A stretch of DNA of 64,000 nt from Armatimonadota bacterium (GTDB lineage Bacteria > Armatimonadota > Zipacnadia > Zipacnadales > UBA5352). Position 1 is the stretch's first letter, and the number at the start of each line of letters is the position of its first letter. The position numbers and the translations under genes were made by a program. The DNA lies in assembly GCA_034722055.1 (NCBI GenBank), contig JAYENL010000242.1, positions 32,001-96,000 of the forward strand, in the 5' to 3' direction. Of the stretch, positions 1 to 64,000 are shown piece after piece. The notes under the pieces were generated by a model. It was not told the DNA's origin. It ran no database searches and worked only from the letters and a program-made list of their open reading frames with translations.

Positions 1-503
1 GCGCTGGCCATCGGCGTGTGATACTCGATGCCACCCAGGTCGCCGCCCCGGACGGTGACCGGCGGCAGGCATCGCTCTCCCCGGCCCTGCACGCGCCCCC
101 CCATCAGCTCCAGGGGCCTCGCGATGCGGTCCATGGGCCGCTGGGAGAGAGACTCATCGCCGGCCAAGGTGACCTCGAAGGGGCGGCCGGCCACCAGCCC
201 CATCATCAGCCGCATCCCGGTGGCGGAGTTGCCCATCTCCAGCGGCTGGTCGGGCTCTTGAAGGCCGTCGAGGCCTGCGCCGTGGACCTCCAGCGTCTCG
301 GTGCCGATGGGCTCGATGTGCACGCCCATCGCCCGGAGGGCCTCGGCGGTGCGCAGGCAGTCATCGCACTCGAGAAAGCCCTCGATGCGAGCGATGCCCG
401 TGGCAATGGAGGAGAGCATCGCCGCCCGGTGAGAGATGGACTTGTCGCCTGGCGGCCGTATTGACCCTGAGAGTCGCTCGCAAGGCCGCACTCGCAGCCT
501 CAT
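1..503 (-). CDS. aroA: 3-phosphoshikimate 1-carboxyvinyltransferase (EPSP synthase), 5' part; runs off the window
   Basis: Not in the ORF track. Manual translation from ATG at 503 gives MRLRVRPCERLSGSIRPPGDKSISHRAAM, with the conserved PGDKSISHRA motif. The ATGA start overlaps the tyrA stop. Confidence 0.95.
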   Translation of the reverse strand, partial: MRLRVRPCERLSGSIRPPGDKSISHRAAMLSSIATGIARIEGFLECDDCLRTAEALRAMGVHIEPIGTETLEVHGAGLDGLQEPDQPLEMGNSATGMRLMMGLVAGRPFEVTLAGDESLSQRPMDRIARPLELMGGRVQGRGERCLPPVTVRGGDLGGIEYHTPMAS

Positions 504-1360
504 GTCTCAGCCATCCTCTCTCGCCGCCGGCGAGCCTCCGCCAGCAGCGCCGTCAGCGCATCCTCATCCCCGGCGCGCAGCGCCTCCCGGTACCGCTCCG
601 CCTCCTCAAGGAGCTCATCCAGCGCCGCCAGCACCTCGTCGGCGTTCGTCAGCAGGATCTCCCGCCACACCTCCACCGGGCCGGCAGCGATGCGCGTCGT
701 ATCCCGCAGCCCGCCGCCCACGAAGGCATGGTCCTCGGCGGCATCGCCCAGCGCCCCGCACAGAGCCGCCGCAACCAGGTGCGGCAGATGGCTGGTGCGG
801 GCGACGATGCGGTCGTGCGTCTCCGCGTCAACGACCACTGGCCGGGCCCCCAGGGCCTCGACGATATCGCGCATGCGTGTGAGGGCCGCCTCGCCGCCTG
901 GCTGCGGCGTGAGCAGCCAGGCGCTGCCCCGGAAGAGGTCAGCGCGAGCAGCGGCGATGCCGGCTCGCTCCGAGCCGGCCATGGGGTGGCCGCCCACGAA
1001 GTCAACGCCGTCGGGCAGCCCGCGAGCGGCCTCCATGATCCGCCGCTTGGTGCTGCCGGCGTCCGTCACCAGGCAGCCCTCGGCCACCGCAGGTCCGATG
1101 GCGTTGATGATCTCGGGGATGGCCGCCACCGGGGTGGCGATGAACACCATCTCGGCCTCGCGCACCGCCTCGACGGGATCACGCGTGGTGGCATCCGCGG
1201 CCCCGCAAACCACGGCCTCCCGGAGCGTCTCCGCTGAGCGCGCCACGCCCACGACCTCGCGCAGGATCCCCGCCTCTCGACCCGCCAGCGCAAAGGAGCC
1301 GCCGATCAGCCCGATGCCGATGACAGCCGTGCGGCTGAAGCGCGTGCCCTCCACGGCCAT
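500..1360 (-). CDS. tyrA: Prephenate/arogenate dehydrogenase
   Basis: GIGLIGGS Rossmann motif, TDAGSTK, GGHPMAGSE, SHLPH, LRDTTRIA. Confidence 0.95.
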   Translation of the reverse strand: MAVEGTRFSRTAVIGIGLIGGSFALAGREAGILREVVGVARSAETLREAVVCGAADATTRDPVEAVREAEMVFIATPVAAIPEIINAIGPAVAEGCLVTDAGSTKRRIMEAARGLPDGVDFVGGHPMAGSERAGIAAARADLFRGSAWLLTPQPGGEAALTRMRDIVEALGARPVVVDAETHDRIVARTSHLPHLVAAALCGALGDAAEDHAFVGGGLRDTTRIAAGPVEVWREILLTNADEVLAALDELLEEAERYREALRAGDEDALTALLAEARRRRERMAET

Positions 1361-1373
1361 CGGCTCGCCTCCC

Positions 1374-2396
1374 TCATATCTCGCGCCCGACCGCCTCCGC
1401 GACCGTCCGGATCTGCTTCATCAGATCCGCGAACCCCGCCGGGGTCAGGGACTGCGGACCATCGCTGAGAGCCTGATCCGGCCGCGGATGCACCTCCACG
1501 AGCAGCCCGTCGGCGCCGGCCGCCACCGCCGCCAGGGCCATCTGCGGCACCAGGGAGCTGACGCCCACAGCGTGGCTGGGGTCAGCCAGGATGGGCAGGA
1601 AGGTCTCCCGCCGCGCCGCCGCCATCCCCCCCAGGTCCAGGGTGAAGCGCGTGGACGTCTCGAAGGTGCGGATGCCGCGCTCGCAGAGGATGATGTCCAG
1701 CGTCCCCGCGGCGGCGATGTACTCGCAGGCCTTCAGCCACTCCTCGACGGTGGACGAGAAGCCGCGCTTGAGCATCACCGGCCTCCCGGAGCGGCCGGCC
1801 TCCTTCAGCAGGTCGTAGTTCTGCATGTTCCGAGCACCGATCTGCAGGCAGTCGGCCAGCTCCGCCACCCGCTCCACCTGCCGCACGTCCATGACCTCGG
1901 TGACCACCGGCAGCCCGGTCTCCTCCCGGGCCTCGGCCAGCAACTCCAGTCCCTCCGGGCCCAGCCCCTGGAAGCTGTAGGGCGACGTCCGCGGTTTGAA
2001 GGCGCCGCCGCGCAGCGCGGCGGCGCCGGCCTCCGCCACGGCCCGGGCGGTCTGCATGACCTGCTCCCGGCTCTCCACCGAGCAGGGCCCGGCGATCACA
2101 CCCAGGTGTCCCGCCCCGATGCGCCTGTCGCCGAGCATCACCGACGAGGGCCTCGGGTTGTGCTCCCGGCTGATGAGCTTGTAGGGCTTGAGAACCGGCA
2201 CCACGCGCTCGACGCCCGGCAGCACCGAGAACTGGCCCGCCACGACCTCCTTCTCGTGGTCCGGCGCGCCGATGGCGCCGATGATGGTGCGCTCCTCGCC
2301 CCGGGAGATATGGTGGCCGTAGCCACGCTCCGCCAGGCGCTTCACGACCTGCTCCACGTCCTCATCAGTGCTGTCTCGACGCATGACTACGATCAT
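1374..2396 (-). CDS. aroF: DAHP synthase, class I-beta, with N-terminal regulatory domain
   Basis: [58 protein letters not shown]. Confidence 0.95.
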
Positions 2397-2416
2397 GGTC
2401 GCTCAACTGCCCCTCG

Positions 2417-3529
2417 TCACTGCTCGGGGCGCTCCGCCAGCACCTGGCGCAGCGCCGCGATGAAGGTCTCGTTCTGCTCCGGCGTGCCGATGGTCACCCG
2501 GATCCACTCCGGGAAGCCGAAGATCTCGCCGGTGCGCACCGTCACACCGTGGCGCATCAGGGCGTCGAAGCACGCCACGCTGTCCATGCCAACCTCAACG
2601 AAGATGAAGTTCGCCTGCGTCGGGATATACTCGAGCCCCATCTTGTCGAACTGCCCGTAGAGGTACTGCTTGCCGGCGCGGTTGTTCGCCACGCTCCTGG
2701 GCACCTGGTCTGGGTCGCGGAGGCTGGCCAGCGCCGCTGTCTGGGCCACCGACGCGACATTGAAGGGCTCCCGCACCTGCTTGAGCGCGCTGGCGATGTC
2801 CACCGGCGCGATGCCGTAGCCGATGCGCAGGCCGGCCAGGGCGAAGGCCTTCGAGAAGGTGCGCAGCACCGCGCACCGGGCGCCCTCCCGCACGTGCTGC
2901 AGTGTGTCCGGATAGGCCGGGTCATCGACGTACTCGAAGTAGGCCTCATCGAAGACCACGATGCAGGTGTCCGGCACGCGGTCCATAAAGGCCGCAACCT
3001 CATCGGCGGTCACGATGGTGCCGAGCGGGTTGTAGGGGTTGGAGATGAACACCAGCTTCGTGCGCTCGGTCACCGCCTCGGCCATGGCATCGAGATCGTG
3101 TCGGAAGTCCCGAGCAGGCACCACAACCTCCTCGGCGGCCATCAGCCGGGCGGTGTAGGGGTAGATGGCGAAGGCCGGGTCGGAGAAGACCAGGTTGTCG
3201 CCGGGATCGACGAAGGCCAGCCCCAGGTAGTGCAGAATCTCGTCCGAGCCGCGGCCCACGACGATGGTGTCCGGGTCCACGTCCAGCATCTCCGCCAGCG
3301 CCTCCGTCAGCTCCACACACTGCGGGTCGGGGTAGGAGAGCACCTCCGAGGCCGCATCCTGCATTGCCTGCACAGCCAGCGGCGAGGGCCCGAGCGGGTT
3401 CTCATTGGACGCCAGCTTGGTGACCCTCTCGATGCCCAGCTCCGCCATGACCTCCGCGGAGGACTTGCCCGGGGAGTAGGGCACGATGCGCTTGACGGTC
3501 TCGCGGATCAGCTCGTCTGCCTCGGCCAC
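2417..3529 (-). CDS. hisC: Histidinol-phosphate/aromatic aminotransferase
   Basis: KLASNENPLGPSP, NPYNPLG, DEAYFEY, LRTFSKAFALAGLRIGY. Confidence 0.93.
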   Translation of the reverse strand: MAEADELIRETVKRIVPYSPGKSSAEVMAELGIERVTKLASNENPLGPSPLAVQAMQDAASEVLSYPDPQCVELTEALAEMLDVDPDTIVVGRGSDEILHYLGLAFVDPGDNLVFSDPAFAIYPYTARLMAAEEVVVPARDFRHDLDAMAEAVTERTKLVFISNPYNPLGTIVTADEVAAFMDRVPDTCIVVFDEAYFEYVDDPAYPDTLQHVREGARCAVLRTFSKAFALAGLRIGYGIAPVDIASALKQVREPFNVASVAQTAALASLRDPDQVPRSVANNRAGKQYLYGQFDKMGLEYIPTQANFIFVEVGMDSVACFDALMRHGVTVRTGEIFGFPEWIRVTIGTPEQNETFIAALRQVLAERPEQ

Positions 3530-3557
3530 GATCGGTCCCTCCTGCGCTATCGGGAGC

Positions 3558-4538
3558 TCACTCGGAGCTCTGGCTGACGATCTCGCTGAGCAGTCGGCTG
3601 ACGGAGCGGTCCTCGTGAATGCAGCGCAGCGCCTCCGCCAGCAGCGGCGCCACGGAGACCACCGTCACGTTGTCAGGCGCCTCAGGGCGCGTGGGGATGG
3701 TGTCGGTGGTGTAGAGCGTCCGGATGTCGGACTTGCCGATCAGCTCCGGGGCGTCTCCACACATGATGGCGTGCGTCACGCACGCGTTGACCTCGGTGGC
3801 GCCCGCCTCCATGACCTCTGAGGCTGCGTTGACGATGGTGCTGCCGCTGAAGATGAAGTCATCCACCAGCAGCGCGCGCATGCCGTCGAGGTCACCGACG
3901 CTCTCGACGGTCCGCGCCACCTCCACGTCCTCGTTTGGATGGCGTTTGAAGACAACCGCAATGTGGCAGCCCAGGCGCTGTGCAATCTCATCGGCCCGAT
4001 CCACGGCCCCGGCGTCGGGCGCCACGATGATGGTATTGGGGCCGGTCAGGCCCTCTCTGCGGAACACGTTGAGAAACACCGGCAGGTGCGGCAGGTGGTC
4101 TACGGGGATGTCGAAGAAGCCCTGGATGGCGCCCTCGTGCAGGTCCATGGTCACGATGCGATCCGCGCCGGCGGCCACAGTCAGGTCCGCCACCACCCGG
4201 GCGGAGATGGGCTCCCGGCCCCGGAACTTGCGCTCCTGCTTGGAGTACGGATACCAGGGGACGACGGCGGTGATGCGGCCCGCCGACGCCCGCTTGGCGG
4301 CGTCGATCATCAGCCACAGCTCCACCAGCCGGTCGCTGACCTGGTCGGGGAAGGACTGGAAGATGAAGACGTCCTTCCCGCGCACGTTCTCCAGAAGCTG
4401 AATGCGGATCTCGTCGTTGGAGAACTTCGAGACGATGGCCTCCGAGACCCGAGTGCCCAGCGCCTCGGCCACATCGCTCGAAAGCTGCACACTCCCGTTG
4501 CCCGTGAATATGCTCATGTCATCGAAAGCCGGACTCAT
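3558..4538 (-). CDS. prs: Ribose-phosphate pyrophosphokinase
   Basis: ENVRGKDVFIFQ, DAAKRASAGRITAVVPWYPYSKQERK, REPISAR, DLH..IQGFFDIPVD, VAPDAG, LLVDD. Confidence 0.93.
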   Translation of the reverse strand: MSPAFDDMSIFTGNGSVQLSSDVAEALGTRVSEAIVSKFSNDEIRIQLLENVRGKDVFIFQSFPDQVSDRLVELWLMIDAAKRASAGRITAVVPWYPYSKQERKFRGREPISARVVADLTVAAGADRIVTMDLHEGAIQGFFDIPVDHLPHLPVFLNVFRREGLTGPNTIIVAPDAGAVDRADEIAQRLGCHIAVVFKRHPNEDVEVARTVESVGDLDGMRALLVDDFIFSGSTIVNAASEVMEAGATEVNACVTHAIMCGDAPELIGKSDIRTLYTTDTIPTRPEAPDNVTVVSVAPLLAEALRCIHEDRSVSRLLSEIVSQSSE

Positions 4539-4591
4539 GCCTGTGGACTCCCGTTCATGGATGATCTCGCCGACGGCCGGCCCCCTGACAG

Positions 4592-4622
4592 AAAAAACGC
4601 CGCGGGTTGGCGCCGCGGCGTT
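4592..4622 (-). terminator. Intrinsic terminator (attenuator) in the prs leader
   Basis: Minus strand AACGCCGCGG-CGCCAAC-CCGCGGCGTT-TTTT: 10-bp stem running into a T6 tract, 54 nt before the prs start. Confidence 0.85.
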
Positions 4623-4646
4623 GGGCTCTCCTGGGCTCGTGCAGTG

Positions 4647-4727
4647 CTAGCAGGACTCCCTCCGCCGCGGGTCAGACCCGTGGTAATAATGATGGCAGCG
4701 ACTGACTTGGTGGATGGCCATCGCCAT
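4647..4727 (-). CDS. Putative attenuator leader peptide MAMAIHQVSRCHHYYHGSDPRRRESC (start 4727 or 4721)
   Basis: Manually translated; CAT CAT TAT TAC CAC cluster; lies between a promoter and a terminator; GGGG 8 nt before the second ATG. Confidence 0.75.
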   Translation of the reverse strand: MAMAIHQVSRCHHYYHGSDPRRRESC

Positions 4728-4763
4728 ATCCCCGCGACGCAGGAGTGCAGCACGTTTGACGGT

Positions 4764-4792
4764 AAACTAACATAGCCCAGAGGCGCTGTCAA
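4764..4792 (-). promoter_or_regulatory. Sigma70-type promoter of the prs-hisC-aroF-tyrA-aroA operon
   Basis: TTGACA-17 nt-TAGTTT with extended -10 TG. Confidence 0.75.
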
Positions 4793-4910
4793 GGCGCCGT
4801 TCGGCGGCAAGCGGACACGCCGAACCGGGGAGTCCGACGGCGCCAGGACGTGCCGGCGGCTCTGAGCCGTGCGGCGTTCGCAGCCCGCCGGTGAGGATCG
4901 AGACTCACAC

Positions 4911-5270
4911 TCACTCCCGCCGCCGGCTGATCTCCACCTCGGCGTGGTCGATGAGCCCGCCCAGCGGGGCGCTCATCTTCCGCACCCGGACCGTGACCTC
5001 CTCCACGGGGAACTCAGCGAGGACCGCCTCGGCAATGTGGTGGGCGAAGGCCTCCAGGAGCCGGAAACGACTCTCCTCCTGAACGCGCGCCACGAGGTCG
5101 TACACAGCCTTATAGTCAACGGTGTCGGCCACGCTGTCGCTCACGCCGGCAGAGTGCAGGTCCAGACCCAGCTCCACATCCACGTGGAAGCGGCCACCGA
5201 GGTCCCGCTCGGACGCATCCACCCCGTGGTAGCCGTAGAAGCGCATGTTGTGAATGCGGATGATGTCCAT
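4911..5270 (-). CDS. folB: Dihydroneopterin aldolase
   Basis: MDIIRIHNMRFYGYHGV..ER..G.RF.VD, DTVDY, LLEAFA, VRVRK..APL. Confidence 0.93.
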   Translation of the reverse strand: MDIIRIHNMRFYGYHGVDASERDLGGRFHVDVELGLDLHSAGVSDSVADTVDYKAVYDLVARVQEESRFRLLEAFAHHIAEAVLAEFPVEEVTVRVRKMSAPLGGLIDHAEVEISRRRE

Positions 5271-5413
5271 GGCGTCAGCACAGGCGACAAGCTGCAGGCT
5301 AACAGCAAACGAAGGGGGAGGAGAGCCACGGGGCACAGACCGTCACGCGGACGCCGCAGGGGAGACGTGTGGGCTTCACGGCGCAGCTCATGACCGGAGA
5401 TTGGCGAACCGGC

Positions 5414-6907
5414 TCAGTCCTCCGACTGGCGCTTGGGGAGGATGGACCGGAAGGTGCTCCCCTGGCCGACCTCGGATTCGATCTCCATGTGGCCCCCGTG
5501 CGCCTCGGTCACGCGCCGGGTATAGACCATCCCCAGGCCGATACCACCGGCCTGCTTCTTGGACAGGTCGGTGCGGAATCCGGCCTCCTTGCCGATCTTC
5601 TCGACCGCCTCCGGAGGGATCCCGATGCCCTCGTCCGTGACCTCCATGACGACCATGTCGTCATCGGTCTCGTGGACCCGGACCGTAATGGTTGTGCCGG
5701 GGTCGGAATACTTGGCGGCATTCTTAAGGTAGTTGTCCAGAATCGAGGTGATTTTTCCGCGGTCACCCTCCATCATGAGCTCCTCGGGGGCCTCCACGTC
5801 CAGCTCATGACCCATGAGGTAATCCGCCAACTCCTCGAGGATCTGGTTGAGGGCCTCGACGAGGTCGAACTCCTCGACATCCAGCTCCAGCTCCTTGCCG
5901 GCGTGGATGCGGGAGATGTTGAGGGTCTCGGCGATCAGGCGGAACATGCGCGCCGACTGGATGAGGGCGGTGCCGATGAACTCGTCAATGATCTCCTGAT
6001 CCTCGGGGTGAACGCCGCCCTCGGTCATGGCCTCGATGGTCTGCAGATTCCCCTGGATGACCGTCAGCGGGGTGCGCAACTCGTGGGCCACCTGGCCCGT
6101 CAGTTCCTCAGCCGCAGTGCTGAAGGGTGACTGGGTGAAGGCCACGATGATCTGATCTTCCTGCGTTCGCTGAGCGCTGGCCGAGTAGCTCTCGTTGTCG
6201 CGCCCGACGAAGGCCGTGGCAGCGTTGCCCTCAGCGCTGTGCCTGACCTCCGCCACCAGCTCGGCGAGCTGCTGCCGGTAGTCAATGGCCTCAAGGCGCC
6301 GGCCCTGAAGTGGGTCTAGCCCCACCACCTGCATCGCGGCCGCGTTTGCCACAAGGACCTCTCTTGAGGGCCCCACAAGCATCAGCCCGACAGGCACGGT
6401 AGCGAAGGCGGCCTGGATGTCGTCGAACTCGTCAAGCTGCTCCTCGACCAACAGCGCCGCGGCCTGCCCCGAGAGCGTCTCCACCAGCTTGTAGTCGTCC
6501 TCGTCGTAGCGTTCCCCGCGCTTGGCCCACAGCGTGAGCACACCCACGGTGCGCTGGACGGGCTCCTCCTCGGCCTCCAGGGGCTCCCGTTCCCAGATGA
6601 TGGGCAGCACCAGCACGGGCGGATCGACGGTGACCTCGTCGATCCGCGTGCGTTCGGTGAGCACCACAGGGCCCTTCTGGGAGAGCGCATCGCTCACCGC
6701 CGCCGAGAAGGCGCTGGGGGTGTCGATGTCCACATGCCCCAACGAGTCGCTGGTTATCCCATCGCGCCGGCTCACCACCGCTTGGGGGTGCAGCCGGTTA
6801 TCGGCCACCCCCAGCGAGAAGCAGGCGGCACCATCCGTCTGGATGATCTGGGCGACCTTCTGTACGAAGCGGTCAAGTATTGCCGAGCGCACTGCGGTCA
6901 CCTGCAT
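5414..6907 (-). CDS. Cytoplasmic GAF/PAS sensor histidine kinase
   Basis: H-box VAHELRTPLT, N-box NYLKNAAKYS, DEGIGI, GGIGLG; N-terminal GAF- and PAS-like segments; no obvious TM helix. Confidence 0.88.
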   Translation of the reverse strand: MQVTAVRSAILDRFVQKVAQIIQTDGAACFSLGVADNRLHPQAVVSRRDGITSDSLGHVDIDTPSAFSAAVSDALSQKGPVVLTERTRIDEVTVDPPVLVLPIIWEREPLEAEEEPVQRTVGVLTLWAKRGERYDEDDYKLVETLSGQAAALLVEEQLDEFDDIQAAFATVPVGLMLVGPSREVLVANAAAMQVVGLDPLQGRRLEAIDYRQQLAELVAEVRHSAEGNAATAFVGRDNESYSASAQRTQEDQIIVAFTQSPFSTAAEELTGQVAHELRTPLTVIQGNLQTIEAMTEGGVHPEDQEIIDEFIGTALIQSARMFRLIAETLNISRIHAGKELELDVEEFDLVEALNQILEELADYLMGHELDVEAPEELMMEGDRGKITSILDNYLKNAAKYSDPGTTITVRVHETDDDMVVMEVTDEGIGIPPEAVEKIGKEAGFRTDLSKKQAGGIGLGMVYTRRVTEAHGGHMEIESEVGQGSTFRSILPKRQSED

Positions 6908-6953
6908 ACCATGGCATGAACAGCCGGCGCACGCATACGGGAACGCAAGTATG

Positions 6954-6983
6954 AATGTACCCGAAGCTTGCCCGCCGCGTCAA
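6954..6983 (-). promoter_or_regulatory. Sigma70-type promoter of the histidine kinase gene
   Basis: TTGACG-18 nt-TACATT. Confidence 0.5.
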
Positions 6984-7073
6984 GCCTGATGTATCTCCGC
7001 CGGATGCTCCCAGATTAAGATTTCGGTGACTCCCCGGACTGTCTGCCCCGCAGCGGAGGCTGACGTCCGCCGG

Positions 7074-8249
7074 TCAGTCCACGAAGAAACACATGTCCTC
7101 CGCCCGAACCGGCACCGGCCGCCCCAGCCTGATGGACTCGATGGCCCTCAGGCTCAGATAGGTGGCCCGAGCCCCGGACCGCTCGTCGATCGGCGACGGT
7201 CCGTCCTCACCGATGGCCCTCGCGAAGGCCTCCAAGAGCTGGAAGTGGCCCTTGTCCGGGCTGAGGTTCGGCCACTGCGCGCCACCGCTGTCAGCGTGCG
7301 CTCGGGCCCGCACGTTGAGCTTCGCCACGTAGCCCTCCAGCCCGCCCTCGACGCCGACCTCGGGCAGCTCGTCGTACTGCAGGTCGAACTGCCTCACCTC
7401 AGGCTCTCCGCGCCCGAAGACCTGCGTCTCCACGAAGCACAGGTTGCGGAAGAGAGCGTTGTGGTCGGTCAGCTCATACAGCTCCTTGGGGTATCGAAAG
7501 GTGCCGGTAACCGAGAACCAGATGCAGGCGTGAGCGCCGCTGGAAAAGTCCAGCGTGACTATGTGATTCAGCCGGCTGGAGCCGGTGGCGAAGACCCGCG
7601 TGGGCTCCTCATCCAGCAGCCAGCAGGCCAGATCAAGCCAGTGGCAGGTCTCGCCGATGACCTGCCCGCCGCCCGTGAGCCAGTCGATGTGTACCGGCCG
7701 GTAGGTGCTGGACTCGTCGTTGATGCGGATCATCAGCATCGTGGCGTCCTCTTCGGGCAGCCGGGGGCGGTCCGCCGCCTCCACGAACTGACCCGCCCCC
7801 ACCGAGGGATCCGCCCGATGCGCTCGATACGCCTCGCGCATGTAAACTATGGAGGGCGCGAACCGCCGGTTGTAGTCCACGCACAGCTTGACCCCAGCGT
7901 CCTTCACCGCCTTTACCACGCGGTAGGACTCCTCCTGGGTCATCGTCATCGGCTTCTCGGCCAGGACGTGCTTGCCGGCCTCGATGGCCCCCAGCATCAG
8001 CTCGAAGTGCACGCTGTGAGGCACCGAGAGGATAACCAGGTCCACGTCAGCGTCAGCGAAGACCGCTTCGGCGTCGGGCGTGGTGTAGCGCGGCGAGTAG
8101 TGCTCCTCCACCCACGCACGGTTCTCCTCGCTGCGGGAGCATCCCGCGACGAGCTCGATCGCGTCAGATCGCTCGATGTTCGGGAAGTGCTGCGTGCGTG
8201 CGAACGCGCCGCAGCCGATCACCGCCGCCCTGATCGTGTCCATCTCCAT
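7074..8249 (-). CDS. Gfo/Idh/MocA family oxidoreductase
   Basis: AVIGCG, AGKHVLAEKPM, YNRRFAP, GGGQVIGETCHWLDL. Confidence 0.9.
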   Translation of the reverse strand: MEMDTIRAAVIGCGAFARTQHFPNIERSDAIELVAGCSRSEENRAWVEEHYSPRYTTPDAEAVFADADVDLVILSVPHSVHFELMLGAIEAGKHVLAEKPMTMTQEESYRVVKAVKDAGVKLCVDYNRRFAPSIVYMREAYRAHRADPSVGAGQFVEAADRPRLPEEDATMLMIRINDESSTYRPVHIDWLTGGGQVIGETCHWLDLACWLLDEEPTRVFATGSSRLNHIVTLDFSSGAHACIWFSVTGTFRYPKELYELTDHNALFRNLCFVETQVFGRGEPEVRQFDLQYDELPEVGVEGGLEGYVAKLNVRARAHADSGGAQWPNLSPDKGHFQLLEAFARAIGEDGPSPIDERSGARATYLSLRAIESIRLGRPVPVRAEDMCFFVD

Positions 8250-8445
8250 CTCCTGTCAGCCGGCCTCTGAGGTCTGACCTGCATTGGGGACGCAACCCGT
8301 GAAGGGTGGAGCAGCTTTCTCCGCTCCCGCAGCTTCACCTTCAGCCGCCGCTCCGTATCCACGGCGAAGCGCAGCGCGCACTGGGCCACAACCCATCCGC
8401 CGCCGGCCGTTGTCTTGGGCTCCATCCTTCGCGAAGGTCGGGCTT

Positions 8446-8557
8446 CCGGAGATCGCAAGCGATCTCACCGACAAGGACAGACGGCGCACGCACAGGAGTG
8501 TGCGTGCCACGGAGCGGCGCCGTTTGCCGTGCCATCGAGACCGCTTGCGGTCTCCGG
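8446..8557. repeat. Inverted pair of REP-like hairpins flanking a third hairpin
   Basis: CCGGAGATCGCAAGCGATCTC (8446-8466) and reverse-oriented CCGGAGACCGCAAGCGGTCTC (8537-8557); central GCACGCACA-GGAG-TGTGCGTGC. Confidence 0.65.
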
Positions 8558-8589
8558 GAGGCCGGCCTCCGTTCCGGCCAGGCCGTTGC

Positions 8590-9297
8590 TCAGGCCCCAT
8601 CAGTGCCCGCTGTGGCCTCGCTCAGCGTCGCAGGTTCATCCTGCTTCCCCATTTCGCGCCGCCGCGTCCGGGCGAGGTGAATGGCCCCGGCTGCCGCCGA
8701 TCCCACCGCCGTCCAGGCCGCCGCGGAGACGGCCATCGCTGCCGGCGGCGCCGTCAGGGCCTCGCCGGCGACCATCCGCCACGGCAGCTCGGCCAGCGTC
8801 CCCACGGCGCGGAGCGCACCGCCCCCCACCAGCGCCATCGTCCCCAGCAGGCCCTCGTGCATCCAGCAGTGGATAAAGCAGGCGCCGAGGGCCTGGCACA
8901 GGGCCGGGACCAGCCAGCCCAGCAGCAGGCCGGCCAGCGCCCCGCATGTCACCAAGCTCCCCGGCGAGCGCTCTCTCCTGACCGCTCGGACCGCCGCCAC
9001 CAGGGCGCCGGCCACCAGGCCAATGAGCGTCCAGCCGATGGCTGCCACGGCGGCGTCCGAGAGCGGAGGGACGGGGGCGTGAGAGCTGACGTAGACGGCC
9101 GGCGCCTCGGAGATGCTGACCAGCAGCGATCCCGCGCCGATCACTGCATCCGAGACTCGGGGATTGTCTCTCAGCGCGGGCGCCCAGTCCATGATGGGCG
9201 GCCCCATCACGCGCGGGAGCGCCCAGCCGAGCATCAGCCCGGCCAGGGCCCCGATGGCGCCGGGCATGAGAGTTCTGCGCCAGCTACCGGTGCTCAC
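8590..9297 (-). CDS. Hypothetical membrane protein with internal duplication
   Basis: Several hydrophobic stretches; GALAGLMLGWALP recurs as GALAGLLLGWLVP; follows nadA with a GGAGAGG SD. Confidence 0.6.
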   Translation of the reverse strand: MSTGSWRRTLMPGAIGALAGLMLGWALPRVMGPPIMDWAPALRDNPRVSDAVIGAGSLLVSISEAPAVYVSSHAPVPPLSDAAVAAIGWTLIGLVAGALVAAVRAVRRERSPGSLVTCGALAGLLLGWLVPALCQALGACFIHCWMHEGLLGTMALVGGGALRAVGTLAELPWRMVAGEALTAPPAAMAVSAAAWTAVGSAAAGAIHLARTRRREMGKQDEPATLSEATAGTDGA

Positions 9298-9315
9298 GGG
9301 CCTCTCCAGCCGACC

Positions 9316-10251
9316 TCAGCTCACCGCCATCATGCGGGCCACAGCCTCGCGGGCGCGCTCGGCAATGTCCGGAGCGACGTCGATCTCGTACTGCATCTCC
9401 TCCAGCAAGGCCACCAACTTCTCCGCGGTGGTCTTCTTCATGTTGGGGCACACCGTGTGGGGCACCACATAGAAGGTCTTGTCCGGGTTCTCCTTGCGGA
9501 GCCGGTAGACCAGCCCCTCCTCGGTGCCCACGATGATCTCGTCGGCGTCGGACTCCCTGGCGAAGGTCACCATCCCGCCGGTGGATGCCACCTCGTCGGC
9601 GAGGTCCACCACCTCTCGCCGGGCCTCCGGATGCACGATGAACACCGCATCAGGGTGCTGCTGCTTCATGTACCGCACCGTTTCGGGGCTGATGCGCACG
9701 TGTGTGGGGCAGTAGCCGCCCCAGGCGATGACCTGCTTGCTGACGTTGCGGTCCGTCCAGTCAGCGAGGTGGGCGTCCGGGATGAACAGAACCGGGTCGG
9801 CGTCCAGCGATTCCACCACGCGGATGGAGTTGGATGACGTGCAGCAGATGTCCGACTCCGCCTTCACCTCCGCGGTGGTGTTGACGTAGGCCACCACCGG
9901 CGCGCCGTCGTGCTCGGCCTTGAACTTCCGCACCTGCTCGGGGGTGATCATATCCGCCATCGGACAGCCCGCACCTGGATCGGGCATCAGCACCGTCTTC
10001 TCCGGCGAGAGCAGCTTGGCAGTCTGGGCCATGAAATGCACGCCACAGAACACGATGACGTCGGCGTCGGTCTCGGCGGCCTCCTGGGAGAGCCCCAGGG
10101 AGTCGCCCAGGTAGTCGCCCAGATCCTGGACCTCCGGGATCTGGTAGTTGTGCACCAGGATAACCGCGTTGCGCATCTGCTTGAGCTCAGCAACGCGCTG
10201 CTCGATGTCCGTCACTGTCATGGAACCCACAGCCTCGTGGATGATGGTCAC
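9316..10251 (-). CDS. nadA: Quinolinate synthase A
   Basis: HNYQ, GDSLGLS, VFCGVHFMA, AGCPMAD, YVNTTAEVKA.SDICCTSSN, HPE, CPNMK. Confidence 0.96.
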   Translation of the reverse strand: MTIIHEAVGSMTVTDIEQRVAELKQMRNAVILVHNYQIPEVQDLGDYLGDSLGLSQEAAETDADVIVFCGVHFMAQTAKLLSPEKTVLMPDPGAGCPMADMITPEQVRKFKAEHDGAPVVAYVNTTAEVKAESDICCTSSNSIRVVESLDADPVLFIPDAHLADWTDRNVSKQVIAWGGYCPTHVRISPETVRYMKQQHPDAVFIVHPEARREVVDLADEVASTGGMVTFARESDADEIIVGTEEGLVYRLRKENPDKTFYVVPHTVCPNMKKTTAEKLVALLEEMQYEIDVAPDIAERAREAVARMMAVS

Positions 10252-11399
10252 GTGCGATGATACAGCGGTGACATGTCACGGAGCCGCTGGATGATCGGTG
10301 GCAGGACCTCCAGCACCGTCTCTATCTCCTCTTCGGTCGTGTACCGGCTCAGGCTCAGGCGCAGCGAGCCGTGGGCAATCTCGTGCGGATAGCCCATGGC
10401 CATGAGCACGTGCGAGGGGTCCAGCGAGCCAGATGTGCAGGCCGAGCCGCTGGAGGCCGCGATGTCGTGCATGTCCAGCGACAGCAGGATACCCTCGCCC
10501 TCGATGTAGCGGAACAGGAAGCTGGCGATGTTGGGCAGGCGCTGCTCGGGGTGCCCGGAGAGAATCGTGTCCGGCACGACATCCATGACCCCCTGGATCA
10601 GCCGGTCGCGCAGCTCTCGGATGCGATCCACCGCCTCCTGCCCGTGGCGCTCAAGCAGCTCCACGGCCTTCCCGAAGCCCACGATGCCGGCCACGTTCTC
10701 GGTGCCGGCCCGCAGGCGCCGCTCCTGCCCCCCACCGTGGATCAGCGGCTCGGGCCGGAAGCCCTTCCGGATGTACAAGGCCCCCACGCCCTTCGGCCCG
10801 TGCACCTTGTGCGCCGAGAACGCCGTCATGTCCACGCCCAGCTCATCGACCTGCAGAGGCAGCTTGCCCAGCGACTGCACGGCATCTGTGTGCATCCTCA
10901 CCTCATGCTCCCGCGCGATCTGGGCGATCTCCGAGATGGGTTCGATGGTGCCCACCTCGTTGTTGGAGTGCATGATGGAGATCAGCCGGGTGTCCGGACG
11001 GATGGCCTCGCGCACGTCGTCAGGGTCCACCAGACCGCTCTCGTCCACCGGCAGGACCGTCAGCTCGTAGCCCTGGTCCTCAAGCGCCTTGCAGGTGTGC
11101 AGGACGGCGTGATGCTCGATGGCGGAGGTGATCAGGTGACCGCCATCGTACTTGCGCATGGTGCCCTTGATGGCCAGGTTGTCGGCCTCGGAGCCGCCGC
11201 CGGTGAAGATGATCTCCTCGGGGCTGGCGCCGATGAAGTCCGCGAGCGTCCGCCGTGCATCCTCCACGGCCGCGGCGGCGCGCCCCGCCAGGGCGTAGAT
11301 GCTGCTGGGATTGCCGTACTCGTCCTGCAAGAACGGCGTCATCGCCTCGAAGACTTCCGGGGCGACGCGCGTGGTTGCAGCGTTGTCGAGGTAGACCAC
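10248..11399 (-). CDS. iscS: Cysteine desulfurase (IscS/NifS)
   Basis: YLDNAATT, YGNPSS, IEHHAVL, HTDAVQ, SAHKVHGPKGVG, RAGTENV, SSGSACTS; GTG start chosen from the GGAGG SD. Confidence 0.93.
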   Translation of the reverse strand: MVYLDNAATTRVAPEVFEAMTPFLQDEYGNPSSIYALAGRAAAAVEDARRTLADFIGASPEEIIFTGGGSEADNLAIKGTMRKYDGGHLITSAIEHHAVLHTCKALEDQGYELTVLPVDESGLVDPDDVREAIRPDTRLISIMHSNNEVGTIEPISEIAQIAREHEVRMHTDAVQSLGKLPLQVDELGVDMTAFSAHKVHGPKGVGALYIRKGFRPEPLIHGGGQERRLRAGTENVAGIVGFGKAVELLERHGQEAVDRIRELRDRLIQGVMDVVPDTILSGHPEQRLPNIASFLFRYIEGEGILLSLDMHDIAASSGSACTSGSLDPSHVLMAMGYPHEIAHGSLRLSLSRYTTEEEIETVLEVLPPIIQRLRDMSPLYHRT

Positions 11400-11465
11400 T
11401 CCGTACCCCTCCGCACCGGCGCGCCCCACACTGCGCCGGAAGCCTCAGCCCACATGTCGATGGGC

Positions 11466-11494
11466 ATATTACGCCCTCCCGGGAGGACCGTCAA
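11466..11494 (-). promoter_or_regulatory. Sigma70-type promoter of iscS-nadA with palindromic spacer
   Basis: TTGACG-17 nt-TAATAT; perfect palindrome CCTCCCGGGAGG at 11475-11486. Confidence 0.65.
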
Positions 11495-11531
11495 GGCTGG
11501 GCATGCGAGTAGGCTGCGGCCTCAGATTGCC

Positions 11532-11557
11532 GGTTGCGGGCGAGGGCGCCCGCAACC
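11532..11557. repeat. REP-like/terminator hairpin
   Basis: GGTTGCGGGCG-AGGG-CGCCCGCAACC, 11-bp perfect stem. Confidence 0.55.
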
Positions 11558-11716
11558 CAGGTGCTAAGTAGTGGGGCGCGGGCGCCCCCGCCGACGCCAC
11601 CGAGGCCCGGAACTCGCATCCTGCCAGTATGGAATCTGCGGGCGGCGGCCGGCTTTAGCCCCGCGCCAGCGCCCTGGAAGCCTGCGTCACGCCAGGAGGG
11701 TCTGGCGCTCGGAGCG

Positions 11717-12982
11717 CTACTCGGCGGCAATTCCCGAGGGTCTGTCGGCCAGCTCCGCGGCGCCGCTCGGGCGCACGTAGACCGCGAGGAGGATGGCGCT
11801 GACGAGCTGCGCCGCGCCCATGAACACGAAGGGCCAGCGCATGCCCGTCCACGACGCCATCACGCCGCCCGCCAGCGGCCCAAGGGCGAAGCCCAGGCAC
11901 ATCGCCGCTGTGGTGACGCCGAAGGCCCGCCCGTACATGTCGGCCGAGACGCTGGCGCTGATCATAGCGTTCATGGCCGGTCGGCCACCGCCCGCCACCA
12001 GGCCCCAGCCGATGCGCAGCCCGAAGAGCTGCGAGAGCGCCTGGACGATAGCGTGGGGGGCGCTGAAGAGCGCCGAGAGACCCGTGGAGGCGATCAGCAC
12101 ACGGCGGTGACCAATGCGGTCGCTGATCCGGCCCACCAGCAGGCAGCTCAGCCCCGCCGCCAGCCCGCCCAGCCCCATGAGCTGGCCGGTCACCGTCGCG
12201 GCCCTGGCGGTGTCGGCGATGCGCTCCACGAACAGCGGGAAGATCGGCCCCACAAACGTGACCGCGAAGGCGGTCAGGAAGAAGACCAGCAGCAGGGCTC
12301 CCAGGCCCTTGCCGCCGAAGACCTGCCGGAGGCCGTGGTTCCCGCTGGCGCACTGCTCAGGGGGCACGAAGCTCTCCCGGGCCCCAACCACCACCACGAA
12401 CCCCGCCAGCGCCCACATGGCGCCGCAGACGAAGAACGGGATTCGGTAGCCATAGGCGTCAGCGACCGCCCCGCCGATCCATGGCCCCAGGGCGTTCCCG
12501 AGGATAAGCGCGGTCTGCATCACGCCCATCGTGAAGCCCAGTCGGTCCCGAGGCGTCACACTCGCCACGAGGGTGTTGCATGCCGCGCCAGTGCCGGTCA
12601 GGGCGCCCTGGATGAATCGGAGGACCACAAGCTGGGGCACGGTCTGCGCGAAGCCCATCAGCGCGATCATCACCGCGCCGCCGAACATCGCCCGCTCCAG
12701 CATCAGCTTGCGGCCGTAGCGGTCCGCCAGGCTCCCCCAGATGGGCGAGAAGATGGTGAGGCTCAGCCCTGCCGCGGTCATGGCCGCGCCGGCCCACACG
12801 GCCACCAGGCGGTCGTCGGTCACCCCCAGCTCCCGCACGAAGAACGGCAGGAAGGGCATCACGAACGAGAAGCCCACGGCGCTCAGCAGGTGGGCGAACC
12901 AGACAGCATAGACCGTCCGCTGCCAGTGGGGGTCAGGGGGTTCGTCGGACTCTCCGCTCTGGGGTGACGGCTCAGTGGTCAT
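11717..12982 (-). CDS. MFS transporter (MdtG/DHA1-like)
   Basis: PFLPFFVRELGV, motif A WGSLADRYGRK, repeated GRISDRIGHRR; about 12 hydrophobic segments. Confidence 0.92.
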   Translation of the reverse strand: MTTEPSPQSGESDEPPDPHWQRTVYAVWFAHLLSAVGFSFVMPFLPFFVRELGVTDDRLVAVWAGAAMTAAGLSLTIFSPIWGSLADRYGRKLMLERAMFGGAVMIALMGFAQTVPQLVVLRFIQGALTGTGAACNTLVASVTPRDRLGFTMGVMQTALILGNALGPWIGGAVADAYGYRIPFFVCGAMWALAGFVVVVGARESFVPPEQCASGNHGLRQVFGGKGLGALLLVFFLTAFAVTFVGPIFPLFVERIADTARAATVTGQLMGLGGLAAGLSCLLVGRISDRIGHRRVLIASTGLSALFSAPHAIVQALSQLFGLRIGWGLVAGGGRPAMNAMISASVSADMYGRAFGVTTAAMCLGFALGPLAGGVMASWTGMRWPFVFMGAAQLVSAILLAVYVRPSGAAELADRPSGIAAE

Positions 12983-13193
12983 GCCTACCGTTCGCTATAC
13001 CGACACGGGAACTCCCGCGATCATCTCCACAATCGCGCGCATGATACACCTGCACCGCGAGCAGCGCAAGAGCTGTGCCAGAATGCCCAGGCGCCAGCAC
13101 CTGCCGGTGCAAGCGGCAGGCACGAGGAATCCGCGGCAACCGGGTGAACTATGGTCCGCCGAGTCGATCACCCGGGGACGCATCGGAGGCCCC

Positions 13194-14390
13194 ATGACAG
13201 CCGACATCGAGGTCCGCGAGTACCGCGACGGGGACATCGAGAGCTTCCACGTCCTGCACGATGCGGTCTTCCCGCCGGTGCCGCTGGAGGAGATGCGGCG
13301 GTGGATGAGCCGCGAGGACGTCACTGCCGGGGTGGCGATCCGCGCGGGCGAGGTGGTGGGCGAGATCCCGCTGCACGTCCGGGAGTTCGCGATCCGGCCG
13401 GGCGTGGTCGCCCGCTTCGCGTTCGAGCACTCCGTCTGCGTGCACGAGGACATGCGAGGGCAGGGCATCGGCAGCGCCATCCAGGACGAGATCAAGCGCT
13501 TCATGCCCGGGCGCGCGGAGGTGCTGAGCGTCTACCGCGGTGGCGAGCGTACCCCCGCCTACAACCACTACGACAAGAACGGGCTCAAGGACCTCTGCTA
13601 CATCCGCAACTGGTCGCTGGAGGACCCATCCGCCGTCGCCGAGCCGGTGGGAGAGGCGCAGGCCCTTGAGGCGGTGCTCGAGCGGGCGGAGGCGCTGATA
13701 GCGGTCTTCGAGAGCTCCTTCGGACACGCCGGAGGCTACCAGGTGCGGCGACCCGGCTTCTACGCCGGGGCTATGACGCAGCTCGAGGCCGTGGAGCTGG
13801 GCACCGACTACCGCGTGCTGCTGGTCGGCGACGAGGAGCGACCGGAAGGGCACTGCATCCTCGGCGTACCACCAGGTGAGGGCGCAGTCGCGATCATGGA
13901 GTTGGCAACGCGCACCGGCGACCCGGTCGTGGCCCGGCGACTGCTCCGCGGCGCCTGCCAGGTCGCTGCCGCTGAGGACAGGCCGGTGCGGGCTGAGCTG
14001 CATGACCGTGGGCTCTACCGCCCGGTCTTCGAGGCCCTGGGCTTCGAGCCAGGGGCGCGCGGGGACATGATCATGGCCACGCCGCTGGACTGGACGGGGC
14101 TGGCGGAGATCGTGTGGGCGCCGCAGCCGGAGCTGCAGGGCGTGCGCGTCGAGCTCTGGACGCCGCAGGAGGAGGCCGTGATGCATGACCCGCCCTCCGC
14201 CTCCCGCACGCTGACCGTGGAGATGAAGCACCACCAGGCGGCGCGCTGGCTGCTCTCGCGGCTCGACCTGCGGGCGGGGGTGGAGGGCGAGACGGTGACG
14301 CTCCTCGGCGCCCGGCCGGGCGACGCGGGGGCCCTGGCCCGCGCGATTCCGTTCACCGCCTGGGAGTACCAGGCCATCGATCACATCTGA
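13194..14390 (+). CDS. GNAT family N-acetyltransferase (tandem GNAT, Eis-like)
   Basis: VCVHEDMRGQGIGS acetyl-CoA motif; second degenerate GNAT; GGAGG SD before ATG 13194. Confidence 0.75.
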   Translation: MTADIEVREYRDGDIESFHVLHDAVFPPVPLEEMRRWMSREDVTAGVAIRAGEVVGEIPLHVREFAIRPGVVARFAFEHSVCVHEDMRGQGIGSAIQDEIKRFMPGRAEVLSVYRGGERTPAYNHYDKNGLKDLCYIRNWSLEDPSAVAEPVGEAQALEAVLERAEALIAVFESSFGHAGGYQVRRPGFYAGAMTQLEAVELGTDYRVLLVGDEERPEGHCILGVPPGEGAVAIMELATRTGDPVVARRLLRGACQVAAAEDRPVRAELHDRGLYRPVFEALGFEPGARGDMIMATPLDWTGLAEIVWAPQPELQGVRVELWTPQEEAVMHDPPSASRTLTVEMKHHQAARWLLSRLDLRAGVEGETVTLLGARPGDAGALARAIPFTAWEYQAIDHI

Positions 14391-14433
14391 ACCGCGGCGG
14401 CAGCGAGCGCCCGAATGGAGGCGGCACCAAGCC

Positions 14434-14814
14434 ATGCGCATTGCCGAGGTCATGCCGACGCCCAAAGAGATGGACCTGTCTGAGGAGGCCGTGGCAGTCG
14501 TCGATCACACCTGGCATGTCGCAGATGAGTCCGGGCTGCTGGACGTGGGCGCGAAGTACGCCGAGGCATTCTGCATCGGCGTCAACGACGAGCCCCACCG
14601 TCTCCTGCTGCAGCGCGACGGGACGCTCCGCGAGGAGGAGTACCTGCTGGAGATCGAGCCGGGCGAGATTCGCGTGACCGCCGCGCACCGGGGCGGCTTC
14701 CTGCACGCCCTGGCGACGCTGGATCACCTGCGCGACGGGCCGATGCTTGCTGTCGATACCGTCAACGACTGCCGGCCAGCTAACGCCAGACTATCGAGGC
14801 ACACCCGTCGATGA
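14434..14814 (+). pseudogene. Truncated beta-hexosaminidase-type N-terminal domain (GH20 domain 2)
   Basis: MPTPKEM...EEEYLLEIEPGEIRVTA....GFLHALATL..L; ends just where the D.P..RG linker to the catalytic barrel should begin. Confidence 0.65.
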
Positions 14815-14926
14815 AGTCAGGACCGTCACGCATCGGGCCTGCAGAAGGTGATTCGTGCGGGACAGGGAATGCAATCCAATAATGGCCCGCCAGGCATACC
14901 AATGCTCAGCGATGGAAGGTGTCAGA

Positions 14927-15667
14927 ATGCATCGGTTCTACCGGTTGGTCCAGTTGTCTGGCATGCTGATGATCGTCGGTCTCATACTGACCGGATGTGG
15001 CGCTACAAGCACAGGGAACGGCAAAGTCAGTACGCTCCGCGTCGTTCCTGGACAGACGGTCAGAGCACAGGAGTTGGAGGATGGGAGTTTCGTTGTCACC
15101 TCACAGCCACTTCTCGCCACCGGAGGCTCACCGCTATCCGGCTACACCTGGACCCTGGCGAGCGGCTCAGCGTTTCCGCCTGGAACAACGGTCACGGCGC
15201 CCACAGGCGTCTTCCACGGCAGCGGCAAGGGGCTGATTGCGGGCAAGACCTACTCCTTCAATATGCAGGTCAGCGACGGCACACACACGGCGACCGGGAC
15301 GATCAACCTGGAAGTCGAGCCGGCTCCGACTGATGGCATCGTGCCGTTCACGGTTTTCCAGCAGCCAATGGGAATACCTGTGATCAGGCTGCCCAATGCC
15401 CAGGCCAACAGACCCTACGGCGCGTCCCTGCAGGTCTACAGTGGTGTGCCGCCCTACAGTTGGTTCGAGGACACGTCCTACGCCGGGCGTACAGCCTTCG
15501 AGCTCTCGGGCCTGACGATCGACATGGCCCGCGGCGTGGTCCGGGGAACGGTGATGAACAGCGCTGCCGGTAAGACCCTGCGCTTCCGTATCGTCGTCAA
15601 AGACAGCACTGGAGAGACGGCAGCTACGGAGCCTGGTCGCCCGGTTTACGAGATCGTGGTAGAGTAG
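14927..15667 (+). CDS. Lipoprotein with two putative Ig-like domains
   Basis: Lipobox LTGC; repeats ATGGSP..GYTW and VYSGVPPYSW, each followed by GV..G and F...V.D. Confidence 0.75.
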   Translation: MHRFYRLVQLSGMLMIVGLILTGCGATSTGNGKVSTLRVVPGQTVRAQELEDGSFVVTSQPLLATGGSPLSGYTWTLASGSAFPPGTTVTAPTGVFHGSGKGLIAGKTYSFNMQVSDGTHTATGTINLEVEPAPTDGIVPFTVFQQPMGIPVIRLPNAQANRPYGASLQVYSGVPPYSWFEDTSYAGRTAFELSGLTIDMARGVVRGTVMNSAAGKTLRFRIVVKDSTGETAATEPGRPVYEIVVE

Positions 15668-15783
15668 CATCTCCGACAGACCTTCGCGCTCCCCTCGGAA
15701 TGACCGGCGAGGGCTCGCCGCTGTGATACTGTGCTCGCAGCCTCTCACCAGGGCGACTCTCGCCGGTGCCGCGATCTCTTGAG

Positions 15784-16004
15784 ATGAAGATGCACGTGCC
15801 CTACGGCACCGGCGGCGGTGCGCGACGTGAAGGCCGCGGTCCGCGGAAGCCATGCACGGCCGCGGCCTGCGGGCGGAGCTTATCTGTATAGCAGACGCTC
15901 GCCATGGTTTCTTCAACATCGACCCGCACTACGAGAGGGTCTATCAGCACATCGAGGCCTTCATCATGGACGTGCTGCAGCCGGAGGGTGCGCCTTGCCA
16001 ATGA
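15784..16004 (+). pseudogene. Remnant of an alpha/beta-hydrolase (esterase) gene
   Basis: MKMHVPYGTGGG (from 15784), then in another frame MHGRGLRAELICIADARHGFFNIDPHYERVYQHIEAFI (15852-16004), resembling the N- and C-termini of BD-FAE-like esterases. Confidence 0.5.
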
Positions 16005-16066
16005 ACACTCACAGGCGCTGCTGAGAGGGCCTCACCGGAGTGCCCCCTGCCTTGATAGCAGCACCG

Positions 16067-18223
16067 CTACTCTGCCTCGGCAATGGCCGCGCGAGCGGCG
16101 CAGACCCAGGAGCTGCCCAGCCGGCGGTCGCCGTCGTGAGCCGTGACCCGGTAGAAGTAGACGCCGCCGGGAGTCACGTTGTCATCATCGTAATGATCGC
16201 CGGCCTCCACGGTGGCGATCAGGTGGCCCTCCTCCGTCCGAGGATCGGCCTCCGGCGAGCGATAGACGCGGTAGCTCAGGCCCGCGGCGGCTTCGCCGCG
16301 GTACTCGTCCCACTGCAGGCGAATTCCGGGATCGCCCGAGCCAGGAACGCCGCCGGTGGCGTGCAGGCCGGTCGGGAAGGGCACGTCGAAGACCGACGCC
16401 CGCAACAGCGCGTGGCCGCGGTAGTAGCTGCACAGGATCGCGCCCGGCTGCGTCTCAATCATGCAGGGATAGGCCCCGCCCGAGATCCACACCGGTTCAC
16501 CCCAGCTCTCGCCACCGTCGTGGCTGAAGGCCAGGTAGACGCCGCCCCGGTTGGCGTGCTTCCCCCACCTGTCATGATAGGCCAGCACCAGCGTGCCCGC
16601 CGGCGGGCCCTGCGTCGTATAGCACAGCGCCGGACACAGGCCCGTCAGCGCGCTCCGCTCGACCGTCCACGTCTCGCCCCCGTCATCGGACACGCCACGA
16701 TACAGCGGGAATCCCGAGTACTGCGTGCGCGACATTGAGACCAGGCGACCGTCCGGCAGCTCCGCGATGTCAGTCTCGTTCAGGCGGGCCGGCCCGCCGT
16801 CCGGGTCCGCCTCAGCCCCGATGAGCGTGTAACCGCCCCAGGTCTGGCCCTGATCGTGGGAGGTCAGGAAGCCGGCCTGGTGGCGGAAACTGCCCCGCTC
16901 CACCGCCCCGTAGCAGTTGAGCAGCAGCCTGCCGTCCGAGAGCTCAACGATGCCGCCGAAGGATGCGGCCGCGTGGAAGGGCGTCTCGACCTCCGGTATG
17001 TCCCAGGTCTCGAGTCCGTCGTCGCTGACCGCCAGGTGGAGCCTGCCCCAGTTCTCCTCCTTCGCCCGCTCCTCGTAGTCGGCATTGAGAATGTAGAACG
17101 GGTGCATGAAGACACCCTCGTCGCTGATGTAGCCGGTGCCGCAGCAGTTCTCCTGCCTGGTCTGGGAGTTCTCGTAGATCAGTTCCGGCTCGGGGCGCCA
17201 GGAGTGTCCCCCGTTGGTGGATCTCGTCCATACGATGGTCTCGTCGCGGACCGTCCAGGGGCTGCCCTCTTCGTCCACCGACCCCACCTTGTAGACGCAG
17301 ACGATCTCGTCACCGCCGAGCCGGGTGAGGCCGCCGTACATGGCGTACCGCCCCTCGGGCGCCTGGCGGACCACCGAGTGCCTCATGTCCTGCTCCAGGT
17401 ACGGCCGGGGCACGTTCTCCTCGATGGCCACCGATGACACCGCCAGCTCCCCCCGGACGTAGTCCGTAACGAGATCGCCCAGCGCGAAGTAGTCCGCCGT
17501 GGCACGGCCGCGGACCTCCGAGACCGGCGCCGCGGCCTCGACGAGCGCTGAGCCCTCGGCGTCGCGCACCCGGGCCAGGAACTCAGTTCGCGTCTTCTCG
17601 ATCTCGACCGTATAGGGGCGATCCTGCTCATACGCCGCGCCGGTCGGCCGCCAGGCGTCGGCCACCCACTCATCGCCCGTCCAGCAGTGGTATCCGCCGT
17701 GCGGATTGAAGCGAATGACGTAGATGCGTTGCGCGTCGTCGTAGTTCTGGAAGACCACGCAGAACTTGCCCTGCGCGTTGACTGCTTCGTTGTCGCCGCC
17801 CCACCGGGCATCAGCCTCGAAGATGCCGAACCGGCAGCCGGTGTCCTCAGTGTTCACGGCGGCAACCCGAACCCTCACCAGGTAGGCCATGGGCAGGTGC
17901 CCTGCCGTCATGGCGAAGGCCAGGTCGGAGGGCTCGGGGGAGGAGAAATGCATGCCGCGCCGCGGGGAAAGCCGCACCTCACCATGGCCGCGGGCAACGC
18001 CGAAGAGGGTCCGAAAGTCCGGCCGGGTCTGGGCCGCGGCCAGGTGGCAGGCCAGCACGATCAGTAGAAGCGCACAGACAAGAAGGGGGTGACGGCGGCG
18101 CGCGGTACAGGCGTGCGTGGCGAGGTCATTGGTCCGGGAGTACGACGGCAGGAAGCGGCTGATCTCTGAGGACCAGATGGGGCGACACCTCGCTCCGGGC
18201 AGATGAGGAGGGCGTCGGTGCAT
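16067..18223 (-). CDS. Secreted BNR/Asp-box beta-propeller (sialidase-like) protein with N-terminal lectin-like and C-terminal FN3-like domain; start uncertain
   Basis: Five Asp boxes (STNGGHSW, SDDGLETW, SHDQGQTW, SDDGGETW, SHDGGESW); YRVYRS...YFYRVTA; signal-like LLVCALLLIVLACHLAAAQ. Confidence 0.8.
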   Translation of the reverse strand: MHRRPPHLPGARCRPIWSSEISRFLPSYSRTNDLATHACTARRRHPLLVCALLLIVLACHLAAAQTRPDFRTLFGVARGHGEVRLSPRRGMHFSSPEPSDLAFAMTAGHLPMAYLVRVRVAAVNTEDTGCRFGIFEADARWGGDNEAVNAQGKFCVVFQNYDDAQRIYVIRFNPHGGYHCWTGDEWVADAWRPTGAAYEQDRPYTVEIEKTRTEFLARVRDAEGSALVEAAAPVSEVRGRATADYFALGDLVTDYVRGELAVSSVAIEENVPRPYLEQDMRHSVVRQAPEGRYAMYGGLTRLGGDEIVCVYKVGSVDEEGSPWTVRDETIVWTRSTNGGHSWRPEPELIYENSQTRQENCCGTGYISDEGVFMHPFYILNADYEERAKEENWGRLHLAVSDDGLETWDIPEVETPFHAAASFGGIVELSDGRLLLNCYGAVERGSFRHQAGFLTSHDQGQTWGGYTLIGAEADPDGGPARLNETDIAELPDGRLVSMSRTQYSGFPLYRGVSDDGGETWTVERSALTGLCPALCYTTQGPPAGTLVLAYHDRWGKHANRGGVYLAFSHDGGESWGEPVWISGGAYPCMIETQPGAILCSYYRGHALLRASVFDVPFPTGLHATGGVPGSGDPGIRLQWDEYRGEAAAGLSYRVYRSPEADPRTEEGHLIATVEAGDHYDDDNVTPGGVYFYRVTAHDGDRRLGSSWVCAARAAIAEAE

Positions 18224-18263
18224 CCGGGAGCCTGGGGCGTACGGCGTCGGCCAGCGGCCTGGC

Positions 18264-18764
18264 TCAGCCCGCCTGCCGCCGCGCTTTCTCCAGGGGCCAG
18301 CCGCAGGCGCTGCAGAAAACGCTGCGCGGCGTCTCCTCCCCGCAGTGCGGACAGGTGACGCGATCACGGGAGGCGCCGGCGCTCTCCGCCTCATCCTCGT
18401 CCTCTTCTCCCATGTCCGGCGCACACTTCTCGCACATCAGCATGGCGGCGTTCCAGCACAGGTCGCACACCCACTCGCCACAGCGGGGGCACTGGTGGAA
18501 GTGCTCCTTGACCTCAGCAATGGCCGCCTGCAGAGCCGCCTCGTGCTCGGGATCGCCCTCGGTAGCCCGCACCTCCCCCCGCTCCTCAGTGCCCTCCACG
18601 AGCATCTCACCCATGCCCTCCAGGAGTCCATTCTCGTCCTGAGGACTGCGCGGCTGGAACTCGCTGAGGTAGTCGGCGTCACATCGCTCGCAGTAGAAGC
18701 GGAACTGGTAGCCGAGGTCCGTGCTGAGGTCCTCGTAGTTCTCGGTGAAGTCGATCGGCGACAT
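18264..18764 (-). CDS. Zinc-ribbon domain protein
   Basis: FTENYEDLSTDLGYQFRFYCERC, QCPRCGEWVCDLCWN, CEKC, CPHC...FCSACG. Confidence 0.8.
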   Translation of the reverse strand: MSPIDFTENYEDLSTDLGYQFRFYCERCDADYLSEFQPRSPQDENGLLEGMGEMLVEGTEERGEVRATEGDPEHEAALQAAIAEVKEHFHQCPRCGEWVCDLCWNAAMLMCEKCAPDMGEEDEDEAESAGASRDRVTCPHCGEETPRSVFCSACGWPLEKARRQAG

Positions 18765-19202
18765 CCGCGTCTCACCTGCTCCGCGCGAGGTCTCGGTCCG
18801 TGCTGCGATCTCACAGGCCATGCTACCCGCGCTGCTGTTTTCTCCACACGTTTGCGCGTCCGTGCCGGCGGTTGCAGGTCTGGCGCAAAGCATACCCCAC
18901 CAGGTCCATTCACGCAAGCCGCGTGCCAGAAAAACCCTCGCTGATCAGCCTCATTCCAATAGACGTGCGCTGCAGGCTGGAGGTTTTCCATGCGCGCGCG
19001 GCCATACAGACCGGTCCGCACAGACCTCAGCGAGGCCAGGGCACGTCAGGAAAGCTTCTCCCCGCACTCGGAGCAGAACCGCGAGCCCGAAGCTGCCGTC
19101 CATCGTTGTCCAGCATATCCTGTCCATCCGGTTGCCCGTCGTCGCGGTCTGAACCACTCACGGCCGACAGCCTTCCCGGGAGGATGCCGGCGCTGCCGAC
19201 TG

Positions 19203-20048
19203 TCACCACAGGTTGGCCACCTCGGGCAGCTCGGACCGTGGCTTCAGGTCAATCGCATCGTTGGAGCACACGCTGCGACAGACGCCGCACCCGTAACAGG
19301 CGGTCAGATCCACCTCGACCTTCCGGTCGGCCGGATTGAGGCTGAGGGCGCCGAACTGGCAGACCTCGACGCAGGAGCGACACCCGGTGCAGAGATCGGG
19401 ATCCACCGCAGCCACGTACTCCGCCCGCCACATCACCTTGGTGCCGTGCACCACCGTGGCCTGCATGGCTATGCAGCTCGGGCGGTCGCAGTTGCACACG
19501 CCACCAATGAACGGCGCCATGAACGTCCAGACGCTGTGGCAGAACCCCTCCTCTTCGTGCTGGGCGAACGCCGCCAGTGCCTCCTCTGGGGTAAGCTCGT
19601 CAAACTCCGATGTGTCGGGTCCGTGGAGGAAGCTGGGGTCCACCTCATTGACCAGCTGGGCCATCGTCCCGCCCCCCGGTCCCATCGAGATCCCGTAGCA
19701 GTAGCCGACGTCCTCTCCCAGCGTCTCCCGCCGACAGATGCAGGCGACGCGCACGATGGAGTTCACGAACCCGAAGATCTCCCGGATGTCCTCCAGCGGC
19801 ACCACCTGGCCGAAGTGCTGCCTCTTCATGCGCCGAGTGATCACCCCCTTGATGGCGCGCTGGACAAAGGCTGGCGCGCGGCTCAGGCTCTCCAGCTTCC
19901 GCAGGCCCTCGCCCAGGGCCTCGGGATGGCCGAAGAAGTCGGTGACGAACTCTCGTCGGCGCAGATCACTGAGCAGGTCCTCCGCATAGTTCTCGGCCTG
20001 CAGGTACCATTTGCGGCCGTCCCCGTGCTCCACACAGAACTGGCACAT
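19203..20048 (-). CDS. 4Fe-4S dicluster domain protein
   Basis: CTGCRSCVEVCQ and CYGCGVCRSVCS; additional CQFC, CICR, CNCD..C. Confidence 0.88.
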   Translation of the reverse strand: MCQFCVEHGDGRKWYLQAENYAEDLLSDLRRREFVTDFFGHPEALGEGLRKLESLSRAPAFVQRAIKGVITRRMKRQHFGQVVPLEDIREIFGFVNSIVRVACICRRETLGEDVGYCYGISMGPGGGTMAQLVNEVDPSFLHGPDTSEFDELTPEEALAAFAQHEEEGFCHSVWTFMAPFIGGVCNCDRPSCIAMQATVVHGTKVMWRAEYVAAVDPDLCTGCRSCVEVCQFGALSLNPADRKVEVDLTACYGCGVCRSVCSNDAIDLKPRSELPEVANLW

Positions 20049-20237
20049 CGCAGCCGACCGCCTTCGTGCGATCTGTCTGGTTCGCGCTCGCCCGACGAAC
20101 TCAGTGTGTCGCCCGCCCGATCACCTCCGGGACCTGTGCACTGTTGCTCAGCCGAGATACTCACGCCTCCACAGCCGGACGCGCGGTCGCCTCACCCCCG
20201 GGTCGCCACCACGGACTGTCAGGCACCGTCGACCGGG

Positions 20238-21500
20238 CTACTCGCTCAGGAACATCTCCACCACCGGGATCTCTACCGGCGGCTTCACGATGGGCATCTG
20301 CAGCAGCACGTCGCCATCCTGCTCGGTGAACTGCACCTCGGAGGCGTCGTGCAGAAACTGCGCGTACTCCACCTTCCCCGCCATGCCCGGCAGCCGCAGC
20401 GCCTTCATCGGCCAAGCGAAGATGTGGCAGTAGAGCCGCCGGGTGTCGAAGTTCTGCGTGTAGCGGCAGTCCCGCGGCGCATCGTAGTCCGACATGGTGC
20501 ATCCGTAGATCGAGCGGCTATTGAGCGCCATCCACTCGCCGATGCCGCGCAGGCGGGCCTGCGCGCGCTCATCGAACGTCCCGCGGGCGGTGGGGCCGAC
20601 GTTCAGCAGCAGATTGCCACCCTTCGAGACGCCGTCGATGAGCATGCGCAGGAGCATGGGCACGGACTTCCAGGTGTGCTCGTCGCGATAGTAGCCCCAG
20701 GAGCCGGAGAAGGTCTGGCAGGCCTCCCACAGCACCGGCTTGCCGTCCACCTCATACCAGCCCTCCGGCTGCACCTGCTCGGGCGTCCAGTAGTCCTGCG
20801 CGGTATCGGTGCGGTTGTTGATGAGGATCCCCGGCTGCAGCTCGCGCACCATCTCCACGAGCTTCTCGGACTGCCAGTCGTCCCTGCCCTTCCCGTCGGC
20901 CAGCAGACCCTCGCCCTTCCGCTGGGGGTAGGAGAAGTCGAAGAACACCAGGTCGATCTTGCCGAACCGCGTCATCAGCTCCCGGGTCTGGGCGTGCAGG
21001 TACTCGGCGTACTTGGTGATGTCGCGGTCCTGGTTGGCCCTCAGGAACTCCTCGTCGTTCGACTGCGGATGCACTGCGTCCACGGGGAACTGGGGGTGGT
21101 GCCAGTCGATCAGCGAGTGGTAGAAGCCCACGCGCAGGCCCTCGTTGCGGAAGGCCTCCACCATCGGCGCGATGAGGTCCTGGCCCCACGGGGTATTGGT
21201 GACCTTGTAGTCGGTCTGGTCGGTGTCCCACAGGCAGAAGCCGTCGTGGTGCTTGGTGGTGATGACGAAGTAGCGCATGCCGGCATCCTTCACCATCTTC
21301 GCCCACTCCGCGGGGTCATACAGATCGGGGTAGAAGTGGTCGAAGTACTTCTGGTACTGCTCATCGGTCATCTGCTCGTACTTCTTCACCCACTCGTGGC
21401 GGGCGGCGGAGGCGTAGATGCCCCAGTGGATGAACATCCCGAAGCGGGCCTCGACGAACCATTCGGTATCGCCGGGGGTGGGCTCGATCTCGACAGGCAT
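20238..21500 (-). CDS. Alpha-L-fucosidase (GH29)
   Basis: WFVEARFGMFIHWGIY, TTKHHDGFCLWD, GFYHSLIDWHHP, WEACQT..GSWGY, GGNLLLNVGP; real start is ATG 21500, not 23867. Confidence 0.95.
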   Translation of the reverse strand: MPVEIEPTPGDTEWFVEARFGMFIHWGIYASAARHEWVKKYEQMTDEQYQKYFDHFYPDLYDPAEWAKMVKDAGMRYFVITTKHHDGFCLWDTDQTDYKVTNTPWGQDLIAPMVEAFRNEGLRVGFYHSLIDWHHPQFPVDAVHPQSNDEEFLRANQDRDITKYAEYLHAQTRELMTRFGKIDLVFFDFSYPQRKGEGLLADGKGRDDWQSEKLVEMVRELQPGILINNRTDTAQDYWTPEQVQPEGWYEVDGKPVLWEACQTFSGSWGYYRDEHTWKSVPMLLRMLIDGVSKGGNLLLNVGPTARGTFDERAQARLRGIGEWMALNSRSIYGCTMSDYDAPRDCRYTQNFDTRRLYCHIFAWPMKALRLPGMAGKVEYAQFLHDASEVQFTEQDGDVLLQMPIVKPPVEIPVVEMFLSE

Positions 21501-21647
21501 GATTGTGTCCTCCCGTTGCTTGTGTGGATGACGAGTGACCGTTGCCCATCGGTTCCACGACGGAAGCGAGAGACCTCCAGGCGCAGGACTGGGAGAGAAC
21601 AAGGGGAACTCTGCTGGCGAGTGCATCCGGCTGAGGAGGTGCGCCCG

Positions 21648-24600
21648 ATGCGACGCTCTGGCCCGCTGATCGCCGTGCTGCTGTGTACGTTCCTCGTCCC
21701 GGCCGCCGCTCGCGAGGTCACCATCCCGCTGGAGATCGCCGACGGCGAGGGCTGTCGCTTCGACGCCCGTGGTGCCCAGCTTCTGGCCCGGGTGCCTACG
21801 CCGAACGACGACGGCCTCATCGCCATCGAGGCCGAGGAGACTGTGCGGCACCAGTTCGACCCGAATGTGCGCCACGCCAATACGTCCATGCCTCAGGACC
21901 CGGATTCGTCCGCGGGGAGATACCTCGACCACGCCGTCTACGCCTCGTACCAGTTCATCGCGAGGCAACCGGGCGACTACTGGCTGTGGGTGCGCGTGCG
22001 CACGGGCGAGGGACGCTGGCGCTTCCGCGATGTCGTGAACGGGACTGTCTGGTGGTTCTTCGATGAGCCCGAGCGCAATGAGCCGCCCGACGAGCCCGAC
22101 CGGTGGCACTGGGCCAAACGCCGGAAGGTCACCCTCGGGGAGGGCTTCAACCGCCTGGTGGTCACCGACTACGGCTACGATTTCCCGCAGGTCGATCGCT
22201 TCGTCTTCGCACCGAGCGAGGACTGGCGGCCCGAGGGGATGGGCCCGGAGGTCATCGCAGACATGGCTACGGGCGGCTGGGTCGAGACCTCGCCGCTCAC
22301 CATCCCCGGCCTGCAGCGCCTGGTGCGACTGGAAGGGCTGCCCGGGCAGACGGCTGAGGTTTCGGCCCGGACAGAGGAGTCGGAGCAGTGGCAGCGCGTC
22401 CACCATGGCCTCGTATCCTCCGGCCAGGTGAGGCTCGATGGCACCGCGCCGGCCGGCGACGGCCTGCAGTTCCGCATCTGGCTCTCCGGAGTGAGCTCCA
22501 TGATGCGTGAGGGCAGTCTCGCTGCCGTCGCCGAGGTCGATGAGTCGCGCTACGTCGAGCTTCACAGCGGTCGCACGCGGCTTGTCCTCGATGGCGAGAC
22601 TGCCGGCCTGTTCCTGGTCCAGGACGCCGAGAGCGGCGAGGCCATCGCCATGCCCGGGCGGCCGCAGCCGCTCATCTCCGTGGACTTCAAGCGCGCAGGC
22701 CAGCGCCGGAAGGTGCGCGTCGATCCGGAGGGCGTTACGGAGCTCATCGCCGAGCACGACGAGCGCCGCGGGTGGCTCTGGCAGGAGCAGGAGCCGCAGC
22801 CGGCCATCACCGAGCCGCGCTCGGTCAAGGTCGGCGACAATTCGCTGAGCGCCACCTGGATGTTCGCCATCGAGGGCATGGGCCGGGCTGAGGTGGGCTA
22901 CGCCATCGAGCCGGATGACGCGGGTGGCTTCCGGATGGAGGCACGCGTCAGGCCGCTGGAGGGCCCGGCTGACGTCGTGGCGGTCACCTTCCCGCGCATC
23001 GAGCACTGCCGCCTCGGCCGCAGCGGCCTCGACGACGTCCAGTTCCGCATGCAGTCCTTCGGCCATGAGGCCGTCAACCCCGGCAGCGGACCGATCCGCG
23101 ACGCGTCGTATCTGGGCAGCGTGGTCATGCCCTGGCAGGAGGTCTACGACCGCGACCTCGGCCTTTACGTCGGCGCGCATGATCCCCAGGCCTATAACTG
23201 CCAGTTCGTCTCCGAGGCCGGCGGGCTGGCCGCCGAGCACTTCAGCTTTGCCCTCCGGAAGCTCGACGACATCTCGCCGGGTGCCGAGCGCACATACCCC
23301 TTCGAGCTTGCCGTCCACGGCGGCGGCTGGCACTCCGGCGCCGACCGCTACCGCCGGTGGTTCCGCGAGACCTTCGGCCGAGCAGAGTACCCCGATTGGA
23401 TGCGGACCTTCGACGGCTGGCTGGACCTGCAGGCCGAGAACATGCGGCGGAGGTTCCGCTTCTCGCACCTCCCGGACATCCTGACCCGCGCGCGGGCCAT
23501 CGGCCTGGACTGGACCCAGGTGTGGGGGCAGTTCTCCTACGACGGCGGGCCCTGCTGCCATGACTTCGGCGCCCTCTCGCCCCTGTACGGCGGCCGGCAG
23601 GGCTGGGCGGAGGCGGCCCACGAGATCGTCTCCCGCGGCGGGCACATCGGCGGCTACTTCGTCTACGACCGCCTCGACAGGCTCCCCATCCTCACCGACT
23701 GGTTCCTGGGGCACTTCCGCAAGTCCCAGTACCCGGAGGACACGCCCTGGGTGACTGCCGACTTCTTCACGGACATGATGGTCATCACCGATCCCGGCGG
23801 CGAGCTCCCCGCCTGGCCGCCCCCGCAGGACGAGCTCGACGAGAGGCTGGCGGCGATCGAGGAGCACCAGGAGCTGTACGAGAGTTGGGAGCGCGCCCGG
23901 CCCGTTATCTGGTGGGAGAAGGTCTGGGTGAATGACCCGCAGTGGTGGGAGTATCTGCGCTCATGGATCGTGGACCTTTACGCGCGAGAGTACGGCTGCA
24001 ACGCCTGCTACATCGACGTGCTGGGCTGTGGCGGCGCCATGGAGAGCTACGACCCGCGCCGCGGCCACAACGGCGAGGGCTCGTGGGGGCTCGGGAGGCT
24101 GAACATCGCGCGGGAGGTCGTCGAGGGCGCCCGCGAGGTCTTCCCCGACTACGCGCCCAGCATGGAGGGCATGGGCGACCTGCCCGGCCTCTACTGCGCC
24201 TCGATGTGCAGCGGCGTCTACCGCGGCGCCCGCAACGTCATGCGCTACACCTTCCCCGACCGTATCTTCATCCACGGCCTGGCGAACTCCGGCTCCGGCG
24301 GCTCATCCATCGACCGCTACTGCGAGACCTTCCTGGAGGGCATGCGCTACGACTTCGTCGGCATGCCCGCCGCTGACGGCCTCCGCTTCCTCCGCCTGCA
24401 GCGCTCCTTCACGGCCTGGCTGTATGACGCCCGCTTCATGGACACCCGCGGCCTCACCGTCACCGACCCGCGCGTGAAGGTCCGGCGCCACGACCTGGCC
24501 GACGGCCCGGTCCGCGGCTGCCTGCTGACCATCGTCAACCGCGAGGGCCTCGAGCAGCAGGGGGTAACGTGCGACGAGAGCGCGCTCGGCGGCGTGAGCC

Positions 24601-25484
24601 ACGCCTTCTACGCGACCATCGACGGGAAGGTCGGCCCCCTGGAGCTGAGCCGCCTGCGGGGGCGCTTCGACAGCCTGGTGCGCTTCGAGCCCCCCGGCGC
24701 TCTGGCCTCGCAGGTGCTTCTGGTGAGCCGGGCGGAGGACGCCGCCGCAGTCTGGCCGATCCTGCGCCTGGTCCGCCACGGCGAGCCGCACGTGGCCGTG
24801 ACGCTGCTGAACCTCTCGGCGCAGTCCCAGAGCGGCACCTGCCGGGTCGCGAACCTGAGCTTCCCCGAGCCGCGGGAGGACGAGATTCAGGCGGCACGGG
24901 AGCAGCTTCCCCTGACGCGGAGCGAGGCGCAGTTCGACCTTGAGCCGCGCGAGGCCGGCACCCTGCGCTTCCCGGTCGAGAGCCTGCGGCGGCACTACTA
25001 CACGGTGCGTCTGCAGGCCACGATCCAGCGGGAGGGCAAACCACCGATCCAGCGCGAGTTCCTGGCGCTGCCGATCATGCTCGACGGCTCGTTCGAGGCC
25101 CTGGGCACCGACAGCGACCTGGCGGTGCACGGCCGGCGCGTCCTGGAGCTGGGCCCGTCGATGGAGGGCTACCAGTACGCCCCGCAGCGACTGTGGGTGG
25201 AGCCGGGCCACCGCTACCGGCTGCAGGTGCGGTCGCGGCGGACCGGCTTCGATGCCCGGGTCCACAGCACGGCGCTGCAGGTTCGCGGGGAGAGCTTCGA
25301 GGGCCCCATCGAGCGCGCTGCCGTGGACACCGACCGCGTCGATGAGTGGCAGACGCTGGAGTACGAGTTCGAGACGCCGGATGACCTGACGCGCGCCACG
25401 CTGTACCTCTACAACGTGGAGTCACCCGACACCGCGTGGTTCGATGACGTCTACGTTGAGGACCTGGGACCGGCGGTGCAGTAG
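21648..25484 (+). CDS. Large secreted DUF6259-like putative glycoside hydrolase with N- and C-terminal carbohydrate-binding-like modules
   Basis: GAGGAGG SD, signal peptide; GGWHSGADRYRRW, LYGGRQG...RGGHIGGY, YIDVLG, EGMGD; C-terminal WQTLEYEFETP...AWFDDV. Confidence 0.7.
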   Translation: MRRSGPLIAVLLCTFLVPAAAREVTIPLEIADGEGCRFDARGAQLLARVPTPNDDGLIAIEAEETVRHQFDPNVRHANTSMPQDPDSSAGRYLDHAVYASYQFIARQPGDYWLWVRVRTGEGRWRFRDVVNGTVWWFFDEPERNEPPDEPDRWHWAKRRKVTLGEGFNRLVVTDYGYDFPQVDRFVFAPSEDWRPEGMGPEVIADMATGGWVETSPLTIPGLQRLVRLEGLPGQTAEVSARTEESEQWQRVHHGLVSSGQVRLDGTAPAGDGLQFRIWLSGVSSMMREGSLAAVAEVDESRYVELHSGRTRLVLDGETAGLFLVQDAESGEAIAMPGRPQPLISVDFKRAGQRRKVRVDPEGVTELIAEHDERRGWLWQEQEPQPAITEPRSVKVGDNSLSATWMFAIEGMGRAEVGYAIEPDDAGGFRMEARVRPLEGPADVVAVTFPRIEHCRLGRSGLDDVQFRMQSFGHEAVNPGSGPIRDASYLGSVVMPWQEVYDRDLGLYVGAHDPQAYNCQFVSEAGGLAAEHFSFALRKLDDISPGAERTYPFELAVHGGGWHSGADRYRRWFRETFGRAEYPDWMRTFDGWLDLQAENMRRRFRFSHLPDILTRARAIGLDWTQVWGQFSYDGGPCCHDFGALSPLYGGRQGWAEAAHEIVSRGGHIGGYFVYDRLDRLPILTDWFLGHFRKSQYPEDTPWVTADFFTDMMVITDPGGELPAWPPPQDELDERLAAIEEHQELYESWERARPVIWWEKVWVNDPQWWEYLRSWIVDLYAREYGCNACYIDVLGCGGAMESYDPRRGHNGEGSWGLGRLNIAREVVEGAREVFPDYAPSMEGMGDLPGLYCASMCSGVYRGARNVMRYTFPDRIFIHGLANSGSGGSSIDRYCETFLEGMRYDFVGMPAADGLRFLRLQRSFTAWLYDARFMDTRGLTVTDPRVKVRRHDLADGPVRGCLLTIVNREGLEQQGVTCDESALGGVSHAFYATIDGKVGPLELSRLRGRFDSLVRFEPPGALASQVLLVSRAEDAAAVWPILRLVRHGEPHVAVTLLNLSAQSQSGTCRVANLSFPEPREDEIQAAREQLPLTRSEAQFDLEPREAGTLRFPVESLRRHYYTVRLQATIQREGKPPIQREFLALPIMLDGSFEALGTDSDLAVHGRRVLELGPSMEGYQYAPQRLWVEPGHRYRLQVRSRRTGFDARVHSTALQVRGESFEGPIERAAVDTDRVDEWQTLEYEFETPDDLTRATLYLYNVESPDTAWFDDVYVEDLGPAVQ

Positions 25485-25501
25485 CCAGGGGCACAACGGG
25501 G

Positions 25502-25533
25502 CGGCTCCCCCGGAGAGATCACCGGGGGAGCCG
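25502..25533. terminator. Hairpin between convergent genes
   Basis: CGGCTCCCCCGG-8 nt-CCGGGGGAGCCG, perfect 12-bp stem. Confidence 0.7.
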
Positions 25534-25562
25534 GTCGTTGTGCTCAGCCTCGGGGAGGCCGA

Positions 25563-26222
25563 TCAGGGACCCCACTCGACACCGGTCGGCAGGCGCTGCG
25601 GCCCGGGGGCGTTGTTGTAGTTGGTGTCGTAGGGCACCTGGAACCACTTGGAGTGGCCGTCACAGAATCCGAAGTTCGCCCCGCCGTTGTGGCGATCCGG
25701 GATGATGGAGCGGATGTAGCCGTTCTTGACGGGGACACTGGTGTAGATCGAGTAGGAAAGCGAGTACCCCTCGTCGTAGTTGTCGGCGGTGATCATGACC
25801 GCGGCCGGCTTCTCGATCTCGGCCAGCAGGTAGCCATCGACTGCGTTGTTGATGCCGTAAGCCTGGCGGCCGGTGTAGTTCCCGCTCCACTTGTAGCGCC
25901 AGGAGGGGCAGTGGAAGAGCTGGATGTTCTTCACGTACGGGTAGATCGGACATGGCCAGATCATCCCGGCGCTGGTGCGGCCGCCCGGGTACAGAATCGC
26001 ACCACTGACACCAGTGTTGTAATACCGCATGGGCAGCGTCTCGTCGTAGTCCTCTGCGTACATCAAAGTCGCAAGCGTAATCTGCTTGACGTTTGAGAGG
26101 CACGACGACTGTCGCGCCTTCTCCCGCGCCCTCGCGAAGACCGGGAACAGAATTGCCGCCAGGATCGCGATGATGGCGATCACGACCAGCAATTCGATGA
26201 GGGTAAAGCCACTGCGCCGCAT
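25563..26222 (-). CDS. Prepilin-type N-terminal cleavage/methylation, H-X9-DG (DUF1559-like) protein
   Basis: [54 protein letters not shown]. Confidence 0.92.
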
Positions 26223-26425
26223 CGGTCTACCTCCTTGGATGTGCCTTCACTACCTCGCTTGCTAGTCCTTTCGCGGCGAACGTAAGAACCCCTCTCTCAC
26301 GTTGGCGAAAAGTCCGAGCTCCGCACACATTGTCCCAGCCAGCGGTCGCTTGCGCAAGCCGGCGCATGTTGACGACCAGGGCACTCGGCGGCTTCGGCTA
26401 TCGTGAAGATGCGCGACGTGCTCGC

Positions 26426-26491
26426 TGGAGCGGCCGCCGGGCGCGCAGCGCCCGGTGAGACCGGAGGTCTCCTGAGGTTCCACCCGGGCCC
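26426..26491. repeat. Structured repeat, copy 1
   Basis: TGGAGCGGCCGCCGGGCGCGCAGCGCCCGGTGAG...AGGTTCCACCCGGGCCC, matching 55839-55918 and the reverse complement of 56014-56109. Confidence 0.8.
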
Positions 26492-26627
26492 GCGCCACGA
26501 AAAGCCTGGGACGCGGGCGCCTGACGATCCCGCCCCGGCTGAAGTGACAGCGCACCGGCCGAAGCCGGTGCGCTCCTCGCCGATGACGGGCGGCGAGGCC
26601 CGTCCTGGCTCTCCCCGAAGGCCCGGT

Positions 26628-27326
26628 TCAGCCCTGCAACTCCTGGATCCACTGCAGGACCATCTGACGGGCTCTATCGCCCTCCGCCACCAGGTCACCC
26701 TCGGGACCGTAGACCTTGAAGTTCGGGATGCTCTGCAGCTCAAACTGTCGTGCGACCGGCGACTGCCAGTCGATGCCCCGACGGTCAGGGCGGTTGATGT
26801 CCACCTTCACCAGCACGATGTCATCGCGCTCCTCGGCAAGCTGCTTCAGATATGGGTCCAGGCGCACGCACGGGCCGCAGTACTTGCTGGTGAAGTCAAA
26901 GATGACGGTCTGTCCCTCCACGAGGTAATCCTCCAGGTTCACCTGCTCCCCGTGCGAGATGACGCGCACCTCCTCGGTCTTTGACCCCTTCACCCAGTCA
27001 ACCACATCCGTGGCGAACTTGGCCTTCTCGGCGGGCAGGCCGGCCTGCTCGGACATCTCGAAGACCTGCGCCATGAGGTACATGTGGGCCGTCGCGACCC
27101 AGTAGAGCTCCTCCGCGGACCGCTCCTTCAGCGTCTCGCGCGTGCCATCGACGATCTGTCTGGCGTGAGAGTAGACGTCACCCCATTCGCCCTGGTCGGC
27201 GGCCTCTCGCATCGCCTGCCCCACACTGAGGACATCGAGCGCAGCGCCTTCCTCCTCCTGTGCCACCGCGATCCCGCACGTCGTCAGCCCGATCACCACA
27301 GCCGTCGCCAGCGCAAGCTCTCGCAC
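26628..27326 (-). CDS. Exported thioredoxin-domain protein
   Basis: AAGGAGG SD, GTG start, signal peptide; IFDFTSKYCGPC, LQSIP cis-Pro. Confidence 0.82.
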   Translation of the reverse strand: MRELALATAVVIGLTTCGIAVAQEEEGAALDVLSVGQAMREAADQGEWGDVYSHARQIVDGTRETLKERSAEELYWVATAHMYLMAQVFEMSEQAGLPAEKAKFATDVVDWVKGSKTEEVRVISHGEQVNLEDYLVEGQTVIFDFTSKYCGPCVRLDPYLKQLAEERDDIVLVKVDINRPDRRGIDWQSPVARQFELQSIPNFKVYGPEGDLVAEGDRARQMVLQWIQELQG

Positions 27327-27383
27327 ATCGCATCCTCCTTCCCCGTCTCTGGGCCTGTGCACCACTGCAGTTCAGGACATCAG

Positions 27384-28253
27384 TCAGACGCCCGACGCTC
27401 CGCCTCTGCCGGCCTCCCGTTCCTGCTGCACCGCGGAGAGCACGCAGCGGAGGTACTCCATCCCCCGGCGCGTTGCCTCCACGTGGTCCATGGCCCCCTC
27501 GTACTCGAAGGCCAGGTGACCGTCGTAGCCGATCTCGACGAGCGCCGAGAGGATCGCGCGATGATCGAGGACGCCCTCGCCGTGAAGTCCGCCGCGGATC
27601 CAGGAGCCGGACGGCAGCCGGATGCGAGCCTGCTGCGGGTCGGGCTCCCAGTCCTTGACGTGGCAGTTCGCGATCGCGTCGGCAAACTCGCGCGCGGCGG
27701 CAACGGGATCGTCCCCGCCCACCAGCCAGTTCCCGTTGTCGAAGGTCAGCCTCAGTCCCGGCACGCCGTCGAGGAGCCGCCTCACCTCCTCAATTGACGC
27801 GTATGGTGCCAGCGGGTTCGGGAAATCCTCGATGGTGACCGTGACATCACGACCCGAGGCGTAGGCCACCGCCTCCCTCAGCCCCTCCGCGATACGCTCT
27901 GCGGCCCGCGGCTTGTCCTCGGGGCCCTCCGCTCGACCCGGGATCAGCATCACTACCGGGCATCCCATGTCCGCGGCTGCATCGATGAGCGCCCGGGCCT
28001 GCACCAGCCCGGAGGCGAATGCCGCATCATCGGACGCCGCCAGATCCGCGGGTCCGTTGATGCACGAGATCGCCACCTCCCGAGCGGCGCAGACGTCGGC
28101 GATCTCATCAGGCGTCCGGCCGGCGAGATCCCTGCCCGACAGCTCCAAGGCCTCGAACTGCAGCTCCCGGGCCAGGTCCGCCATCTCCTCCAGCGTCTGC
28201 AGCCCGCCCGGCTGGCCCGCATGGACCGTGTAGGTCATCAGCGACCATCGCAT
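27384..28253 (-). CDS. Sugar phosphate isomerase/epimerase (xylose isomerase-like TIM barrel)
   Basis: VTIED, LTFDNGNW, CHVKD, GYDGHLAFEYE. Confidence 0.85.
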   Translation of the reverse strand: MRWSLMTYTVHAGQPGGLQTLEEMADLARELQFEALELSGRDLAGRTPDEIADVCAAREVAISCINGPADLAASDDAAFASGLVQARALIDAAADMGCPVVMLIPGRAEGPEDKPRAAERIAEGLREAVAYASGRDVTVTIEDFPNPLAPYASIEEVRRLLDGVPGLRLTFDNGNWLVGGDDPVAAAREFADAIANCHVKDWEPDPQQARIRLPSGSWIRGGLHGEGVLDHRAILSALVEIGYDGHLAFEYEGAMDHVEATRRGMEYLRCVLSAVQQEREAGRGGASGV

Positions 28254-28299
28254 TCGCCCGCCGCCTCTCGGTGAGTATGTCACTCGTGCTGCCCGCGCG

Positions 28300-29166
28300 T
28301 CACAGCGCCCCGAGCTCCCGCAGCAGCGCCCGCCGCATGGTCTCCACGGGCGGCTGCTGGCCGCTCCAGTGCTGCAGCGAGATGGCGCCCTGGTGCACCA
28401 GCATCCCGGCCCCGTCCACGGCCTCGGCCCCGGCGGCCCGCGCCGCCTGCAGCATCACGGTGTCGATGGGATTATAGGTGAGGTCCACGACCACCTGGCC
28501 TGAGCGAAGCCACTCGCCCGGCACCACCGGCTCCACGTCGGTGTTCGGATACATGCCCACCGAGGTGCAGTCCACCACCACGTCCGCCCCCTCCACCGCC
28601 CGTCGGGCCGTGCCGTCCAGCGGACCGGAAGCGACCTCACTCAGCCCGGTCGTCTCCCGGACCAGGTCCGCGAGCTGCTCGGCGCGCTGCGGGGTGCGGT
28701 TGATGATGGTGATGCCGGATGCCCCCTCCCGGGCGCAGGCGTAGGCGACCGAACGGGCTGAGCCGCCGGCCCCGATGATGGTAACGGCCGCGCCCTGCAG
28801 TTCATGGCCCTGCTCTTGCAGCGAGCGCACGAAACCGGGGCCGTCGGTGTTGTGGCCGATCAGGCGTCCGTCCTCGGCCCGCACGATGGTGTTGACCGCG
28901 CCCAGAGCCGAGGCGGTGTCGTCGATCTCGTCGAGATGGTCGATGACCGCGGCCTTATGGGGGATGGTCACGTTCAGGCCCACCAGCCCCAGCGCGCGCA
29001 CGGCCCGCACCGCCTCGCCGACGTGATCGGGCTGCACGGCGAAGGCCAGGTAGATCCAGTTCAGGCCCATCTCCGCCAGGGCCGCGTTGTGCATGGCCGG
29101 CGAGAGGCTGTGCTCCACCGGCCAGCCGATGACCCCCACCAGCCGCGTCTGCGTGTCCGGCCTCAC
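28300..29166 (-). CDS. aroE: Shikimate dehydrogenase
   Basis: IGWPVEHSLSPAMHN, GLNVTIPHK, GAVNT, GHNTD, GAGGSAR, GMLVHQG. Confidence 0.96.
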   Translation of the reverse strand: MRPDTQTRLVGVIGWPVEHSLSPAMHNAALAEMGLNWIYLAFAVQPDHVGEAVRAVRALGLVGLNVTIPHKAAVIDHLDEIDDTASALGAVNTIVRAEDGRLIGHNTDGPGFVRSLQEQGHELQGAAVTIIGAGGSARSVAYACAREGASGITIINRTPQRAEQLADLVRETTGLSEVASGPLDGTARRAVEGADVVVDCTSVGMYPNTDVEPVVPGEWLRSGQVVVDLTYNPIDTVMLQAARAAGAEAVDGAGMLVHQGAISLQHWSGQQPPVETMRRALLRELGAL

Positions 29167-29714
29167 GCCTCATCACCAGCCTCGGGATACGATGGCATCA
29201 GCCCGGCCGCGGTCAACTTCCGTGCGATGTAGGCCTCCAGCCGCCGGTGCACGTGCCGCGTGATCACGAACTCACCGGCGGAGATCGGCTGCACCCAGAT
29301 CGTGTACAGCCCACAGCGGTTGGCGCCCCAGATGTCAGTCATGAGCTGGTCGCCGATCATCGCAGTTCGCTCGGGGGACGTCCCGATCTCGGCCAGCGCG
29401 CGCCGGTAGCCCCCGCTGAGGGGTTTTCGCTGCCAGTGCCAGACGGAGATGCCGGGCACGCCCAGCTCCTCCGACACCTGCCTGACGCGAAGCCCGCGCA
29501 CCGAGTTGCTCAGCAGGCACACGCCGAAGCGCTCGGCCGCTCGCCTCGCCCATGCGAGTCGCTGTGGCTCCATATCCCGGGCGCCGTAGGCCAGCAGAGT
29601 GTTATCCACGTCGATCAGCAGGCCCTCGATGCCACGGTCAGCGAGGGCCCCCAGGTCGATCTCCGTCACGCAGCGCGCCACCTCATCGGGCGCGAAGGCG
29701 GTGAGCATCCCCAT
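29163..29714 (-). CDS. yqeG: YqeG family HAD IIIA phosphatase
   Basis: GLLIDVDNTL, LSN, KP, MIGDQLMTDIWGANRCG. Confidence 0.88.
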   Translation of the reverse strand: MGMLTAFAPDEVARCVTEIDLGALADRGIEGLLIDVDNTLLAYGARDMEPQRLAWARRAAERFGVCLLSNSVRGLRVRQVSEELGVPGISVWHWQRKPLSGGYRRALAEIGTSPERTAMIGDQLMTDIWGANRCGLYTIWVQPISAGEFVITRHVHRRLEAYIARKLTAAGLMPSYPEAGDEA

Positions 29715-29717
29715 CGG

Positions 29718-30716
29718 CTATCGGCCCCTGATGCGCGCTTTGGCCCGCTCGTGCTCCTCGTTGGTGCGGGTGAAAACGTGCGTCCCGTCCGGCTTCGCCA
29801 CGTAGAACAGGGCATCGGTCTCGGCCGGTCGCAGCGCCGCCATCAGCGACGGCAGCCCCGGCGAGGCAATGGGCCCGGGCGGCAGGCCCGGATGCTGATA
29901 GGTGTTGTAGGGCGAGTCCACACGGGTATCCCTGTTCAGCAGCCGCTGCTTGTGCTCGCCGAGGGCGTACTGCACCGTAGCGTCGATCTGCAGCAGCATG
30001 CCGCGGTCGAGGCGGTTCTGGATGACCCCGGCGATCAGCGCCCGCTCCTCGTCCACCTTCGCCTCGCGCTCCACCAGTGACGCCAGCGTCACGATCTCGT
30101 GCAGGCTCAGCCTCCGCTGTGCGATCTCCTCCCGATTCGGCCTCCAGAAGCGCTCCTGCAGCTCCAGCACCATGCGCCGCACGACCGCCTCAGCCCCATC
30201 GTCGTAGGTGAACTGGTAGGTCTCCGGGAAGAGATAGCCCTCCAGCTTCCCCTCCGGCGGCGGCATCTCGACCTCATCTGCAACCGTGGCCGGAACCGCC
30301 GCCGACAGGAACTCATTACGCCCGGCGATCCCCGCCTCTGCCACCCGATCAGCGATCTGCTCCAGCATCAGACCCTCCGGGATGGTCAGCCGCCGGGTGG
30401 CCACCTCGCCGTTGACCAGCCGCTGCGCCATCTGCCACGGTGTCATCGCCGGCGAGAGGGCGTAATGGCCCGCCTTGAGCTGTGCCGCAGGGCTGCGTAT
30501 CAGCAGCATGACACGGAAGGCCAGGGCGTTGCGGATCAGGCCGTCGCGCTCCAGCTCCCGGGCGATCCGGGCCACTCCCGAGCCCCGCTCAATCTCCACG
30601 ATGCGCTCCTCGGCGTCGCTCGCAAGCGGCCGCAGGCTCTGCCGATACCAGACGCTCGAGGCGCCGACGATGAGGCCGATGGCGAAGATGATGAGCAGCG
30701 GCAGATGCCTACGCAT
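29718..30716 (-). CDS. mltG: Endolytic transglycosylase MltG
   Basis: TIPEG, LEGYLFPETY, LASLVERE, LQIDATVQY, DSPYNTY..PGLPPGPI. Confidence 0.95.
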   Translation of the reverse strand: MRRHLPLLIIFAIGLIVGASSVWYRQSLRPLASDAEERIVEIERGSGVARIARELERDGLIRNALAFRVMLLIRSPAAQLKAGHYALSPAMTPWQMAQRLVNGEVATRRLTIPEGLMLEQIADRVAEAGIAGRNEFLSAAVPATVADEVEMPPPEGKLEGYLFPETYQFTYDDGAEAVVRRMVLELQERFWRPNREEIAQRRLSLHEIVTLASLVEREAKVDEERALIAGVIQNRLDRGMLLQIDATVQYALGEHKQRLLNRDTRVDSPYNTYQHPGLPPGPIASPGLPSLMAALRPAETDALFYVAKPDGTHVFTRTNEEHERAKARIRGR

Positions 30717-31140
30717 CGGTATCCGCCCGGTGTCGTCTGCTGTCCAGCCAGCTCTGCAGGATCAGAGCCGCGGCCACCTTGTCCACCTGCCCGCGGCGAT
30801 CGCGTGAGCTGAGGCCCGCGTCGGCCATGCTGCGGTCAGCCGCGGCCGTCGTCAGCCGCTCATCGCAGGTCTCCACCGGCACCGACGCGCGCCGGCGCAG
30901 CTCGTCCACCATCCCCTGCATCTGCTCGGCGGCGGGGCCCACCTCCCCCCGCAGGTTGATGGGCATGCCCACCACGATGCGCTCGACCTCCAGCTCCTCC
31001 GCCCGCGCCAGCACCTCCGCGATGGGATCGCTCCCCTCCTCAAGGCTGATGACCTCCAGCGGCGAGGCGATCAGCCCCGAGCGGTCGCTGACCGCCAGGC
31101 CGATGCGCCTCTCGCCCATGTCAACGCCCAGAGCGCGCAT
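30709..31140 (-). CDS. ruvX: Pre-16S rRNA nuclease YqgF/RuvX
   Basis: MRALGVDMGERRIGLAVSD, VVGMP, DERLTT, VDKVAAALILQ. Confidence 0.95.
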   Translation of the reverse strand: MRALGVDMGERRIGLAVSDRSGLIASPLEVISLEEGSDPIAEVLARAEELEVERIVVGMPINLRGEVGPAAEQMQGMVDELRRRASVPVETCDERLTTAAADRSMADAGLSSRDRRGQVDKVAAALILQSWLDSRRHRADTDA

Positions 31141-31147
31141 GTCTCTC

Positions 31148-33784
31148 TCAGCCCTCGAGCTGCCTGGCCAGAATCTCGGCCGCGGCGGCGATGGCATCAT
31201 CGAGCTTCGCCGGGCTGCCGCCCCCCGCCTGCGCGAACCTGGGCGCGCCGCCCCCCCCGCCGCCGGCGCGCTCCGCCACCTCGCTGATGAGCTCACCGGC
31301 GTGCGCGCCTCGCTCGATGATGTCATCGGATACCTTCGCTACCAGCGCCACCTTCCGATCCGCGTCCCCGCCCAGCACGGCGGCGCCGGAGTCCAGCTTC
31401 TCGATGATCTCGTCGGCGAGGCTCTTGAGCATCTCCCGGTCCGCGCCATCGATCTTCGCGGCCACCAGCGTCGTCCCAGCGACCTCCGACGCCCCGGCGA
31501 TGAGGTCGGGCACGTTCACGCTGGCGCTCACCTGCCGGGCCTGCTCGACCTCCTTCTCAAGCTCCCTGACCTGCTGGCGAAGGGCACCGATGCGCCCGGC
31601 GATCTCCTCCACCGGGCAGTTCAGCTCCGCGGCCACGGCCTGCAGAGCCTCGTCGGCCTCGCGCGCGTGCCGCACCGCCGGCATCCCGGCCACCGCCTCG
31701 ATGCGCCGCGTCCCGGCCGCCACGGAGCTCTCCCCCAGGATGCGGAAGCTGCCGATCTCACCCGTGCGGCAGCAGTGGATCCCGCCGCACAGCTCGAAGC
31801 TCTCGGTTCCCACCCGCACCGTGCGCACCGTCTCGCCGTACTTCTCGCCGAACAGCGCGATGGCCCCGGCCTCCTCGGCCTCCTCCAGGTCCATGAAGTC
31901 CACATCCACGGGCAGGTCCTGAAGGATCCACTCGTTCACCTGCTCCTCGATCCGCACCAGGATGTCGTGATCTACCGCCTCGTGATGCGAGAAGTCGAAG
32001 CGCAGCCGATCCGGAGCCACCAGGGAGCCGGACTGTCTGACGTGCTCCCCGATCTCCTGGCGCAGGGCCGCGTGCAAGAGGTGCGTGGCGGTGTGATGGC
32101 GCCGGACGGCGTCGCGGCGCTGTTCATCGACGGTGGCGGTGACCTTCGCGGGGACCTCAACCGAGCCCTGAACCACCCGACCGACGTGAAGGACGTGTTC
32201 ACCGCGCTGCCGCGTATCCGTGACTTTGAAGCGGAAGGCGTCGCCGACGATGACCCCCGTGTCGCCGACCTGTCCGCCCCGTTCGGCGTAGAATGGCGTG
32301 GCCTCGAGAACCAGCGCCCCCTCCTCGTCGCGATCCAGTCTTGGCACGAACTCCCCGTCCACGAAGATGTCGAGGAGGTTGACTCGCGCGCTGGTCGTCT
32401 CGAACCCGATGAACTCGGTGGGCGGCACCTCCCATGTCACCGTGACATTGTGCAGCGCCAGTCCCTTCGCACCCGCCCGGGAGCGCTCTCGCTGGCGGGC
32501 CATGGCCTCCTCGAAGCCCTCCTCGTCCACGGTCATCCCGTGGTCCTTCGCGACCTCAACGGTCATCTCACGCGGCAGGCCGAAGGTGTCGTAGAGCCGG
32601 AAGGCCTCCTCGCCGGGGATCTCCGTGGCGCCCTTCTCCCGCAGCAGCTCGATCAGCCCCCGGATGCGCTCCATGCCCTCGGCGAGGGTGGTGGCGAACT
32701 GCTCCTCCTCGGCGCGCACCACGCCCACGCCGAACTCCTCCCGCTCGTGCAGCTCCGGGTATGCCTCGCCCATGACCTCAGCGACGGTGGGCAGGAGCCG
32801 GTGCATGAAGGGCCCGTCGGCCCCGATGTCCAGGCCGAAGCGGTAGGCCCGGCGCAGGAACCGCCGCAGGACGTAGCCGGCGCCCTCGTTGCTGGGCGCC
32901 ACGCCGTCGGCGGTGAGCATTGCCGCACCGCGAGCGTGATCGCAGATCACGCGCAGGGCCACGTCGGTGTCAGGGTCCTGACCGTAGCTGAGATCCACGC
33001 CCCAGTCCTGGCGGCCGATCTCGACCGTCCGCTGCACGATCCGCCACATCTCGTCGGTCTCGGTGCTGAAGGGCTTGTCCTGCAGGATCATGGCCAGGCG
33101 CTCGAAGCCCATGCCGGTGTCCACGCCCGGCTCGGGCAGCTCCGTAAGCGTCCCGTCCGGGGCCTCGGTGTACATCTGGAAGACCAGGTTCCACAGCTCG
33201 ACGAAGCGGTCGCAGTCACAGGCCGGTCCGCAGTCGGGCCGCCCGCAGCCCACGCCGGGGCCGTTGTCGAGGTGGATCTCGGTGCAGGGCCCGCAGGGCC
33301 CCTCCCACCGCTCCTCCGGCCACCAGTTCTCACTCCGGCCCAGCCGCACAATCCGCTCCATGGGCACCCCGATGCGCTGGTTCCAGATCTCCTCGGACTC
33401 GTCGTCGTCAGCGAAGACCGTGATCCACAGGTCCTCGCTGGGGATGCCCAGCACGTCCACCACGTACTCCCAGGCGAAGTCGATGGCCCCCTGCTTGAAG
33501 TAGTCGCCGAACGAGAAGTTGCCGAGCATCTCGAAGAAGGTGTGATGCGTGGGCGAGCGCCCGACGCGCTCCAGGTCGCCCATGCGGGCGCACTTCTGGT
33601 TGCTGACCACCCGCGGCGCCGGCGGGCTCTCCTCGCCGCGGAAGGCCCTGATGTAGGGCTGCATGCCGGCGACGGTGAACAGCGTGGTGGGATCGGCGGT
33701 GACGAGGGGCGCCGAGGGCATGATGCGATGCCCTCGCTCCTCGAAGAACCCCAGGAAGCTGTCGCGGATCTCCTGACACTTCAT
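31148..33784 (-). CDS. alaS: Alanine--tRNA ligase
   Basis: DPTTLFTVAGMQP, HHTFFEMLGNFSFGDYFK, VDTGMGFER, HTATHLLH, ELCGGIH, GGGGG..FAQAGG. Confidence 0.98.
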   Translation of the reverse strand: MKCQEIRDSFLGFFEERGHRIMPSAPLVTADPTTLFTVAGMQPYIRAFRGEESPPAPRVVSNQKCARMGDLERVGRSPTHHTFFEMLGNFSFGDYFKQGAIDFAWEYVVDVLGIPSEDLWITVFADDDESEEIWNQRIGVPMERIVRLGRSENWWPEERWEGPCGPCTEIHLDNGPGVGCGRPDCGPACDCDRFVELWNLVFQMYTEAPDGTLTELPEPGVDTGMGFERLAMILQDKPFSTETDEMWRIVQRTVEIGRQDWGVDLSYGQDPDTDVALRVICDHARGAAMLTADGVAPSNEGAGYVLRRFLRRAYRFGLDIGADGPFMHRLLPTVAEVMGEAYPELHEREEFGVGVVRAEEEQFATTLAEGMERIRGLIELLREKGATEIPGEEAFRLYDTFGLPREMTVEVAKDHGMTVDEEGFEEAMARQRERSRAGAKGLALHNVTVTWEVPPTEFIGFETTSARVNLLDIFVDGEFVPRLDRDEEGALVLEATPFYAERGGQVGDTGVIVGDAFRFKVTDTRQRGEHVLHVGRVVQGSVEVPAKVTATVDEQRRDAVRRHHTATHLLHAALRQEIGEHVRQSGSLVAPDRLRFDFSHHEAVDHDILVRIEEQVNEWILQDLPVDVDFMDLEEAEEAGAIALFGEKYGETVRTVRVGTESFELCGGIHCCRTGEIGSFRILGESSVAAGTRRIEAVAGMPAVRHAREADEALQAVAAELNCPVEEIAGRIGALRQQVRELEKEVEQARQVSASVNVPDLIAGASEVAGTTLVAAKIDGADREMLKSLADEIIEKLDSGAAVLGGDADRKVALVAKVSDDIIERGAHAGELISEVAERAGGGGGGAPRFAQAGGGSPAKLDDAIAAAAEILARQLEG

Positions 33785-33815
33785 CGGCGGGAATCTCCCC
33801 TGCATGTGTAGGTCG

Positions 33816-33838
33816 AAAACCGCGGCCCGCAGGCCGCG
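33816..33838 (-). terminator. Possible terminator/regulatory hairpin between the sigma gene and alaS
   Basis: CGCGGCC-TGCG-GGCCGCG-GTTTT on the minus strand. Confidence 0.4.
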
Positions 33839-33868
33839 CATGTTGTCGGTCGTGACCGTCAGCGGGCG

Positions 33869-34636
33869 CTACTGCTCGTCCCGGCTCTCGAAGATCTCCC
33901 GGAGCTGCTCGATGGCCCGGCGCTGCAGCCGCGACACGTGCATCTGCGAGATCCCGAGGCGGTCGGCCACCTGCTGCTGGGACAGCTCATGGAAGTAGCG
34001 CAGCACGACGATGATGCGCTGGCGGGGCGTGAGCTTGGCGAGCGCCCAGCGCAGCTCGTCGCGCCGGTCGAGCAGGTCAAGGTTCGGATCCATCTCCCCC
34101 GTGCGATCGGCCACCGAGAGCCCGCTGTCCTCGTCGGCCGTCTCCGGTCCGGTATCCTGCAGGCTCGTCAGGTCGTACTGCGCGGCCACCTCCACAGCCT
34201 CGATAACCGCCTCCTCGGGGACGCTCAGCGCCGACGCCAGTTCCGAGTATGTGGGTGACCGTGCCAGCTTGTGCGTCAGCTCCTCCCGGGCCTCGCGGAC
34301 CTGCAGGCTCAGCTCCTGAACCCGCCTGGGCACACGCAGCCCCCAGGTGGCGTCGCGGAAGAACCGGCGCAGCTCGCCGCGGATGGTGGGAACCGCAAAG
34401 GTGGCGAACTTCGTGCCCCGGTCGGGGTCATAACGGTCAACAGCGTTGACCAGTCCGATGTTTCCCACACTCAGCAGGTCGCCGTAGGGGACGCCCGAGT
34501 CCTTGTACTTGTTGGCTACGTGGCGCACCAGGCCCCTGTGGCGCTGGATGAGGTAGTCCCGCAGTTCGGGGTCGTCGGTCCTGCGGAGAATACGGAAGAG
34601 GTCCTGGGTGGAGAGATCGTCCCATCGGTCCCTCAT
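33869..34636 (-). CDS. SigB/SigF/SigG family RNA polymerase sigma factor
   Basis: IGLVNAVDRYDPDRGTKFATFAVPTIRGELRRFFRD..WGLRVPRR; LSQQQVADRLGISQMHVSRL. Confidence 0.93.
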   Translation of the reverse strand: MRDRWDDLSTQDLFRILRRTDDPELRDYLIQRHRGLVRHVANKYKDSGVPYGDLLSVGNIGLVNAVDRYDPDRGTKFATFAVPTIRGELRRFFRDATWGLRVPRRVQELSLQVREAREELTHKLARSPTYSELASALSVPEEAVIEAVEVAAQYDLTSLQDTGPETADEDSGLSVADRTGEMDPNLDLLDRRDELRWALAKLTPRQRIIVVLRYFHELSQQQVADRLGISQMHVSRLQRRAIEQLREIFESRDEQ

Positions 34637-34640
34637 GGCC

Positions 34641-35081
34641 TCACCTGGCCGCGCGTTTGACCATGATGACCCGGGTGCCACTGCCGGGTGCGCTCTCCAC
34701 CGTCAGCGAGTCCGTAAGCTCCCTCATCAGCCCGAAGCCCAGCCCGCCCTCGCCCTCCAGACCGTTGCGCTGGGCGCGCTGCAGCGCCTCGGGGTCGAAG
34801 CCCACGCCCTCATCCTCCACCTCCACGGTCATTTCGCCCTTGCCGGTGCTCATCCGCAGGTTGATCATGCGGCGCTCCGGCGGCACGTTGTCGTCGAAGG
34901 CGTGGCTGATGACGTTGGTGCAGGCCTCGGCCACCGCCACCTTCAGATCGTCGATGTCGTCAACACTCAGGCCGGCACGCAGGCCCACGCCGCTGGTCGC
35001 CAGCCTGGCCACCAGCAGGTACTCCGGCTTGCTCGGCAGCACCAGCTCCACGGTGTTGGCGTCTCTGGCGCCCATACTCAC
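34641..35081 (-). CDS. rsbW: RsbW-type anti-sigma factor serine kinase
   Basis: IDDLKVAVAEACTNV..HA, VEDEGVGF, EGGLGFGLM; GTG start overlaps the upstream stop (alternative ATG 35075). Confidence 0.88.
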   Translation of the reverse strand: MSMGARDANTVELVLPSKPEYLLVARLATSGVGLRAGLSVDDIDDLKVAVAEACTNVISHAFDDNVPPERRMINLRMSTGKGEMTVEVEDEGVGFDPEALQRAQRNGLEGEGGLGFGLMRELTDSLTVESAPGSGTRVIMVKRAAR

Positions 35082-35464
35082 GGTGCCTCCTCCCCGCCGG
35101 CGCCCTCCGAGCGCTCCTGCGCGAGCTCCTGCAGGCGCTCGCGGGCGGCCCCCACATCCTTCACGACGTTGAGGATCTCGTGCGTGCCGGAGATCTGGAA
35201 GATGCGCAGCAGGTTCTTGCGGTCGCAGGCCACGGCCACGTCGCCGCCGGCCTGCCGACACTTCTTGGCGGTCTCTATCAGGATCCCCAGGCCGGTGCTG
35301 TCGAGGTAGGTCAGCTCCGTCAGGTCCGCTACGATCCACCGCACGCCCTGGTCGAGCTGCTCGTCCAGGGCGTCGCGCAGGTCGGGAGCGGTGTAGGCGT
35401 CGAGCTCGCCGGTCACATGGCAGAGGGCGGTGTCCTCGTCCGTCCGCTCGGCAGTAATCCGCAA
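35078..35464 (-). CDS. rsbV: RsbV-type STAS anti-anti-sigma factor
   Basis: VTGELDAYTAPDLR, DL..LTYLDSTGLGILI (phospho-Ser motif); TTG start 9 nt after GGAGG. Confidence 0.88.
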   Translation of the reverse strand: MRITAERTDEDTALCHVTGELDAYTAPDLRDALDEQLDQGVRWIVADLTELTYLDSTGLGILIETAKKCRQAGGDVAVACDRKNLLRIFQISGTHEILNVVKDVGAARERLQELAQERSEGAGGEEAP

Positions 35465-35469
35465 CTCTT

Positions 35470-36846
35470 TCAGCCTCCCGCGTGCTCGTCGGTGTCCCCG
35501 GCATCCGGCCGCTGATCGGGCTCCGTCCCGTTCCCCATCAGCCCACGAAGCTCCTGGAGCCGCTCGGCGATGCGGCCCTCGCGGGGGTTCTCTCCCGGCT
35601 GGTAGTACCGCCTGGGCTCGGTCCCCGCCGGCCAGTAGCTCTGCCGCACCCACCCTCCGGCGTGGTCGTGCGGGTAGAGGTACTCCGCCTCCTCCGCATC
35701 CGCTCGCGGCCCGCCGGCGAGGTGAGCGGGGACCTTCATTCCGCCCTCCTGCCGCACATCCTCCCGGGCCTGCGCGATGGCCATGTATGCCGAGTTGCTC
35801 TTGGGCGCAACAGCGAGGTGAATGGTGGCCTCAGCTAACGGAATCTGGGCCTCCGGCAATCCGACGTATTCTACCGCATCGGCCGCCGCCACCGCAACCC
35901 GAAGCGACGTGGTGTCGGCCAGCCCGATGTCCTCCGCCGCCGCGATCACCAGCCGCCGGGCGATGAACCGCGGGTCCTCCCCGCCCTCCAGCATCTTGGC
36001 CAGCCAGTAGATGGCAGCATCCGGGTCCGAGCCGCGAATGCTCTTGATGTACGCCGAGATCGTGTCATAGTGCTCGTCGCCGGCCCGGTCGTACTTCATC
36101 ACCGGTCGGTCCAGCGCCCGCTGGGCCGTCTCCATGGTCACGCGCCGCACGCCGTCCTCATCCGGCGGGGTGCTCTGCACTGCCAGCTCCAGGGCGCCCA
36201 ACGCCACCCGGGCGTCTCCGCCGGCGGAGGCTGCGATGTGCTCCACGACCCCCTCGGTCGGCTCCGGGTTCTGGTCCGCCAGGCCACGCTCCTCGTCGCC
36301 CAGCGCCCGCCACAGCAGCACCTCCAGCTCCTCCGGCGCCAGCGGCTCCAGCGTCACCAGTCGGCAGCGCGACAGCAGCGGGCTGATGATGGAGAAGAAC
36401 GGGTTCTCGGTGGTGGCGCCGATGAGGGTGAAGGTGCCATCCTCCACGTGCGGCAGCAGGTAGTCCTGCTGGGCCTTGTTCAGGCGATGGACCTCGTCGA
36501 GGAAGAGCACGGTTCCCGCGTCGTGCAGCGCCCTTCGCTCCCGGGCGTCGGCGGCCGTGTCTCGGATGTCCTGCACGCCGGCCTCCACCGCCGAGAGCTG
36601 CACGAAGTGAGAGCTGGTGCGGCGGGCGATGATCCGCGCCAGGGTAGTCTTGCCGCTGCCGGCCGGACCCACCAGGATCATTGACGGCAGGCGGTCGGCC
36701 TCCAGCGCCCTCCGCAGCAGAGAGCCCTCTCGCAGCACCTCCTCCTGCCCCACCATCTCGTCGAGGTCGCGGGGTCGCATCCGCGCCGCCAGAGGCGCGC
36801 TGGGGTCTACCTGCTCGCCGCTGTCGAAGAGGCTCTCTGTCATCAT
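35470..36846 (-). CDS. rarA: Replication-associated recombination protein A
   Basis: APLAARMRP, GPAGSGKTT, LFLDEVHR, IGATTENP, HYDTISAYIKSIRGSDPDAA, YLYPHD. Confidence 0.96.
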   Translation of the reverse strand: MMTESLFDSGEQVDPSAPLAARMRPRDLDEMVGQEEVLREGSLLRRALEADRLPSMILVGPAGSGKTTLARIIARRTSSHFVQLSAVEAGVQDIRDTAADARERRALHDAGTVLFLDEVHRLNKAQQDYLLPHVEDGTFTLIGATTENPFFSIISPLLSRCRLVTLEPLAPEELEVLLWRALGDEERGLADQNPEPTEGVVEHIAASAGGDARVALGALELAVQSTPPDEDGVRRVTMETAQRALDRPVMKYDRAGDEHYDTISAYIKSIRGSDPDAAIYWLAKMLEGGEDPRFIARRLVIAAAEDIGLADTTSLRVAVAAADAVEYVGLPEAQIPLAEATIHLAVAPKSNSAYMAIAQAREDVRQEGGMKVPAHLAGGPRADAEEAEYLYPHDHAGGWVRQSYWPAGTEPRRYYQPGENPREGRIAERLQELRGLMGNGTEPDQRPDAGDTDEHAGG

Positions 36847-36911
36847 GGGCACCGCTGGCTTGGGGCGCTCGCTCCGGGAGGTGATGCAACCGGGCCGGGG
36901 AAAAGAAGAGC

Positions 36912-37120
36912 GGCGAGGACCCCGCAGTGACCGTTGGCCCGTGGGGTTGTGAACCCTGTCGGCAAGTGGGTGCCCTCCCGCCGGTTTTGTGTATCTCCAC
37001 GTGGAGGGGCGCAGCCCCTCAGGGCGGAGCGTCACGCTGCCGGCGAAGCCAGGCTCCCTCAAGATGGGTGTTGGCTCAAACCGAGTTGGGCTTCACGCAT
37101 CCCGCAGGGTAGCCCTCGCC
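36912..37120 (-). ncRNA. ssrS: 6S RNA
   Basis: Long self-complementary rod (5' GGCGAGG..ACCCTGCGG / 3' CTGCGGGT-CCTCGCC); hallmark segments TTTGAGCCAACA..TTGAGGGAGCC and GGCACCCACTTG..GGGTTCA; directly upstream of rarA; followed by a U-rich tract. Confidence 0.85.
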
Positions 37121-37126
37121 ATGGGT

Positions 37127-37155
37127 ATGCTACCACAACGCCGGCCGCTCTTCAA
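37127..37155 (-). promoter_or_regulatory. Sigma70-type promoter of 6S RNA
   Basis: TTGAAG-17 nt-TAGCAT with extended TG; predicted +1 coincides with the start of the terminal stem. Confidence 0.65.
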
Positions 37156-37345
37156 GTGCCGAGAGCAGAATGCTGACAACAGTCACATCTGATGGTTACG
37201 CACGTGCAGGACTTGGCGTCTTGCGAGCAGTATCGCAATGATCCTGTGTAAGCCACACAGGGGCCTCTGCGGCTCTTCGCCGCCCGCACCTGGTGCTGAC
37301 GGTTGATGTTTGCCGGCCACCGCCGCGCCTTCGGGAGGAAGTGTG

Positions 37346-40108
37346 ATGGTGTCAGTGTGCCGACGCGCGGTCATCATTCCTGTGGTGGTTCTGGCCGCGT
37401 GCGGCGCGGACGCGGCCGCGATCGGGCCCATCAGGCCTCGGCCGGTCACCACCCTCTACCTGATGGCTGACGCCTCCGCGCCGCGCATTCGCGTGGCAAT
37501 CGAGGCCGAGGCCGACGCTGCTCCGCCGCGGGTGATGCTGCGCGCCTATGACCCCGATGATCGCCTCACCCTCTGGCGCTACGTGGAGTACGCCGGCGCC
37601 CAGACGGTCGCGAGCATTGAGGCGCCGGAGGGCGTGACGCTCCGGGCGAGGGAGGAGTGGGACGCCGAGCCCGCCACGGTGTTGGAGGAGGAGCTGGAGC
37701 TGGCCGCGCCCGGCGTGCACCAGGTCCGCGTGGTGGGGTGGACGCGAGGCCTGCAGGTGCGCGTCGAGCTGCCGGACTCGGTGGGGTGGGGGTGGTGCGC
37801 GCAGAACGGCGACTTCCTGGCCTGGGAGGGCATGCCGCAGGCGCTCTTCGCATGGGTCCCCCCGCACGCCGAGCAGCTCCGGCTGCAGGGAGGCCCCCTG
37901 GCGACCCGCGACGACGCCGGGGCGGCGCTGGCGGAGCTCCCCGAGCCCGGTGAGGCCACCATCCGCGTAGACCGAACCGAGCAGCTCTGGCGGTTCGAGC
38001 TCCCGGAGGGTGCCAGCTTCAGCGCCGCGGACTTCCCGCTCATCCTCTGCCCCACGCCGGAGGCCGCCCGCGCCATCCGCGGCTCGGTGGAGGTGCTCGA
38101 TGACGGCACCGTGGTCTGCCATCCCTTCCAGCGCCGCATCGCGGAGCTGCTGCCCGAGGTCCTCGCGCCCGAGAGGGTCGGCGACACCGATGGGATCGTC
38201 ACGCCCCTGGCGAGCCGCCGCGATGCCTGGCTGGCCGACCCCATGCGCAGCGCGATCCTGATGAGGAGCTTCCTGCCTGCCGTCGAGCAGTGGCTGCGCA
38301 GCCAGAACCTGGACGCGGACAGCCACTGGGGCGGCTCGCTGGCGGGCTGGGAGGAGAGGATCGACCAGCCGCCACCCGGCAACCGCTGGGATCGCCTGCG
38401 CGGCGTGGAGGGGCTCTACGCCGGCGCCTCGTCGAACTACGGCTCAGCCGCCCGCGACCTGGCGCTGGGCGCGCTGCACGAGGCGGCGACGAACCCCTAC
38501 GCCGGCCGCGAGGAGCTGCTGTGGCGGGCGGCCGCGGCGGCGCTGCGCGACCTGATGGTGGTGGCCGAGGACGAGACCTGGCCAGGGACCGCCGACCTCG
38601 ATCCCTACCCGGGCATGATGGCCTTCGCCCTGGGCGGCAAGACCCTCCCCGTCTACGGCCTGGTCGCGCCGCACATGCCCCAGCGCATCCGCGAGGTCTG
38701 GACCGAGGCAGTCCGGCGCCTCATCGACCGGGCCTACCCCGACGGGCTGGTGACCTGCCGCAACCAGTCGTCGCACTACCTGGTGGCCTTCCAGGCATTC
38801 GCGGACGGCTCAGGTGATCCGCTTTACCAGACGCTGGCGCGGCTCTACGCCCGCCGATGGGTCTCGGGGCAGGACCCGTCGGGCTATCATATGGAGGCCA
38901 TCGGCCCCGATGCCAGCTACATCGGCATGACGCACTGGCACGAGGCCGTCTACTATGAGATGAGCCGAGATCCGGTGGTGCTGGACTCGGTGCGCCGCTC
39001 CTACTCCCTGTTCAACCACACGGTCGGGCCCGAGCCGGATGGCAGGATGCTGGGCGGCTTCAACTTCAATCACCGGGTGGGCGAGGGCTTCTACTTCGAG
39101 CAGTGGAGCGGCGCCAAGGGCATCCTGCACGATGACCTCCCCGAGGTCGGCATGTGGAGCGACCCGCCGCCCACCGATGAGCAGATCGAGGAGGCGCGCC
39201 GGCGCGTGGCAGCCTTCCTCGATGACCCGCAGCCGCCGCCCTACCCCAAGCAGACCTCCTGGCGCTACCTGGCCTTCGCAGAGCCGGACCGCAGCGGGGT
39301 CTTTCCATGCCGGGAGGCGGAGCCCTTCTGGCGGGTGATCGACGACCAGTGGCTGTTCGTGAAGCGGCCTGGCTACTACACCTACTGCTACCTGGGGAAG
39401 CCGGCCGGGGAGTTCTACATCCGCACTAGGGCGAGCCTCCGCGAGCCCTACCCCGACGACGGCGAGAGCACCGGCGCCGAGTACCGCAGCGTGAAGAGCA
39501 TCACGCCCTTCGTGGGCGGGGGGCTGTCCGGGGTCTGGACACCCGACTACGGGCATTCGTTGATGGCCGCGAACTGGGCGCCGACCACGCATCACGGCCT
39601 GATCGCCACCGACGCCGAGGGGCTGCGCTGGTGGGAGGACTACCACGCGCACGAGCACTCGCTGGACGCCGACGCGGGTGAGGTGACCTTCACGGGCTGC
39701 ATCGAGGAGCAGCCGCTGACCTACGAGCGCCGCTACGTCTTCGGCGACGATGCAATCGAGGTGGAGGTGTCCGTGACGGCGGACGAGGACGTCCGCCTGG
39801 CAGGGCTGGTGGAATGCGTACCGCTGGCGCGCGGCGGGTGGAAGGCCCGCGGCGCCACCATCTCCGCCCGCGAGGCTACGGGCGGCCCCGCGCGGGCCGC
39901 GAGCTTCCGCGTCACGGACGAGATGGGCGCGGGCGTGGAGTTCGTCCTGGAGGACGAGCGCGACCTGCTGCTGGTGCCCGACGGGCTGCAGACCTCAGGC
40001 TGGCGGCAGCTTCAGATCGGCCGCGTCGAGATCAGCCTGCCCTCTGAGCTCGCTGCAGGCCAGAGCACCTCCCTGCGTTACGTGGTCCGTCCGATTGCCG
40101 CCGGCTGA
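37346..40108 (+). CDS. Large secreted hypothetical protein (possible helical toroid plus beta-sandwich)
   Basis: GGAGG SD, signal peptide, high-GC3 codon use; no family firmly recognised. Confidence 0.75.
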   Translation: MVSVCRRAVIIPVVVLAACGADAAAIGPIRPRPVTTLYLMADASAPRIRVAIEAEADAAPPRVMLRAYDPDDRLTLWRYVEYAGAQTVASIEAPEGVTLRAREEWDAEPATVLEEELELAAPGVHQVRVVGWTRGLQVRVELPDSVGWGWCAQNGDFLAWEGMPQALFAWVPPHAEQLRLQGGPLATRDDAGAALAELPEPGEATIRVDRTEQLWRFELPEGASFSAADFPLILCPTPEAARAIRGSVEVLDDGTVVCHPFQRRIAELLPEVLAPERVGDTDGIVTPLASRRDAWLADPMRSAILMRSFLPAVEQWLRSQNLDADSHWGGSLAGWEERIDQPPPGNRWDRLRGVEGLYAGASSNYGSAARDLALGALHEAATNPYAGREELLWRAAAAALRDLMVVAEDETWPGTADLDPYPGMMAFALGGKTLPVYGLVAPHMPQRIREVWTEAVRRLIDRAYPDGLVTCRNQSSHYLVAFQAFADGSGDPLYQTLARLYARRWVSGQDPSGYHMEAIGPDASYIGMTHWHEAVYYEMSRDPVVLDSVRRSYSLFNHTVGPEPDGRMLGGFNFNHRVGEGFYFEQWSGAKGILHDDLPEVGMWSDPPPTDEQIEEARRRVAAFLDDPQPPPYPKQTSWRYLAFAEPDRSGVFPCREAEPFWRVIDDQWLFVKRPGYYTYCYLGKPAGEFYIRTRASLREPYPDDGESTGAEYRSVKSITPFVGGGLSGVWTPDYGHSLMAANWAPTTHHGLIATDAEGLRWWEDYHAHEHSLDADAGEVTFTGCIEEQPLTYERRYVFGDDAIEVEVSVTADEDVRLAGLVECVPLARGGWKARGATISAREATGGPARAASFRVTDEMGAGVEFVLEDERDLLLVPDGLQTSGWRQLQIGRVEISLPSELAAGQSTSLRYVVRPIAAG

Positions 40109-40112
40109 GGCC

Positions 40113-42797
40113 TCAGTCCATCAGGTAGGGCTTCACCTCGATGAAGTTCAGCCACAGCCGCTGGCCCTCCGGACCGCCCGGCTCATCAGCGCCGGCCCAG
40201 TCCGAGATGGTGAGCGTGGCGCTGGTGGAGGTGGCGCGGAACACCTGCCAGTGCATGTTCACGAAGTAGGGCTGCTGGCGCGTGAACTCGCCCACTCGCC
40301 GCCGCGTTGGATACACCTCGTGGTAGGCATACTTCCCGCCCTCAATCAGCTCCACGCCGTCGAGTTGGATGGACAGGGCGTGCCGCGCCTCCCGCGACAC
40401 GCCATTGACGAGATCGTCATAGTCGCCGAAGAGCATCTTCGCCGAGTAGGTGCGGCCGATTCGCAGCCCGCTGATCTCCTGGCGCAGCACGTTCGGCCGC
40501 TCGGCACTGCGCTCCATCAGCGCGAAGGTGTCATAGCCGCGATAGTGCCGGCCCTGGAGCTTTCCGAGGCCCTCGCGCTCTCCCGCCTCAATGCTGCCCT
40601 CCGCAGCCGGGTGCACCGTCCAGCCCTTCAGATCCTCGGTGAAGTCCGGATTCTCGATGTGCTCGAGCATGTACGGGTCGGCGGTCACACGGCTGGTGTT
40701 GCCCTCGATGCAGTAGTGCTCGAAGAACCGCCCGATCCAGCGCAGCCGCTCCTCGTCGGTGTATCCCGACCGCCAGATGTGCACTCCGCCCAGGCCGAAG
40801 AAGGCCGGATGCGTGGCCAGCATCTGGAACTGCATATCCAGGTAGGCGTTGTAGTTGCAGTGCGGGAAGCCGTCGGCGAAGGGCCACGGGAACGAAAAGG
40901 TCCCCGGCACCCACACGGTCTCGAAGGTCACATCCGGCAGGCTGTCCTCGAACTGGAAGAGCATCCGCTCCGGCGCCCGCCGCATGTAGTCCAGGGCCTC
41001 TCTCAGCGTGGGCCACTCCGCCAGATAGGCCTCCCGGCAGATCATCCCGTCGGCGGCGATGCAGGCCTGTGCGAACTCGACGCTCCCCTCATCCAGCCCG
41101 AACTTGCCGGCCACGTAAGGGAAGAAGCCCTTCTCCGGGTACTGTCTGCGCAGCAGCTTCGCCATCTCAATGTAGGAGGGGTAGGCGGGGTCGTTCGGGG
41201 TGTAGAACTCGTCCACCAGCACACCGTCCATGAGCGGGTGGGCGAAGCCGGGCTTGGTCGAGTAGTGCTCGAAGAGCCGCTGTCCGGTCTCCTCGATCTC
41301 CCCGTGGCCGTGCAGGCCCGGCCGCGACGTGTAGACGATCCACCGCCCGCCCCGGTCGATCCACTGGCGGACGCGGTCCTCGATGCCGCTCGGATCGCCG
41401 GAGGTTATGATGGTCGTGGCACTGGGCAGGATGTGCCTGGAGATGAACTCCCAGTCATACTCGGGGTTGGCCTCGATGTGGTAGACGGTCGTCGGGAAGC
41501 GGCTGTGCTGAATGTCGGGGATGGCCCGCACCTCAAGCTGCACCAGCCGGGCGTCGCCCCCGGCGGCGACCTGGATGGTGTGCTCCCCGGCCTCCACCCG
41601 ACGCTTTGCGAACATCACGCGCTGGGAGCCGTCGTGCAGCGTGATGGCGTCCGCCGGGTCATCCGAGTCCAGCATGACGGCGACCGAGCCGTCGCCGACA
41701 TCCGCGGTGGTGCGGACATACAGCCAGCGCTGGATCGGGACGCTGAACTCGTGCTCTCCGGCCAGGCCACCCTCATCGGCAGTGACATTGAGCAGCTCCC
41801 AGACGAAGTTGTTGAGGGCCTTCACATCCCTGAAGCGCCGATCGCGGCCGGGCCACCGCACGATGACAGTGGCGCCCTCACCCAGAAGCTCCCCCTCAGT
41901 GTCCCGCAACCCCACCAGGGCAATGTAGCTGCCCACCGGCAGGTCGGCGGCGTCGAAGATCAACTCCTCGCGCATGTTCGGGGCAGTCAGCCGCTCCGCC
42001 CGTCCCACCACGACGTCCGTCGCGGCGCTGTGCAGGACGGCCTGCAGGCGCACCTGCGCAACTCCCTCCAGCGGTGGCACATCAACCGAGAGGCCGATCT
42101 TGCCCGGCGCCGGATAGACGCGGGAGCTGACCTGCAGCTCGTCTGAGGGAAGCGACTGCGCCACGGCCGCCACCACGTTGACCTCCTCGGGCCGCGTGAA
42201 GACACGCACGTTGTCGAAGTGCCCCTTGTGCCACACGTAGAAGCCGATCTTCCGGTTCATCGGCCCCGGCAGCGGGTCCTCGTGCGTGTAATCCAGCACC
42301 GTCTCTCCGTCGATGATGTGCCGGAAGCGGTGGCCGAAGCGCTCGCAGACCACATGATGCCACGTGTTCGGCGCGATCTTCGCGACGTATTCCTTCCCGG
42401 GCTGGCCCTTTAGCAGGAACCGGCCGACGGTGTTGTTCTGCGACCCGAAGCCGAAGAAGTAGCCGCTGGAGTAGCCGTCCTCGTTCCCGTTGACGATCGC
42501 GCTGAGGTCGCAGGGATCGTCAACCGGTGCCATGGCGTCGTACTCCAGCCGGATGGCGCCGTCGAGCTTCTTCTGGCAGAAGATCACGTTGCGGCCCATG
42601 TCCTCCTCACGTCCGACGACCAGCTCCCCGTCCTCGATGCGCGCCAGGCCCGACGCCCACCAGTCCTCGCCGAGCTCCTCGCGCTCGAAGACGTCCTCGA
42701 ACTGCAGCGTCCAGTCCTCGGCCGCCGCCAGTCCGGCGGCCAGCGTCATGATGGCGACCGCACCTGCAAGCGTCAGTCCGCGCGTGTACATTGACAT
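40113..42797 (-). CDS. Large secreted protein with N-terminal ConA/LamG-like domain and C-terminal CBM-like domain
   Basis: Signal peptide; FEDVFER..L..DW, WHHV...IDGETVL, FDNVRV; central DGVLVDEF; IENPDF..DL.GW. Confidence 0.72.
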   Translation of the reverse strand: MSMYTRGLTLAGAVAIMTLAAGLAAAEDWTLQFEDVFEREELGEDWWASGLARIEDGELVVGREEDMGRNVIFCQKKLDGAIRLEYDAMAPVDDPCDLSAIVNGNEDGYSSGYFFGFGSQNNTVGRFLLKGQPGKEYVAKIAPNTWHHVVCERFGHRFRHIIDGETVLDYTHEDPLPGPMNRKIGFYVWHKGHFDNVRVFTRPEEVNVVAAVAQSLPSDELQVSSRVYPAPGKIGLSVDVPPLEGVAQVRLQAVLHSAATDVVVGRAERLTAPNMREELIFDAADLPVGSYIALVGLRDTEGELLGEGATVIVRWPGRDRRFRDVKALNNFVWELLNVTADEGGLAGEHEFSVPIQRWLYVRTTADVGDGSVAVMLDSDDPADAITLHDGSQRVMFAKRRVEAGEHTIQVAAGGDARLVQLEVRAIPDIQHSRFPTTVYHIEANPEYDWEFISRHILPSATTIITSGDPSGIEDRVRQWIDRGGRWIVYTSRPGLHGHGEIEETGQRLFEHYSTKPGFAHPLMDGVLVDEFYTPNDPAYPSYIEMAKLLRRQYPEKGFFPYVAGKFGLDEGSVEFAQACIAADGMICREAYLAEWPTLREALDYMRRAPERMLFQFEDSLPDVTFETVWVPGTFSFPWPFADGFPHCNYNAYLDMQFQMLATHPAFFGLGGVHIWRSGYTDEERLRWIGRFFEHYCIEGNTSRVTADPYMLEHIENPDFTEDLKGWTVHPAAEGSIEAGEREGLGKLQGRHYRGYDTFALMERSAERPNVLRQEISGLRIGRTYSAKMLFGDYDDLVNGVSREARHALSIQLDGVELIEGGKYAYHEVYPTRRRVGEFTRQQPYFVNMHWQVFRATSTSATLTISDWAGADEPGGPEGQRLWLNFIEVKPYLMD

Positions 42798-42960
42798 GGT
42801 TCGGCTCCTTGCGCCGAAGGTATGCGCGTTCGTCGAGCCACGTCGAAGCGTTCACCGCGGTCCGGCGTGAATCCTCTCGGCGCCAGCGGGAAGGGAGTTG
42901 GCGGCTCAGTTGGGAAGAAGCCCCGTGAGCAGAATCCGGGAGCCACGGGAGGTCCATACC

Positions 42961-44907
42961 ATGTCAGCTTGGGACGCCTTCGCCGTTGCGGCCATCGCCA
43001 CGCTGCTGCTGTGCACATCCGCCGGTGCCGAGCAGGCGCTGTGGCCGGTCAACTGCCTCACCAAGGTCATGCCCGACACGCCGCCGGGAGGGGGCGGCGC
43101 CATCGAGATTGAGGGCGCGCGGGGCGAGACGGTCAGCGCTCAGGCGGCCATCCGCTCGGATGAGCCACTGGCCGGCGCGCAGCCCTCCATCACGGCCCTC
43201 AGCGGCGCCGAGGGCGAGATTCCAGCCAATGCTATGGGGCTGCTCTGGGAGCGCTTCATCGACATCACGCGCAACAGCCCGCTGCCCGAGGACGTCATGG
43301 TCGCCAAGGCCCCCGCCAGCATCCCCGACCCGTTCTGGGAGCAGCCCGCCCGCGACATCCCCGCCGACGCTACTCAGCCCCTGTGGCTGGAGATCGCCAT
43401 CCCTCGCGAGGCCGCCCCCGGCCGCTACGAGGGAGAGCTGACGGTACGCTGGGAGGGCGGGGAGGCCGCGCTGCCGCTGCGGCTGCGCGTGCGCGACTTC
43501 GAGATGCCCCAGGAGCGGCACCTGATGGTCACCAACTGGTTCACCTTCCCGGGCGTGCCCTGGCGCGACACCGTGGAGACCGGCTCCGACCAGTACTGGG
43601 AGCTGGCCCGCAAGTTCGCCGAGATCATGGGCCGGCACCGCCAGAACGTCTTCCGGGCGTGGCTGAGCTGGGCAAGCTTCAGCTACGACCCCGATCACGG
43701 CTTCTCAGCGGATTGGTCGCGCTTCGACCGCTGGGCGGAGACGTTCTTCGATACCGGCTACTTCGACCGCATGGAGATCTGGGGCACGGGTCGCCGCACC
43801 GGAAGCCACACCGGACTGGACACCCGCATCATCATGGTGGACTTCTCCGTGGAGACTCCCGAGGGCGTGGAGCTGACCACCGAGGAGAAGTTCCGCGGCG
43901 TGCTGGGCCTGCTCGAGGAGCACCTGCAGGAGCGGGGCTGGCAGGACCGGGCCATGATCCACGTCTGCGACGAGCCCTTCCAGCCGTCGGTGCCAACCTA
44001 CCGCCAGATCGCCGATCTGGTCCACGAGGTGGCGCCCAGCCTCAAGATCATCGAGGCCATCGAGGCCGAGGGCTTCGGGGACTCCCTGGACGTGTGGGTG
44101 CCCAAGCTCAGCCACCTGAACCTGTGGTGGGAGAACTTCCGCGAGGAGAAGCGGGGCCGCGACATCGAGCTGTGGTTCTACACCTGCTGCCACCCGGTCG
44201 GGCGCTACCCCAACCGCTTCCTGGACCAGCCCCTCACCGCCGTCCGCGCTCTGCACTGGATCGACTACCTTTACGACCTCGACGGCTACCTGCACTGGGG
44301 CCTGAACCACTACCACGGCGATCAGCCCTTCACCGAGGAGGGCATCTCCGGGCCGCACCCGCTGGGCGACCACGCCATCATGTACCCCACCGAGGATGGA
44401 CCCATGGGCTCGCTCCGCTGGTCGGCGATGCGCGACGGCATCCAGGACTTCGAGTACCTGTGGCTGCTCACCCGGCGCCTGACCGAGCTCAAGCAGCGCC
44501 TCGGGGATGACGGCTGGTGGCTCGACCCCCGCCAGCGCCCGGAGGAGTTGTGCCGGCGCGTGGTGCAGTCGTTCTATCGCTACAACCCGGACGCGGGGCG
44601 GCTTCTGGAGGCTCGCTCACTGATCGCGGACGAGATCGAGGCCCTGCAGAACGATCCGCTGCTGTTCGTGCAGACCTCGCCGCCGGAGCATACCGAGATT
44701 CCGGCCGGCCCGCGGCTGATCAACATCTACGGGGCGGCCGACCCGGGTGCGGTCATCTCCGTCAACGGCGAAGAGAAGCTGACCGTCGGCGAGTCCGGCA
44801 CATTCGAGATGCCGCACTTCATCGGCGGGGATGGCGTCGTCCGCATCACCGCCGCGCTCGACGGGAGGCAGGCACATGCCGACCGCGCTTTCGTGCTCAC
44901 CGAGTAG
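42961..44907 (+). CDS. DUF4091/GH123-like glycoside hydrolase
   Basis: GARGETVSAQ, QPLWLEI.IP...PG.Y.G, HVCDEP, WFYTCCHP, DGYLHWG, SLRWSAMRDGIQDFEYL. Confidence 0.82.
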   Translation: MSAWDAFAVAAIATLLLCTSAGAEQALWPVNCLTKVMPDTPPGGGGAIEIEGARGETVSAQAAIRSDEPLAGAQPSITALSGAEGEIPANAMGLLWERFIDITRNSPLPEDVMVAKAPASIPDPFWEQPARDIPADATQPLWLEIAIPREAAPGRYEGELTVRWEGGEAALPLRLRVRDFEMPQERHLMVTNWFTFPGVPWRDTVETGSDQYWELARKFAEIMGRHRQNVFRAWLSWASFSYDPDHGFSADWSRFDRWAETFFDTGYFDRMEIWGTGRRTGSHTGLDTRIIMVDFSVETPEGVELTTEEKFRGVLGLLEEHLQERGWQDRAMIHVCDEPFQPSVPTYRQIADLVHEVAPSLKIIEAIEAEGFGDSLDVWVPKLSHLNLWWENFREEKRGRDIELWFYTCCHPVGRYPNRFLDQPLTAVRALHWIDYLYDLDGYLHWGLNHYHGDQPFTEEGISGPHPLGDHAIMYPTEDGPMGSLRWSAMRDGIQDFEYLWLLTRRLTELKQRLGDDGWWLDPRQRPEELCRRVVQSFYRYNPDAGRLLEARSLIADEIEALQNDPLLFVQTSPPEHTEIPAGPRLINIYGAADPGAVISVNGEEKLTVGESGTFEMPHFIGGDGVVRITAALDGRQAHADRAFVLTE

Positions 44908-44996
44908 CTCCGCGCGGCTGACGAGGCTGATGGCCATTGACCGCGCCCGAAGGCACCTGCTGGTGGCGGTGGCGGCAGGCGGCCGATAGCGGGCGC

Positions 44997-47213
44997 TCAC
45001 TCCAGGTCCTCGGCTGGCAGGATGCTGAAATCGTCGAACCAGAACTGGTCGCCCTTGGACCCGTTTCCGTTGGTCCAGAAGCGCAGCATCTTCAGCAGCC
45101 TCACGTTCCGGTGCACCTCGCGGATGGCGCGGGCGTCGATGGTGACCTCGTGCCACTGCCCGTCGTCAATCAGCTCCCACCTCGGCACGTGCGGATAGCC
45201 GCCCGGATCGCGAGCCGCGCTGCCGCCCACGCAGACGGCGCCTATCCCCCACTCGTCGCTGGCAAACGGATAGAGCATGATCCCCACCGGCACGCCCTCG
45301 GGGATGCGGTAGGCGAAGCGCGCGTAGGGGAAGCGATCGATGTCCCACCATCGGGGCCGGATGTCGCAGGCCATGATGGCCCCGTCATCCTCAGCATACA
45401 CGCGCATCGACCGCTCGCCCGAGTTGGCCGTCGTCTCGTCCAGCCGGGAGTCAGTGTTCTTCTGCCGCGAGAAGTTCCAGTAGTAGTGCCAGTCCTCCCG
45501 GTCCTCCTCCTCGAAGCCTACGACCACCACCGGCTCGCTGGCTGTCTCCATGGTGGGCAGCCGCAGACCCTCGGGCACCCCGGGTGCCAGGTACCACTCC
45601 TCGCCCTCAGCCCCCATCTCGAAGGCGCCCAGATCGGGCGCCGAGCCTGCGTACGGGAGGGTCACCGGGGCGCCCTCCCGCCAGGTCAGGTCCCGGTCCA
45701 GCGCCAGCATGTTCGCCTCCAGGTCCCGCCCGATCACGCGTGCCTGCGCGCGCTCCTCCCCCACCACGATCAGGTCGCCCTGCTCCCCGGGGATGCCGAA
45801 GCCGTCGTAGAAGTAGCGCGCGTCCTCGACCTGCAGGAGTCTGCCGGAGCCGCCGACGGCCGCGCGCGTCAGCGGGCGGCCGGCGTCGATGGCCGGGCTG
45901 CCCTCCCGCAGGCGGTAGTCGTCGGCCTCCGCGTCCACGAACCGCGGGTCGGCGTCGATGCTGTCCGCGAACTGCTCCCGCCGCTGCCTGTGCGCCTCAT
46001 CTACCGTCCACGGCTCGCCCGGCCACTCCGCCGCTCGCGCGTAGCTCTCATAGACGCGTATCGCCGCCCGGCCCGGGCGGTCGCCGCAGATGAGGTTGCT
46101 CAGCCAGCGGTTGTCGTCGCCGATGTTGTCGCGGATCAGCAGCGCCGTACGCCCGCCGCCGGGATCGTTGTCGAAGAAGATGTTGTTGGCGAAGACATTC
46201 TGGTAGACCCAGTGGTCGCGGCGGGACTCGCCTCCGTAGTCGGAGAGCTGGAAGCCCCCGTCGTGGTTCCGGTACCAGGTGTTGTGGTACAGCCGCGAGC
46301 GGGCCATCGAGAATGGGTCGGCCTCGGGGTGCCCCGGCCACTGGTAGGCGTTGATGACCAGCGGCATGTACCAGTTGCGGTAGATCAGGTTTCGGCGGAA
46401 GATGCTGTCGATGATGAACAGCTTCGCTCGGCCATCGGCTGAGCCGGAGCCGTCGAAGCCATTGGTGATGACGTTGCCCTCGACCAGCATCAGCGGGGCG
46501 GAGAAGAACTCGAAGTTCCGGCCCCAGCGGCAGTCGAAGACGTTGCCCCGCAGCACCATGTACTCGCAGTCGAACCACACGTGCAGCGGGCAGTGGCCCG
46601 CGCGGCTGAAGTAGTTGCCCTCAAAGAGGCAGTGCGAGCAGCCCCGGTTGTTCCACATGTTCCCGCCGATGTGCCCCCACTCGTTGATGGAGTGCAGGCG
46701 CAGCACCCGATTGCGCAGATAGCGGTTGTAGTGGCAGTCAGTGCAGGTCGTGGCCCCCCAGCCCTCGCCCTCCTCCATGGTGCAGTCCGCCACCGTGCAG
46801 TGCTCCGCGCCCTCCAGCAGCATCCAGCGACCGCGTGCCGGCAGCATGTGAAAGCCCTCGATGACGATGTGGCTGCGCCCGGGCAGGTAGACGCACGCGG
46901 CCTGCCCGTTGGACGCCTCTCCGCCGCGCAGCACCGCCCCAAGCGGGTTCTCCGAGCGATAGGTGATCGGCGCGCCCTCCTCGCCCGAGGTGGCAGGCTC
47001 GATGACGCCCTCGTACTCCCCGTCCGGCAGCACCACCGTGTCGCCCGGCTGCAGCGACTCATTCGCCTTCGCCAGCGTCCGCCAGGGGCTCCCGCGCGTG
47101 CCCTCGGCGGCGTCATCCCCTTCCGGCGAGAGGTAGTAGCTCTCGGCGTGCACCGCGCTCATCGCGAGGATCACCGCCAGCGCGACCATGATCGGAACGG
47201 GCATCCTCATCAT
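44997..47213 (-). CDS. Secreted right-handed parallel beta-helix protein
   Basis: YYLSPEGDD..EGT..SPWRTL..A...LQPGDTV.L.DG.Y; Asn ladders; DPRFVD...DYRL..GSPAIDAG; APDLGAFE. Confidence 0.85.
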   Translation of the reverse strand: MMRMPVPIMVALAVILAMSAVHAESYYLSPEGDDAAEGTRGSPWRTLAKANESLQPGDTVVLPDGEYEGVIEPATSGEEGAPITYRSENPLGAVLRGGEASNGQAACVYLPGRSHIVIEGFHMLPARGRWMLLEGAEHCTVADCTMEEGEGWGATTCTDCHYNRYLRNRVLRLHSINEWGHIGGNMWNNRGCSHCLFEGNYFSRAGHCPLHVWFDCEYMVLRGNVFDCRWGRNFEFFSAPLMLVEGNVITNGFDGSGSADGRAKLFIIDSIFRRNLIYRNWYMPLVINAYQWPGHPEADPFSMARSRLYHNTWYRNHDGGFQLSDYGGESRRDHWVYQNVFANNIFFDNDPGGGRTALLIRDNIGDDNRWLSNLICGDRPGRAAIRVYESYARAAEWPGEPWTVDEAHRQRREQFADSIDADPRFVDAEADDYRLREGSPAIDAGRPLTRAAVGGSGRLLQVEDARYFYDGFGIPGEQGDLIVVGEERAQARVIGRDLEANMLALDRDLTWREGAPVTLPYAGSAPDLGAFEMGAEGEEWYLAPGVPEGLRLPTMETASEPVVVVGFEEEDREDWHYYWNFSRQKNTDSRLDETTANSGERSMRVYAEDDGAIMACDIRPRWWDIDRFPYARFAYRIPEGVPVGIMLYPFASDEWGIGAVCVGGSAARDPGGYPHVPRWELIDDGQWHEVTIDARAIREVHRNVRLLKMLRFWTNGNGSKGDQFWFDDFSILPAEDLE

Positions 47214-47333
47214 GCTCTCTCCTTGCGCTCCCGGAGCCTGCGGGCACCCTTTCCGGCCATCGCGAAGGGACTCCTCCGCCGGCGAGGAAACTGCGGAAGC
47301 GCACAACGCGATGACAGGTGAGGAGCCAATGTC

Positions 47334-48215
47334 ATGCTCATCGACTGCCACACACACGTCTGCCGCACCCACTCCGTGCCGCGCAGCAATGGCAGCGACT
47401 ACGCCGACGGCGATCAGCTCGTCGGCAGGCTCGATGACCTCGGGATCGACATGGCGGTGGTGCTCGCGGGCGTCAGCCCTGAGTGCCGGAATCGCTACGT
47501 GCCGCCGGAGGATGTCGTGGAGGTCTGTAAGGCGCACTCGGACCGGCTGATCCCCTTCTGCAACGTCGATCCCCGCGCCGGTTCCAACAGCCCGGAGACG
47601 GACTTCACCCGCTTCTTCGACACTTACGTGGAGATGGGTTGCAGGGGCGTGGGCGAGATGACTGCCAACCTCGACTTCGACGATCCGATGTGCTGGAACC
47701 TCTTCGGGCACATCTCCGACTACGGCCTGCCGATGACCATCCACATCGCGCCCAGCCGCGGCGGCGCCTACGGGCTCTATGACGACCTCGGCCTGCCGCG
47801 GCTGGAGAGGACGCTGCAGGAGTTCCCGGACCTCACCATCCTCGGCCACTCGCAGCCGTTCTGGGCGGAGATCAGCGCCGACGTCACTGAGGAGACGCGC
47901 AACGGCTACCCCGACGGCGAGGTCACGCCCGGGCGCCTCGTGGAGCTGTTCGAGAGCTACGAGAACCTGTGGGGCGATCTCTCCGCCGGCAGCGGCCACA
48001 ACGCCATCAGCCGCGACCCTGAGTTCGGGAATCAGTTCATCGAGCAGTTTCAGGACCGGTTGATGTTCGGCACCGACATCTCATTCCCGGAGTACGAGCC
48101 GCCGCTGCCGGACTACTTCCGCTCGCTGAGGGGCCAGATCTCCGACGAGGCCTGGGAGAAGGTGGCCTGGCGCAACATCGACCGGCTGCTGGATCTGGGA
48201 GTGGCCCAAGGCTGA
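47334..48215 (+). CDS. Amidohydrolase family protein
   Basis: IDCHTH, GVGE, TIH, ILGH, DLSAGSG, DRLMFGTD. Confidence 0.88.
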   Translation: MLIDCHTHVCRTHSVPRSNGSDYADGDQLVGRLDDLGIDMAVVLAGVSPECRNRYVPPEDVVEVCKAHSDRLIPFCNVDPRAGSNSPETDFTRFFDTYVEMGCRGVGEMTANLDFDDPMCWNLFGHISDYGLPMTIHIAPSRGGAYGLYDDLGLPRLERTLQEFPDLTILGHSQPFWAEISADVTEETRNGYPDGEVTPGRLVELFESYENLWGDLSAGSGHNAISRDPEFGNQFIEQFQDRLMFGTDISFPEYEPPLPDYFRSLRGQISDEAWEKVAWRNIDRLLDLGVAQG

Positions 48216-48238
48216 GTGCTGAAGCCGCGCACAAGCCC

Positions 48239-49393
48239 CTAGGCCCAAGCGCCATCGAGCAGCTCATCAGGAACTGGCAACCCAACGCTGGCACGCACGT
48301 GGAGGTGCCCGAGCGCCGCCATCTCACGGATCATAGCGGCGACCTCGCTCTCGGCGAATGGTGGGCTCCGGCGCTGCTTCCAGTCCATAACGTACTCGAA
48401 GACCTCGGCTTCAGTCGGCGGCTCCCGTCCGCTCCGCAACTGATCGGCCGCGAAATGCACGGTCCCTGCAAGTTCCGCGGTGCGAGTGTCCATTCGCGCG
48501 AAGAGGTCGTGTAGCTGGTCAATCACGTCTTCACAGCGTCGAAGCTCATCGCGGTACTCATCGCGAGCGTCAGCGTAGGTAGGGCCTGGATGCGCGCGGA
48601 ACATCCGCCCACTGCGCTCTTCGCGAAGCAGGCCGTTATTGATGAGCAGGCTCAGGACGCCCTTGAGCTCATCCGAGTACGGGCCGTAGCTTGATCTGCG
48701 GAATCGAAGCCCGGTGGGCAGCCCCAGCGCCGTGGCAAAGTAGGCGAGCTTCTGCAGTTTCGTGCGGCCTGTGGGAGGCGTGTAGGGCTCCGCCTCCAGC
48801 CGACGCAAGACCTCGATCACGGCAATCAGACCAGGTTCGAGTGAGGCCCCAGCGCCGTCACCATGGTCGGTCTTGATAGGTTCTTCGAAGAAGTCTAGGG
48901 TGAGTTGCTCCGGCGGTGCATCCCAAGGAGCGTAGAGCTCGACAGGGATGTGCAACTCCCCGAGAAGGCGGTATAGTGTCGGCCCGACGATGCGCCAATC
49001 CAGTTGGCCGTTTCCACACCCCAATGGTGGCACAGCTATCGACTCAATTCCCCATTCGTCAGCATGGGCAATCAGGTAACGCATCCCCTCGATAATGTCG
49101 CTGATCCGGGAGAAGGCTCGCCAGTGCCCCTTGGTGGGGAAAAGCACTATGTGCGGTGGCTTCTCTCGTTCGAATAGGTAGGGCTTGCCGAGCTGAACCT
49201 CCCCGGCCTTACAGCGCCGAACATAGTCCTCGTACATGTCCGGGAACCGCTCACGGAAGCCTAGGGCAATGCCCTTGCCCATCACGCCAACGCAGTTTAC
49301 GGAGTTCACCAGCGTCTGAGCATTGGATTTGAACAGATCGCCTTGGACGACACGAACCCCCGTTCCCCGATCGTTAGCGGAGAAAGAACACAT
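48239..49393 (-). CDS. darG: Macrodomain antitoxin DarG (DNA ADP-ribosyl glycohydrolase)
   Basis: GDLFKS..QTLVNSVNCVGVMGKGIA..F, FPTKGHWR, SIAVPPLGCGNGQLDW; C-terminal KLQKLAYF...YGPYS; start 49393 or 49399, overlapping darT. Confidence 0.92.
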   Translation of the reverse strand: MCSFSANDRGTGVRVVQGDLFKSNAQTLVNSVNCVGVMGKGIALGFRERFPDMYEDYVRRCKAGEVQLGKPYLFEREKPPHIVLFPTKGHWRAFSRISDIIEGMRYLIAHADEWGIESIAVPPLGCGNGQLDWRIVGPTLYRLLGELHIPVELYAPWDAPPEQLTLDFFEEPIKTDHGDGAGASLEPGLIAVIEVLRRLEAEPYTPPTGRTKLQKLAYFATALGLPTGLRFRRSSYGPYSDELKGVLSLLINNGLLREERSGRMFRAHPGPTYADARDEYRDELRRCEDVIDQLHDLFARMDTRTAELAGTVHFAADQLRSGREPPTEAEVFEYVMDWKQRRSPPFAESEVAAMIREMAALGHLHVRASVGLPVPDELLDGAWA

Positions 49394-50015
49394 CGGCATC
49401 TACCTCCACTGGCAGGGCAGGATACGCCTGCGCGACTAGCGCGGCAAGACGTGCGCGCGCTTTCGCACTCGACACGGTTACACGAACGATGTGCTCCGGA
49501 TCCACTCTCTCGGGAACGAGAACCTCAGCGCACTTGATCCTTTTGCGCCTGGCCTTCTCGATCGGATCTTCGTGATCCCATGAACGTGCAAAGACAAGTT
49601 CCGCATCGAGGTGCGCAAGACCTGCTGGCGACGGATAGAAGCGGGTCAACTTCGCTGCTGCATTGCCGTCGGCAATAACCACGCCCTCAAGTCGCAGCAC
49701 GCCAGGTGCCACACCGATGACGCAGAGGCGTTCGTGATCGTGATGCAAGCAGTACATCATCGGGTTGCGCGGGCAGAAATACAGGTTCGCATAGGAATGG
49801 AGTGGCAGCGAGGTCCCGTCGTGCATTTGCAGCTTGCGGCGGGCGCGTCGTCGTTGGACACTCTCGTTCGCCACGGAAACATGTTCATGCCCTCGGGCGG
49901 CAACATGCGACAGGATCCCCAGTTCGAGTATCGAACGCAGATTCGACTGCGACGCAATATAGTGTAATTGTCCGACTTCGTCAAGTCGCAATCGCATTTC
50001 CCCCGTTTCTCGCAC
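49374..50015 (-). CDS. darT: DarT ssDNA ADP-ribosyltransferase toxin (DUF4433)
   Basis: NLRSILELGILSH, VQRRR, LHSYANLYFCPRNPMMY, ADGNAA, KCAEVLVP with catalytic Glu; directly upstream of darG. Confidence 0.9.
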   Translation of the reverse strand: MRETGEMRLRLDEVGQLHYIASQSNLRSILELGILSHVAARGHEHVSVANESVQRRRARRKLQMHDGTSLPLHSYANLYFCPRNPMMYCLHHDHERLCVIGVAPGVLRLEGVVIADGNAAAKLTRFYPSPAGLAHLDAELVFARSWDHEDPIEKARRKRIKCAEVLVPERVDPEHIVRVTVSSAKARARLAALVAQAYPALPVEVDADVFFLR

Positions 50016-50079
50016 TGGGTCGGCCTACATGCGCCTCCGCAGATCGAATCCGCCACGATGGCATCCAGTCCATTGAGCG

Positions 50080-51771
50080 TTAGAGCCCCGGCGCGGGGGT
50101 CTCGGGCTGGCCGGTCTCGATGACGATGGAGCGCAGCGTCACCGGCGGGCAGTCCTCCGGGGCCTCCAGCCTGAGGGTGTGCCAGTCCTGCTCTCGCTGG
50201 CCGAGGCTGACCGGCTCACCGCCCTCGACCGGGAGCGGCCCGATGCCGTCCACGTAGAGCTTCAGACGCAAGTCCCGCAGGCCCGGCTCCACGCGCACGG
50301 AGGCCGGGCCGTCAAGCAGGTAGACGGGGTAGTCCGCACGGTCGCCGGGGCCAAGCTGCACGTCCTCTCGCCGCAGCGCGCCCTCCACGGGCGTCTCTGT
50401 GAGCTGGCTGGAGGACACGTTCAGCGCCCCGGCATCGATGGTGATCGGCCCGCGGCCGGCCGCCTCCCTCAGCGCCTGCCGATAGCCGTTGTAGAAGTCC
50501 GCGGGGGACTCGCCGGGCGCCGCCAGCAGCGTCGAGCGCAGCAGGGCGTGGCCGTGCGCGGCCTCCACCCACAGCATGGCGCCGACGAGGTAGTGGAAGG
50601 CCTCCTCGCCCAGGCCCGCCGCCAACTCCGACTTCGGGCCCTCTTCCAGCCACAGGTCCAATGTGCGCTCGCGCATGTCCGTGAGGTATGACGCCAGCTC
50701 CACCTCGCCACTGCCCCACAGCCCGTTGATGGCCGCCTGCGCCTTCTCGGACGGCCAGCGCTCGCCGACGACCAGTCCGGCCTCCTCGGCCAGCAGCCCC
50801 AGCAGCAGCGCCTCGCCCAGCACGCCGTTGGCGTAGGGCTCCGGCTCGGTGAAGCGCCCCATGCGCGGGAGCGAGAAGTGCCCCCACTCATGGGCGATCT
50901 CCCGCAGCCATTCCACCGGCGCCCGATCCCGGCCCACGTCGTAGAGGAAGATATCGTCCTCGTACTGCTCGGCACCGGTCGGCCCGCTCTCGCACATCCA
51001 GAGCCGCACCACGTCATCCTCCACCGCCTGCGGGAGGCCCCAGCAGCTCCGGCTGTAGCAGTGCACCCGCAGCAGGATGTGCGTGAGGCGCCCGGCCAGG
51101 GCGGAGTAGTCGGCCCCCCGTTCGCTCAGTAGCGCGGAGGGGTAGTGCGTCATGGCCGTCATGTGCAGCTCCTCACCCTCGGGCGTGGCGGTGAAGCCGT
51201 AGCACACGCGGTTGAAGCGGGCCGTCCCCACCACCCCCTGTCCGCTGGCGGAGGGGATCTCCTTCTCCACCGGCCCGGAGCAGCCGTCCATGCCCTCGGG
51301 GAAGATGACGGCGTTTGTGTTGGCGATTCGGCGGTTGAGCTCATCCACGCCCTCGCCCACCCGCACGCGACACTGATCGGTGACGAAGGACACGGGGCTG
51401 AACTGCAGCAGCGACAGCCGCAGTCGGCGGGGGAACTGCTCGCCGAAGAACAGGTGCGTGATGCGGGAGCGGCCGTACTCGTCGTCGGGGCGAAGCTCCA
51501 GCAGGCGGCCGTAGCTGGCGAGGGCCTTGAGGGTGTTGCCCTCCAGCTCGTGGAGATAGCCCATGTGGGCGTGGACGGTGGGCGCCTCCGGGTCTATCTC
51601 CAGCGCCTGCAGCAGCTTGCCCATGGCGGCGTCAACGTCGCCCTCATCGGCGAGATGCTGGCTCTCCCGCACCAGCTCCGACGCCGTCGGCCCCTGCGCC
51701 TCCTCCTGGGCCGCGGCGGTCGTGACCAGCGCTACCGTCAGCACCGCCGCGACTGTCCCACGCAGCCTCAT
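50080..51771 (-). CDS. Exported TPR protein with HEXXH motif
   Basis: Signal peptide; TPRs (ALEIDP, LLELRP); LREIAHEWGH. Confidence 0.75.
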   Translation of the reverse strand: MRLRGTVAAVLTVALVTTAAAQEEAQGPTASELVRESQHLADEGDVDAAMGKLLQALEIDPEAPTVHAHMGYLHELEGNTLKALASYGRLLELRPDDEYGRSRITHLFFGEQFPRRLRLSLLQFSPVSFVTDQCRVRVGEGVDELNRRIANTNAVIFPEGMDGCSGPVEKEIPSASGQGVVGTARFNRVCYGFTATPEGEELHMTAMTHYPSALLSERGADYSALAGRLTHILLRVHCYSRSCWGLPQAVEDDVVRLWMCESGPTGAEQYEDDIFLYDVGRDRAPVEWLREIAHEWGHFSLPRMGRFTEPEPYANGVLGEALLLGLLAEEAGLVVGERWPSEKAQAAINGLWGSGEVELASYLTDMRERTLDLWLEEGPKSELAAGLGEEAFHYLVGAMLWVEAAHGHALLRSTLLAAPGESPADFYNGYRQALREAAGRGPITIDAGALNVSSSQLTETPVEGALRREDVQLGPGDRADYPVYLLDGPASVRVEPGLRDLRLKLYVDGIGPLPVEGGEPVSLGQREQDWHTLRLEAPEDCPPVTLRSIVIETGQPETPAPGL

Positions 51772-52751
51772 CGGATCGGCTCCTTCTCGCTCTCACCGCT
51801 GCCCTCAGGCTCAGGGCAGGCAATCCGGCGAGCCACCTGCTCGGCCACCTCGATGTTGTCCTCGTCCAGCAGCGCGCCGGCGTAGTAGATGCGGTTCTCG
51901 TCCTCGCAGTGCCATACCCAGCCCCGCACCGCCTCCGGGTAGGGCTTGCCAATCACGTGCATCACGAAGGACTGCAGGTGCCGAAGCGGGTTGGAGAAGT
52001 AGCCGGTAACCTCCACCGCCGGGTGCCCCCGGAAGCGGGTCTCCTCATAGGAGAGCTTGATGCCCTTGTGATACTGGCGGATCTCCGACCGGGCCCAGCT
52101 CTCCAGCGAGCGCTCGCGCAGCGACACATTCGCCATTCCCCACCGGGCCCCCACGAGCTCCTCGCCCCGGTCGGCGAAGTGCAGCTCGATGAGGCCCGCC
52201 ATCAGCTTCTGGTTGGTCAGCTCAAAGCGCTCCGGCGTCTCCATCGTCAGGCCGTACGTTGACCAGGTGATCCAGTCCTCCTCGGGGTGGTCCTGCATGG
52301 TGCCGATGATCTCGCCGGCCAGCTCCTGCCCATCCTCATCGGCAGTGGCCATCACCTGCATGACCACGACGCGCTCGCAGTCCTCGCAGTACCAGGCCGC
52401 CCCGTAGCCCTCCACCTCTCCGCGCCAGGCGAAGCAGTTGAGGTCGCGCTTGCCCATCCGCCGCTTGCTGACCACGCGGGCGTCGCGCTCCACGTCAATC
52501 TCCGGCTCGTCCCGCTTGCGCTTCTTGGTGAGGTCCCTAAGGTACTGGTCAACCACGCCCTCGACATCCACAAAGCCCGAGGCCGCCTGCCACTTGATCT
52601 CAACCCGCGGCATCTTGTCACGGTCGTCGATGCGCAGGTAGCCCTGCTTGCGGTCCCCGCTGATGGCCGCGATGTCCCAGTCCTGGGGCACATGCACGAG
52701 CACGCCTTGCCAGGCCCGTATCTGCCACTGATCCGTGTCGAGCTTCGCCAT
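51768..52751 (-). CDS. Hypothetical protein with two similar halves
   Basis: WQGVLVHVP / YGLTMETP and GAAWYCEDCERV / GWVWHCEDENRI; abuts rodA and overlaps the next gene. Confidence 0.75.
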   Translation of the reverse strand: MAKLDTDQWQIRAWQGVLVHVPQDWDIAAISGDRKQGYLRIDDRDKMPRVEIKWQAASGFVDVEGVVDQYLRDLTKKRKRDEPEIDVERDARVVSKRRMGKRDLNCFAWRGEVEGYGAAWYCEDCERVVVMQVMATADEDGQELAGEIIGTMQDHPEEDWITWSTYGLTMETPERFELTNQKLMAGLIELHFADRGEELVGARWGMANVSLRERSLESWARSEIRQYHKGIKLSYEETRFRGHPAVEVTGYFSNPLRHLQSFVMHVIGKPYPEAVRGWVWHCEDENRIYYAGALLDEDNIEVAEQVARRIACPEPEGSGESEKEPIR

Positions 52752-52772
52752 CTCACACAGCGCTCCGTGGGG

Positions 52773-53882
52773 TCAGAACACCATCTGCTCCCGGCGTATG
52801 TAGATGCTTTGGAGAATACCGATCGCCATCAGGTTCGCGACCAGACTGCTGCCACCGTAGCTTAGAAACGGGAGCGGCATGCCCTTGATGGGCGCCAGGC
52901 CGATGGTCATGCCGATGTTGGCGTAGACCTGAATCAGGAACATCGCCACGATCCCCGCGGCCACCACCCGGTCAAAGGCGGTCAGCGCCCCCGCCGCCAC
53001 GCTGATGCCCCGATACAGCAGCAGCCCGTAGAGCACCAGCACACTCGCGGCACCCACGAAGCCAAGCTCCTCCCCGACCACCGTAAAGACGAAGTCGGTC
53101 TCCTGGTCGGGGATGAAGGCGCTCTGGCTCTGCTTGCCCTGGAAGAGCCCCTGCCCCCACAGGTGCCCCGAGCCGACGGCGATCAGAGACTGGTGCAGGT
53201 GGTATGCGGCGCCGTAGGGGTCCTCTTCCGGGTGGATGAAGGAGGTCAGCCGCGCCTTCTGGTGGGGCTTGATGAGAGCGAAACCCCAGGCCCCGGCGAA
53301 CAGCATGATGCCCGCCAGGGCGAAGGCCGCAAGATGGCCGGGATTGGCCCCGTAGATGAACATCATGATCAGCCAGATGAAGAAGAGGACGATAGGGGTG
53401 CCCAGGTCGGGCTGCAGCAGGATCAGGAGGGCCGGCACCGCCACATAGCCGAGGGTTTTCGTGAGGAACAGGAAGTCCCACTTCTCCTCGTCCATGCGGG
53501 CCACCACGGCCCCAAGCATGACGATGACCGCCAGCTTGGCCAGCTCCGAGGGCTGCAGGTTGATGGGCCCCAGAGCGAGCCAGCGGGTGGTGCCCCGCAC
53601 CGCACCGGCAGCCAGCACGATGACCAGCAAGCCCATCACAAACAGGTAGATGGGCCAGGCCAGCCCCTGCAGCTTGTTGGGGTCCACCAACATGGTGGCG
53701 ACCAGCACGCCCAGGCCGATGACCAGCCACACAAGCTGCATCTGCAGCTTGGCGGCCCCCGGCCTGCCCGCCGCCGCCAGATCGCTCTTGGTGCAGCTAT
53801 AGATGGCCGCCGCGCCGATGATGCACAGCAGGACCACGACCGTCAGCATCTGGAAATCGGCGTGGCGCAGGTCCCTAAGCAC
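52773..53882 (-). CDS. rodA: SEDS family peptidoglycan glycosyltransferase RodA
   Basis: RWL.LG..NLQPSELAK, LQPDLGT, QS.IAVGSG.LWGQG, FIPDQETDFVF, NIGMTIGL.PI.GMPLPFLSYGGSS. Confidence 0.92.
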   Translation of the reverse strand: MLRDLRHADFQMLTVVVLLCIIGAAAIYSCTKSDLAAAGRPGAAKLQMQLVWLVIGLGVLVATMLVDPNKLQGLAWPIYLFVMGLLVIVLAAGAVRGTTRWLALGPINLQPSELAKLAVIVMLGAVVARMDEEKWDFLFLTKTLGYVAVPALLILLQPDLGTPIVLFFIWLIMMFIYGANPGHLAAFALAGIMLFAGAWGFALIKPHQKARLTSFIHPEEDPYGAAYHLHQSLIAVGSGHLWGQGLFQGKQSQSAFIPDQETDFVFTVVGEELGFVGAASVLVLYGLLLYRGISVAAGALTAFDRVVAAGIVAMFLIQVYANIGMTIGLAPIKGMPLPFLSYGGSSLVANLMAIGILQSIYIRREQMVF

Positions 53883-53920
53883 GCAGAGTCCCTCGCGGTG
53901 AATGTGGTGACTACGGCCGG

Positions 53921-53929
53921 AGTATAGCA
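53921..53929 (-). promoter_or_regulatory. Extended -10 element upstream of rodA
   Basis: TGcTATACT about 40 nt before the GTG start. Confidence 0.5.
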
Positions 53930-54056
53930 CAAATCAGGGGTCCGAGAAAGCTGCCGCCGCCCGACCGCATTGATCGGACGAGGCCGGACGGCATCGCATT
54001 GAAGGCGTCATGACCGCTGGCCGCCGCCGCACCCGCAGGCGCCTGCTTCCCGGCGC

Positions 54057-54848
54057 TCAGGGCATCGGCCAGTCTCCCTGGAACCCGGCGGCGTTGGGCT
54101 TGGTGGGCGGGCCCCAGTCACAGCACACGCCCGGCTCGCTCCCCCACGCCTCGGAGTGGTCGGGCGTGCCCTCATGGGCGAAGGGGCCGGCCGTCTTCTT
54201 GAACCACTCTGCATGGTAGTCGCAGAAGAGGAAGTTCTTGCCGCCATTATGCCACATCTCGTCGGGCTTGAGTGGATCGTCATGGGACTGGTAGACGTTC
54301 TGGCCCAGGGCGTCACCCCACGCGCCGGGCGGGTTGTTGCCCTTCTCGAAACACATGACCGTGGCGTGAGGCGCCGGAATGTCGTCCTTGTACCCGCCGA
54401 TCGCGATGGTGGTGCCCCCCACGACCATCGGCCTCTGGGTGTACTGCGCGATGGCGTAAGACCTCGCTTCTCGCGCCTTCTCGTTGGGATTGTCGGGACA
54501 GATCAGGAGGCTCTCGTTCCGCAGATAGCTCATGATCGAGACGTCCCAGGTGGCGACTGAGGGGTCCGGAACATTGCGTATCGCCTCCGGCGGCGGTGTC
54601 CACGTGGGTGCCACGCCCGGGTGGGTTATGGACCAGGGGGGGATGAAGCCGCCGTTGTCCTGGATGTAGCCCTCGATGGCCTGCCCGATCTGCTGCATGT
54701 TCGAGAGGCACCGGGCCTGACGCGCCTTCGCCCGCGCCGACGCCAGGACCGGGAAGAGAATGGCCACCAGCACGGCGATGATGCCAATGACGGTCAGAAG
54801 TTCAATCAGGGTAAAGCCTGTGCGACGCGTTTGCGTTGCCAACGACAT
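54057..54848 (-). CDS. Prepilin-type DUF1559-like protein (H-X9-DY variant)
   Basis: [49 protein letters not shown]. Confidence 0.88.
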   Translation of the reverse strand: MSLATQTRRTGFTLIELLTVIGIIAVLVAILFPVLASARAKARQARCLSNMQQIGQAIEGYIQDNGGFIPPWSITHPGVAPTWTPPPEAIRNVPDPSVATWDVSIMSYLRNESLLICPDNPNEKAREARSYAIAQYTQRPMVVGGTTIAIGGYKDDIPAPHATVMCFEKGNNPPGAWGDALGQNVYQSHDDPLKPDEMWHNGGKNFLFCDYHAEWFKKTAGPFAHEGTPDHSEAWGSEPGVCCDWGPPTKPNAAGFQGDWPMP

Positions 54849-54880
54849 CACACTCCTGTACACGCTCACGTTGGCCGGGC

Positions 54881-55555
<675 letters not shown>

Positions 55556-55838
55556 GCTCCATCCATCTCCACGCGAAAGGCCGCCCTCATGCCATCTGGT
55601 CGCCGACAGGTGGCGGCGTTCTTCGCTACGCCACCGGGCTCGTGCACGTGTGTCTACTAAACAGCCGACGGTGCCGTTTGTTCCTTGCGCCGGACACTCC
55701 GCCTTCCAGTGGAAGAACTGGACGCGGACCGGCGCAACCGGCGCCGGCCCGCGCTGTGTTCCTCGCGCTCTAACGGCTAGTGCTAAGTCGCAGAAGTTCG
55801 CGTAGCTTCCTACGTCCCGACAAGACGCGTGCCCGCCA

Positions 55839-55918
55839 TGGAGGGGCCGCCGCGAGCGAAGCGAGCGGGGCGCGATCAGGAGCGGTAGCGACTGACCGCG
55901 CAGGTTCCACCCCGGCCC
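55839..55918. repeat. Structured repeat, copy 2
   Basis: TGGAGGGGCCGCCG...AGGTTCCACCCCGGCCC. Confidence 0.8.
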
Positions 55919-56013
55919 ACTGGAGACCTTCGGTCTCACGGGCTTCCAGCCCGACCATCAGCGCAGGCGCCCCCGCCTGCGCGCCGTTTGGGCCCTGGGT
56001 AGAGCCATCTCCC

Positions 56014-56109
56014 GGGCCGGGGTGGAACCTGAGGCCTATTCGCTGGGAGACTTCTACGAAGTCTCAGTCACAGGCCTCACCGGGCGCTGCGCGCCCGGCG
56101 GCCCCTCCA
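56014..56109. repeat. Structured repeat, copy 3 (inverted relative to copy 2)
   Basis: GGGCCGGGGTGGAACCT...CTCACCGGGCGCTGCGCGCCCGGCGGCCCCTCCA. Confidence 0.8.
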
Positions 56110-56183
56110 CCGGACGGGTTTTTGAGGCAACCAACCCCCGACAGTGCCCGTCGTCAAGGTACGCAGAATTGCGCAAGTGAGCA

Positions 56184-58169
56184 CTAATAGGGCATCTGTG
56201 ACACCGCCTGCCCAATCAGCGCGAAGGCCACCGATCCCATGCCTACCAGCCCCATTCCGCAGGCATAGCCGGCGCTGAGCACGGTGGCGTACTGCTTCCA
56301 GGTTCTGGCCCCGAACCTGGGGATCATGTAGTACTGGCTGACCAGCGCCCCGATCATCTCCGGGAAGACGAAGTGCGGCAGACGACCCAGTCCTCGAACG
56401 ATGCCGTACACCAGCAGCGTCGGCATCTGCAGCAGCGCCAGGACGCTGTAGGTGATAATCCCGAAGCCGAAGCCGCCCACCACGAACTGCCACTTGAAGG
56501 CCCGCTGGAAGAGGCTGTGCTCCGAGTAGGTGGCCGTCAGCCACAGGGTGCGCTGGTAGGCGCTGAGCGGCCACATCTTCTGCGCGTAGGGATAATTCGC
56601 AGACGGCACGGGCGCCAGGCGCCAGATGAACTCCCAGTACAGCACACTGCATACCACCACGATGGGCAGGATCAGCAGCTCCGCCTTCACCAGCGAGATG
56701 ACCTTGTTGCCAGTCAGCTCCAGGACCCGGAACTGCTGGGCCCGCTGGCCGTGATCGAAGTTGGGGATGGGCGCGAACCAGATGTCAATCCCCTCGTAGC
56801 CGCTGAGGATGATCACGCCCTCCTTGACCATGGGGATGGATACCCACTGGCCGGTGAGGCCCTTCATGCGGGCGTCAACGTACGAGTTCAGCGGGGTGAA
56901 GAAGAAGCCGAAGAAGATCACCCAGGCAATCGGGAAGTCGGGCACCAGATGCCGGCACAGTAACACATACCCGGCAGTTGAGATGACGAACAGGCCGATG
57001 GCCAGCTTCAGCGAGATGTCGCCCCGTCCCGCCACTCCGGCGAGCGTCCCCGGCTCGTGCTCCCGGTCCTGTTGGTCGGCGAGCCTGTCGCGGTAGATGT
57101 GTGCCATGATCCCGGCAATCCCGATGGCGGCAACGGCGAAGGCGGTGCCGATCTGAGCGCTGAAGTAGAAGTCCACCTGGTTGGCGAACTGGGTTTGAAT
57201 GGTGTCCATCCCCGGGTGCCATTCCTCGAGCGTGCCCACGCGGTAAAGGTAGGGGTTGAGCACGAAGGTGCCCAGCGCGGCGATGAAGCTGCCCACCACG
57301 GCCCAGAACGGGACCACGAAGCCCGCGATGATGGCGCCCAGATCGACGGTGAAGCCGGTAGCCACCGCCGGCAGCACGTTCTCGGTGTTCCGCGTCAGGT
57401 CTACGAAGGGGATCGGCAGCAGTTGCAGCGGCTCAGTCATAATGACGCCGGTGATAGTGGGAATGCCAACGTAGAAGACTCCGAACACCAGCCCCACCAT
57501 GGCGCCGATGGCGAACACCCGCCACCGCCAGGTCTCTTCTTTGGTGGTCGTCTCCGCCAGGGCCGTGGAGCCCTGCGCGGTGATCGCCGCGTATGGGAAG
57601 GGCAGCCGCTCGTAGTCGGAGGTGATGCGGAAGAGCGCGTATCCCAGCCCGAACCAGTTCAGCCGGCTGAGGACGACACCGAGGAGCAGGATAGCCGCGG
57701 GGTAGTACCAGTCGGGATGAAAGAAGGTGCGTTTCATCAGGGCCTGCGAGTCCGGCCCCGGGACCACCCAGTTGGGTATCTCGTAGGCGATGCCCATCCC
57801 CCGCGCCGCCGGCGAGCGAACGAAGTACTGCTCCCACATCTTCCCGGCGAAGGCGCCGCCGGCGAGCTGCAGGCCGCCGTGCGTGGATGCCAGCGCCGCG
57901 GCGACGTAGAAGAGGATGTATACCTCCTGGCGCTTGAGCGTGAGGAACGACCGCCGGGCAATCTCGGTGAAGAGGATGATGGTGGTCCACTCCGCCGCCG
58001 GTCCCAGGTTGCGCCCCGCCACCAGCCCCAGGTAGATGGCACCGGGCATCATCACCAGGCCGATGAACAGGCCCCCGATGATGGTCTTGACGTCAAAGCC
58101 GTCCTCGTACTGCTCGGGCTGATCCATCAGCCCTCGGTAAAGCTCAAGTTCCGGGTCCAGGGGAGCCAC
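56184..58169 (-). CDS. Polytopic membrane protein, OPT-like putative peptide transporter
   Basis: Many hydrophobic segments; PGAIYLGLVAG, LKRQE, ERLPFP, G..CG.GL at the C-terminus; GGAGG SD. Confidence 0.72.
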   Translation of the reverse strand: MAPLDPELELYRGLMDQPEQYEDGFDVKTIIGGLFIGLVMMPGAIYLGLVAGRNLGPAAEWTTIILFTEIARRSFLTLKRQEVYILFYVAAALASTHGGLQLAGGAFAGKMWEQYFVRSPAARGMGIAYEIPNWVVPGPDSQALMKRTFFHPDWYYPAAILLLGVVLSRLNWFGLGYALFRITSDYERLPFPYAAITAQGSTALAETTTKEETWRWRVFAIGAMVGLVFGVFYVGIPTITGVIMTEPLQLLPIPFVDLTRNTENVLPAVATGFTVDLGAIIAGFVVPFWAVVGSFIAALGTFVLNPYLYRVGTLEEWHPGMDTIQTQFANQVDFYFSAQIGTAFAVAAIGIAGIMAHIYRDRLADQQDREHEPGTLAGVAGRGDISLKLAIGLFVISTAGYVLLCRHLVPDFPIAWVIFFGFFFTPLNSYVDARMKGLTGQWVSIPMVKEGVIILSGYEGIDIWFAPIPNFDHGQRAQQFRVLELTGNKVISLVKAELLILPIVVVCSVLYWEFIWRLAPVPSANYPYAQKMWPLSAYQRTLWLTATYSEHSLFQRAFKWQFVVGGFGFGIITYSVLALLQMPTLLVYGIVRGLGRLPHFVFPEMIGALVSQYYMIPRFGARTWKQYATVLSAGYACGMGLVGMGSVAFALIGQAVSQMPY

Positions 58170-58232
58170 GTCACACCTCCGGCGGCAGTGAGATGGCAGT
58201 GTGCGACAGGATCGGCCGGCAATACCAACGCA

Positions 58233-61200
58233 TTACTGCGCCGTCTGCTGCAGGTCCTCCTCCCCCGCCAGGATGGCGCGCCCGCGTGCCCCGAAGTCGC
58301 CCTTCACCGGACTGGGCAACGTGCGCCACAGCAGGTACTGCTTGCGCAGCAGGTTGATGAAGTTGCGCGTCACCCGAATCCACGACGCCTCGTCACCGCT
58401 CTCCCGACGGATCACAGCCCGAATCTGGAAGATCTCCGCGTCCTCCGTGGGCACCGTCTCGATCGTCAGGTGCTCCGACACCCCCAGGTCATAGGGCGCC
58501 AGCCAGACCATCACGGAGAGCGCAAATCCCTCCCCAAGCTCGAACTCCTCGGCGTCCAGCCCCAGGTCACCTGTGGAGAAGTTGCCCAGCGAGTAGTCGG
58601 CATGCGCCCCCAGGTAGTCGAGAAGGAAGACGTTTACCCCCAGCGCCTGGTCGCCCGTCACCGTGAAGGGCAGGTTCATGCGCATGACGTCGTCCACAGG
58701 CTCGGGCAGCGTCCAGCGGCGCTCGATGCCCGGCATGGCGATATTGGAGGCCACCCGGGCCGGATAGATGACCGACAGCAGTACCGTGACCATGATCATC
58801 AGGGTGCTGCCCACGGCCGCCAGCGATGAGTAGTTGAGGTAGAGGCCGCCCAGCGCGCCGGTCATCAGCAGCACCTTCGCGGAGGCCTGGCCCACCAGGT
58901 AGCCCGCTACCGCACCCAGCACCGCATAGACCGACGCCTCGGCCACGAAGAGGGCGGCGATGTGCGTGGGCGCCAGGCCCAGGGAGCTGTAGATGTGGAT
59001 CTCGTTGGTGCGCTCGTAGACCGAGCCCAGCATGGTGTTGAGGACGATCAGGGCTGCGATGAGCACAGGGATGAGCACGTCGCTGGCGCCCTGCACCCCG
59101 GTCGTGCCCACGGCGCTGCACAGGTAGGTCTGGTCATCGACCCCGGCGTAGAGGTTCAGCTCGACACGCGACATCAGGTTTTCGAGGTGCGTCAGGACGC
59201 TCTCGGCGTCGGGAATGCCGATGGCCACCGAGCGCAGCGTGCCCCCGGCGTTGACGACGAAGTTGTAGGGCACAATGAGCACAGCGTCCGGGGTGAGGTG
59301 GATGTACTCCCGGAGCTCGTCCTCGCTCATCTGGTCCTCGCCGGCCTGCATGGACTGCCGCTGCGCCTGCTGCTCCTGCATCAGCAGGTAGTCCACAGGG
59401 GTGATCTGCTCCCCATCGAGGTCCTCGATGCGCTTGAAGCGGTCGCTGTCGATGATCCCCAGCACTCGCAGGCGGGTGCCGAAGACCGACACGAAGACGT
59501 TCCCCACATCCTGGGGCTGGATGTTGAGCTTCTCGGCCATCTCCTGGGGCACGATGCAGGCCAGGGTGTCATCCTCGGTGAACCACCGACCACCCTCATC
59601 CAGCGCCCTCTGGGGCTCGCTGATCATCGCCTCCTCGGGCGTCAGCCCCACCATGGCGGTGGCGGAGTAGCTGTCCCCCGCCCGCGACACGTTCACGAAG
59701 GACTGCTCGCCGACGCGACTGGAGAAGTACCATGCCCGCGGGGCCACAGAGTACTCATCGCCGAACTCATTGCGCATCACCCGCGTGGTCGGCTGCCCGA
59801 TAGGCGTCCAGGTCTTCTCCCGGATCATGATGCCGTTATACGCCGCGGTGTGCGGCAGCCGGATGCGGTTGGTGCGAATCGTCTGCTTGATGGAGGTCGT
59901 TGACAGCACCGTGAAGGTCAGCAGCACCAGTGTGGTGCAGGTCAGCAGCGTTCGGATCTTGCGCCGGCGCATGTTCGAGATACCCAGACCGAAGGCCGCC
60001 GCCGAGGCTGAGAGCCGACCCACGTCCGCCTCGCGCACCCCCGTCTGCTCCCAGCGCATCTCGCGCATCTGCTCCTCGAACTTCTGCACCACGATCCCCA
60101 CCACGATGATTGTCAGCGCCAGGATGATGAAGGCCAGCAGGATGATCATGGGCGTGAAGGTGATGGCGAATGCGGGATGCACCAGGCCGATGAGGATGAA
60201 GATGCCCACAAAGAACGCCACTGTGCCGAGGATCTGTCCCTTGATCTCGCGCGCAGCCAAGAAGAGCCGTTCGGCAAACACCCCGAAGGGCATCAGCAGC
60301 GCCAGGTAGAACAGCACACCCTTGACCACGTCGTCGGCGGTCTTGCGGACATCCGGGTAGGCTCGGGACTCGTAGCTCCACGCCGACCGCGCGGCTGTGA
60401 AGAACTCATCGTACTTGCGCTCCCGGAGGTACTGCTGCGACAGCTTCAGGTACTCCAGCGCCTCCGCGTGGGCCCGCTCCACCCGCGCGTTGGTGATCCC
60501 GTGCTTCGAGAGCTTGGCCATGCGGTTGTCGTCGAGCTGCCACATGTCCATGGCCACCCGGTAGGGCGTGGCGTGAAGCGACGGGTGGCGGTCCACCAGG
60601 TAGCCCTCCCCCAGCTCCTCCAGCTCCGTGGGATTGATCAGCAGGAAGCGCAGTCCCAGGAGGCTGGCGCCCATGGTGATCTTGACCTTGGTGCCCGACG
60701 GAGCGAAGACCACGGCCACCGGCTCGTAGCTGGACGTGAACTGCTGCGGCGGAAGCGGCAGGCAGTAGCCGTACTCGTAGGGAGCCGCATCGGTCTGGGC
60801 GTCGTAGACGTGCAGCTCCCGCAGGAGCTGGAAGAACCGCTGGTCCACCATATCGAAGATGGCCACCGGCTTGCAGTCGAACATCACCACCGTTACCGGC
60901 TTAACCTCCTGATCCATGGCCACCTTGTTCGGGTAGGCCTCGGCGCCGGTCACCCCCAGGTCGGGGGCCATACGCACCCGCCCGTCCTCCTCGTCGAGCA
61001 GGTAGGCCTCAACGGTGATGGTGCCGCCCCGCGCCCGGGAGTTGGGCAGTCCCGGCAGGTAGAACCTGCCGTCCTCGTCCACGATGTCGAAGATCTCGCT
61101 GCGCACGCCCATGGAGGTCTTGGAGCCGGTGCGCGCCACCGCTACCGCGCCCGGTAGGGGATCATCGGGGAACAGGCTCTCGCGGGGGTTGAACTGCACC

Positions 61201-63191
61201 GCCCGGCCCTTGATCTCCACGAAGTTGTCGGCCAGCTCCAGATCGTAGAGATCGCGCGGATCGTCGATGGACACCAGGTCCAGCAGCAGACAGGACAGAA
61301 AGCGCGTCTGCTCCACGAGGTTGCTTATCTCCACGTGCTCGATGCGGTCCATCGGCGTGTCAACCCACGGACGCGAATCGTCCACGGTCGCGAAGCCCAG
61401 CCCGGGAATGCCCGCCAGCGTGGCCACCTCATTCGACAGCGCCAGCTTGCCGGCCATGTAGGTCTGCCAGCTCTTGCCCTGAATGGCGTTGATCCCGTCC
61501 ACCAGACGCACCGGAACGCCCAGGGCGGTGGCGATGAGGTCGGAGTACTCCCGGGCCTTCTTGCCGATGTCCGAGAACTTCCACTGGATGCTCTCACTGT
61601 AGTTGTAGAAGTAGGCCTTGTAGAAGATGCCGAAGGTGTCGTTGTGGCTGGACAGATCCACCGAGAACCACAGGTATATCTTCTTCTCGGAGAAGTCCAG
61701 GGTGTCAACGAGGTTCCAGGCCGCCTCCTTCACCCGTGCCAGCATCTGCTTTTTCGTCTCAAGGGGGGCGTCCCGATCCACCTCTCGGGCCTCCCGGAGC
61801 ACCTCCCGCGCACGCTCCACGGCCTGGTCGATCTCCGGACCAACCGCCTCGAACTCCCGCACCAGCTCCTGGCGCTCGGCGAGCTCCTCCTCCGTCAGCC
61901 GATACTCCTCCAGCTTGCCGGCGTTGGGGTCATCGTGCTTGGCCGCACGCACCACCTTCCCGAGCTTGTGTGCGCGCTTGGATGCGTAGGTGACGGCCCT
62001 GTTGATGCGCCCCAGCGCGCGCATGCGCTCGTCTGCCAGCTCCTCGGCCGTCTTCTCCTCCTCCAGCCGGTCGGGATCCTCCCAGACGCGGGCAATGGCG
62101 TCCTCCAGCTCAGCACGGGCGTCACCGACGAGGTTGAACATGATCTCCACGCGCCGCTCGCCATGAGCGCCGCGGATGAACTGGCGGAGGAAGTGCTTGG
62201 TGCCGGCCAGGCCTTCGAAGTGCCCGGAGGTGGCCAGGAACACGACCGTGCGCTTGGGGGGCTGATCCACGAAGGCCTCAGCGAGCTGCATCAGCGCCGC
62301 AATGGAGCAGGCATTCTCGGCGCCGGGGGCCTGGTCGGGCGTCACGGCGATGGAGTCGTAGTAGGCCTGGATGACGACGCGCTGGTTGCTCAGCCGCGGG
62401 TCCGTACCCGGGAGGGTGGCCACCACGTTCTCGCCCTCCACCCGCCGCCACTGCATATCACAGGCGATCCTCACCGGCACCTCGTCGCGGGACATCAGCA
62501 GGCCCATCAGGTAGTCGGCGGCCTCGCGGGCGATCCAGTAGCGGGGGATATCCACGGGGATGGAGAGGAACTTCGCCTCCGCCTCCCCACGGATGGTCTC
62601 CTCCGGTTCGATAAAGAGCACCGCCTTGGTCCCCAGCAGTGGCCCGTTGAACCACTCCGTCTGGCAGTTGAAGTCCACCATGGTGATGGAGTCGGTGACC
62701 TCCAGCCCGTTGAAGGCCCGCAGGTTGCCGGGACCGGCGTAGATGAGGTTTCCCTCGATGCCCCCGGTCGGGGTCTGGGGCGGGCGCACCAGGTTGGGCC
62801 ATATCGGCAGCATCCCGAAGCTGGTGCCGTCGTCAGCAACGGTGATGGAGGCGTAGCGCCCCTGCTCGTCGGGCTCGGCCATGGGTATGACCAGGGGGAA
62901 GCTCTCGAGGTGCACGTCCTCCAGGCCCAGCGCCCGGAACTGCTCGGCGATCGTCCGGGCGGCCTTCTTGCAGCCGTCGTAGCCGGTCACGCGCGACTGC
63001 AGGGCCTCGAAGTCCGCGATGAGCTGGCGCATGTGCTGCTCATCGACGCCGGAGGCCGCCATCTCGTAGTCGGTATCCGACTCGAGGACGATCTCCTCCT
63101 CGTGGCCGCCCTGCCCCCATACGGGGGCTGCGGCGACGGCAAGCGCCATGATGCATGTCGGCCAGACTATCGCCCTCAGTGGACGAAGCAC
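58233..63191 (-). CDS. 1652-aa FtsX/MacB-like ABC permease fused to an M28-peptidase-like extracytoplasmic domain
   Basis: Signal peptide; SRVTGY, GENVVATLPG, AYYDS..APGA; NMRRRKIRTLLT; NTMLGSVYERTNEIHIYSSLGLAP; YPARVAS. Confidence 0.82.
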   Translation of the reverse strand: MLRPLRAIVWPTCIMALAVAAAPVWGQGGHEEEIVLESDTDYEMAASGVDEQHMRQLIADFEALQSRVTGYDGCKKAARTIAEQFRALGLEDVHLESFPLVIPMAEPDEQGRYASITVADDGTSFGMLPIWPNLVRPPQTPTGGIEGNLIYAGPGNLRAFNGLEVTDSITMVDFNCQTEWFNGPLLGTKAVLFIEPEETIRGEAEAKFLSIPVDIPRYWIAREAADYLMGLLMSRDEVPVRIACDMQWRRVEGENVVATLPGTDPRLSNQRVVIQAYYDSIAVTPDQAPGAENACSIAALMQLAEAFVDQPPKRTVVFLATSGHFEGLAGTKHFLRQFIRGAHGERRVEIMFNLVGDARAELEDAIARVWEDPDRLEEEKTAEELADERMRALGRINRAVTYASKRAHKLGKVVRAAKHDDPNAGKLEEYRLTEEELAERQELVREFEAVGPEIDQAVERAREVLREAREVDRDAPLETKKQMLARVKEAAWNLVDTLDFSEKKIYLWFSVDLSSHNDTFGIFYKAYFYNYSESIQWKFSDIGKKAREYSDLIATALGVPVRLVDGINAIQGKSWQTYMAGKLALSNEVATLAGIPGLGFATVDDSRPWVDTPMDRIEHVEISNLVEQTRFLSCLLLDLVSIDDPRDLYDLELADNFVEIKGRAVQFNPRESLFPDDPLPGAVAVARTGSKTSMGVRSEIFDIVDEDGRFYLPGLPNSRARGGTITVEAYLLDEEDGRVRMAPDLGVTGAEAYPNKVAMDQEVKPVTVVMFDCKPVAIFDMVDQRFFQLLRELHVYDAQTDAAPYEYGYCLPLPPQQFTSSYEPVAVVFAPSGTKVKITMGASLLGLRFLLINPTELEELGEGYLVDRHPSLHATPYRVAMDMWQLDDNRMAKLSKHGITNARVERAHAEALEYLKLSQQYLRERKYDEFFTAARSAWSYESRAYPDVRKTADDVVKGVLFYLALLMPFGVFAERLFLAAREIKGQILGTVAFFVGIFILIGLVHPAFAITFTPMIILLAFIILALTIIVVGIVVQKFEEQMREMRWEQTGVREADVGRLSASAAAFGLGISNMRRRKIRTLLTCTTLVLLTFTVLSTTSIKQTIRTNRIRLPHTAAYNGIMIREKTWTPIGQPTTRVMRNEFGDEYSVAPRAWYFSSRVGEQSFVNVSRAGDSYSATAMVGLTPEEAMISEPQRALDEGGRWFTEDDTLACIVPQEMAEKLNIQPQDVGNVFVSVFGTRLRVLGIIDSDRFKRIEDLDGEQITPVDYLLMQEQQAQRQSMQAGEDQMSEDELREYIHLTPDAVLIVPYNFVVNAGGTLRSVAIGIPDAESVLTHLENLMSRVELNLYAGVDDQTYLCSAVGTTGVQGASDVLIPVLIAALIVLNTMLGSVYERTNEIHIYSSLGLAPTHIAALFVAEASVYAVLGAVAGYLVGQASAKVLLMTGALGGLYLNYSSLAAVGSTLMIMVTVLLSVIYPARVASNIAMPGIERRWTLPEPVDDVMRMNLPFTVTGDQALGVNVFLLDYLGAHADYSLGNFSTGDLGLDAEEFELGEGFALSVMVWLAPYDLGVSEHLTIETVPTEDAEIFQIRAVIRRESGDEASWIRVTRNFINLLRKQYLLWRTLPSPVKGDFGARGRAILAGEEDLQQTAQ

Positions 63192-63382
63192 GTTTCCCTC
63201 ACCGCCTCTGGAGAGATAGGAAGACCCGGCGGCCGAAGCACAGCCCGACAGAGACAGAGCTGGCGCGCGACACTTCGCCGCGCGCCAGCCTTACGCCTGC
63301 CCCGCTGCGCGCAGCGCCGCCGACCGCCCGCTCGGGCGGTAGCATTCCGGCGGCCCGCCGCTGCCGGCCTGCGTCCCAGCGG

Positions 63383-64000
63383 CTACTCGCCGTGCTCCGG
63401 CGCCGACTCGCTACCCAGAGTGCCGACGTCCAGGTCCAGGTCGGCGCGGTTCTCGATGCGCTCCACCTGCCCGTCGCGCACGTGCACGACGCGGTCGGAC
63501 ACGTCAATCATCTTCAGGTCGTGCGTCGCCGAGATGAGGGTGACGCCGCTCTCCTGGTTGAGCTCCTTGAGCAGATCGATGATCTCCTTGCCGGTCTGCA
63601 GGTCCAGGTTCCCGGTGGGCTCGTCGGCCAGGATGATGGCCGGGTTGTTGGCCAGCGCCCGCGCCACTGCTACACGCTGCTGCTGTCCCCCGGACAGCTC
63701 GTAGGGCTTGTGGTGCAGGCGCTCGCCCAGACCGACCAGGTCCAGCAGCATAGCGCCGCGATCCATCATGTCGTCGCTGCTCATGCCTGCGAAGATCATG
63801 GGCAGCGTCACGTTCTCCAGCGCCGTCATGACCGGGATGAGGTTGAAGGTCTGGAAGATGTAGCCGATCTTCCGGCAGCGCAGCCACGCCAGCTCAAAGG
63901 CGTCGAGCTGCGCCATGTCAACCTCCTCGATGAAGCACGTGCCCTTGGTGGGCTTGTCCAGCCCGCCCACCATGTTGAACAGGGTGGTCTTTCCCGACCC
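63383..64000 (-). CDS. ABC transporter ATP-binding protein (LolD/MacB-like); 5' end outside the window
   Basis: GSGKTT Walker A at the window edge, IGYIFQTFNL, LSGGQQQRVAVARAL, ILADEPTGNLD, ATHD. Confidence 0.95.
   Translation of the reverse strand, partial: GSGKTTLFNMVGGLDKPTKGTCFIEEVDMAQLDAFELAWLRCRKIGYIFQTFNLIPVMTALENVTLPMIFAGMSSDDMMDRGAMLLDLVGLGERLHHKPYELSGGQQQRVAVARALANNPAIILADEPTGNLDLQTGKEIIDLLKELNQESGVTLISATHDLKMIDVSDRVVHVRDGQVERIENRADLDLDVGTLGSESAPEHGE

Follow-up and report, generated by a model that had tools for sequence, protein, structure and literature searches.

The transcribed region in front of prs in the window (the whole 64,000-nt stretch of Armatimonadota DNA analyzed here) can be read, with good confidence, as a ribosome-coupled transcription attenuator that responds to the charging of both His-tRNA and Tyr-tRNA, and that would admit RNA polymerase to the prs-hisC-aroF-tyrA-aroA operon when either is short. 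Judged from its sequence and those of its relatives, it is most likely a family-wide attenuator of the classical type working with an amino-acid pair that we did not find described, and we infer an OR-gate response to His or Tyr shortage. The original prediction had described a TTGACA-17-TAGTTT promoter, an ORF of 24-26 codons (4727/4721 to 4647) with HHYYH codons, the segment CCGCGGCG shortly after them, and a 10-bp terminator stem with T6 whose 5' arm is complementary to that segment, ahead of the five genes named above. All of these are present at the positions given for them, and the gene names agree with the NCBIfam best matches. Its claim of an attenuator layout is supported by conservation in 18/18 family leaders, but a fourth element had been overlooked, namely a 5' anti-antiterminator that includes the ribosome-binding site (Table 1).

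Table 1. Positions in the window of the leader elements and of the operon genes that follow them.
Feature	Position	Strand	Basis or remark
-35 box TTGACA	4787..4792	-	Read from sequence; invariant in 18/18 family leaders
Extended -10 box TG-N-TAGTTT	4764..4772 (TAGTTT 4769-4764)	-	TG-N-TA-NN-T kept in 18/18
Segment 1, putative anti-antiterminator 5' strand: CUCCU 4745-4741 and CGCGG 4736-4732	4729..4745	-	Overlaps leader ribosome-binding site GGGGA 4733-4729
Leader ORF, 24 aa, MAIHQVSRCHHYYHGSDPRRRESC	4647..4721	-	23-29 aa in 18/18 family genomes
Control codons CAT CAT TAT TAC CAC (His His Tyr Tyr His)	4680..4694	-	Sequence
Segment 2, CCGCGGCG-GA-GGGAGU	4655..4670 (CCGCGGCG = 4670-4663)	-	Partner of segment 1 (off state) or segment 3 (antiterminator)
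Segment 3, CCC-AA-CGCCGCGG	4613..4627	-	Antiterminator 3' strand and terminator 5' arm
Intrinsic terminator 3:4	4592..4622 (stem 4622-4596)	-	10-bp stem, 7-nt loop, T6 to 4592
prs, ribose-phosphate diphosphokinase, first gene	3558..4538	-	NCBIfam best match over curated cut-off
hisC, histidinol-phosphate transaminase	2417..3529	-	NCBIfam best match over curated cut-off
aroF, DAHP synthase	1374..2396	-	NCBIfam best match over curated cut-off
tyrA, prephenate/arogenate dehydrogenase family	500..1360	-	NCBIfam best match, below curated cut-off
aroA, EPSP synthase, 5' part; runs off window	1..503	-	NCBIfam best match, below curated cut-off

The two promoter boxes are separated by 17 nt in the window, and among the 18 family leaders by 17 nt in 16 and by 18 nt in two; transcription of the leader would start near position 4757. 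A promoter scan of the window did not call this promoter, because its -10 box matches the consensus at just three of six positions. As for the leader ORF, an in-frame ATG at 4727 would add two codons (4727-4647, MAMAIHQVSRCHHYYHGSDPRRRESC). The GGGGA motif lies 1 nt before that ATG and 7 nt before the one at 4721, and the position of the first ATG reads ATA in the same-genus genome. Since an ATG at 4727 leaves no room for a ribosome-binding site and is replaced in the same-genus genome, the true start is likely that at 4721. Besides the control codons, the leader holds another His codon at 4712-4710. Such a cluster is rare: of the 18,287 ORFs in the genome that start with ATG and span 15-40 aa, 2 have at least two His, at least two Tyr and at least five His plus Tyr in nine codons, and the leader is one of the two. 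Further upstream, folB (4911-5336, minus strand) ends 119 nt before the leader -35 box; some relatives have this gene next to the leader, but elsewhere it is inverted or displaced, so it does not belong to the leader unit. In one relative, a NiCo riboswitch above the gathering score (locus L016:1068-1163, minus strand) lies just upstream of the leader promoter, on the opposite strand.

We then focused on the conservation of the leader within the family. A Prs search of 41 genomes yielded 17 other family genomes, and a pattern search gave 18 family genomes in all, from eight genera. The same leader is found directly before prs, with hisC next, in all 18, and its ATG, ribosome-binding site and stop codon are conserved throughout. 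Each leader has at least two His and at least two Tyr codons; before segment 2, His accounts for 59 and Tyr for 54 of 319 residues, which is 7.5 and 8.1 times the background (about 2% each in eight window proteins). This enrichment is frame-specific, with 6 and 8 such codons of 301 in the other two frames. Among the remaining residues, Phe (6 of 319) and Trp (4 of 319) are scarce, and Cys stands at 3.7 times the background. In 17/18 leaders the distance from segment 2 to the ORF stop is 21 nt; from the stop to segment 3 it is 25-29 nt. Both amino acids, the stop, segment 2 and the terminator are kept at fixed distances in 18/18 orthologous leaders. The original prediction had named a lack of His/Tyr codon conservation in such leaders as a refuting outcome, and on this count it is not refuted.

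Synonymous variation is found throughout the His/Tyr codons (CAT 26, CAC 33, TAT 21, TAC 33). Position -7, counted in codons relative to segment 2, is His or Tyr in 18/18 with all four codons in use, and the two amino acids swap places. By comparison, segment 2 encodes its Pro by CCG in 18/18, and two further codons of the tail are CGG, each in 16/18, so that the PRRR tail is fixed at the codon level; this difference places an amino-acid constraint on the cluster and a nucleotide constraint on the helix. It is also conceivable, though unlikely, that the attenuator is real and that just one amino acid, Tyr or His, is in control, the other codons being tolerated neighbours one C/T transition apart. 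CAY and TAY indeed differ by a single transition, and one and the same position may hold His in some leaders and Tyr in others. Non-responsive Tyr codons in Corynebacterium glutamicum aroR (PMC11802643) and inert leader codons in Streptomyces ilvB (PMC1262725) offer precedents. Moreover, the chance that all leaders would keep two of each under neutral His/Tyr interchange is 0.003 when the 18 are taken as independent, and 0.09 with one leader per genus; retention of both amino acids would thus go only weakly beyond neutral interchange once kinship is considered. Nevertheless, a single sensed amino acid fits poorly with a minimum of two codons of each kind in every leader and nearly equal totals, with position -4, which is His in 13/18 and never Tyr, with position -10, which is Tyr in 11/18, and with the presence of genes of both pathways in the operon.

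Far less probable is a functional peptide, acting by His/Cys metal binding or nascent-chain arrest, in a switch that answers a small ligand. The peptide is rich in His and Cys and its PRRRE tail is well conserved, but genera differ in how His and Tyr are ordered, the N-terminus is unconstrained, and Cys ends the peptide in 12/18 only. The codon-level fixation of the PRRR tail also counts against it, because the tail encodes strand 2 of the helix.

The preferred reading, a ribosome-coupled attenuator, depends on the RNA elements of Table 1, which can form three mutually exclusive helices (1:2, 2:3 and 3:4). The terminator search found one terminator at the leader against 0.2 +/- 0.5 in shuffled sequences, and the window leader folds into helix 1:2 plus the terminator (z -2.15), with segment 1 paired to 4670-4656. 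An RNAalifold consensus of the family leaders gave the same combination, 1:2 with 3:4, unprompted. In helix 1:2, CUCCU or CUCCC and the GCGG of the ribosome-binding site are paired to CCGCG...GGGAG, and both sides have changed at three of the five pairs of the outer helix (compensatory; 18 leaders). Over the whole consensus structure, eight cells changed on both sides, as compared to 2.3 in shuffles, and none of 500 shuffles scored as high. The terminator helix is paired in 98% of alignment cells, CGCCGCGG is invariant in 18/18, and many family relatives have a short or interrupted U tract. A local 4-bp hairpin also covers the ribosome-binding site (columns 53-56 against 75-78); it is 93% paired and showed no covariation in the family alignment.

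The antiterminator 2:3 consists of 8 bp, a 2x2 loop and three more pairs; it formed in 18/18 partial folds (-23 to -36 kcal/mol), and is paired in 94% of alignment cells. Across the 18 leaders it had no compensatory changes and did not rise above shuffles, being conserved by invariance only. A near-invariant core without covariation is what would be expected where one strand must fit two partners, but it is no positive proof. The leader alignment that the original prediction had proposed as a check was accordingly borne out for the conserved His/Tyr cluster and, through compensatory changes, for the structure 1:2 plus 3:4, but not for covariation in the antiterminator.

Invariance of this kind, seen in the CCGCGG cores and in the GA of segment 2, could also point to an incidental ORF within a conserved protein- or ligand-binding RNA switch, such as a T-box or a riboswitch, and four T-box-like matches are found elsewhere in the genome, all under the gathering score. 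We consider this slightly more improbable than a functional peptide, as there was no Rfam match at E<=10 over window positions 4000-5600 or on the leader in five relatives, and the His/Tyr enrichment is frame-specific, with start, ribosome-binding site and stop all conserved. The codons for His and for Tyr are of the NAY type, and sensing of queuosine modification, or of the speed at which GUN-anticodon tRNAs (those for His, Tyr, Asn and Asp) decode, rather than charging, was rejected as the least credible reading of all, because Asn plus Asp make up 6 of 319 leader residues (0.2 times the background) and the downstream genes belong to the His and Tyr pathways.

In the attenuation mechanism that we propose, a ribosome that halts at any of the codons for His or Tyr would have a footprint ending just short of segment 2; with segment 2 free, 2:3 would form as segment 3 emerges, and the terminator would come too late to form. 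A run-on ribosome would cover segment 2, which would then pair behind the ribosome with segment 1, and with 1:2 closed, 3:4 would form and transcription would end near 4592. Helix 1:2 would in addition hide the ribosome-binding site of the leader. This geometry was modelled on transcripts ending after segment 3, with the ribosome assumed to cover -18/+12 nt about the A site. With codons -17 to -4, counted from segment 2, in the A site, the mean modelled P(2:3) was 0.68-0.98. It was 0.82-0.98 at -4, 0.18-0.35 at -3, and 0 from -2, a zero that is true by construction under the ribosome mask. Position -4 is therefore the last at which the footprint model still permits 2:3, and 110 of the 113 His/Tyr codons lie there or earlier.

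At full-length equilibrium, the terminator wins in 16/18 free leaders and, depending on the model, still in 12-17 of 18 with a stalled ribosome; the stalled window leader switches (P 2:3 = 0.99) only if upstream RNA is ignored. Folding with and without ribosome masking, as the original prediction had suggested, gave a mixed outcome: given the assumed footprint, a stall frees 2:3 at the decision point, but this is not reproduced at full-length equilibrium in most leaders. Because equilibrium favours the terminator even under stalling, the switch would have to rest on the order of folding, that is, on kinetics. Similarly, helix 1:2 would have to act kinetically, because 15/18 leaders favour 2:3 at the decision point when no ribosome is present.

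The first four operon genes are separated by 28, 20 and 13 nt in turn, and the last two overlap by 4 nt. Past aroA come ORFs that we take to be cmk-like and acyltransferase-like, as named from their N-terminal sequences. Sensing of His would be explained by HisC, which is the sole close copy in the source genome (others are 26-29% identical), together with PRPP supply. Sensing of Tyr would be explained by AroF, TyrA and AroA, together with HisC as a putative aromatic aminotransferase, by analogy with HisC of Bacillus subtilis and Thermotoga maritima, which, according to PMC9309667, use both histidinol phosphate and aromatic substrates. A second aroF copy is present on contig C186 of the source genome.

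When 55 Prs rows were placed in a tree, that of the operon and the only Prs found in family f7 formed one group (100/100), and the second Prs of the source family fell in a distant clade; the tree carries a long-branch warning. The operon Prs is probably the main PRPP synthetase of the family and not a histidine-dedicated copy. If so, basal read-through of the attenuator would be needed, and the weak U tracts would fit such a need. The operon Prs (L001-L022) shows conserved departures from the B. subtilis motifs, with YSKQERK for YARQDRK and DDFIFSGST for DDIIDTAGT, and just generic Prs clusters were found for it in the ESM Atlas. A Prs search of the genome contigs gave, among the matches listed, only distant Prs (42-49%). 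The second, very divergent Prs clade (DDEI motif; contig C112 3172-4101; L195-L210) is represented in the source family and also in several others within the order.

Based on these data we advance, tentatively and at rather less than even confidence, a broader interpretation in which the main PRPP synthetase, and not the his operon, is under the His-or-Tyr attenuator. PRPP, together with the HisC that both pathways share, would be the route by which His supply is steered. A single leader of 24 codons would couple two unrelated pathways and central PRPP supply by means of a helix that shuts once the ribosome has passed, masking the leader start site. The leader would lend regulatory support to HisC serving both pathways, and would suggest amino-acid control of PRPP synthesis. 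It may also represent a natural two-input sensor and, since His and Tyr codons are one transition apart, a compact model for changes in attenuator specificity.

With regard to known systems, Rfam (His_leader, Trp_leader and other leader families) gave no match at E<=10 over window positions 4000-5600 and none on the leader in five relatives; the four weak matches to the T-box riboswitch (RF00230) in the genome include none on the leader's contig. Full-text searches covering the main text of mostly non-subscription papers showed no His/Tyr leader. Leaders mixing amino acids are known, and thrL combines Thr and Ile. The ilvB leaders mix Leu, Val and Ile (PMC1262725). Both kinds resemble the His/Tyr leader in reading several amino acids in one leader as an OR gate, but their amino acids share one branched pathway, whereas between His and Tyr the only links are HisC and the operon.

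The His/Tyr leader is also similar to hisL of Escherichia coli and Salmonella, trpL and pheL (PMC1183508) in its short ORF with cognate codons, its exclusive 1:2, 2:3 and 3:4 helices, and its intrinsic terminator before the first gene. It differs in covering two amino acids of different pathways, in lacking an Rfam match and in belonging to a different phylum. Moreover, its helix 1:2 is long-range, enclosing the whole control region and the ribosome-binding site, and its segment 2 lies inside the ORF. Leader peptides ahead of DAHP synthase genes are represented by the C. glutamicum aroR leader before aroF, with Phe-Tyr-Phe and with no effect of Tyr supply on transcription (PMC11802643), and by the Phe uORF before Acholeplasma aroF, uORFC-13-1 (PMC8632094). 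These use Phe and no His, whereas Phe is rare in the His/Tyr leader.

The hisC-tyrA-aroA linkage itself is old, according to the available sections of PMC1173090, where hisHb-tyrA-aroF(=aroA) supraoperons share a gene core of a hisC-type aminotransferase, tyrA, EPSP synthase and cmk. Predicted attenuators are given there for some species, but those sections identify neither a leader peptide nor the amino acid that it would sense, and place no prs at the head. Shewanella leaders are single-pathway (PMC2659441). The His/Tyr leader would extend leader-peptide attenuation to a His/Tyr pair and to a poorly studied phylum, the Armatimonadota.

Beyond the family, the leader pattern was present in 17/17 family members and 1/61 others among 79 class genomes, but since the pattern was built from the family, the outside result shows just the absence of this form. 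A crude small-ORF scan of 40 tyrA loci, picked from 203 matches in other families, revealed no convincing His/Tyr leader; the same loci had a hisC match in 32 cases and prs in none. This distribution would be in agreement with a family-level origin of the device ahead of an older hisC-aroF-tyrA cluster. A pattern scan of metagenome contigs gave no His/Tyr ORF in any of the 121 matches listed (120 stretches), all of which look like chance G+C matches. In family f7, the region about 170 nt upstream of prs (L019-L022) has a shared promoter, after which comes a purine-led 5' leader that is rich in G+C and contains no His/Tyr ORF; it is possibly another cis element.

Attenuation appears to be in use elsewhere in the family, as a Trp-codon leader is conserved before trpE. 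In the source genome this leader, MSTDCCRQQVVLRWAWRWRRRVA, comes with a promoter and a terminator (contig C2, ~11,850-12,290; L132, L178), and WAWRW or WGWWW was found in 15/15 family loci holding the gene start, 17 having been examined (L179-L191, L194). The trpE-leader terminator ends in CCGCGGC, the same core as in the His/Tyr leader, hinting at either a shared origin or convergence. A genome-wide ORF-plus-terminator scan (seven matches) found no leader before pheA, hisG, the second aroF or the second prs, a scan that is not exhaustive, as it also missed the trp leader. The main his genes have no leader, the hisD-B-H-A-F cluster following dnaE directly with no gap. The his genes are split over contigs C321, C135, C5 and C93, with a second hisD on C135 and hisG alone on C93; the short contig C5, which is possibly foreign to the bin, carries another hisH-A-F set. 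Finally, the four T-box-like matches lie at C186:7163-7404, C324:173-482, C41:316-657 and C91:14196-14377, that on C186 being upstream of a tRNA-synthetase-like ORF.

Follow-up and report, generated by a model that had tools for sequence, protein, structure and literature searches.

Which sigma factor reads the AGG...GAA motif in the genome of an uncultured Armatimonadota bacterium (GCA_034722055.1, 93% complete; here G000)? Bacteria are expected to start most of their transcripts from promoters of the housekeeping sigma factor, and in Bacillus and related bacteria SigH is known as a minor switch for stationary phase. In the window, a stretch of 64,000 nt of contig JAYENL010000242.1, an initial annotation noticed AGG and GAA separated by 18 or 19 nt before 12 genes, and took them for the -35 and -10 elements of an ECF-like sigma factor driving an accessory programme. 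Here, we suggest that the motif is very probably the predicted -35/-10 pair of RNA polymerase carrying SigH, of the Spo0H family, and that it stands before about three times more gene units than the sigma70 consensus.

Materials and methods

The upstream-region set comprised 2,451 regions of G000, with gene calls made within this analysis. Counts of AGG-Nx-GAA were controlled by 21 other spacers, shuffles, antisense matches (1,432) and operon-internal regions (725). Sites were scored in bits by a promoter model trained on G000, with a posterior of 0.5 as pass mark; the sigma70 model demands both boxes, and extended -10 promoters may escape it. The phylum test covered 251 Armatimonadota genomes, with an excess defined as z>3 relative to a spacer control of the same phase; relatives do not count as independent samples. 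Gene labels from short motifs are unreliable (the MurA, PNPase, Ffh and Obg rows were mostly false), and those rows were excluded except for a 444-aa Ffh.

Results

All 12 sites reported in the window are present with their coordinates and strands, eight with a spacer of 18 nt and four with 19 nt; their scores under the model trained on G000 range from 8.9 to 16.5 bits (Table 1). The initial annotation had placed GAA 38-68 nt before the start codon in ten of them. This is correct for nine, at 39-57 nt; the site at 8317 lies at 73 nt, or at 67 nt if an upstream ATG is used, and those at 55681 and 63274 fall beyond the range, at 128 nt and 82-124 nt. The sites at 21553-21576 (-) and 21585-21608 (+) stand back to back, and that at 47266-47289 (+) overlaps the divergent one at 47251-47275 (-). 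The 894-aa gene could not be placed in any Pfam or NCBIfam family at the thresholds applied. Over the whole window the raw AGG-Nx-GAA counts are unremarkable (N18 20, N19 30, N16 31, N22 48) because the coding background dominates. A look-up of RNA data covering window positions 40000-48400 listed none, which speaks neither for nor against the motif.

The sigma70-type promoters proposed for prs, iscS, ssrS and the kinase gene were recovered at 14.7, 16.0, 15.2 and 15.5 bits. Of two genes described as lacking the motif, the divergent MFS gene starting at 12982 has a sigma70-type promoter, and neither promoter class is clear before the one starting at 20048. The window also holds a SigBFG-family gene at 33869-34636. 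SigH control of its anti-anti-sigma/anti-sigma/SigB-like operon was considered and rejected: a candidate at 35531-35555 scores 11.2 bits, but conservation is lacking across 20 relatives, where the best score is 9.7.

Table 1. Predicted SigH-type promoter features in the window
Feature	Position	Strand	Downstream gene	Score and remarks
SigH-type site, spacer 18	8317-8340	-	Gfo/Idh/MocA-like oxidoreductase, 7074-8243	14.8 bits
Predicted transcription start	about 8307	-	Oxidoreductase gene, 7074-8243	
SigH-type site, spacer 18	13125-13148	+	GNAT gene, 13194-14390	9.6 bits
SigH-type site, spacer 18	14846-14869	+	Ig-domain protein, 14927-15667	13.4 bits
SigH-type site, spacer 18	21553-21576	-	Alpha-L-fucosidase-family gene, 20238-21500	13.7 bits
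SigH-type site, spacer 18	21585-21608	+	DUF6259-like 1278-aa gene, 21648-25484	12.3 bits
SigH-type site, spacer 18	26270-26293	-	Prepilin-type (H-X9-DG) gene, 25563-26222	12.0 bits
Extra tandem exact match, spacer 18	26246-26269	-	Prepilin-type gene, 25563-26222	11.2 bits; absent from initial annotation
SigH-type site, spacer 19	42851-42875	-	894-aa gene, 40113-42797	12.8 bits
SigH-type site, spacer 19	42892-42916	+	GH123-family gene, 42961-44907	10.9 bits
SigH-type site, spacer 19	47251-47275	-	Beta-helix gene, 44997-47210	11.8 bits
SigH-type site, spacer 18	47266-47289	+	Amidohydrolase, 47334-48215	13.2 bits
Weakest listed site, spacer 18	55681-55704	-	Prepilin-type gene, 54881-55552 (128 nt downstream)	8.9 bits; posterior 0.61
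Stronger site, spacer 19	55905-55929	-	Prepilin-type gene, 54881-55552 (farther upstream)	15.2 bits; absent from initial annotation
SigH-type site, spacer 19	63274-63298	-	M28-peptidase/FtsX-domain gene, 58233-63191	16.5 bits

A genome-wide gapped search with controls gave a sharp peak of enrichment at spacers 18 and 19 only. AGG-N19-GAA occurs in 538 and AGG-N18-GAA in 297 of the 2,451 upstream regions, whereas each of 21 further spacer lengths gives 45-81 and shuffled sequence about 60. Antisense matches of the two spacers number 17-18 of 1,432, and operon-internal matches 8 and 23 of 725; 64 of the 725 operon-internal regions lie above posterior 0.5, and some matches inside genes reach 11-14 bits. 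An unbiased gapped 3-mer search returned the AGG-GAA pair as its top result (z 60). The motif is found on the sense strand only and peaks 40-49 nt before gene starts; spacing, strand and position together support the proposal that it represents the -35 and -10 elements of an alternative sigma factor.

The fitted model contains about 1,100 H-type sites, 860 of them of high confidence, and about 350 sigma70-type promoters (about 45% vs 14% of upstream regions), and the H-type is the commonest promoter-like class in G000. Its consensus reads G-V-AGG-W...(18 or 19 nt)...sGGCGAA, with G at -2 in 0.81, W after AGG in 0.70 and GGC before GAA; the spacer is 18 nt in 344 and 19 nt in 730 sites. At the base after GAA (T 0.22, A 0.17), the T that ends the GAAT box of Bacillota is not favoured. 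Promoters of the SigB/SigF class have a consensus of the GTTT...GGGTAT type, and the model lacks these boxes, in agreement with the view that the motif is not SigB-type. A fraction of 0.46 of 839 sites has a pyrimidine followed by a purine at +9/+10 from GAA, vs 0.19-0.30 at other positions; this is comparable to the step at +7 after the sigma70 -10 box (0.43). Both promoter classes are carried by 47 of the 2,451 regions and neither by 1,087. Leaderless use in G000 was rejected, matches within 20 nt of starts being at background level, and so were two sub-motifs for two SigH paralogues, BIC favouring one class (32,395 vs 32,685).

Scored over the whole intergenic region, 921 divergent genes comprise 563 with H-type sites only, 146 with sigma70-type promoters only and 17 with both. 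H-type targets lean towards scavenging functions, and they include dnaG-sigA, glutamine synthetase, transketolase, RNase PH, RNase E/G and a thioredoxin-domain gene; dnaG-sigA, glnA and tkt have no sigma70 site in the regions scored. Information-processing genes retain sigma70 promoters, and those of rRNA, tRNA and ribosomal-protein genes are sigma70-type. The idea of a small accessory programme has to be given up: the class stands before about 1,000 gene units, including dnaG-sigA.

A profile search identified two intact SigH-like genes in G000, with TIGR02859 matches of 234.1 and 209.9 bits. Both proteins are below the curated cut-off of 294.8 bits, which is passed by 1 of 251 Armatimonadota genomes and by 2 of 3 Bacillota and 0 of 2 Actinomycetota tested. 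The best PDB match of SigH is a sigma-H factor (E 1.4e-26), and its Pfam r2 and r4_2 domains form a two-domain, ECF-like build. Of the 41 columns in regions 2 and 4.2 where 90% or more of 54 Bacillota SigH rows agree, SigH1 keeps all 41 and SigH2 33. In a tree that is midpoint-rooted only, a 38-row clade that also holds Bacillota rows (support 100/98) includes SigH1 but not SigH2. The sigH1 gene precedes tRNA-Thr/Tyr/Thr, tuf, secE and nusG, the position of sigH in Bacillota, and sigH2 sits before glyQS. A sigma70 promoter of 20-23 bits is found upstream of sigH1 in G000 and in 3 of 3 relatives.

Autoregulation of sigH2 was rejected: its leader has an exact AGG-N18-GAA, with a posterior of 0.36, and no match is found in G054 or G192. 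The final T of GAAT was rejected as a paralogue marker. Computed for 21 of 45 genomes, its share in the excess does not discriminate: 0.21-0.38 in f1, 0.07-0.22 in SigH2-only f22, 0.09-0.18 in f9 and 0.28-0.50 in SigH1-only f24/f26. Neither Spo0A_C nor SpoVG was found in the 93%-complete genome, where the sporulation targets known for SigH elsewhere (the spoIIA-like operon, spoVG and spo0A) could not be recovered. The spoVS gene of G000, another such target, follows a co-oriented gene.

In the class, 14 of 17 genomes have a site of 12.6-18.5 bits upstream of dnaG, against a null expectation of 1% at >=12 bits; overall, 16 of 22 genomes have one of at least 12 bits. The dnaG upstream region has no site in G054 (2.8 bits), and that of G192 gives 5.2 bits over a partial stretch.

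Across the phylum, 50 of the 179 genomes that have SigH show a motif excess, vs 2 of the 72 without. The latter two genomes are 80% and 88% complete, and their nusG lies roughly 1 kb from where a contig begins. No excess is seen in the whole-genome test in 129 of the 179 SigH-bearing genomes; therefore, SigH is not by itself a predictor of the expansion. In G200, a classmate whose single detected SigH is degenerate, none of 250 upstream regions is H-type and 46% are sigma70-type. Twenty orthologue-like pairs that are H-type in G000 include 0 H-type and 10 sigma70-type in G200, and the same kind of pairs in seven other relatives gave 19 H-type and 1 sigma70-type of 31. The tuf region of G200 is unassembled, and the best tRNA matches there are other tRNAs or tmRNA. 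G200 may have lost sigH1, and it represents one single event.

Discussion

That SigH rather than an ECF factor reads the motif is suggested by the published consensus, the two SigH-like genes, the dnaG-sigA target, the phylum co-occurrence and the case of G200. The sigma-H consensus given in the Listeria study, R(A/C)AGGRWWW-N11/12-RR(A/C)GAAW, separates AGG from GAA by 18 or 19 nt, and its -10 boxes read GGCGAAT (PMC4754846). The same source describes dnaG-sigA as SigH-driven in Listeria, and two sigma-H promoters are described for this operon in B. subtilis (PMC2824700). The spacing, the GGC before GAA and a SigH-driven dnaG-rpoD operon are shared with SigH of Listeria, B. subtilis and C. 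difficile. Further likenesses to Bacillota are the conserved residues and a sigH gene on a SigA promoter, as in C. difficile (PMC7438776).

We consider it very improbable that one of the genome's ECF factors is the reader, as the initial annotation had it. The genome has 25 sigma region-2 matches, most of them ECF-sized, and the likeness to ECF (group 4) systems in two-domain build, bipartite promoter and tight spacer is real; SigH itself shares that build, and is a distinct known family with this very consensus. ECF genes usually carry their own promoter, yet 0 of 23 sigma genes are preceded by a strong exact site (the best reaches 10.5 bits and lacks GAA), operon-internal ECF genes being scored on their own 300-nt upstream. 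Two ECF leaders show GGAAC...CGTT boxes instead, and the phylum pattern tracks SigH, which occurs phylum-wide and is not tied to an anti-sigma locus; ECF promoters also differ in consensus, and no self-promoter was found. It is no more credible that SigA reads a second promoter type, directly or via an activator. SigA is unusual here, a protein of 693 aa with Ig-like Big_5 domains between regions 1.2 and 2, and frames of 690-787 aa occur in all 22 f1-f7 genomes searched. However, f9 and f22 show motif excess (ratios 1.8 and 2.1-4.7) despite short SigA frames (the dnaG-adjacent frames of G017 and G029 are 373 and 453 aa), a clean TTGACA/TATAAT class coexists, and in G200 the motif vanishes while sigma70 promoters rise.

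AGG also resembles a Shine-Dalgarno word and the leaders are purine-rich, which together with the in-gene matches of 11-14 bits could suggest a transcription-factor site or a by-product of ribosome-binding sites instead of a promoter. Such an origin is highly unlikely for a motif that is asymmetric and strand-specific, has a sharp 18/19 spacer peak and sits 40-50 nt upstream, farther out than a ribosome-binding site would; the initiator-like step at +10 and the rare co-occurrence with sigma70 promoters argue against it as well.

How SigH may act is suggested by the promoter model. Region 4 of SigH would bind the AGG box, and region 2 would bind and melt the GGCGAA box; transcription would start about 10 nt past GAA, leaving leaders mostly of 30-45 nt. 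The reader could be SigH1, SigH2 or both. SigA would retain the rRNA, tRNA, 6S, ribosomal-protein, rpoB, ftsZ, groESL and ATP synthase promoters and would transcribe sigH1, while SigH would transcribe most catabolic, secreted and transport units, many metabolic ones and dnaG-sigA; the gene of each sigma would then be transcribed by the other.

The chances are about even that SigH is a second, probably essential, primary sigma factor that reads most promoters, with SigA serving largely the growth machinery and the take-over being reversible. Nearly as conceivable, if short of an even chance, is that the SigH class serves mainly stationary phase or starvation and is inducible on top of weak, undetected sigma70 promoters; the two views differ on the role of SigH, not on its identity. 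In C. difficile, SigH serves the transition phase (PMC7438776), and the scavenging-leaning targets, the sigma70-type rRNA, tRNA and ribosomal-protein promoters and a two-box sigma70 model that could overlook extended -10 promoters are consistent with the latter. On the other hand, only 17 of the 921 divergent genes have both classes, dnaG-sigA, glnA and tkt are among the genes without a sigma70 site, and sigma70 promoters are visible when present, because G200 shows them on 10 of 20 orthologues.

Known SigH regulons are small: six promoters in the Listeria sigma-H study (PMC4754846), 48 genes in B. subtilis (as cited in PMC12456013) and 41 (PMC7438776) or 69 genes (bioRxiv 2020.08.10.244764) in C. 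difficile, compared with about 1,000 predicted units here, a comparison that rests on published figures. Unlike Bacillota SigH, the present system, in a different phylum, has two paralogues, no final-T preference and no Spo0A_C or SpoVG found. The largest regulon among the published systems compared is that of Sporomusa sphaeroides KIAC, where AGGA/GAAT precedes metabolic genes beyond sporulation; SigH accounts for 322 starts or 16.1% of motifs and SigA for 69.8% (PMC12456013). The ratio is inverted in G000, with predicted sites here and mapped starts there. What we add is the dominance of H-type over sigma70-type promoters and the loss control provided by G200.

If SigH is indeed a second primary sigma, it reads the housekeeping sigma's own operon while SigA transcribes sigH1, and one lineage let SigH decay, with sigma70 promoters taking over its genes. 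A sigma factor that is usually minor but reads most promoters, together with a reverted sister genome, would offer a natural test of how promoters pass by the hundreds from one sigma to another. The promoter model would also be useful for annotation and enzyme expression in a poorly known, polysaccharide-degrading phylum.

Genome-wide occurrence of the motif

The twelve AGG-N18/19-GAA sites reported in the initial annotation are all present as described in the window, which spans G000:C242:32001-96000, eight with a spacer of 18 nt and four with 19 nt. A gapped motif search over the whole genome (6.14 Mb, 68% GC, 330 contigs, 92.7% complete), which the annotation had proposed as a check, gave a spacer peak at 18/19 nt, well over other spacers, shuffles and control regions. 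Genes were called by a hexamer model (4,354 in all), and the upstream set comprised 2,451 regions, chosen for an intergenic length of 60 nt or more, an upstream sequence complete over 300 nt and a gene score above 20. At 20-120 nt ahead of the start, AGG-N19-GAA was found in 538 of the 2,451 regions and AGG-N18-GAA in 297; the other 21 spacers were found in 45-81 regions each, and shuffled sequences gave 54-66. Controls for the two spacers gave 17-18 of 1,432 on the antisense strand, and 8 and 23 of 725 operon-internal genes. When every gapped pair of 3-mers was searched without bias, AGG/GAA came out on top (z 60), and the sigma70 pair TTG-N20-TAT stood far below it (89 regions). The signal exceeds chance.

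The motif is strand-specific and asymmetric, has a spacer of two lengths, and looks like a promoter. The distance from GAA to the start codon peaks at 40-49 nt (median 52 nt), and transcripts with a leader would be the norm in this genome. A pyrimidine-purine step occurs at +9/+10 past GAA in 0.46 of 839 H-type sites, versus 0.19-0.30 at other positions, and we infer that transcription starts there; the sigma70 class has such a step at +7 (0.43 of 266 sites).

A two-block EM model estimated about 1,098 H-type sites in the 2,451 regions (1,069 with posterior >0.5, 860 >0.9), with the consensus G-V-AGG-W and s-G-G-C-GAA. Seeded with TTGACA/TATAAT, it estimated about 354 sigma70-type sites (342 >0.5, 281 >0.9), so that H-type sites are about three times as numerous as sigma70 promoters in this genome. 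Both classes were found in 47 regions and neither in 1,087. The H model matched 59 of 1,432 on the antisense strand (9 above 0.9) versus 431 on the sense strand (299 above 0.9), and 64 of 725 operon-internal regions (21 above 0.9). Each gene of a divergent pair needs its own promoter. When whole intergenic regions of 921 divergent genes were scored, 563 were H-only, 146 sigma70-only, 17 both and 195 neither; the H class therefore leads even if all unassigned genes are counted as sigma70. The H-type share of divergent genes climbs with codon GC3, from 0 of 7 below 0.78 through 0.45 and 0.54 to 0.78 of the 534 above 0.90, which suggests that long-resident genes are most often H-type.

Probable assignment to SigH

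We consider it very probable that the motif is the SigH promoter class, a known kind. The Listeria sigma-H consensus, R(A/C)AGGRWWW-N11/12-RR(A/C)GAAW, sets AGG and GAA 18 or 19 nt apart (PMC4754846), and GGCGAAT is frequent among the -10 boxes in Table 2 of that paper. For the promoters in Table 3 of PMC7438776, a count by eye gives 19 nt for spo0A and spoVS and 18 nt for spoIIAA and minC.

This genome has two sigH-like genes: SigH1 on contig C130, upstream of tRNA-Thr/Tyr/Thr, tuf, secE and nusG, and SigH2 on contig C284, upstream of glyQS. The closest relatives of SigH1 (96, 79 and 77% identity) come from Armatimonadota records that bear the labels WS1 and Ca. Zipacnadia. Both proteins miss the TIGR02859 cut-off, as do 250 of 251 Armatimonadota genomes; SigH1 keeps 41 and SigH2 33 of 41 Bacillota-conserved columns. 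In a midpoint-rooted tree of 42 of 87 rows, SigH1 groups in one clade with rows from Bacillota and Actinomycetota, and SigH2 lies outside that clade. Across families of the order, identity is 65-79% for SigH2 but just 50-53% for SigH1.

As to which paralogue is involved, family f22 has the strongest motif excess and only a SigH2-like gene was found (5/5 genomes), while f9, f24, f26 and f29, two single-contig genomes among them, have the motif with a SigH1-like gene alone. Either lineage can thus accompany the motif, and a single motif class fitted best. Three SigH-like genes were seen in f6 and f7 (L085, L086, G092:C6); no tRNA gene lies within 1.5 kb of the SigH1-like gene of f6.

In Listeria the dnaG-sigA operon depends on SigH (PMC4754846), and in B. 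subtilis it is served by two sigma-H promoters (PMC2824700). Here it carries an 18.5-bit H-type site and no sigma70 site. Such a site (12.6-18.4 bits) precedes dnaG in 13/13 relatives from families f1-f5 and f7; among 150 coding stretches, 1% reach 12 bits. Outside the class, five genomes gave 7.5-15.9 bits. Scores were low in G054 (2.8), G192 (5.2, stretch partly covered) and G200 (6.5). The sigH1 gene itself has a 23-bit sigma70 promoter, kept in 3/3 relatives.

The SigA protein (693 aa) has Big_5 (bacterial Ig-like) domains between regions 1.2 and 2, an insert for which a literature search gave no result. Each of the 22 genomes searched from f1-f7 has a SigA frame of 690-787 aa, and the frames measure 559-647 aa in f24, f26 and f29; in other families the best match was at most ~450 aa.

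Genes preceded by the two classes

Sigma70-type promoters precede 16S, most lead tRNA genes and 6S, as the initial annotation had claimed for ssrS. They also precede genes labelled by motif as ftsZ, both groESL operons, rpoB, the ATP synthase operon, ffh, uvrB and several small basic ribosomal-like genes. Several core genes, among them tuf, gyrB and GAPDH, had neither class within 170 nt. Nineteen sampled regions held 53 confident H-type leaders, including oxidoreductases, aminotransferases, sugar kinases, aldolases, one solute-binding protein, primase, RNase PH, RNase E/G and a thioredoxin-domain gene, and 14 sigma70-type leaders, including ribosomal L31, FtsK, RecJ, NifU and Rrf2. A crude signal-peptide call picked out 245 long proteins, of which 133 were H-only and 20 sigma70-only; prepilin-type leaders (n=36) were H-only in 15, sigma70-only in 5 and both in 2. 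A simple pattern finds 41 prepilin-type genes genome-wide, three of them in the window. Judged from the predicted sites, the chances that the H class acts as a second housekeeping system in growth seem evenly balanced.

In the window, an H-type site beside the 6S gene could give rise to an antisense RNA or supply the gene at 37346 with a long leader, or it may simply reflect the 6S terminator. Another lies in an ORF that may encode a putative DarT partner of DarG. The anti-anti-sigma gene of the window's sigma operon was found in 20/22 class genomes.

Features of the window, and the sigA gene, with their coordinates
Feature	Location	Strand	Remarks
Prepilin-type gene	window 25563-26222		
Anti-anti-sigma, anti-sigma kinase, SigB/F/G-family sigma operon	window 33869-35464	-	between rarA-like gene and alaS
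SigH-type site	window 36879-36902	+	15.2 bits; just beyond 3' end of 6S RNA gene, directed back through it
6S RNA gene	window 36915-37113	-	
DarG antitoxin region	window 48239-50015	-	DarG above NCBIfam cut-off; 213-aa ORF ahead of darG
SigH-type site	window 49599-49623		14.9 bits; within 213-aa ORF, upstream of darG
Prepilin-type gene	window 54057-54848		
Prepilin-type gene	window 54881-55552		
sigA	L228:7324-9405 = G000:C59:27324-29405	-	

Distribution across Armatimonadota

SigH (E <=1e-30) was found in 179/251 Armatimonadota genomes; at E 1e-30 it had no match in f11 (0/23), f15 (0/3), f16 (0/4) and f23 (0/5), nor in most of f35 and f17. We compared whole-genome AGG-GAA counts at spacer 18 with those at spacer 21, which has the same codon phase, taking z>3 as an excess. 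An excess was seen in 50/179 genomes with SigH versus 2/72 without, kin being non-independent so that these are counts and not p-values. The two SigH-negative genomes that show it have a completeness of 80% and 88%, and their nusG genes lie close to a contig start. In the window's class, 24/26 SigH-bearing genomes show the excess (ratios 1.32-3.72). From samples of 79-100 kb (25-60 regions per genome), the fitted H fraction was 0.29-0.47 in seven classmates versus 0-0.26 for sigma70, 0.23-0.36 in f9, f22, f26 and f29, and 0-0.10 in f14, f17, f21, f24, f27 and f33. For two SigH-less genomes it was 0-0.02. Taken together, SigH appears necessary yet not sufficient for the H-type expansion, which is lineage-specific.

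A loss control is offered by G200, a genome of the same class (95% complete) with a spacer ratio of 1.02. In 250 regions from 494 kb its H fraction was 0.000 and its sigma70 fraction 0.46, and a de novo search returned sigma70 words only. The only SigH-like gene found in this assembly, which lacks the tuf region, is a SigH2 orthologue upstream of glyQS, which retains 22/41 conserved columns and sits on a very long branch. Twenty orthologue-like pairs that are H-type in the window's genome are sigma70-type (10) or unassigned (10) in G200, and none is H-type; of 31 such pairs in seven other relatives, 19 remain H-type and 1 is sigma70.

The largest SigH regulon that we found in the literature is that of Sporomusa KIAC, with 322 starts (16.1% versus 69.8% for SigA; PMC12456013). 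In C. difficile, SigH is given 69 genes (bioRxiv 2020.08.10.244764), and its motif was not detected in Thermotoga in the sections consulted of PMC3636130. A title-level literature search, with most subscription papers outside it, returned no publication on an H-type promoter class in Armatimonadota, and the consulted portions of PMC10290634 and PMC11535203 contained no promoter analysis. In a phylum for which we found no published description of it, a known kind of promoter, very probably that of SigH, is in an unusual state, its predicted sites outnumbering those of sigma70 by about three to one.
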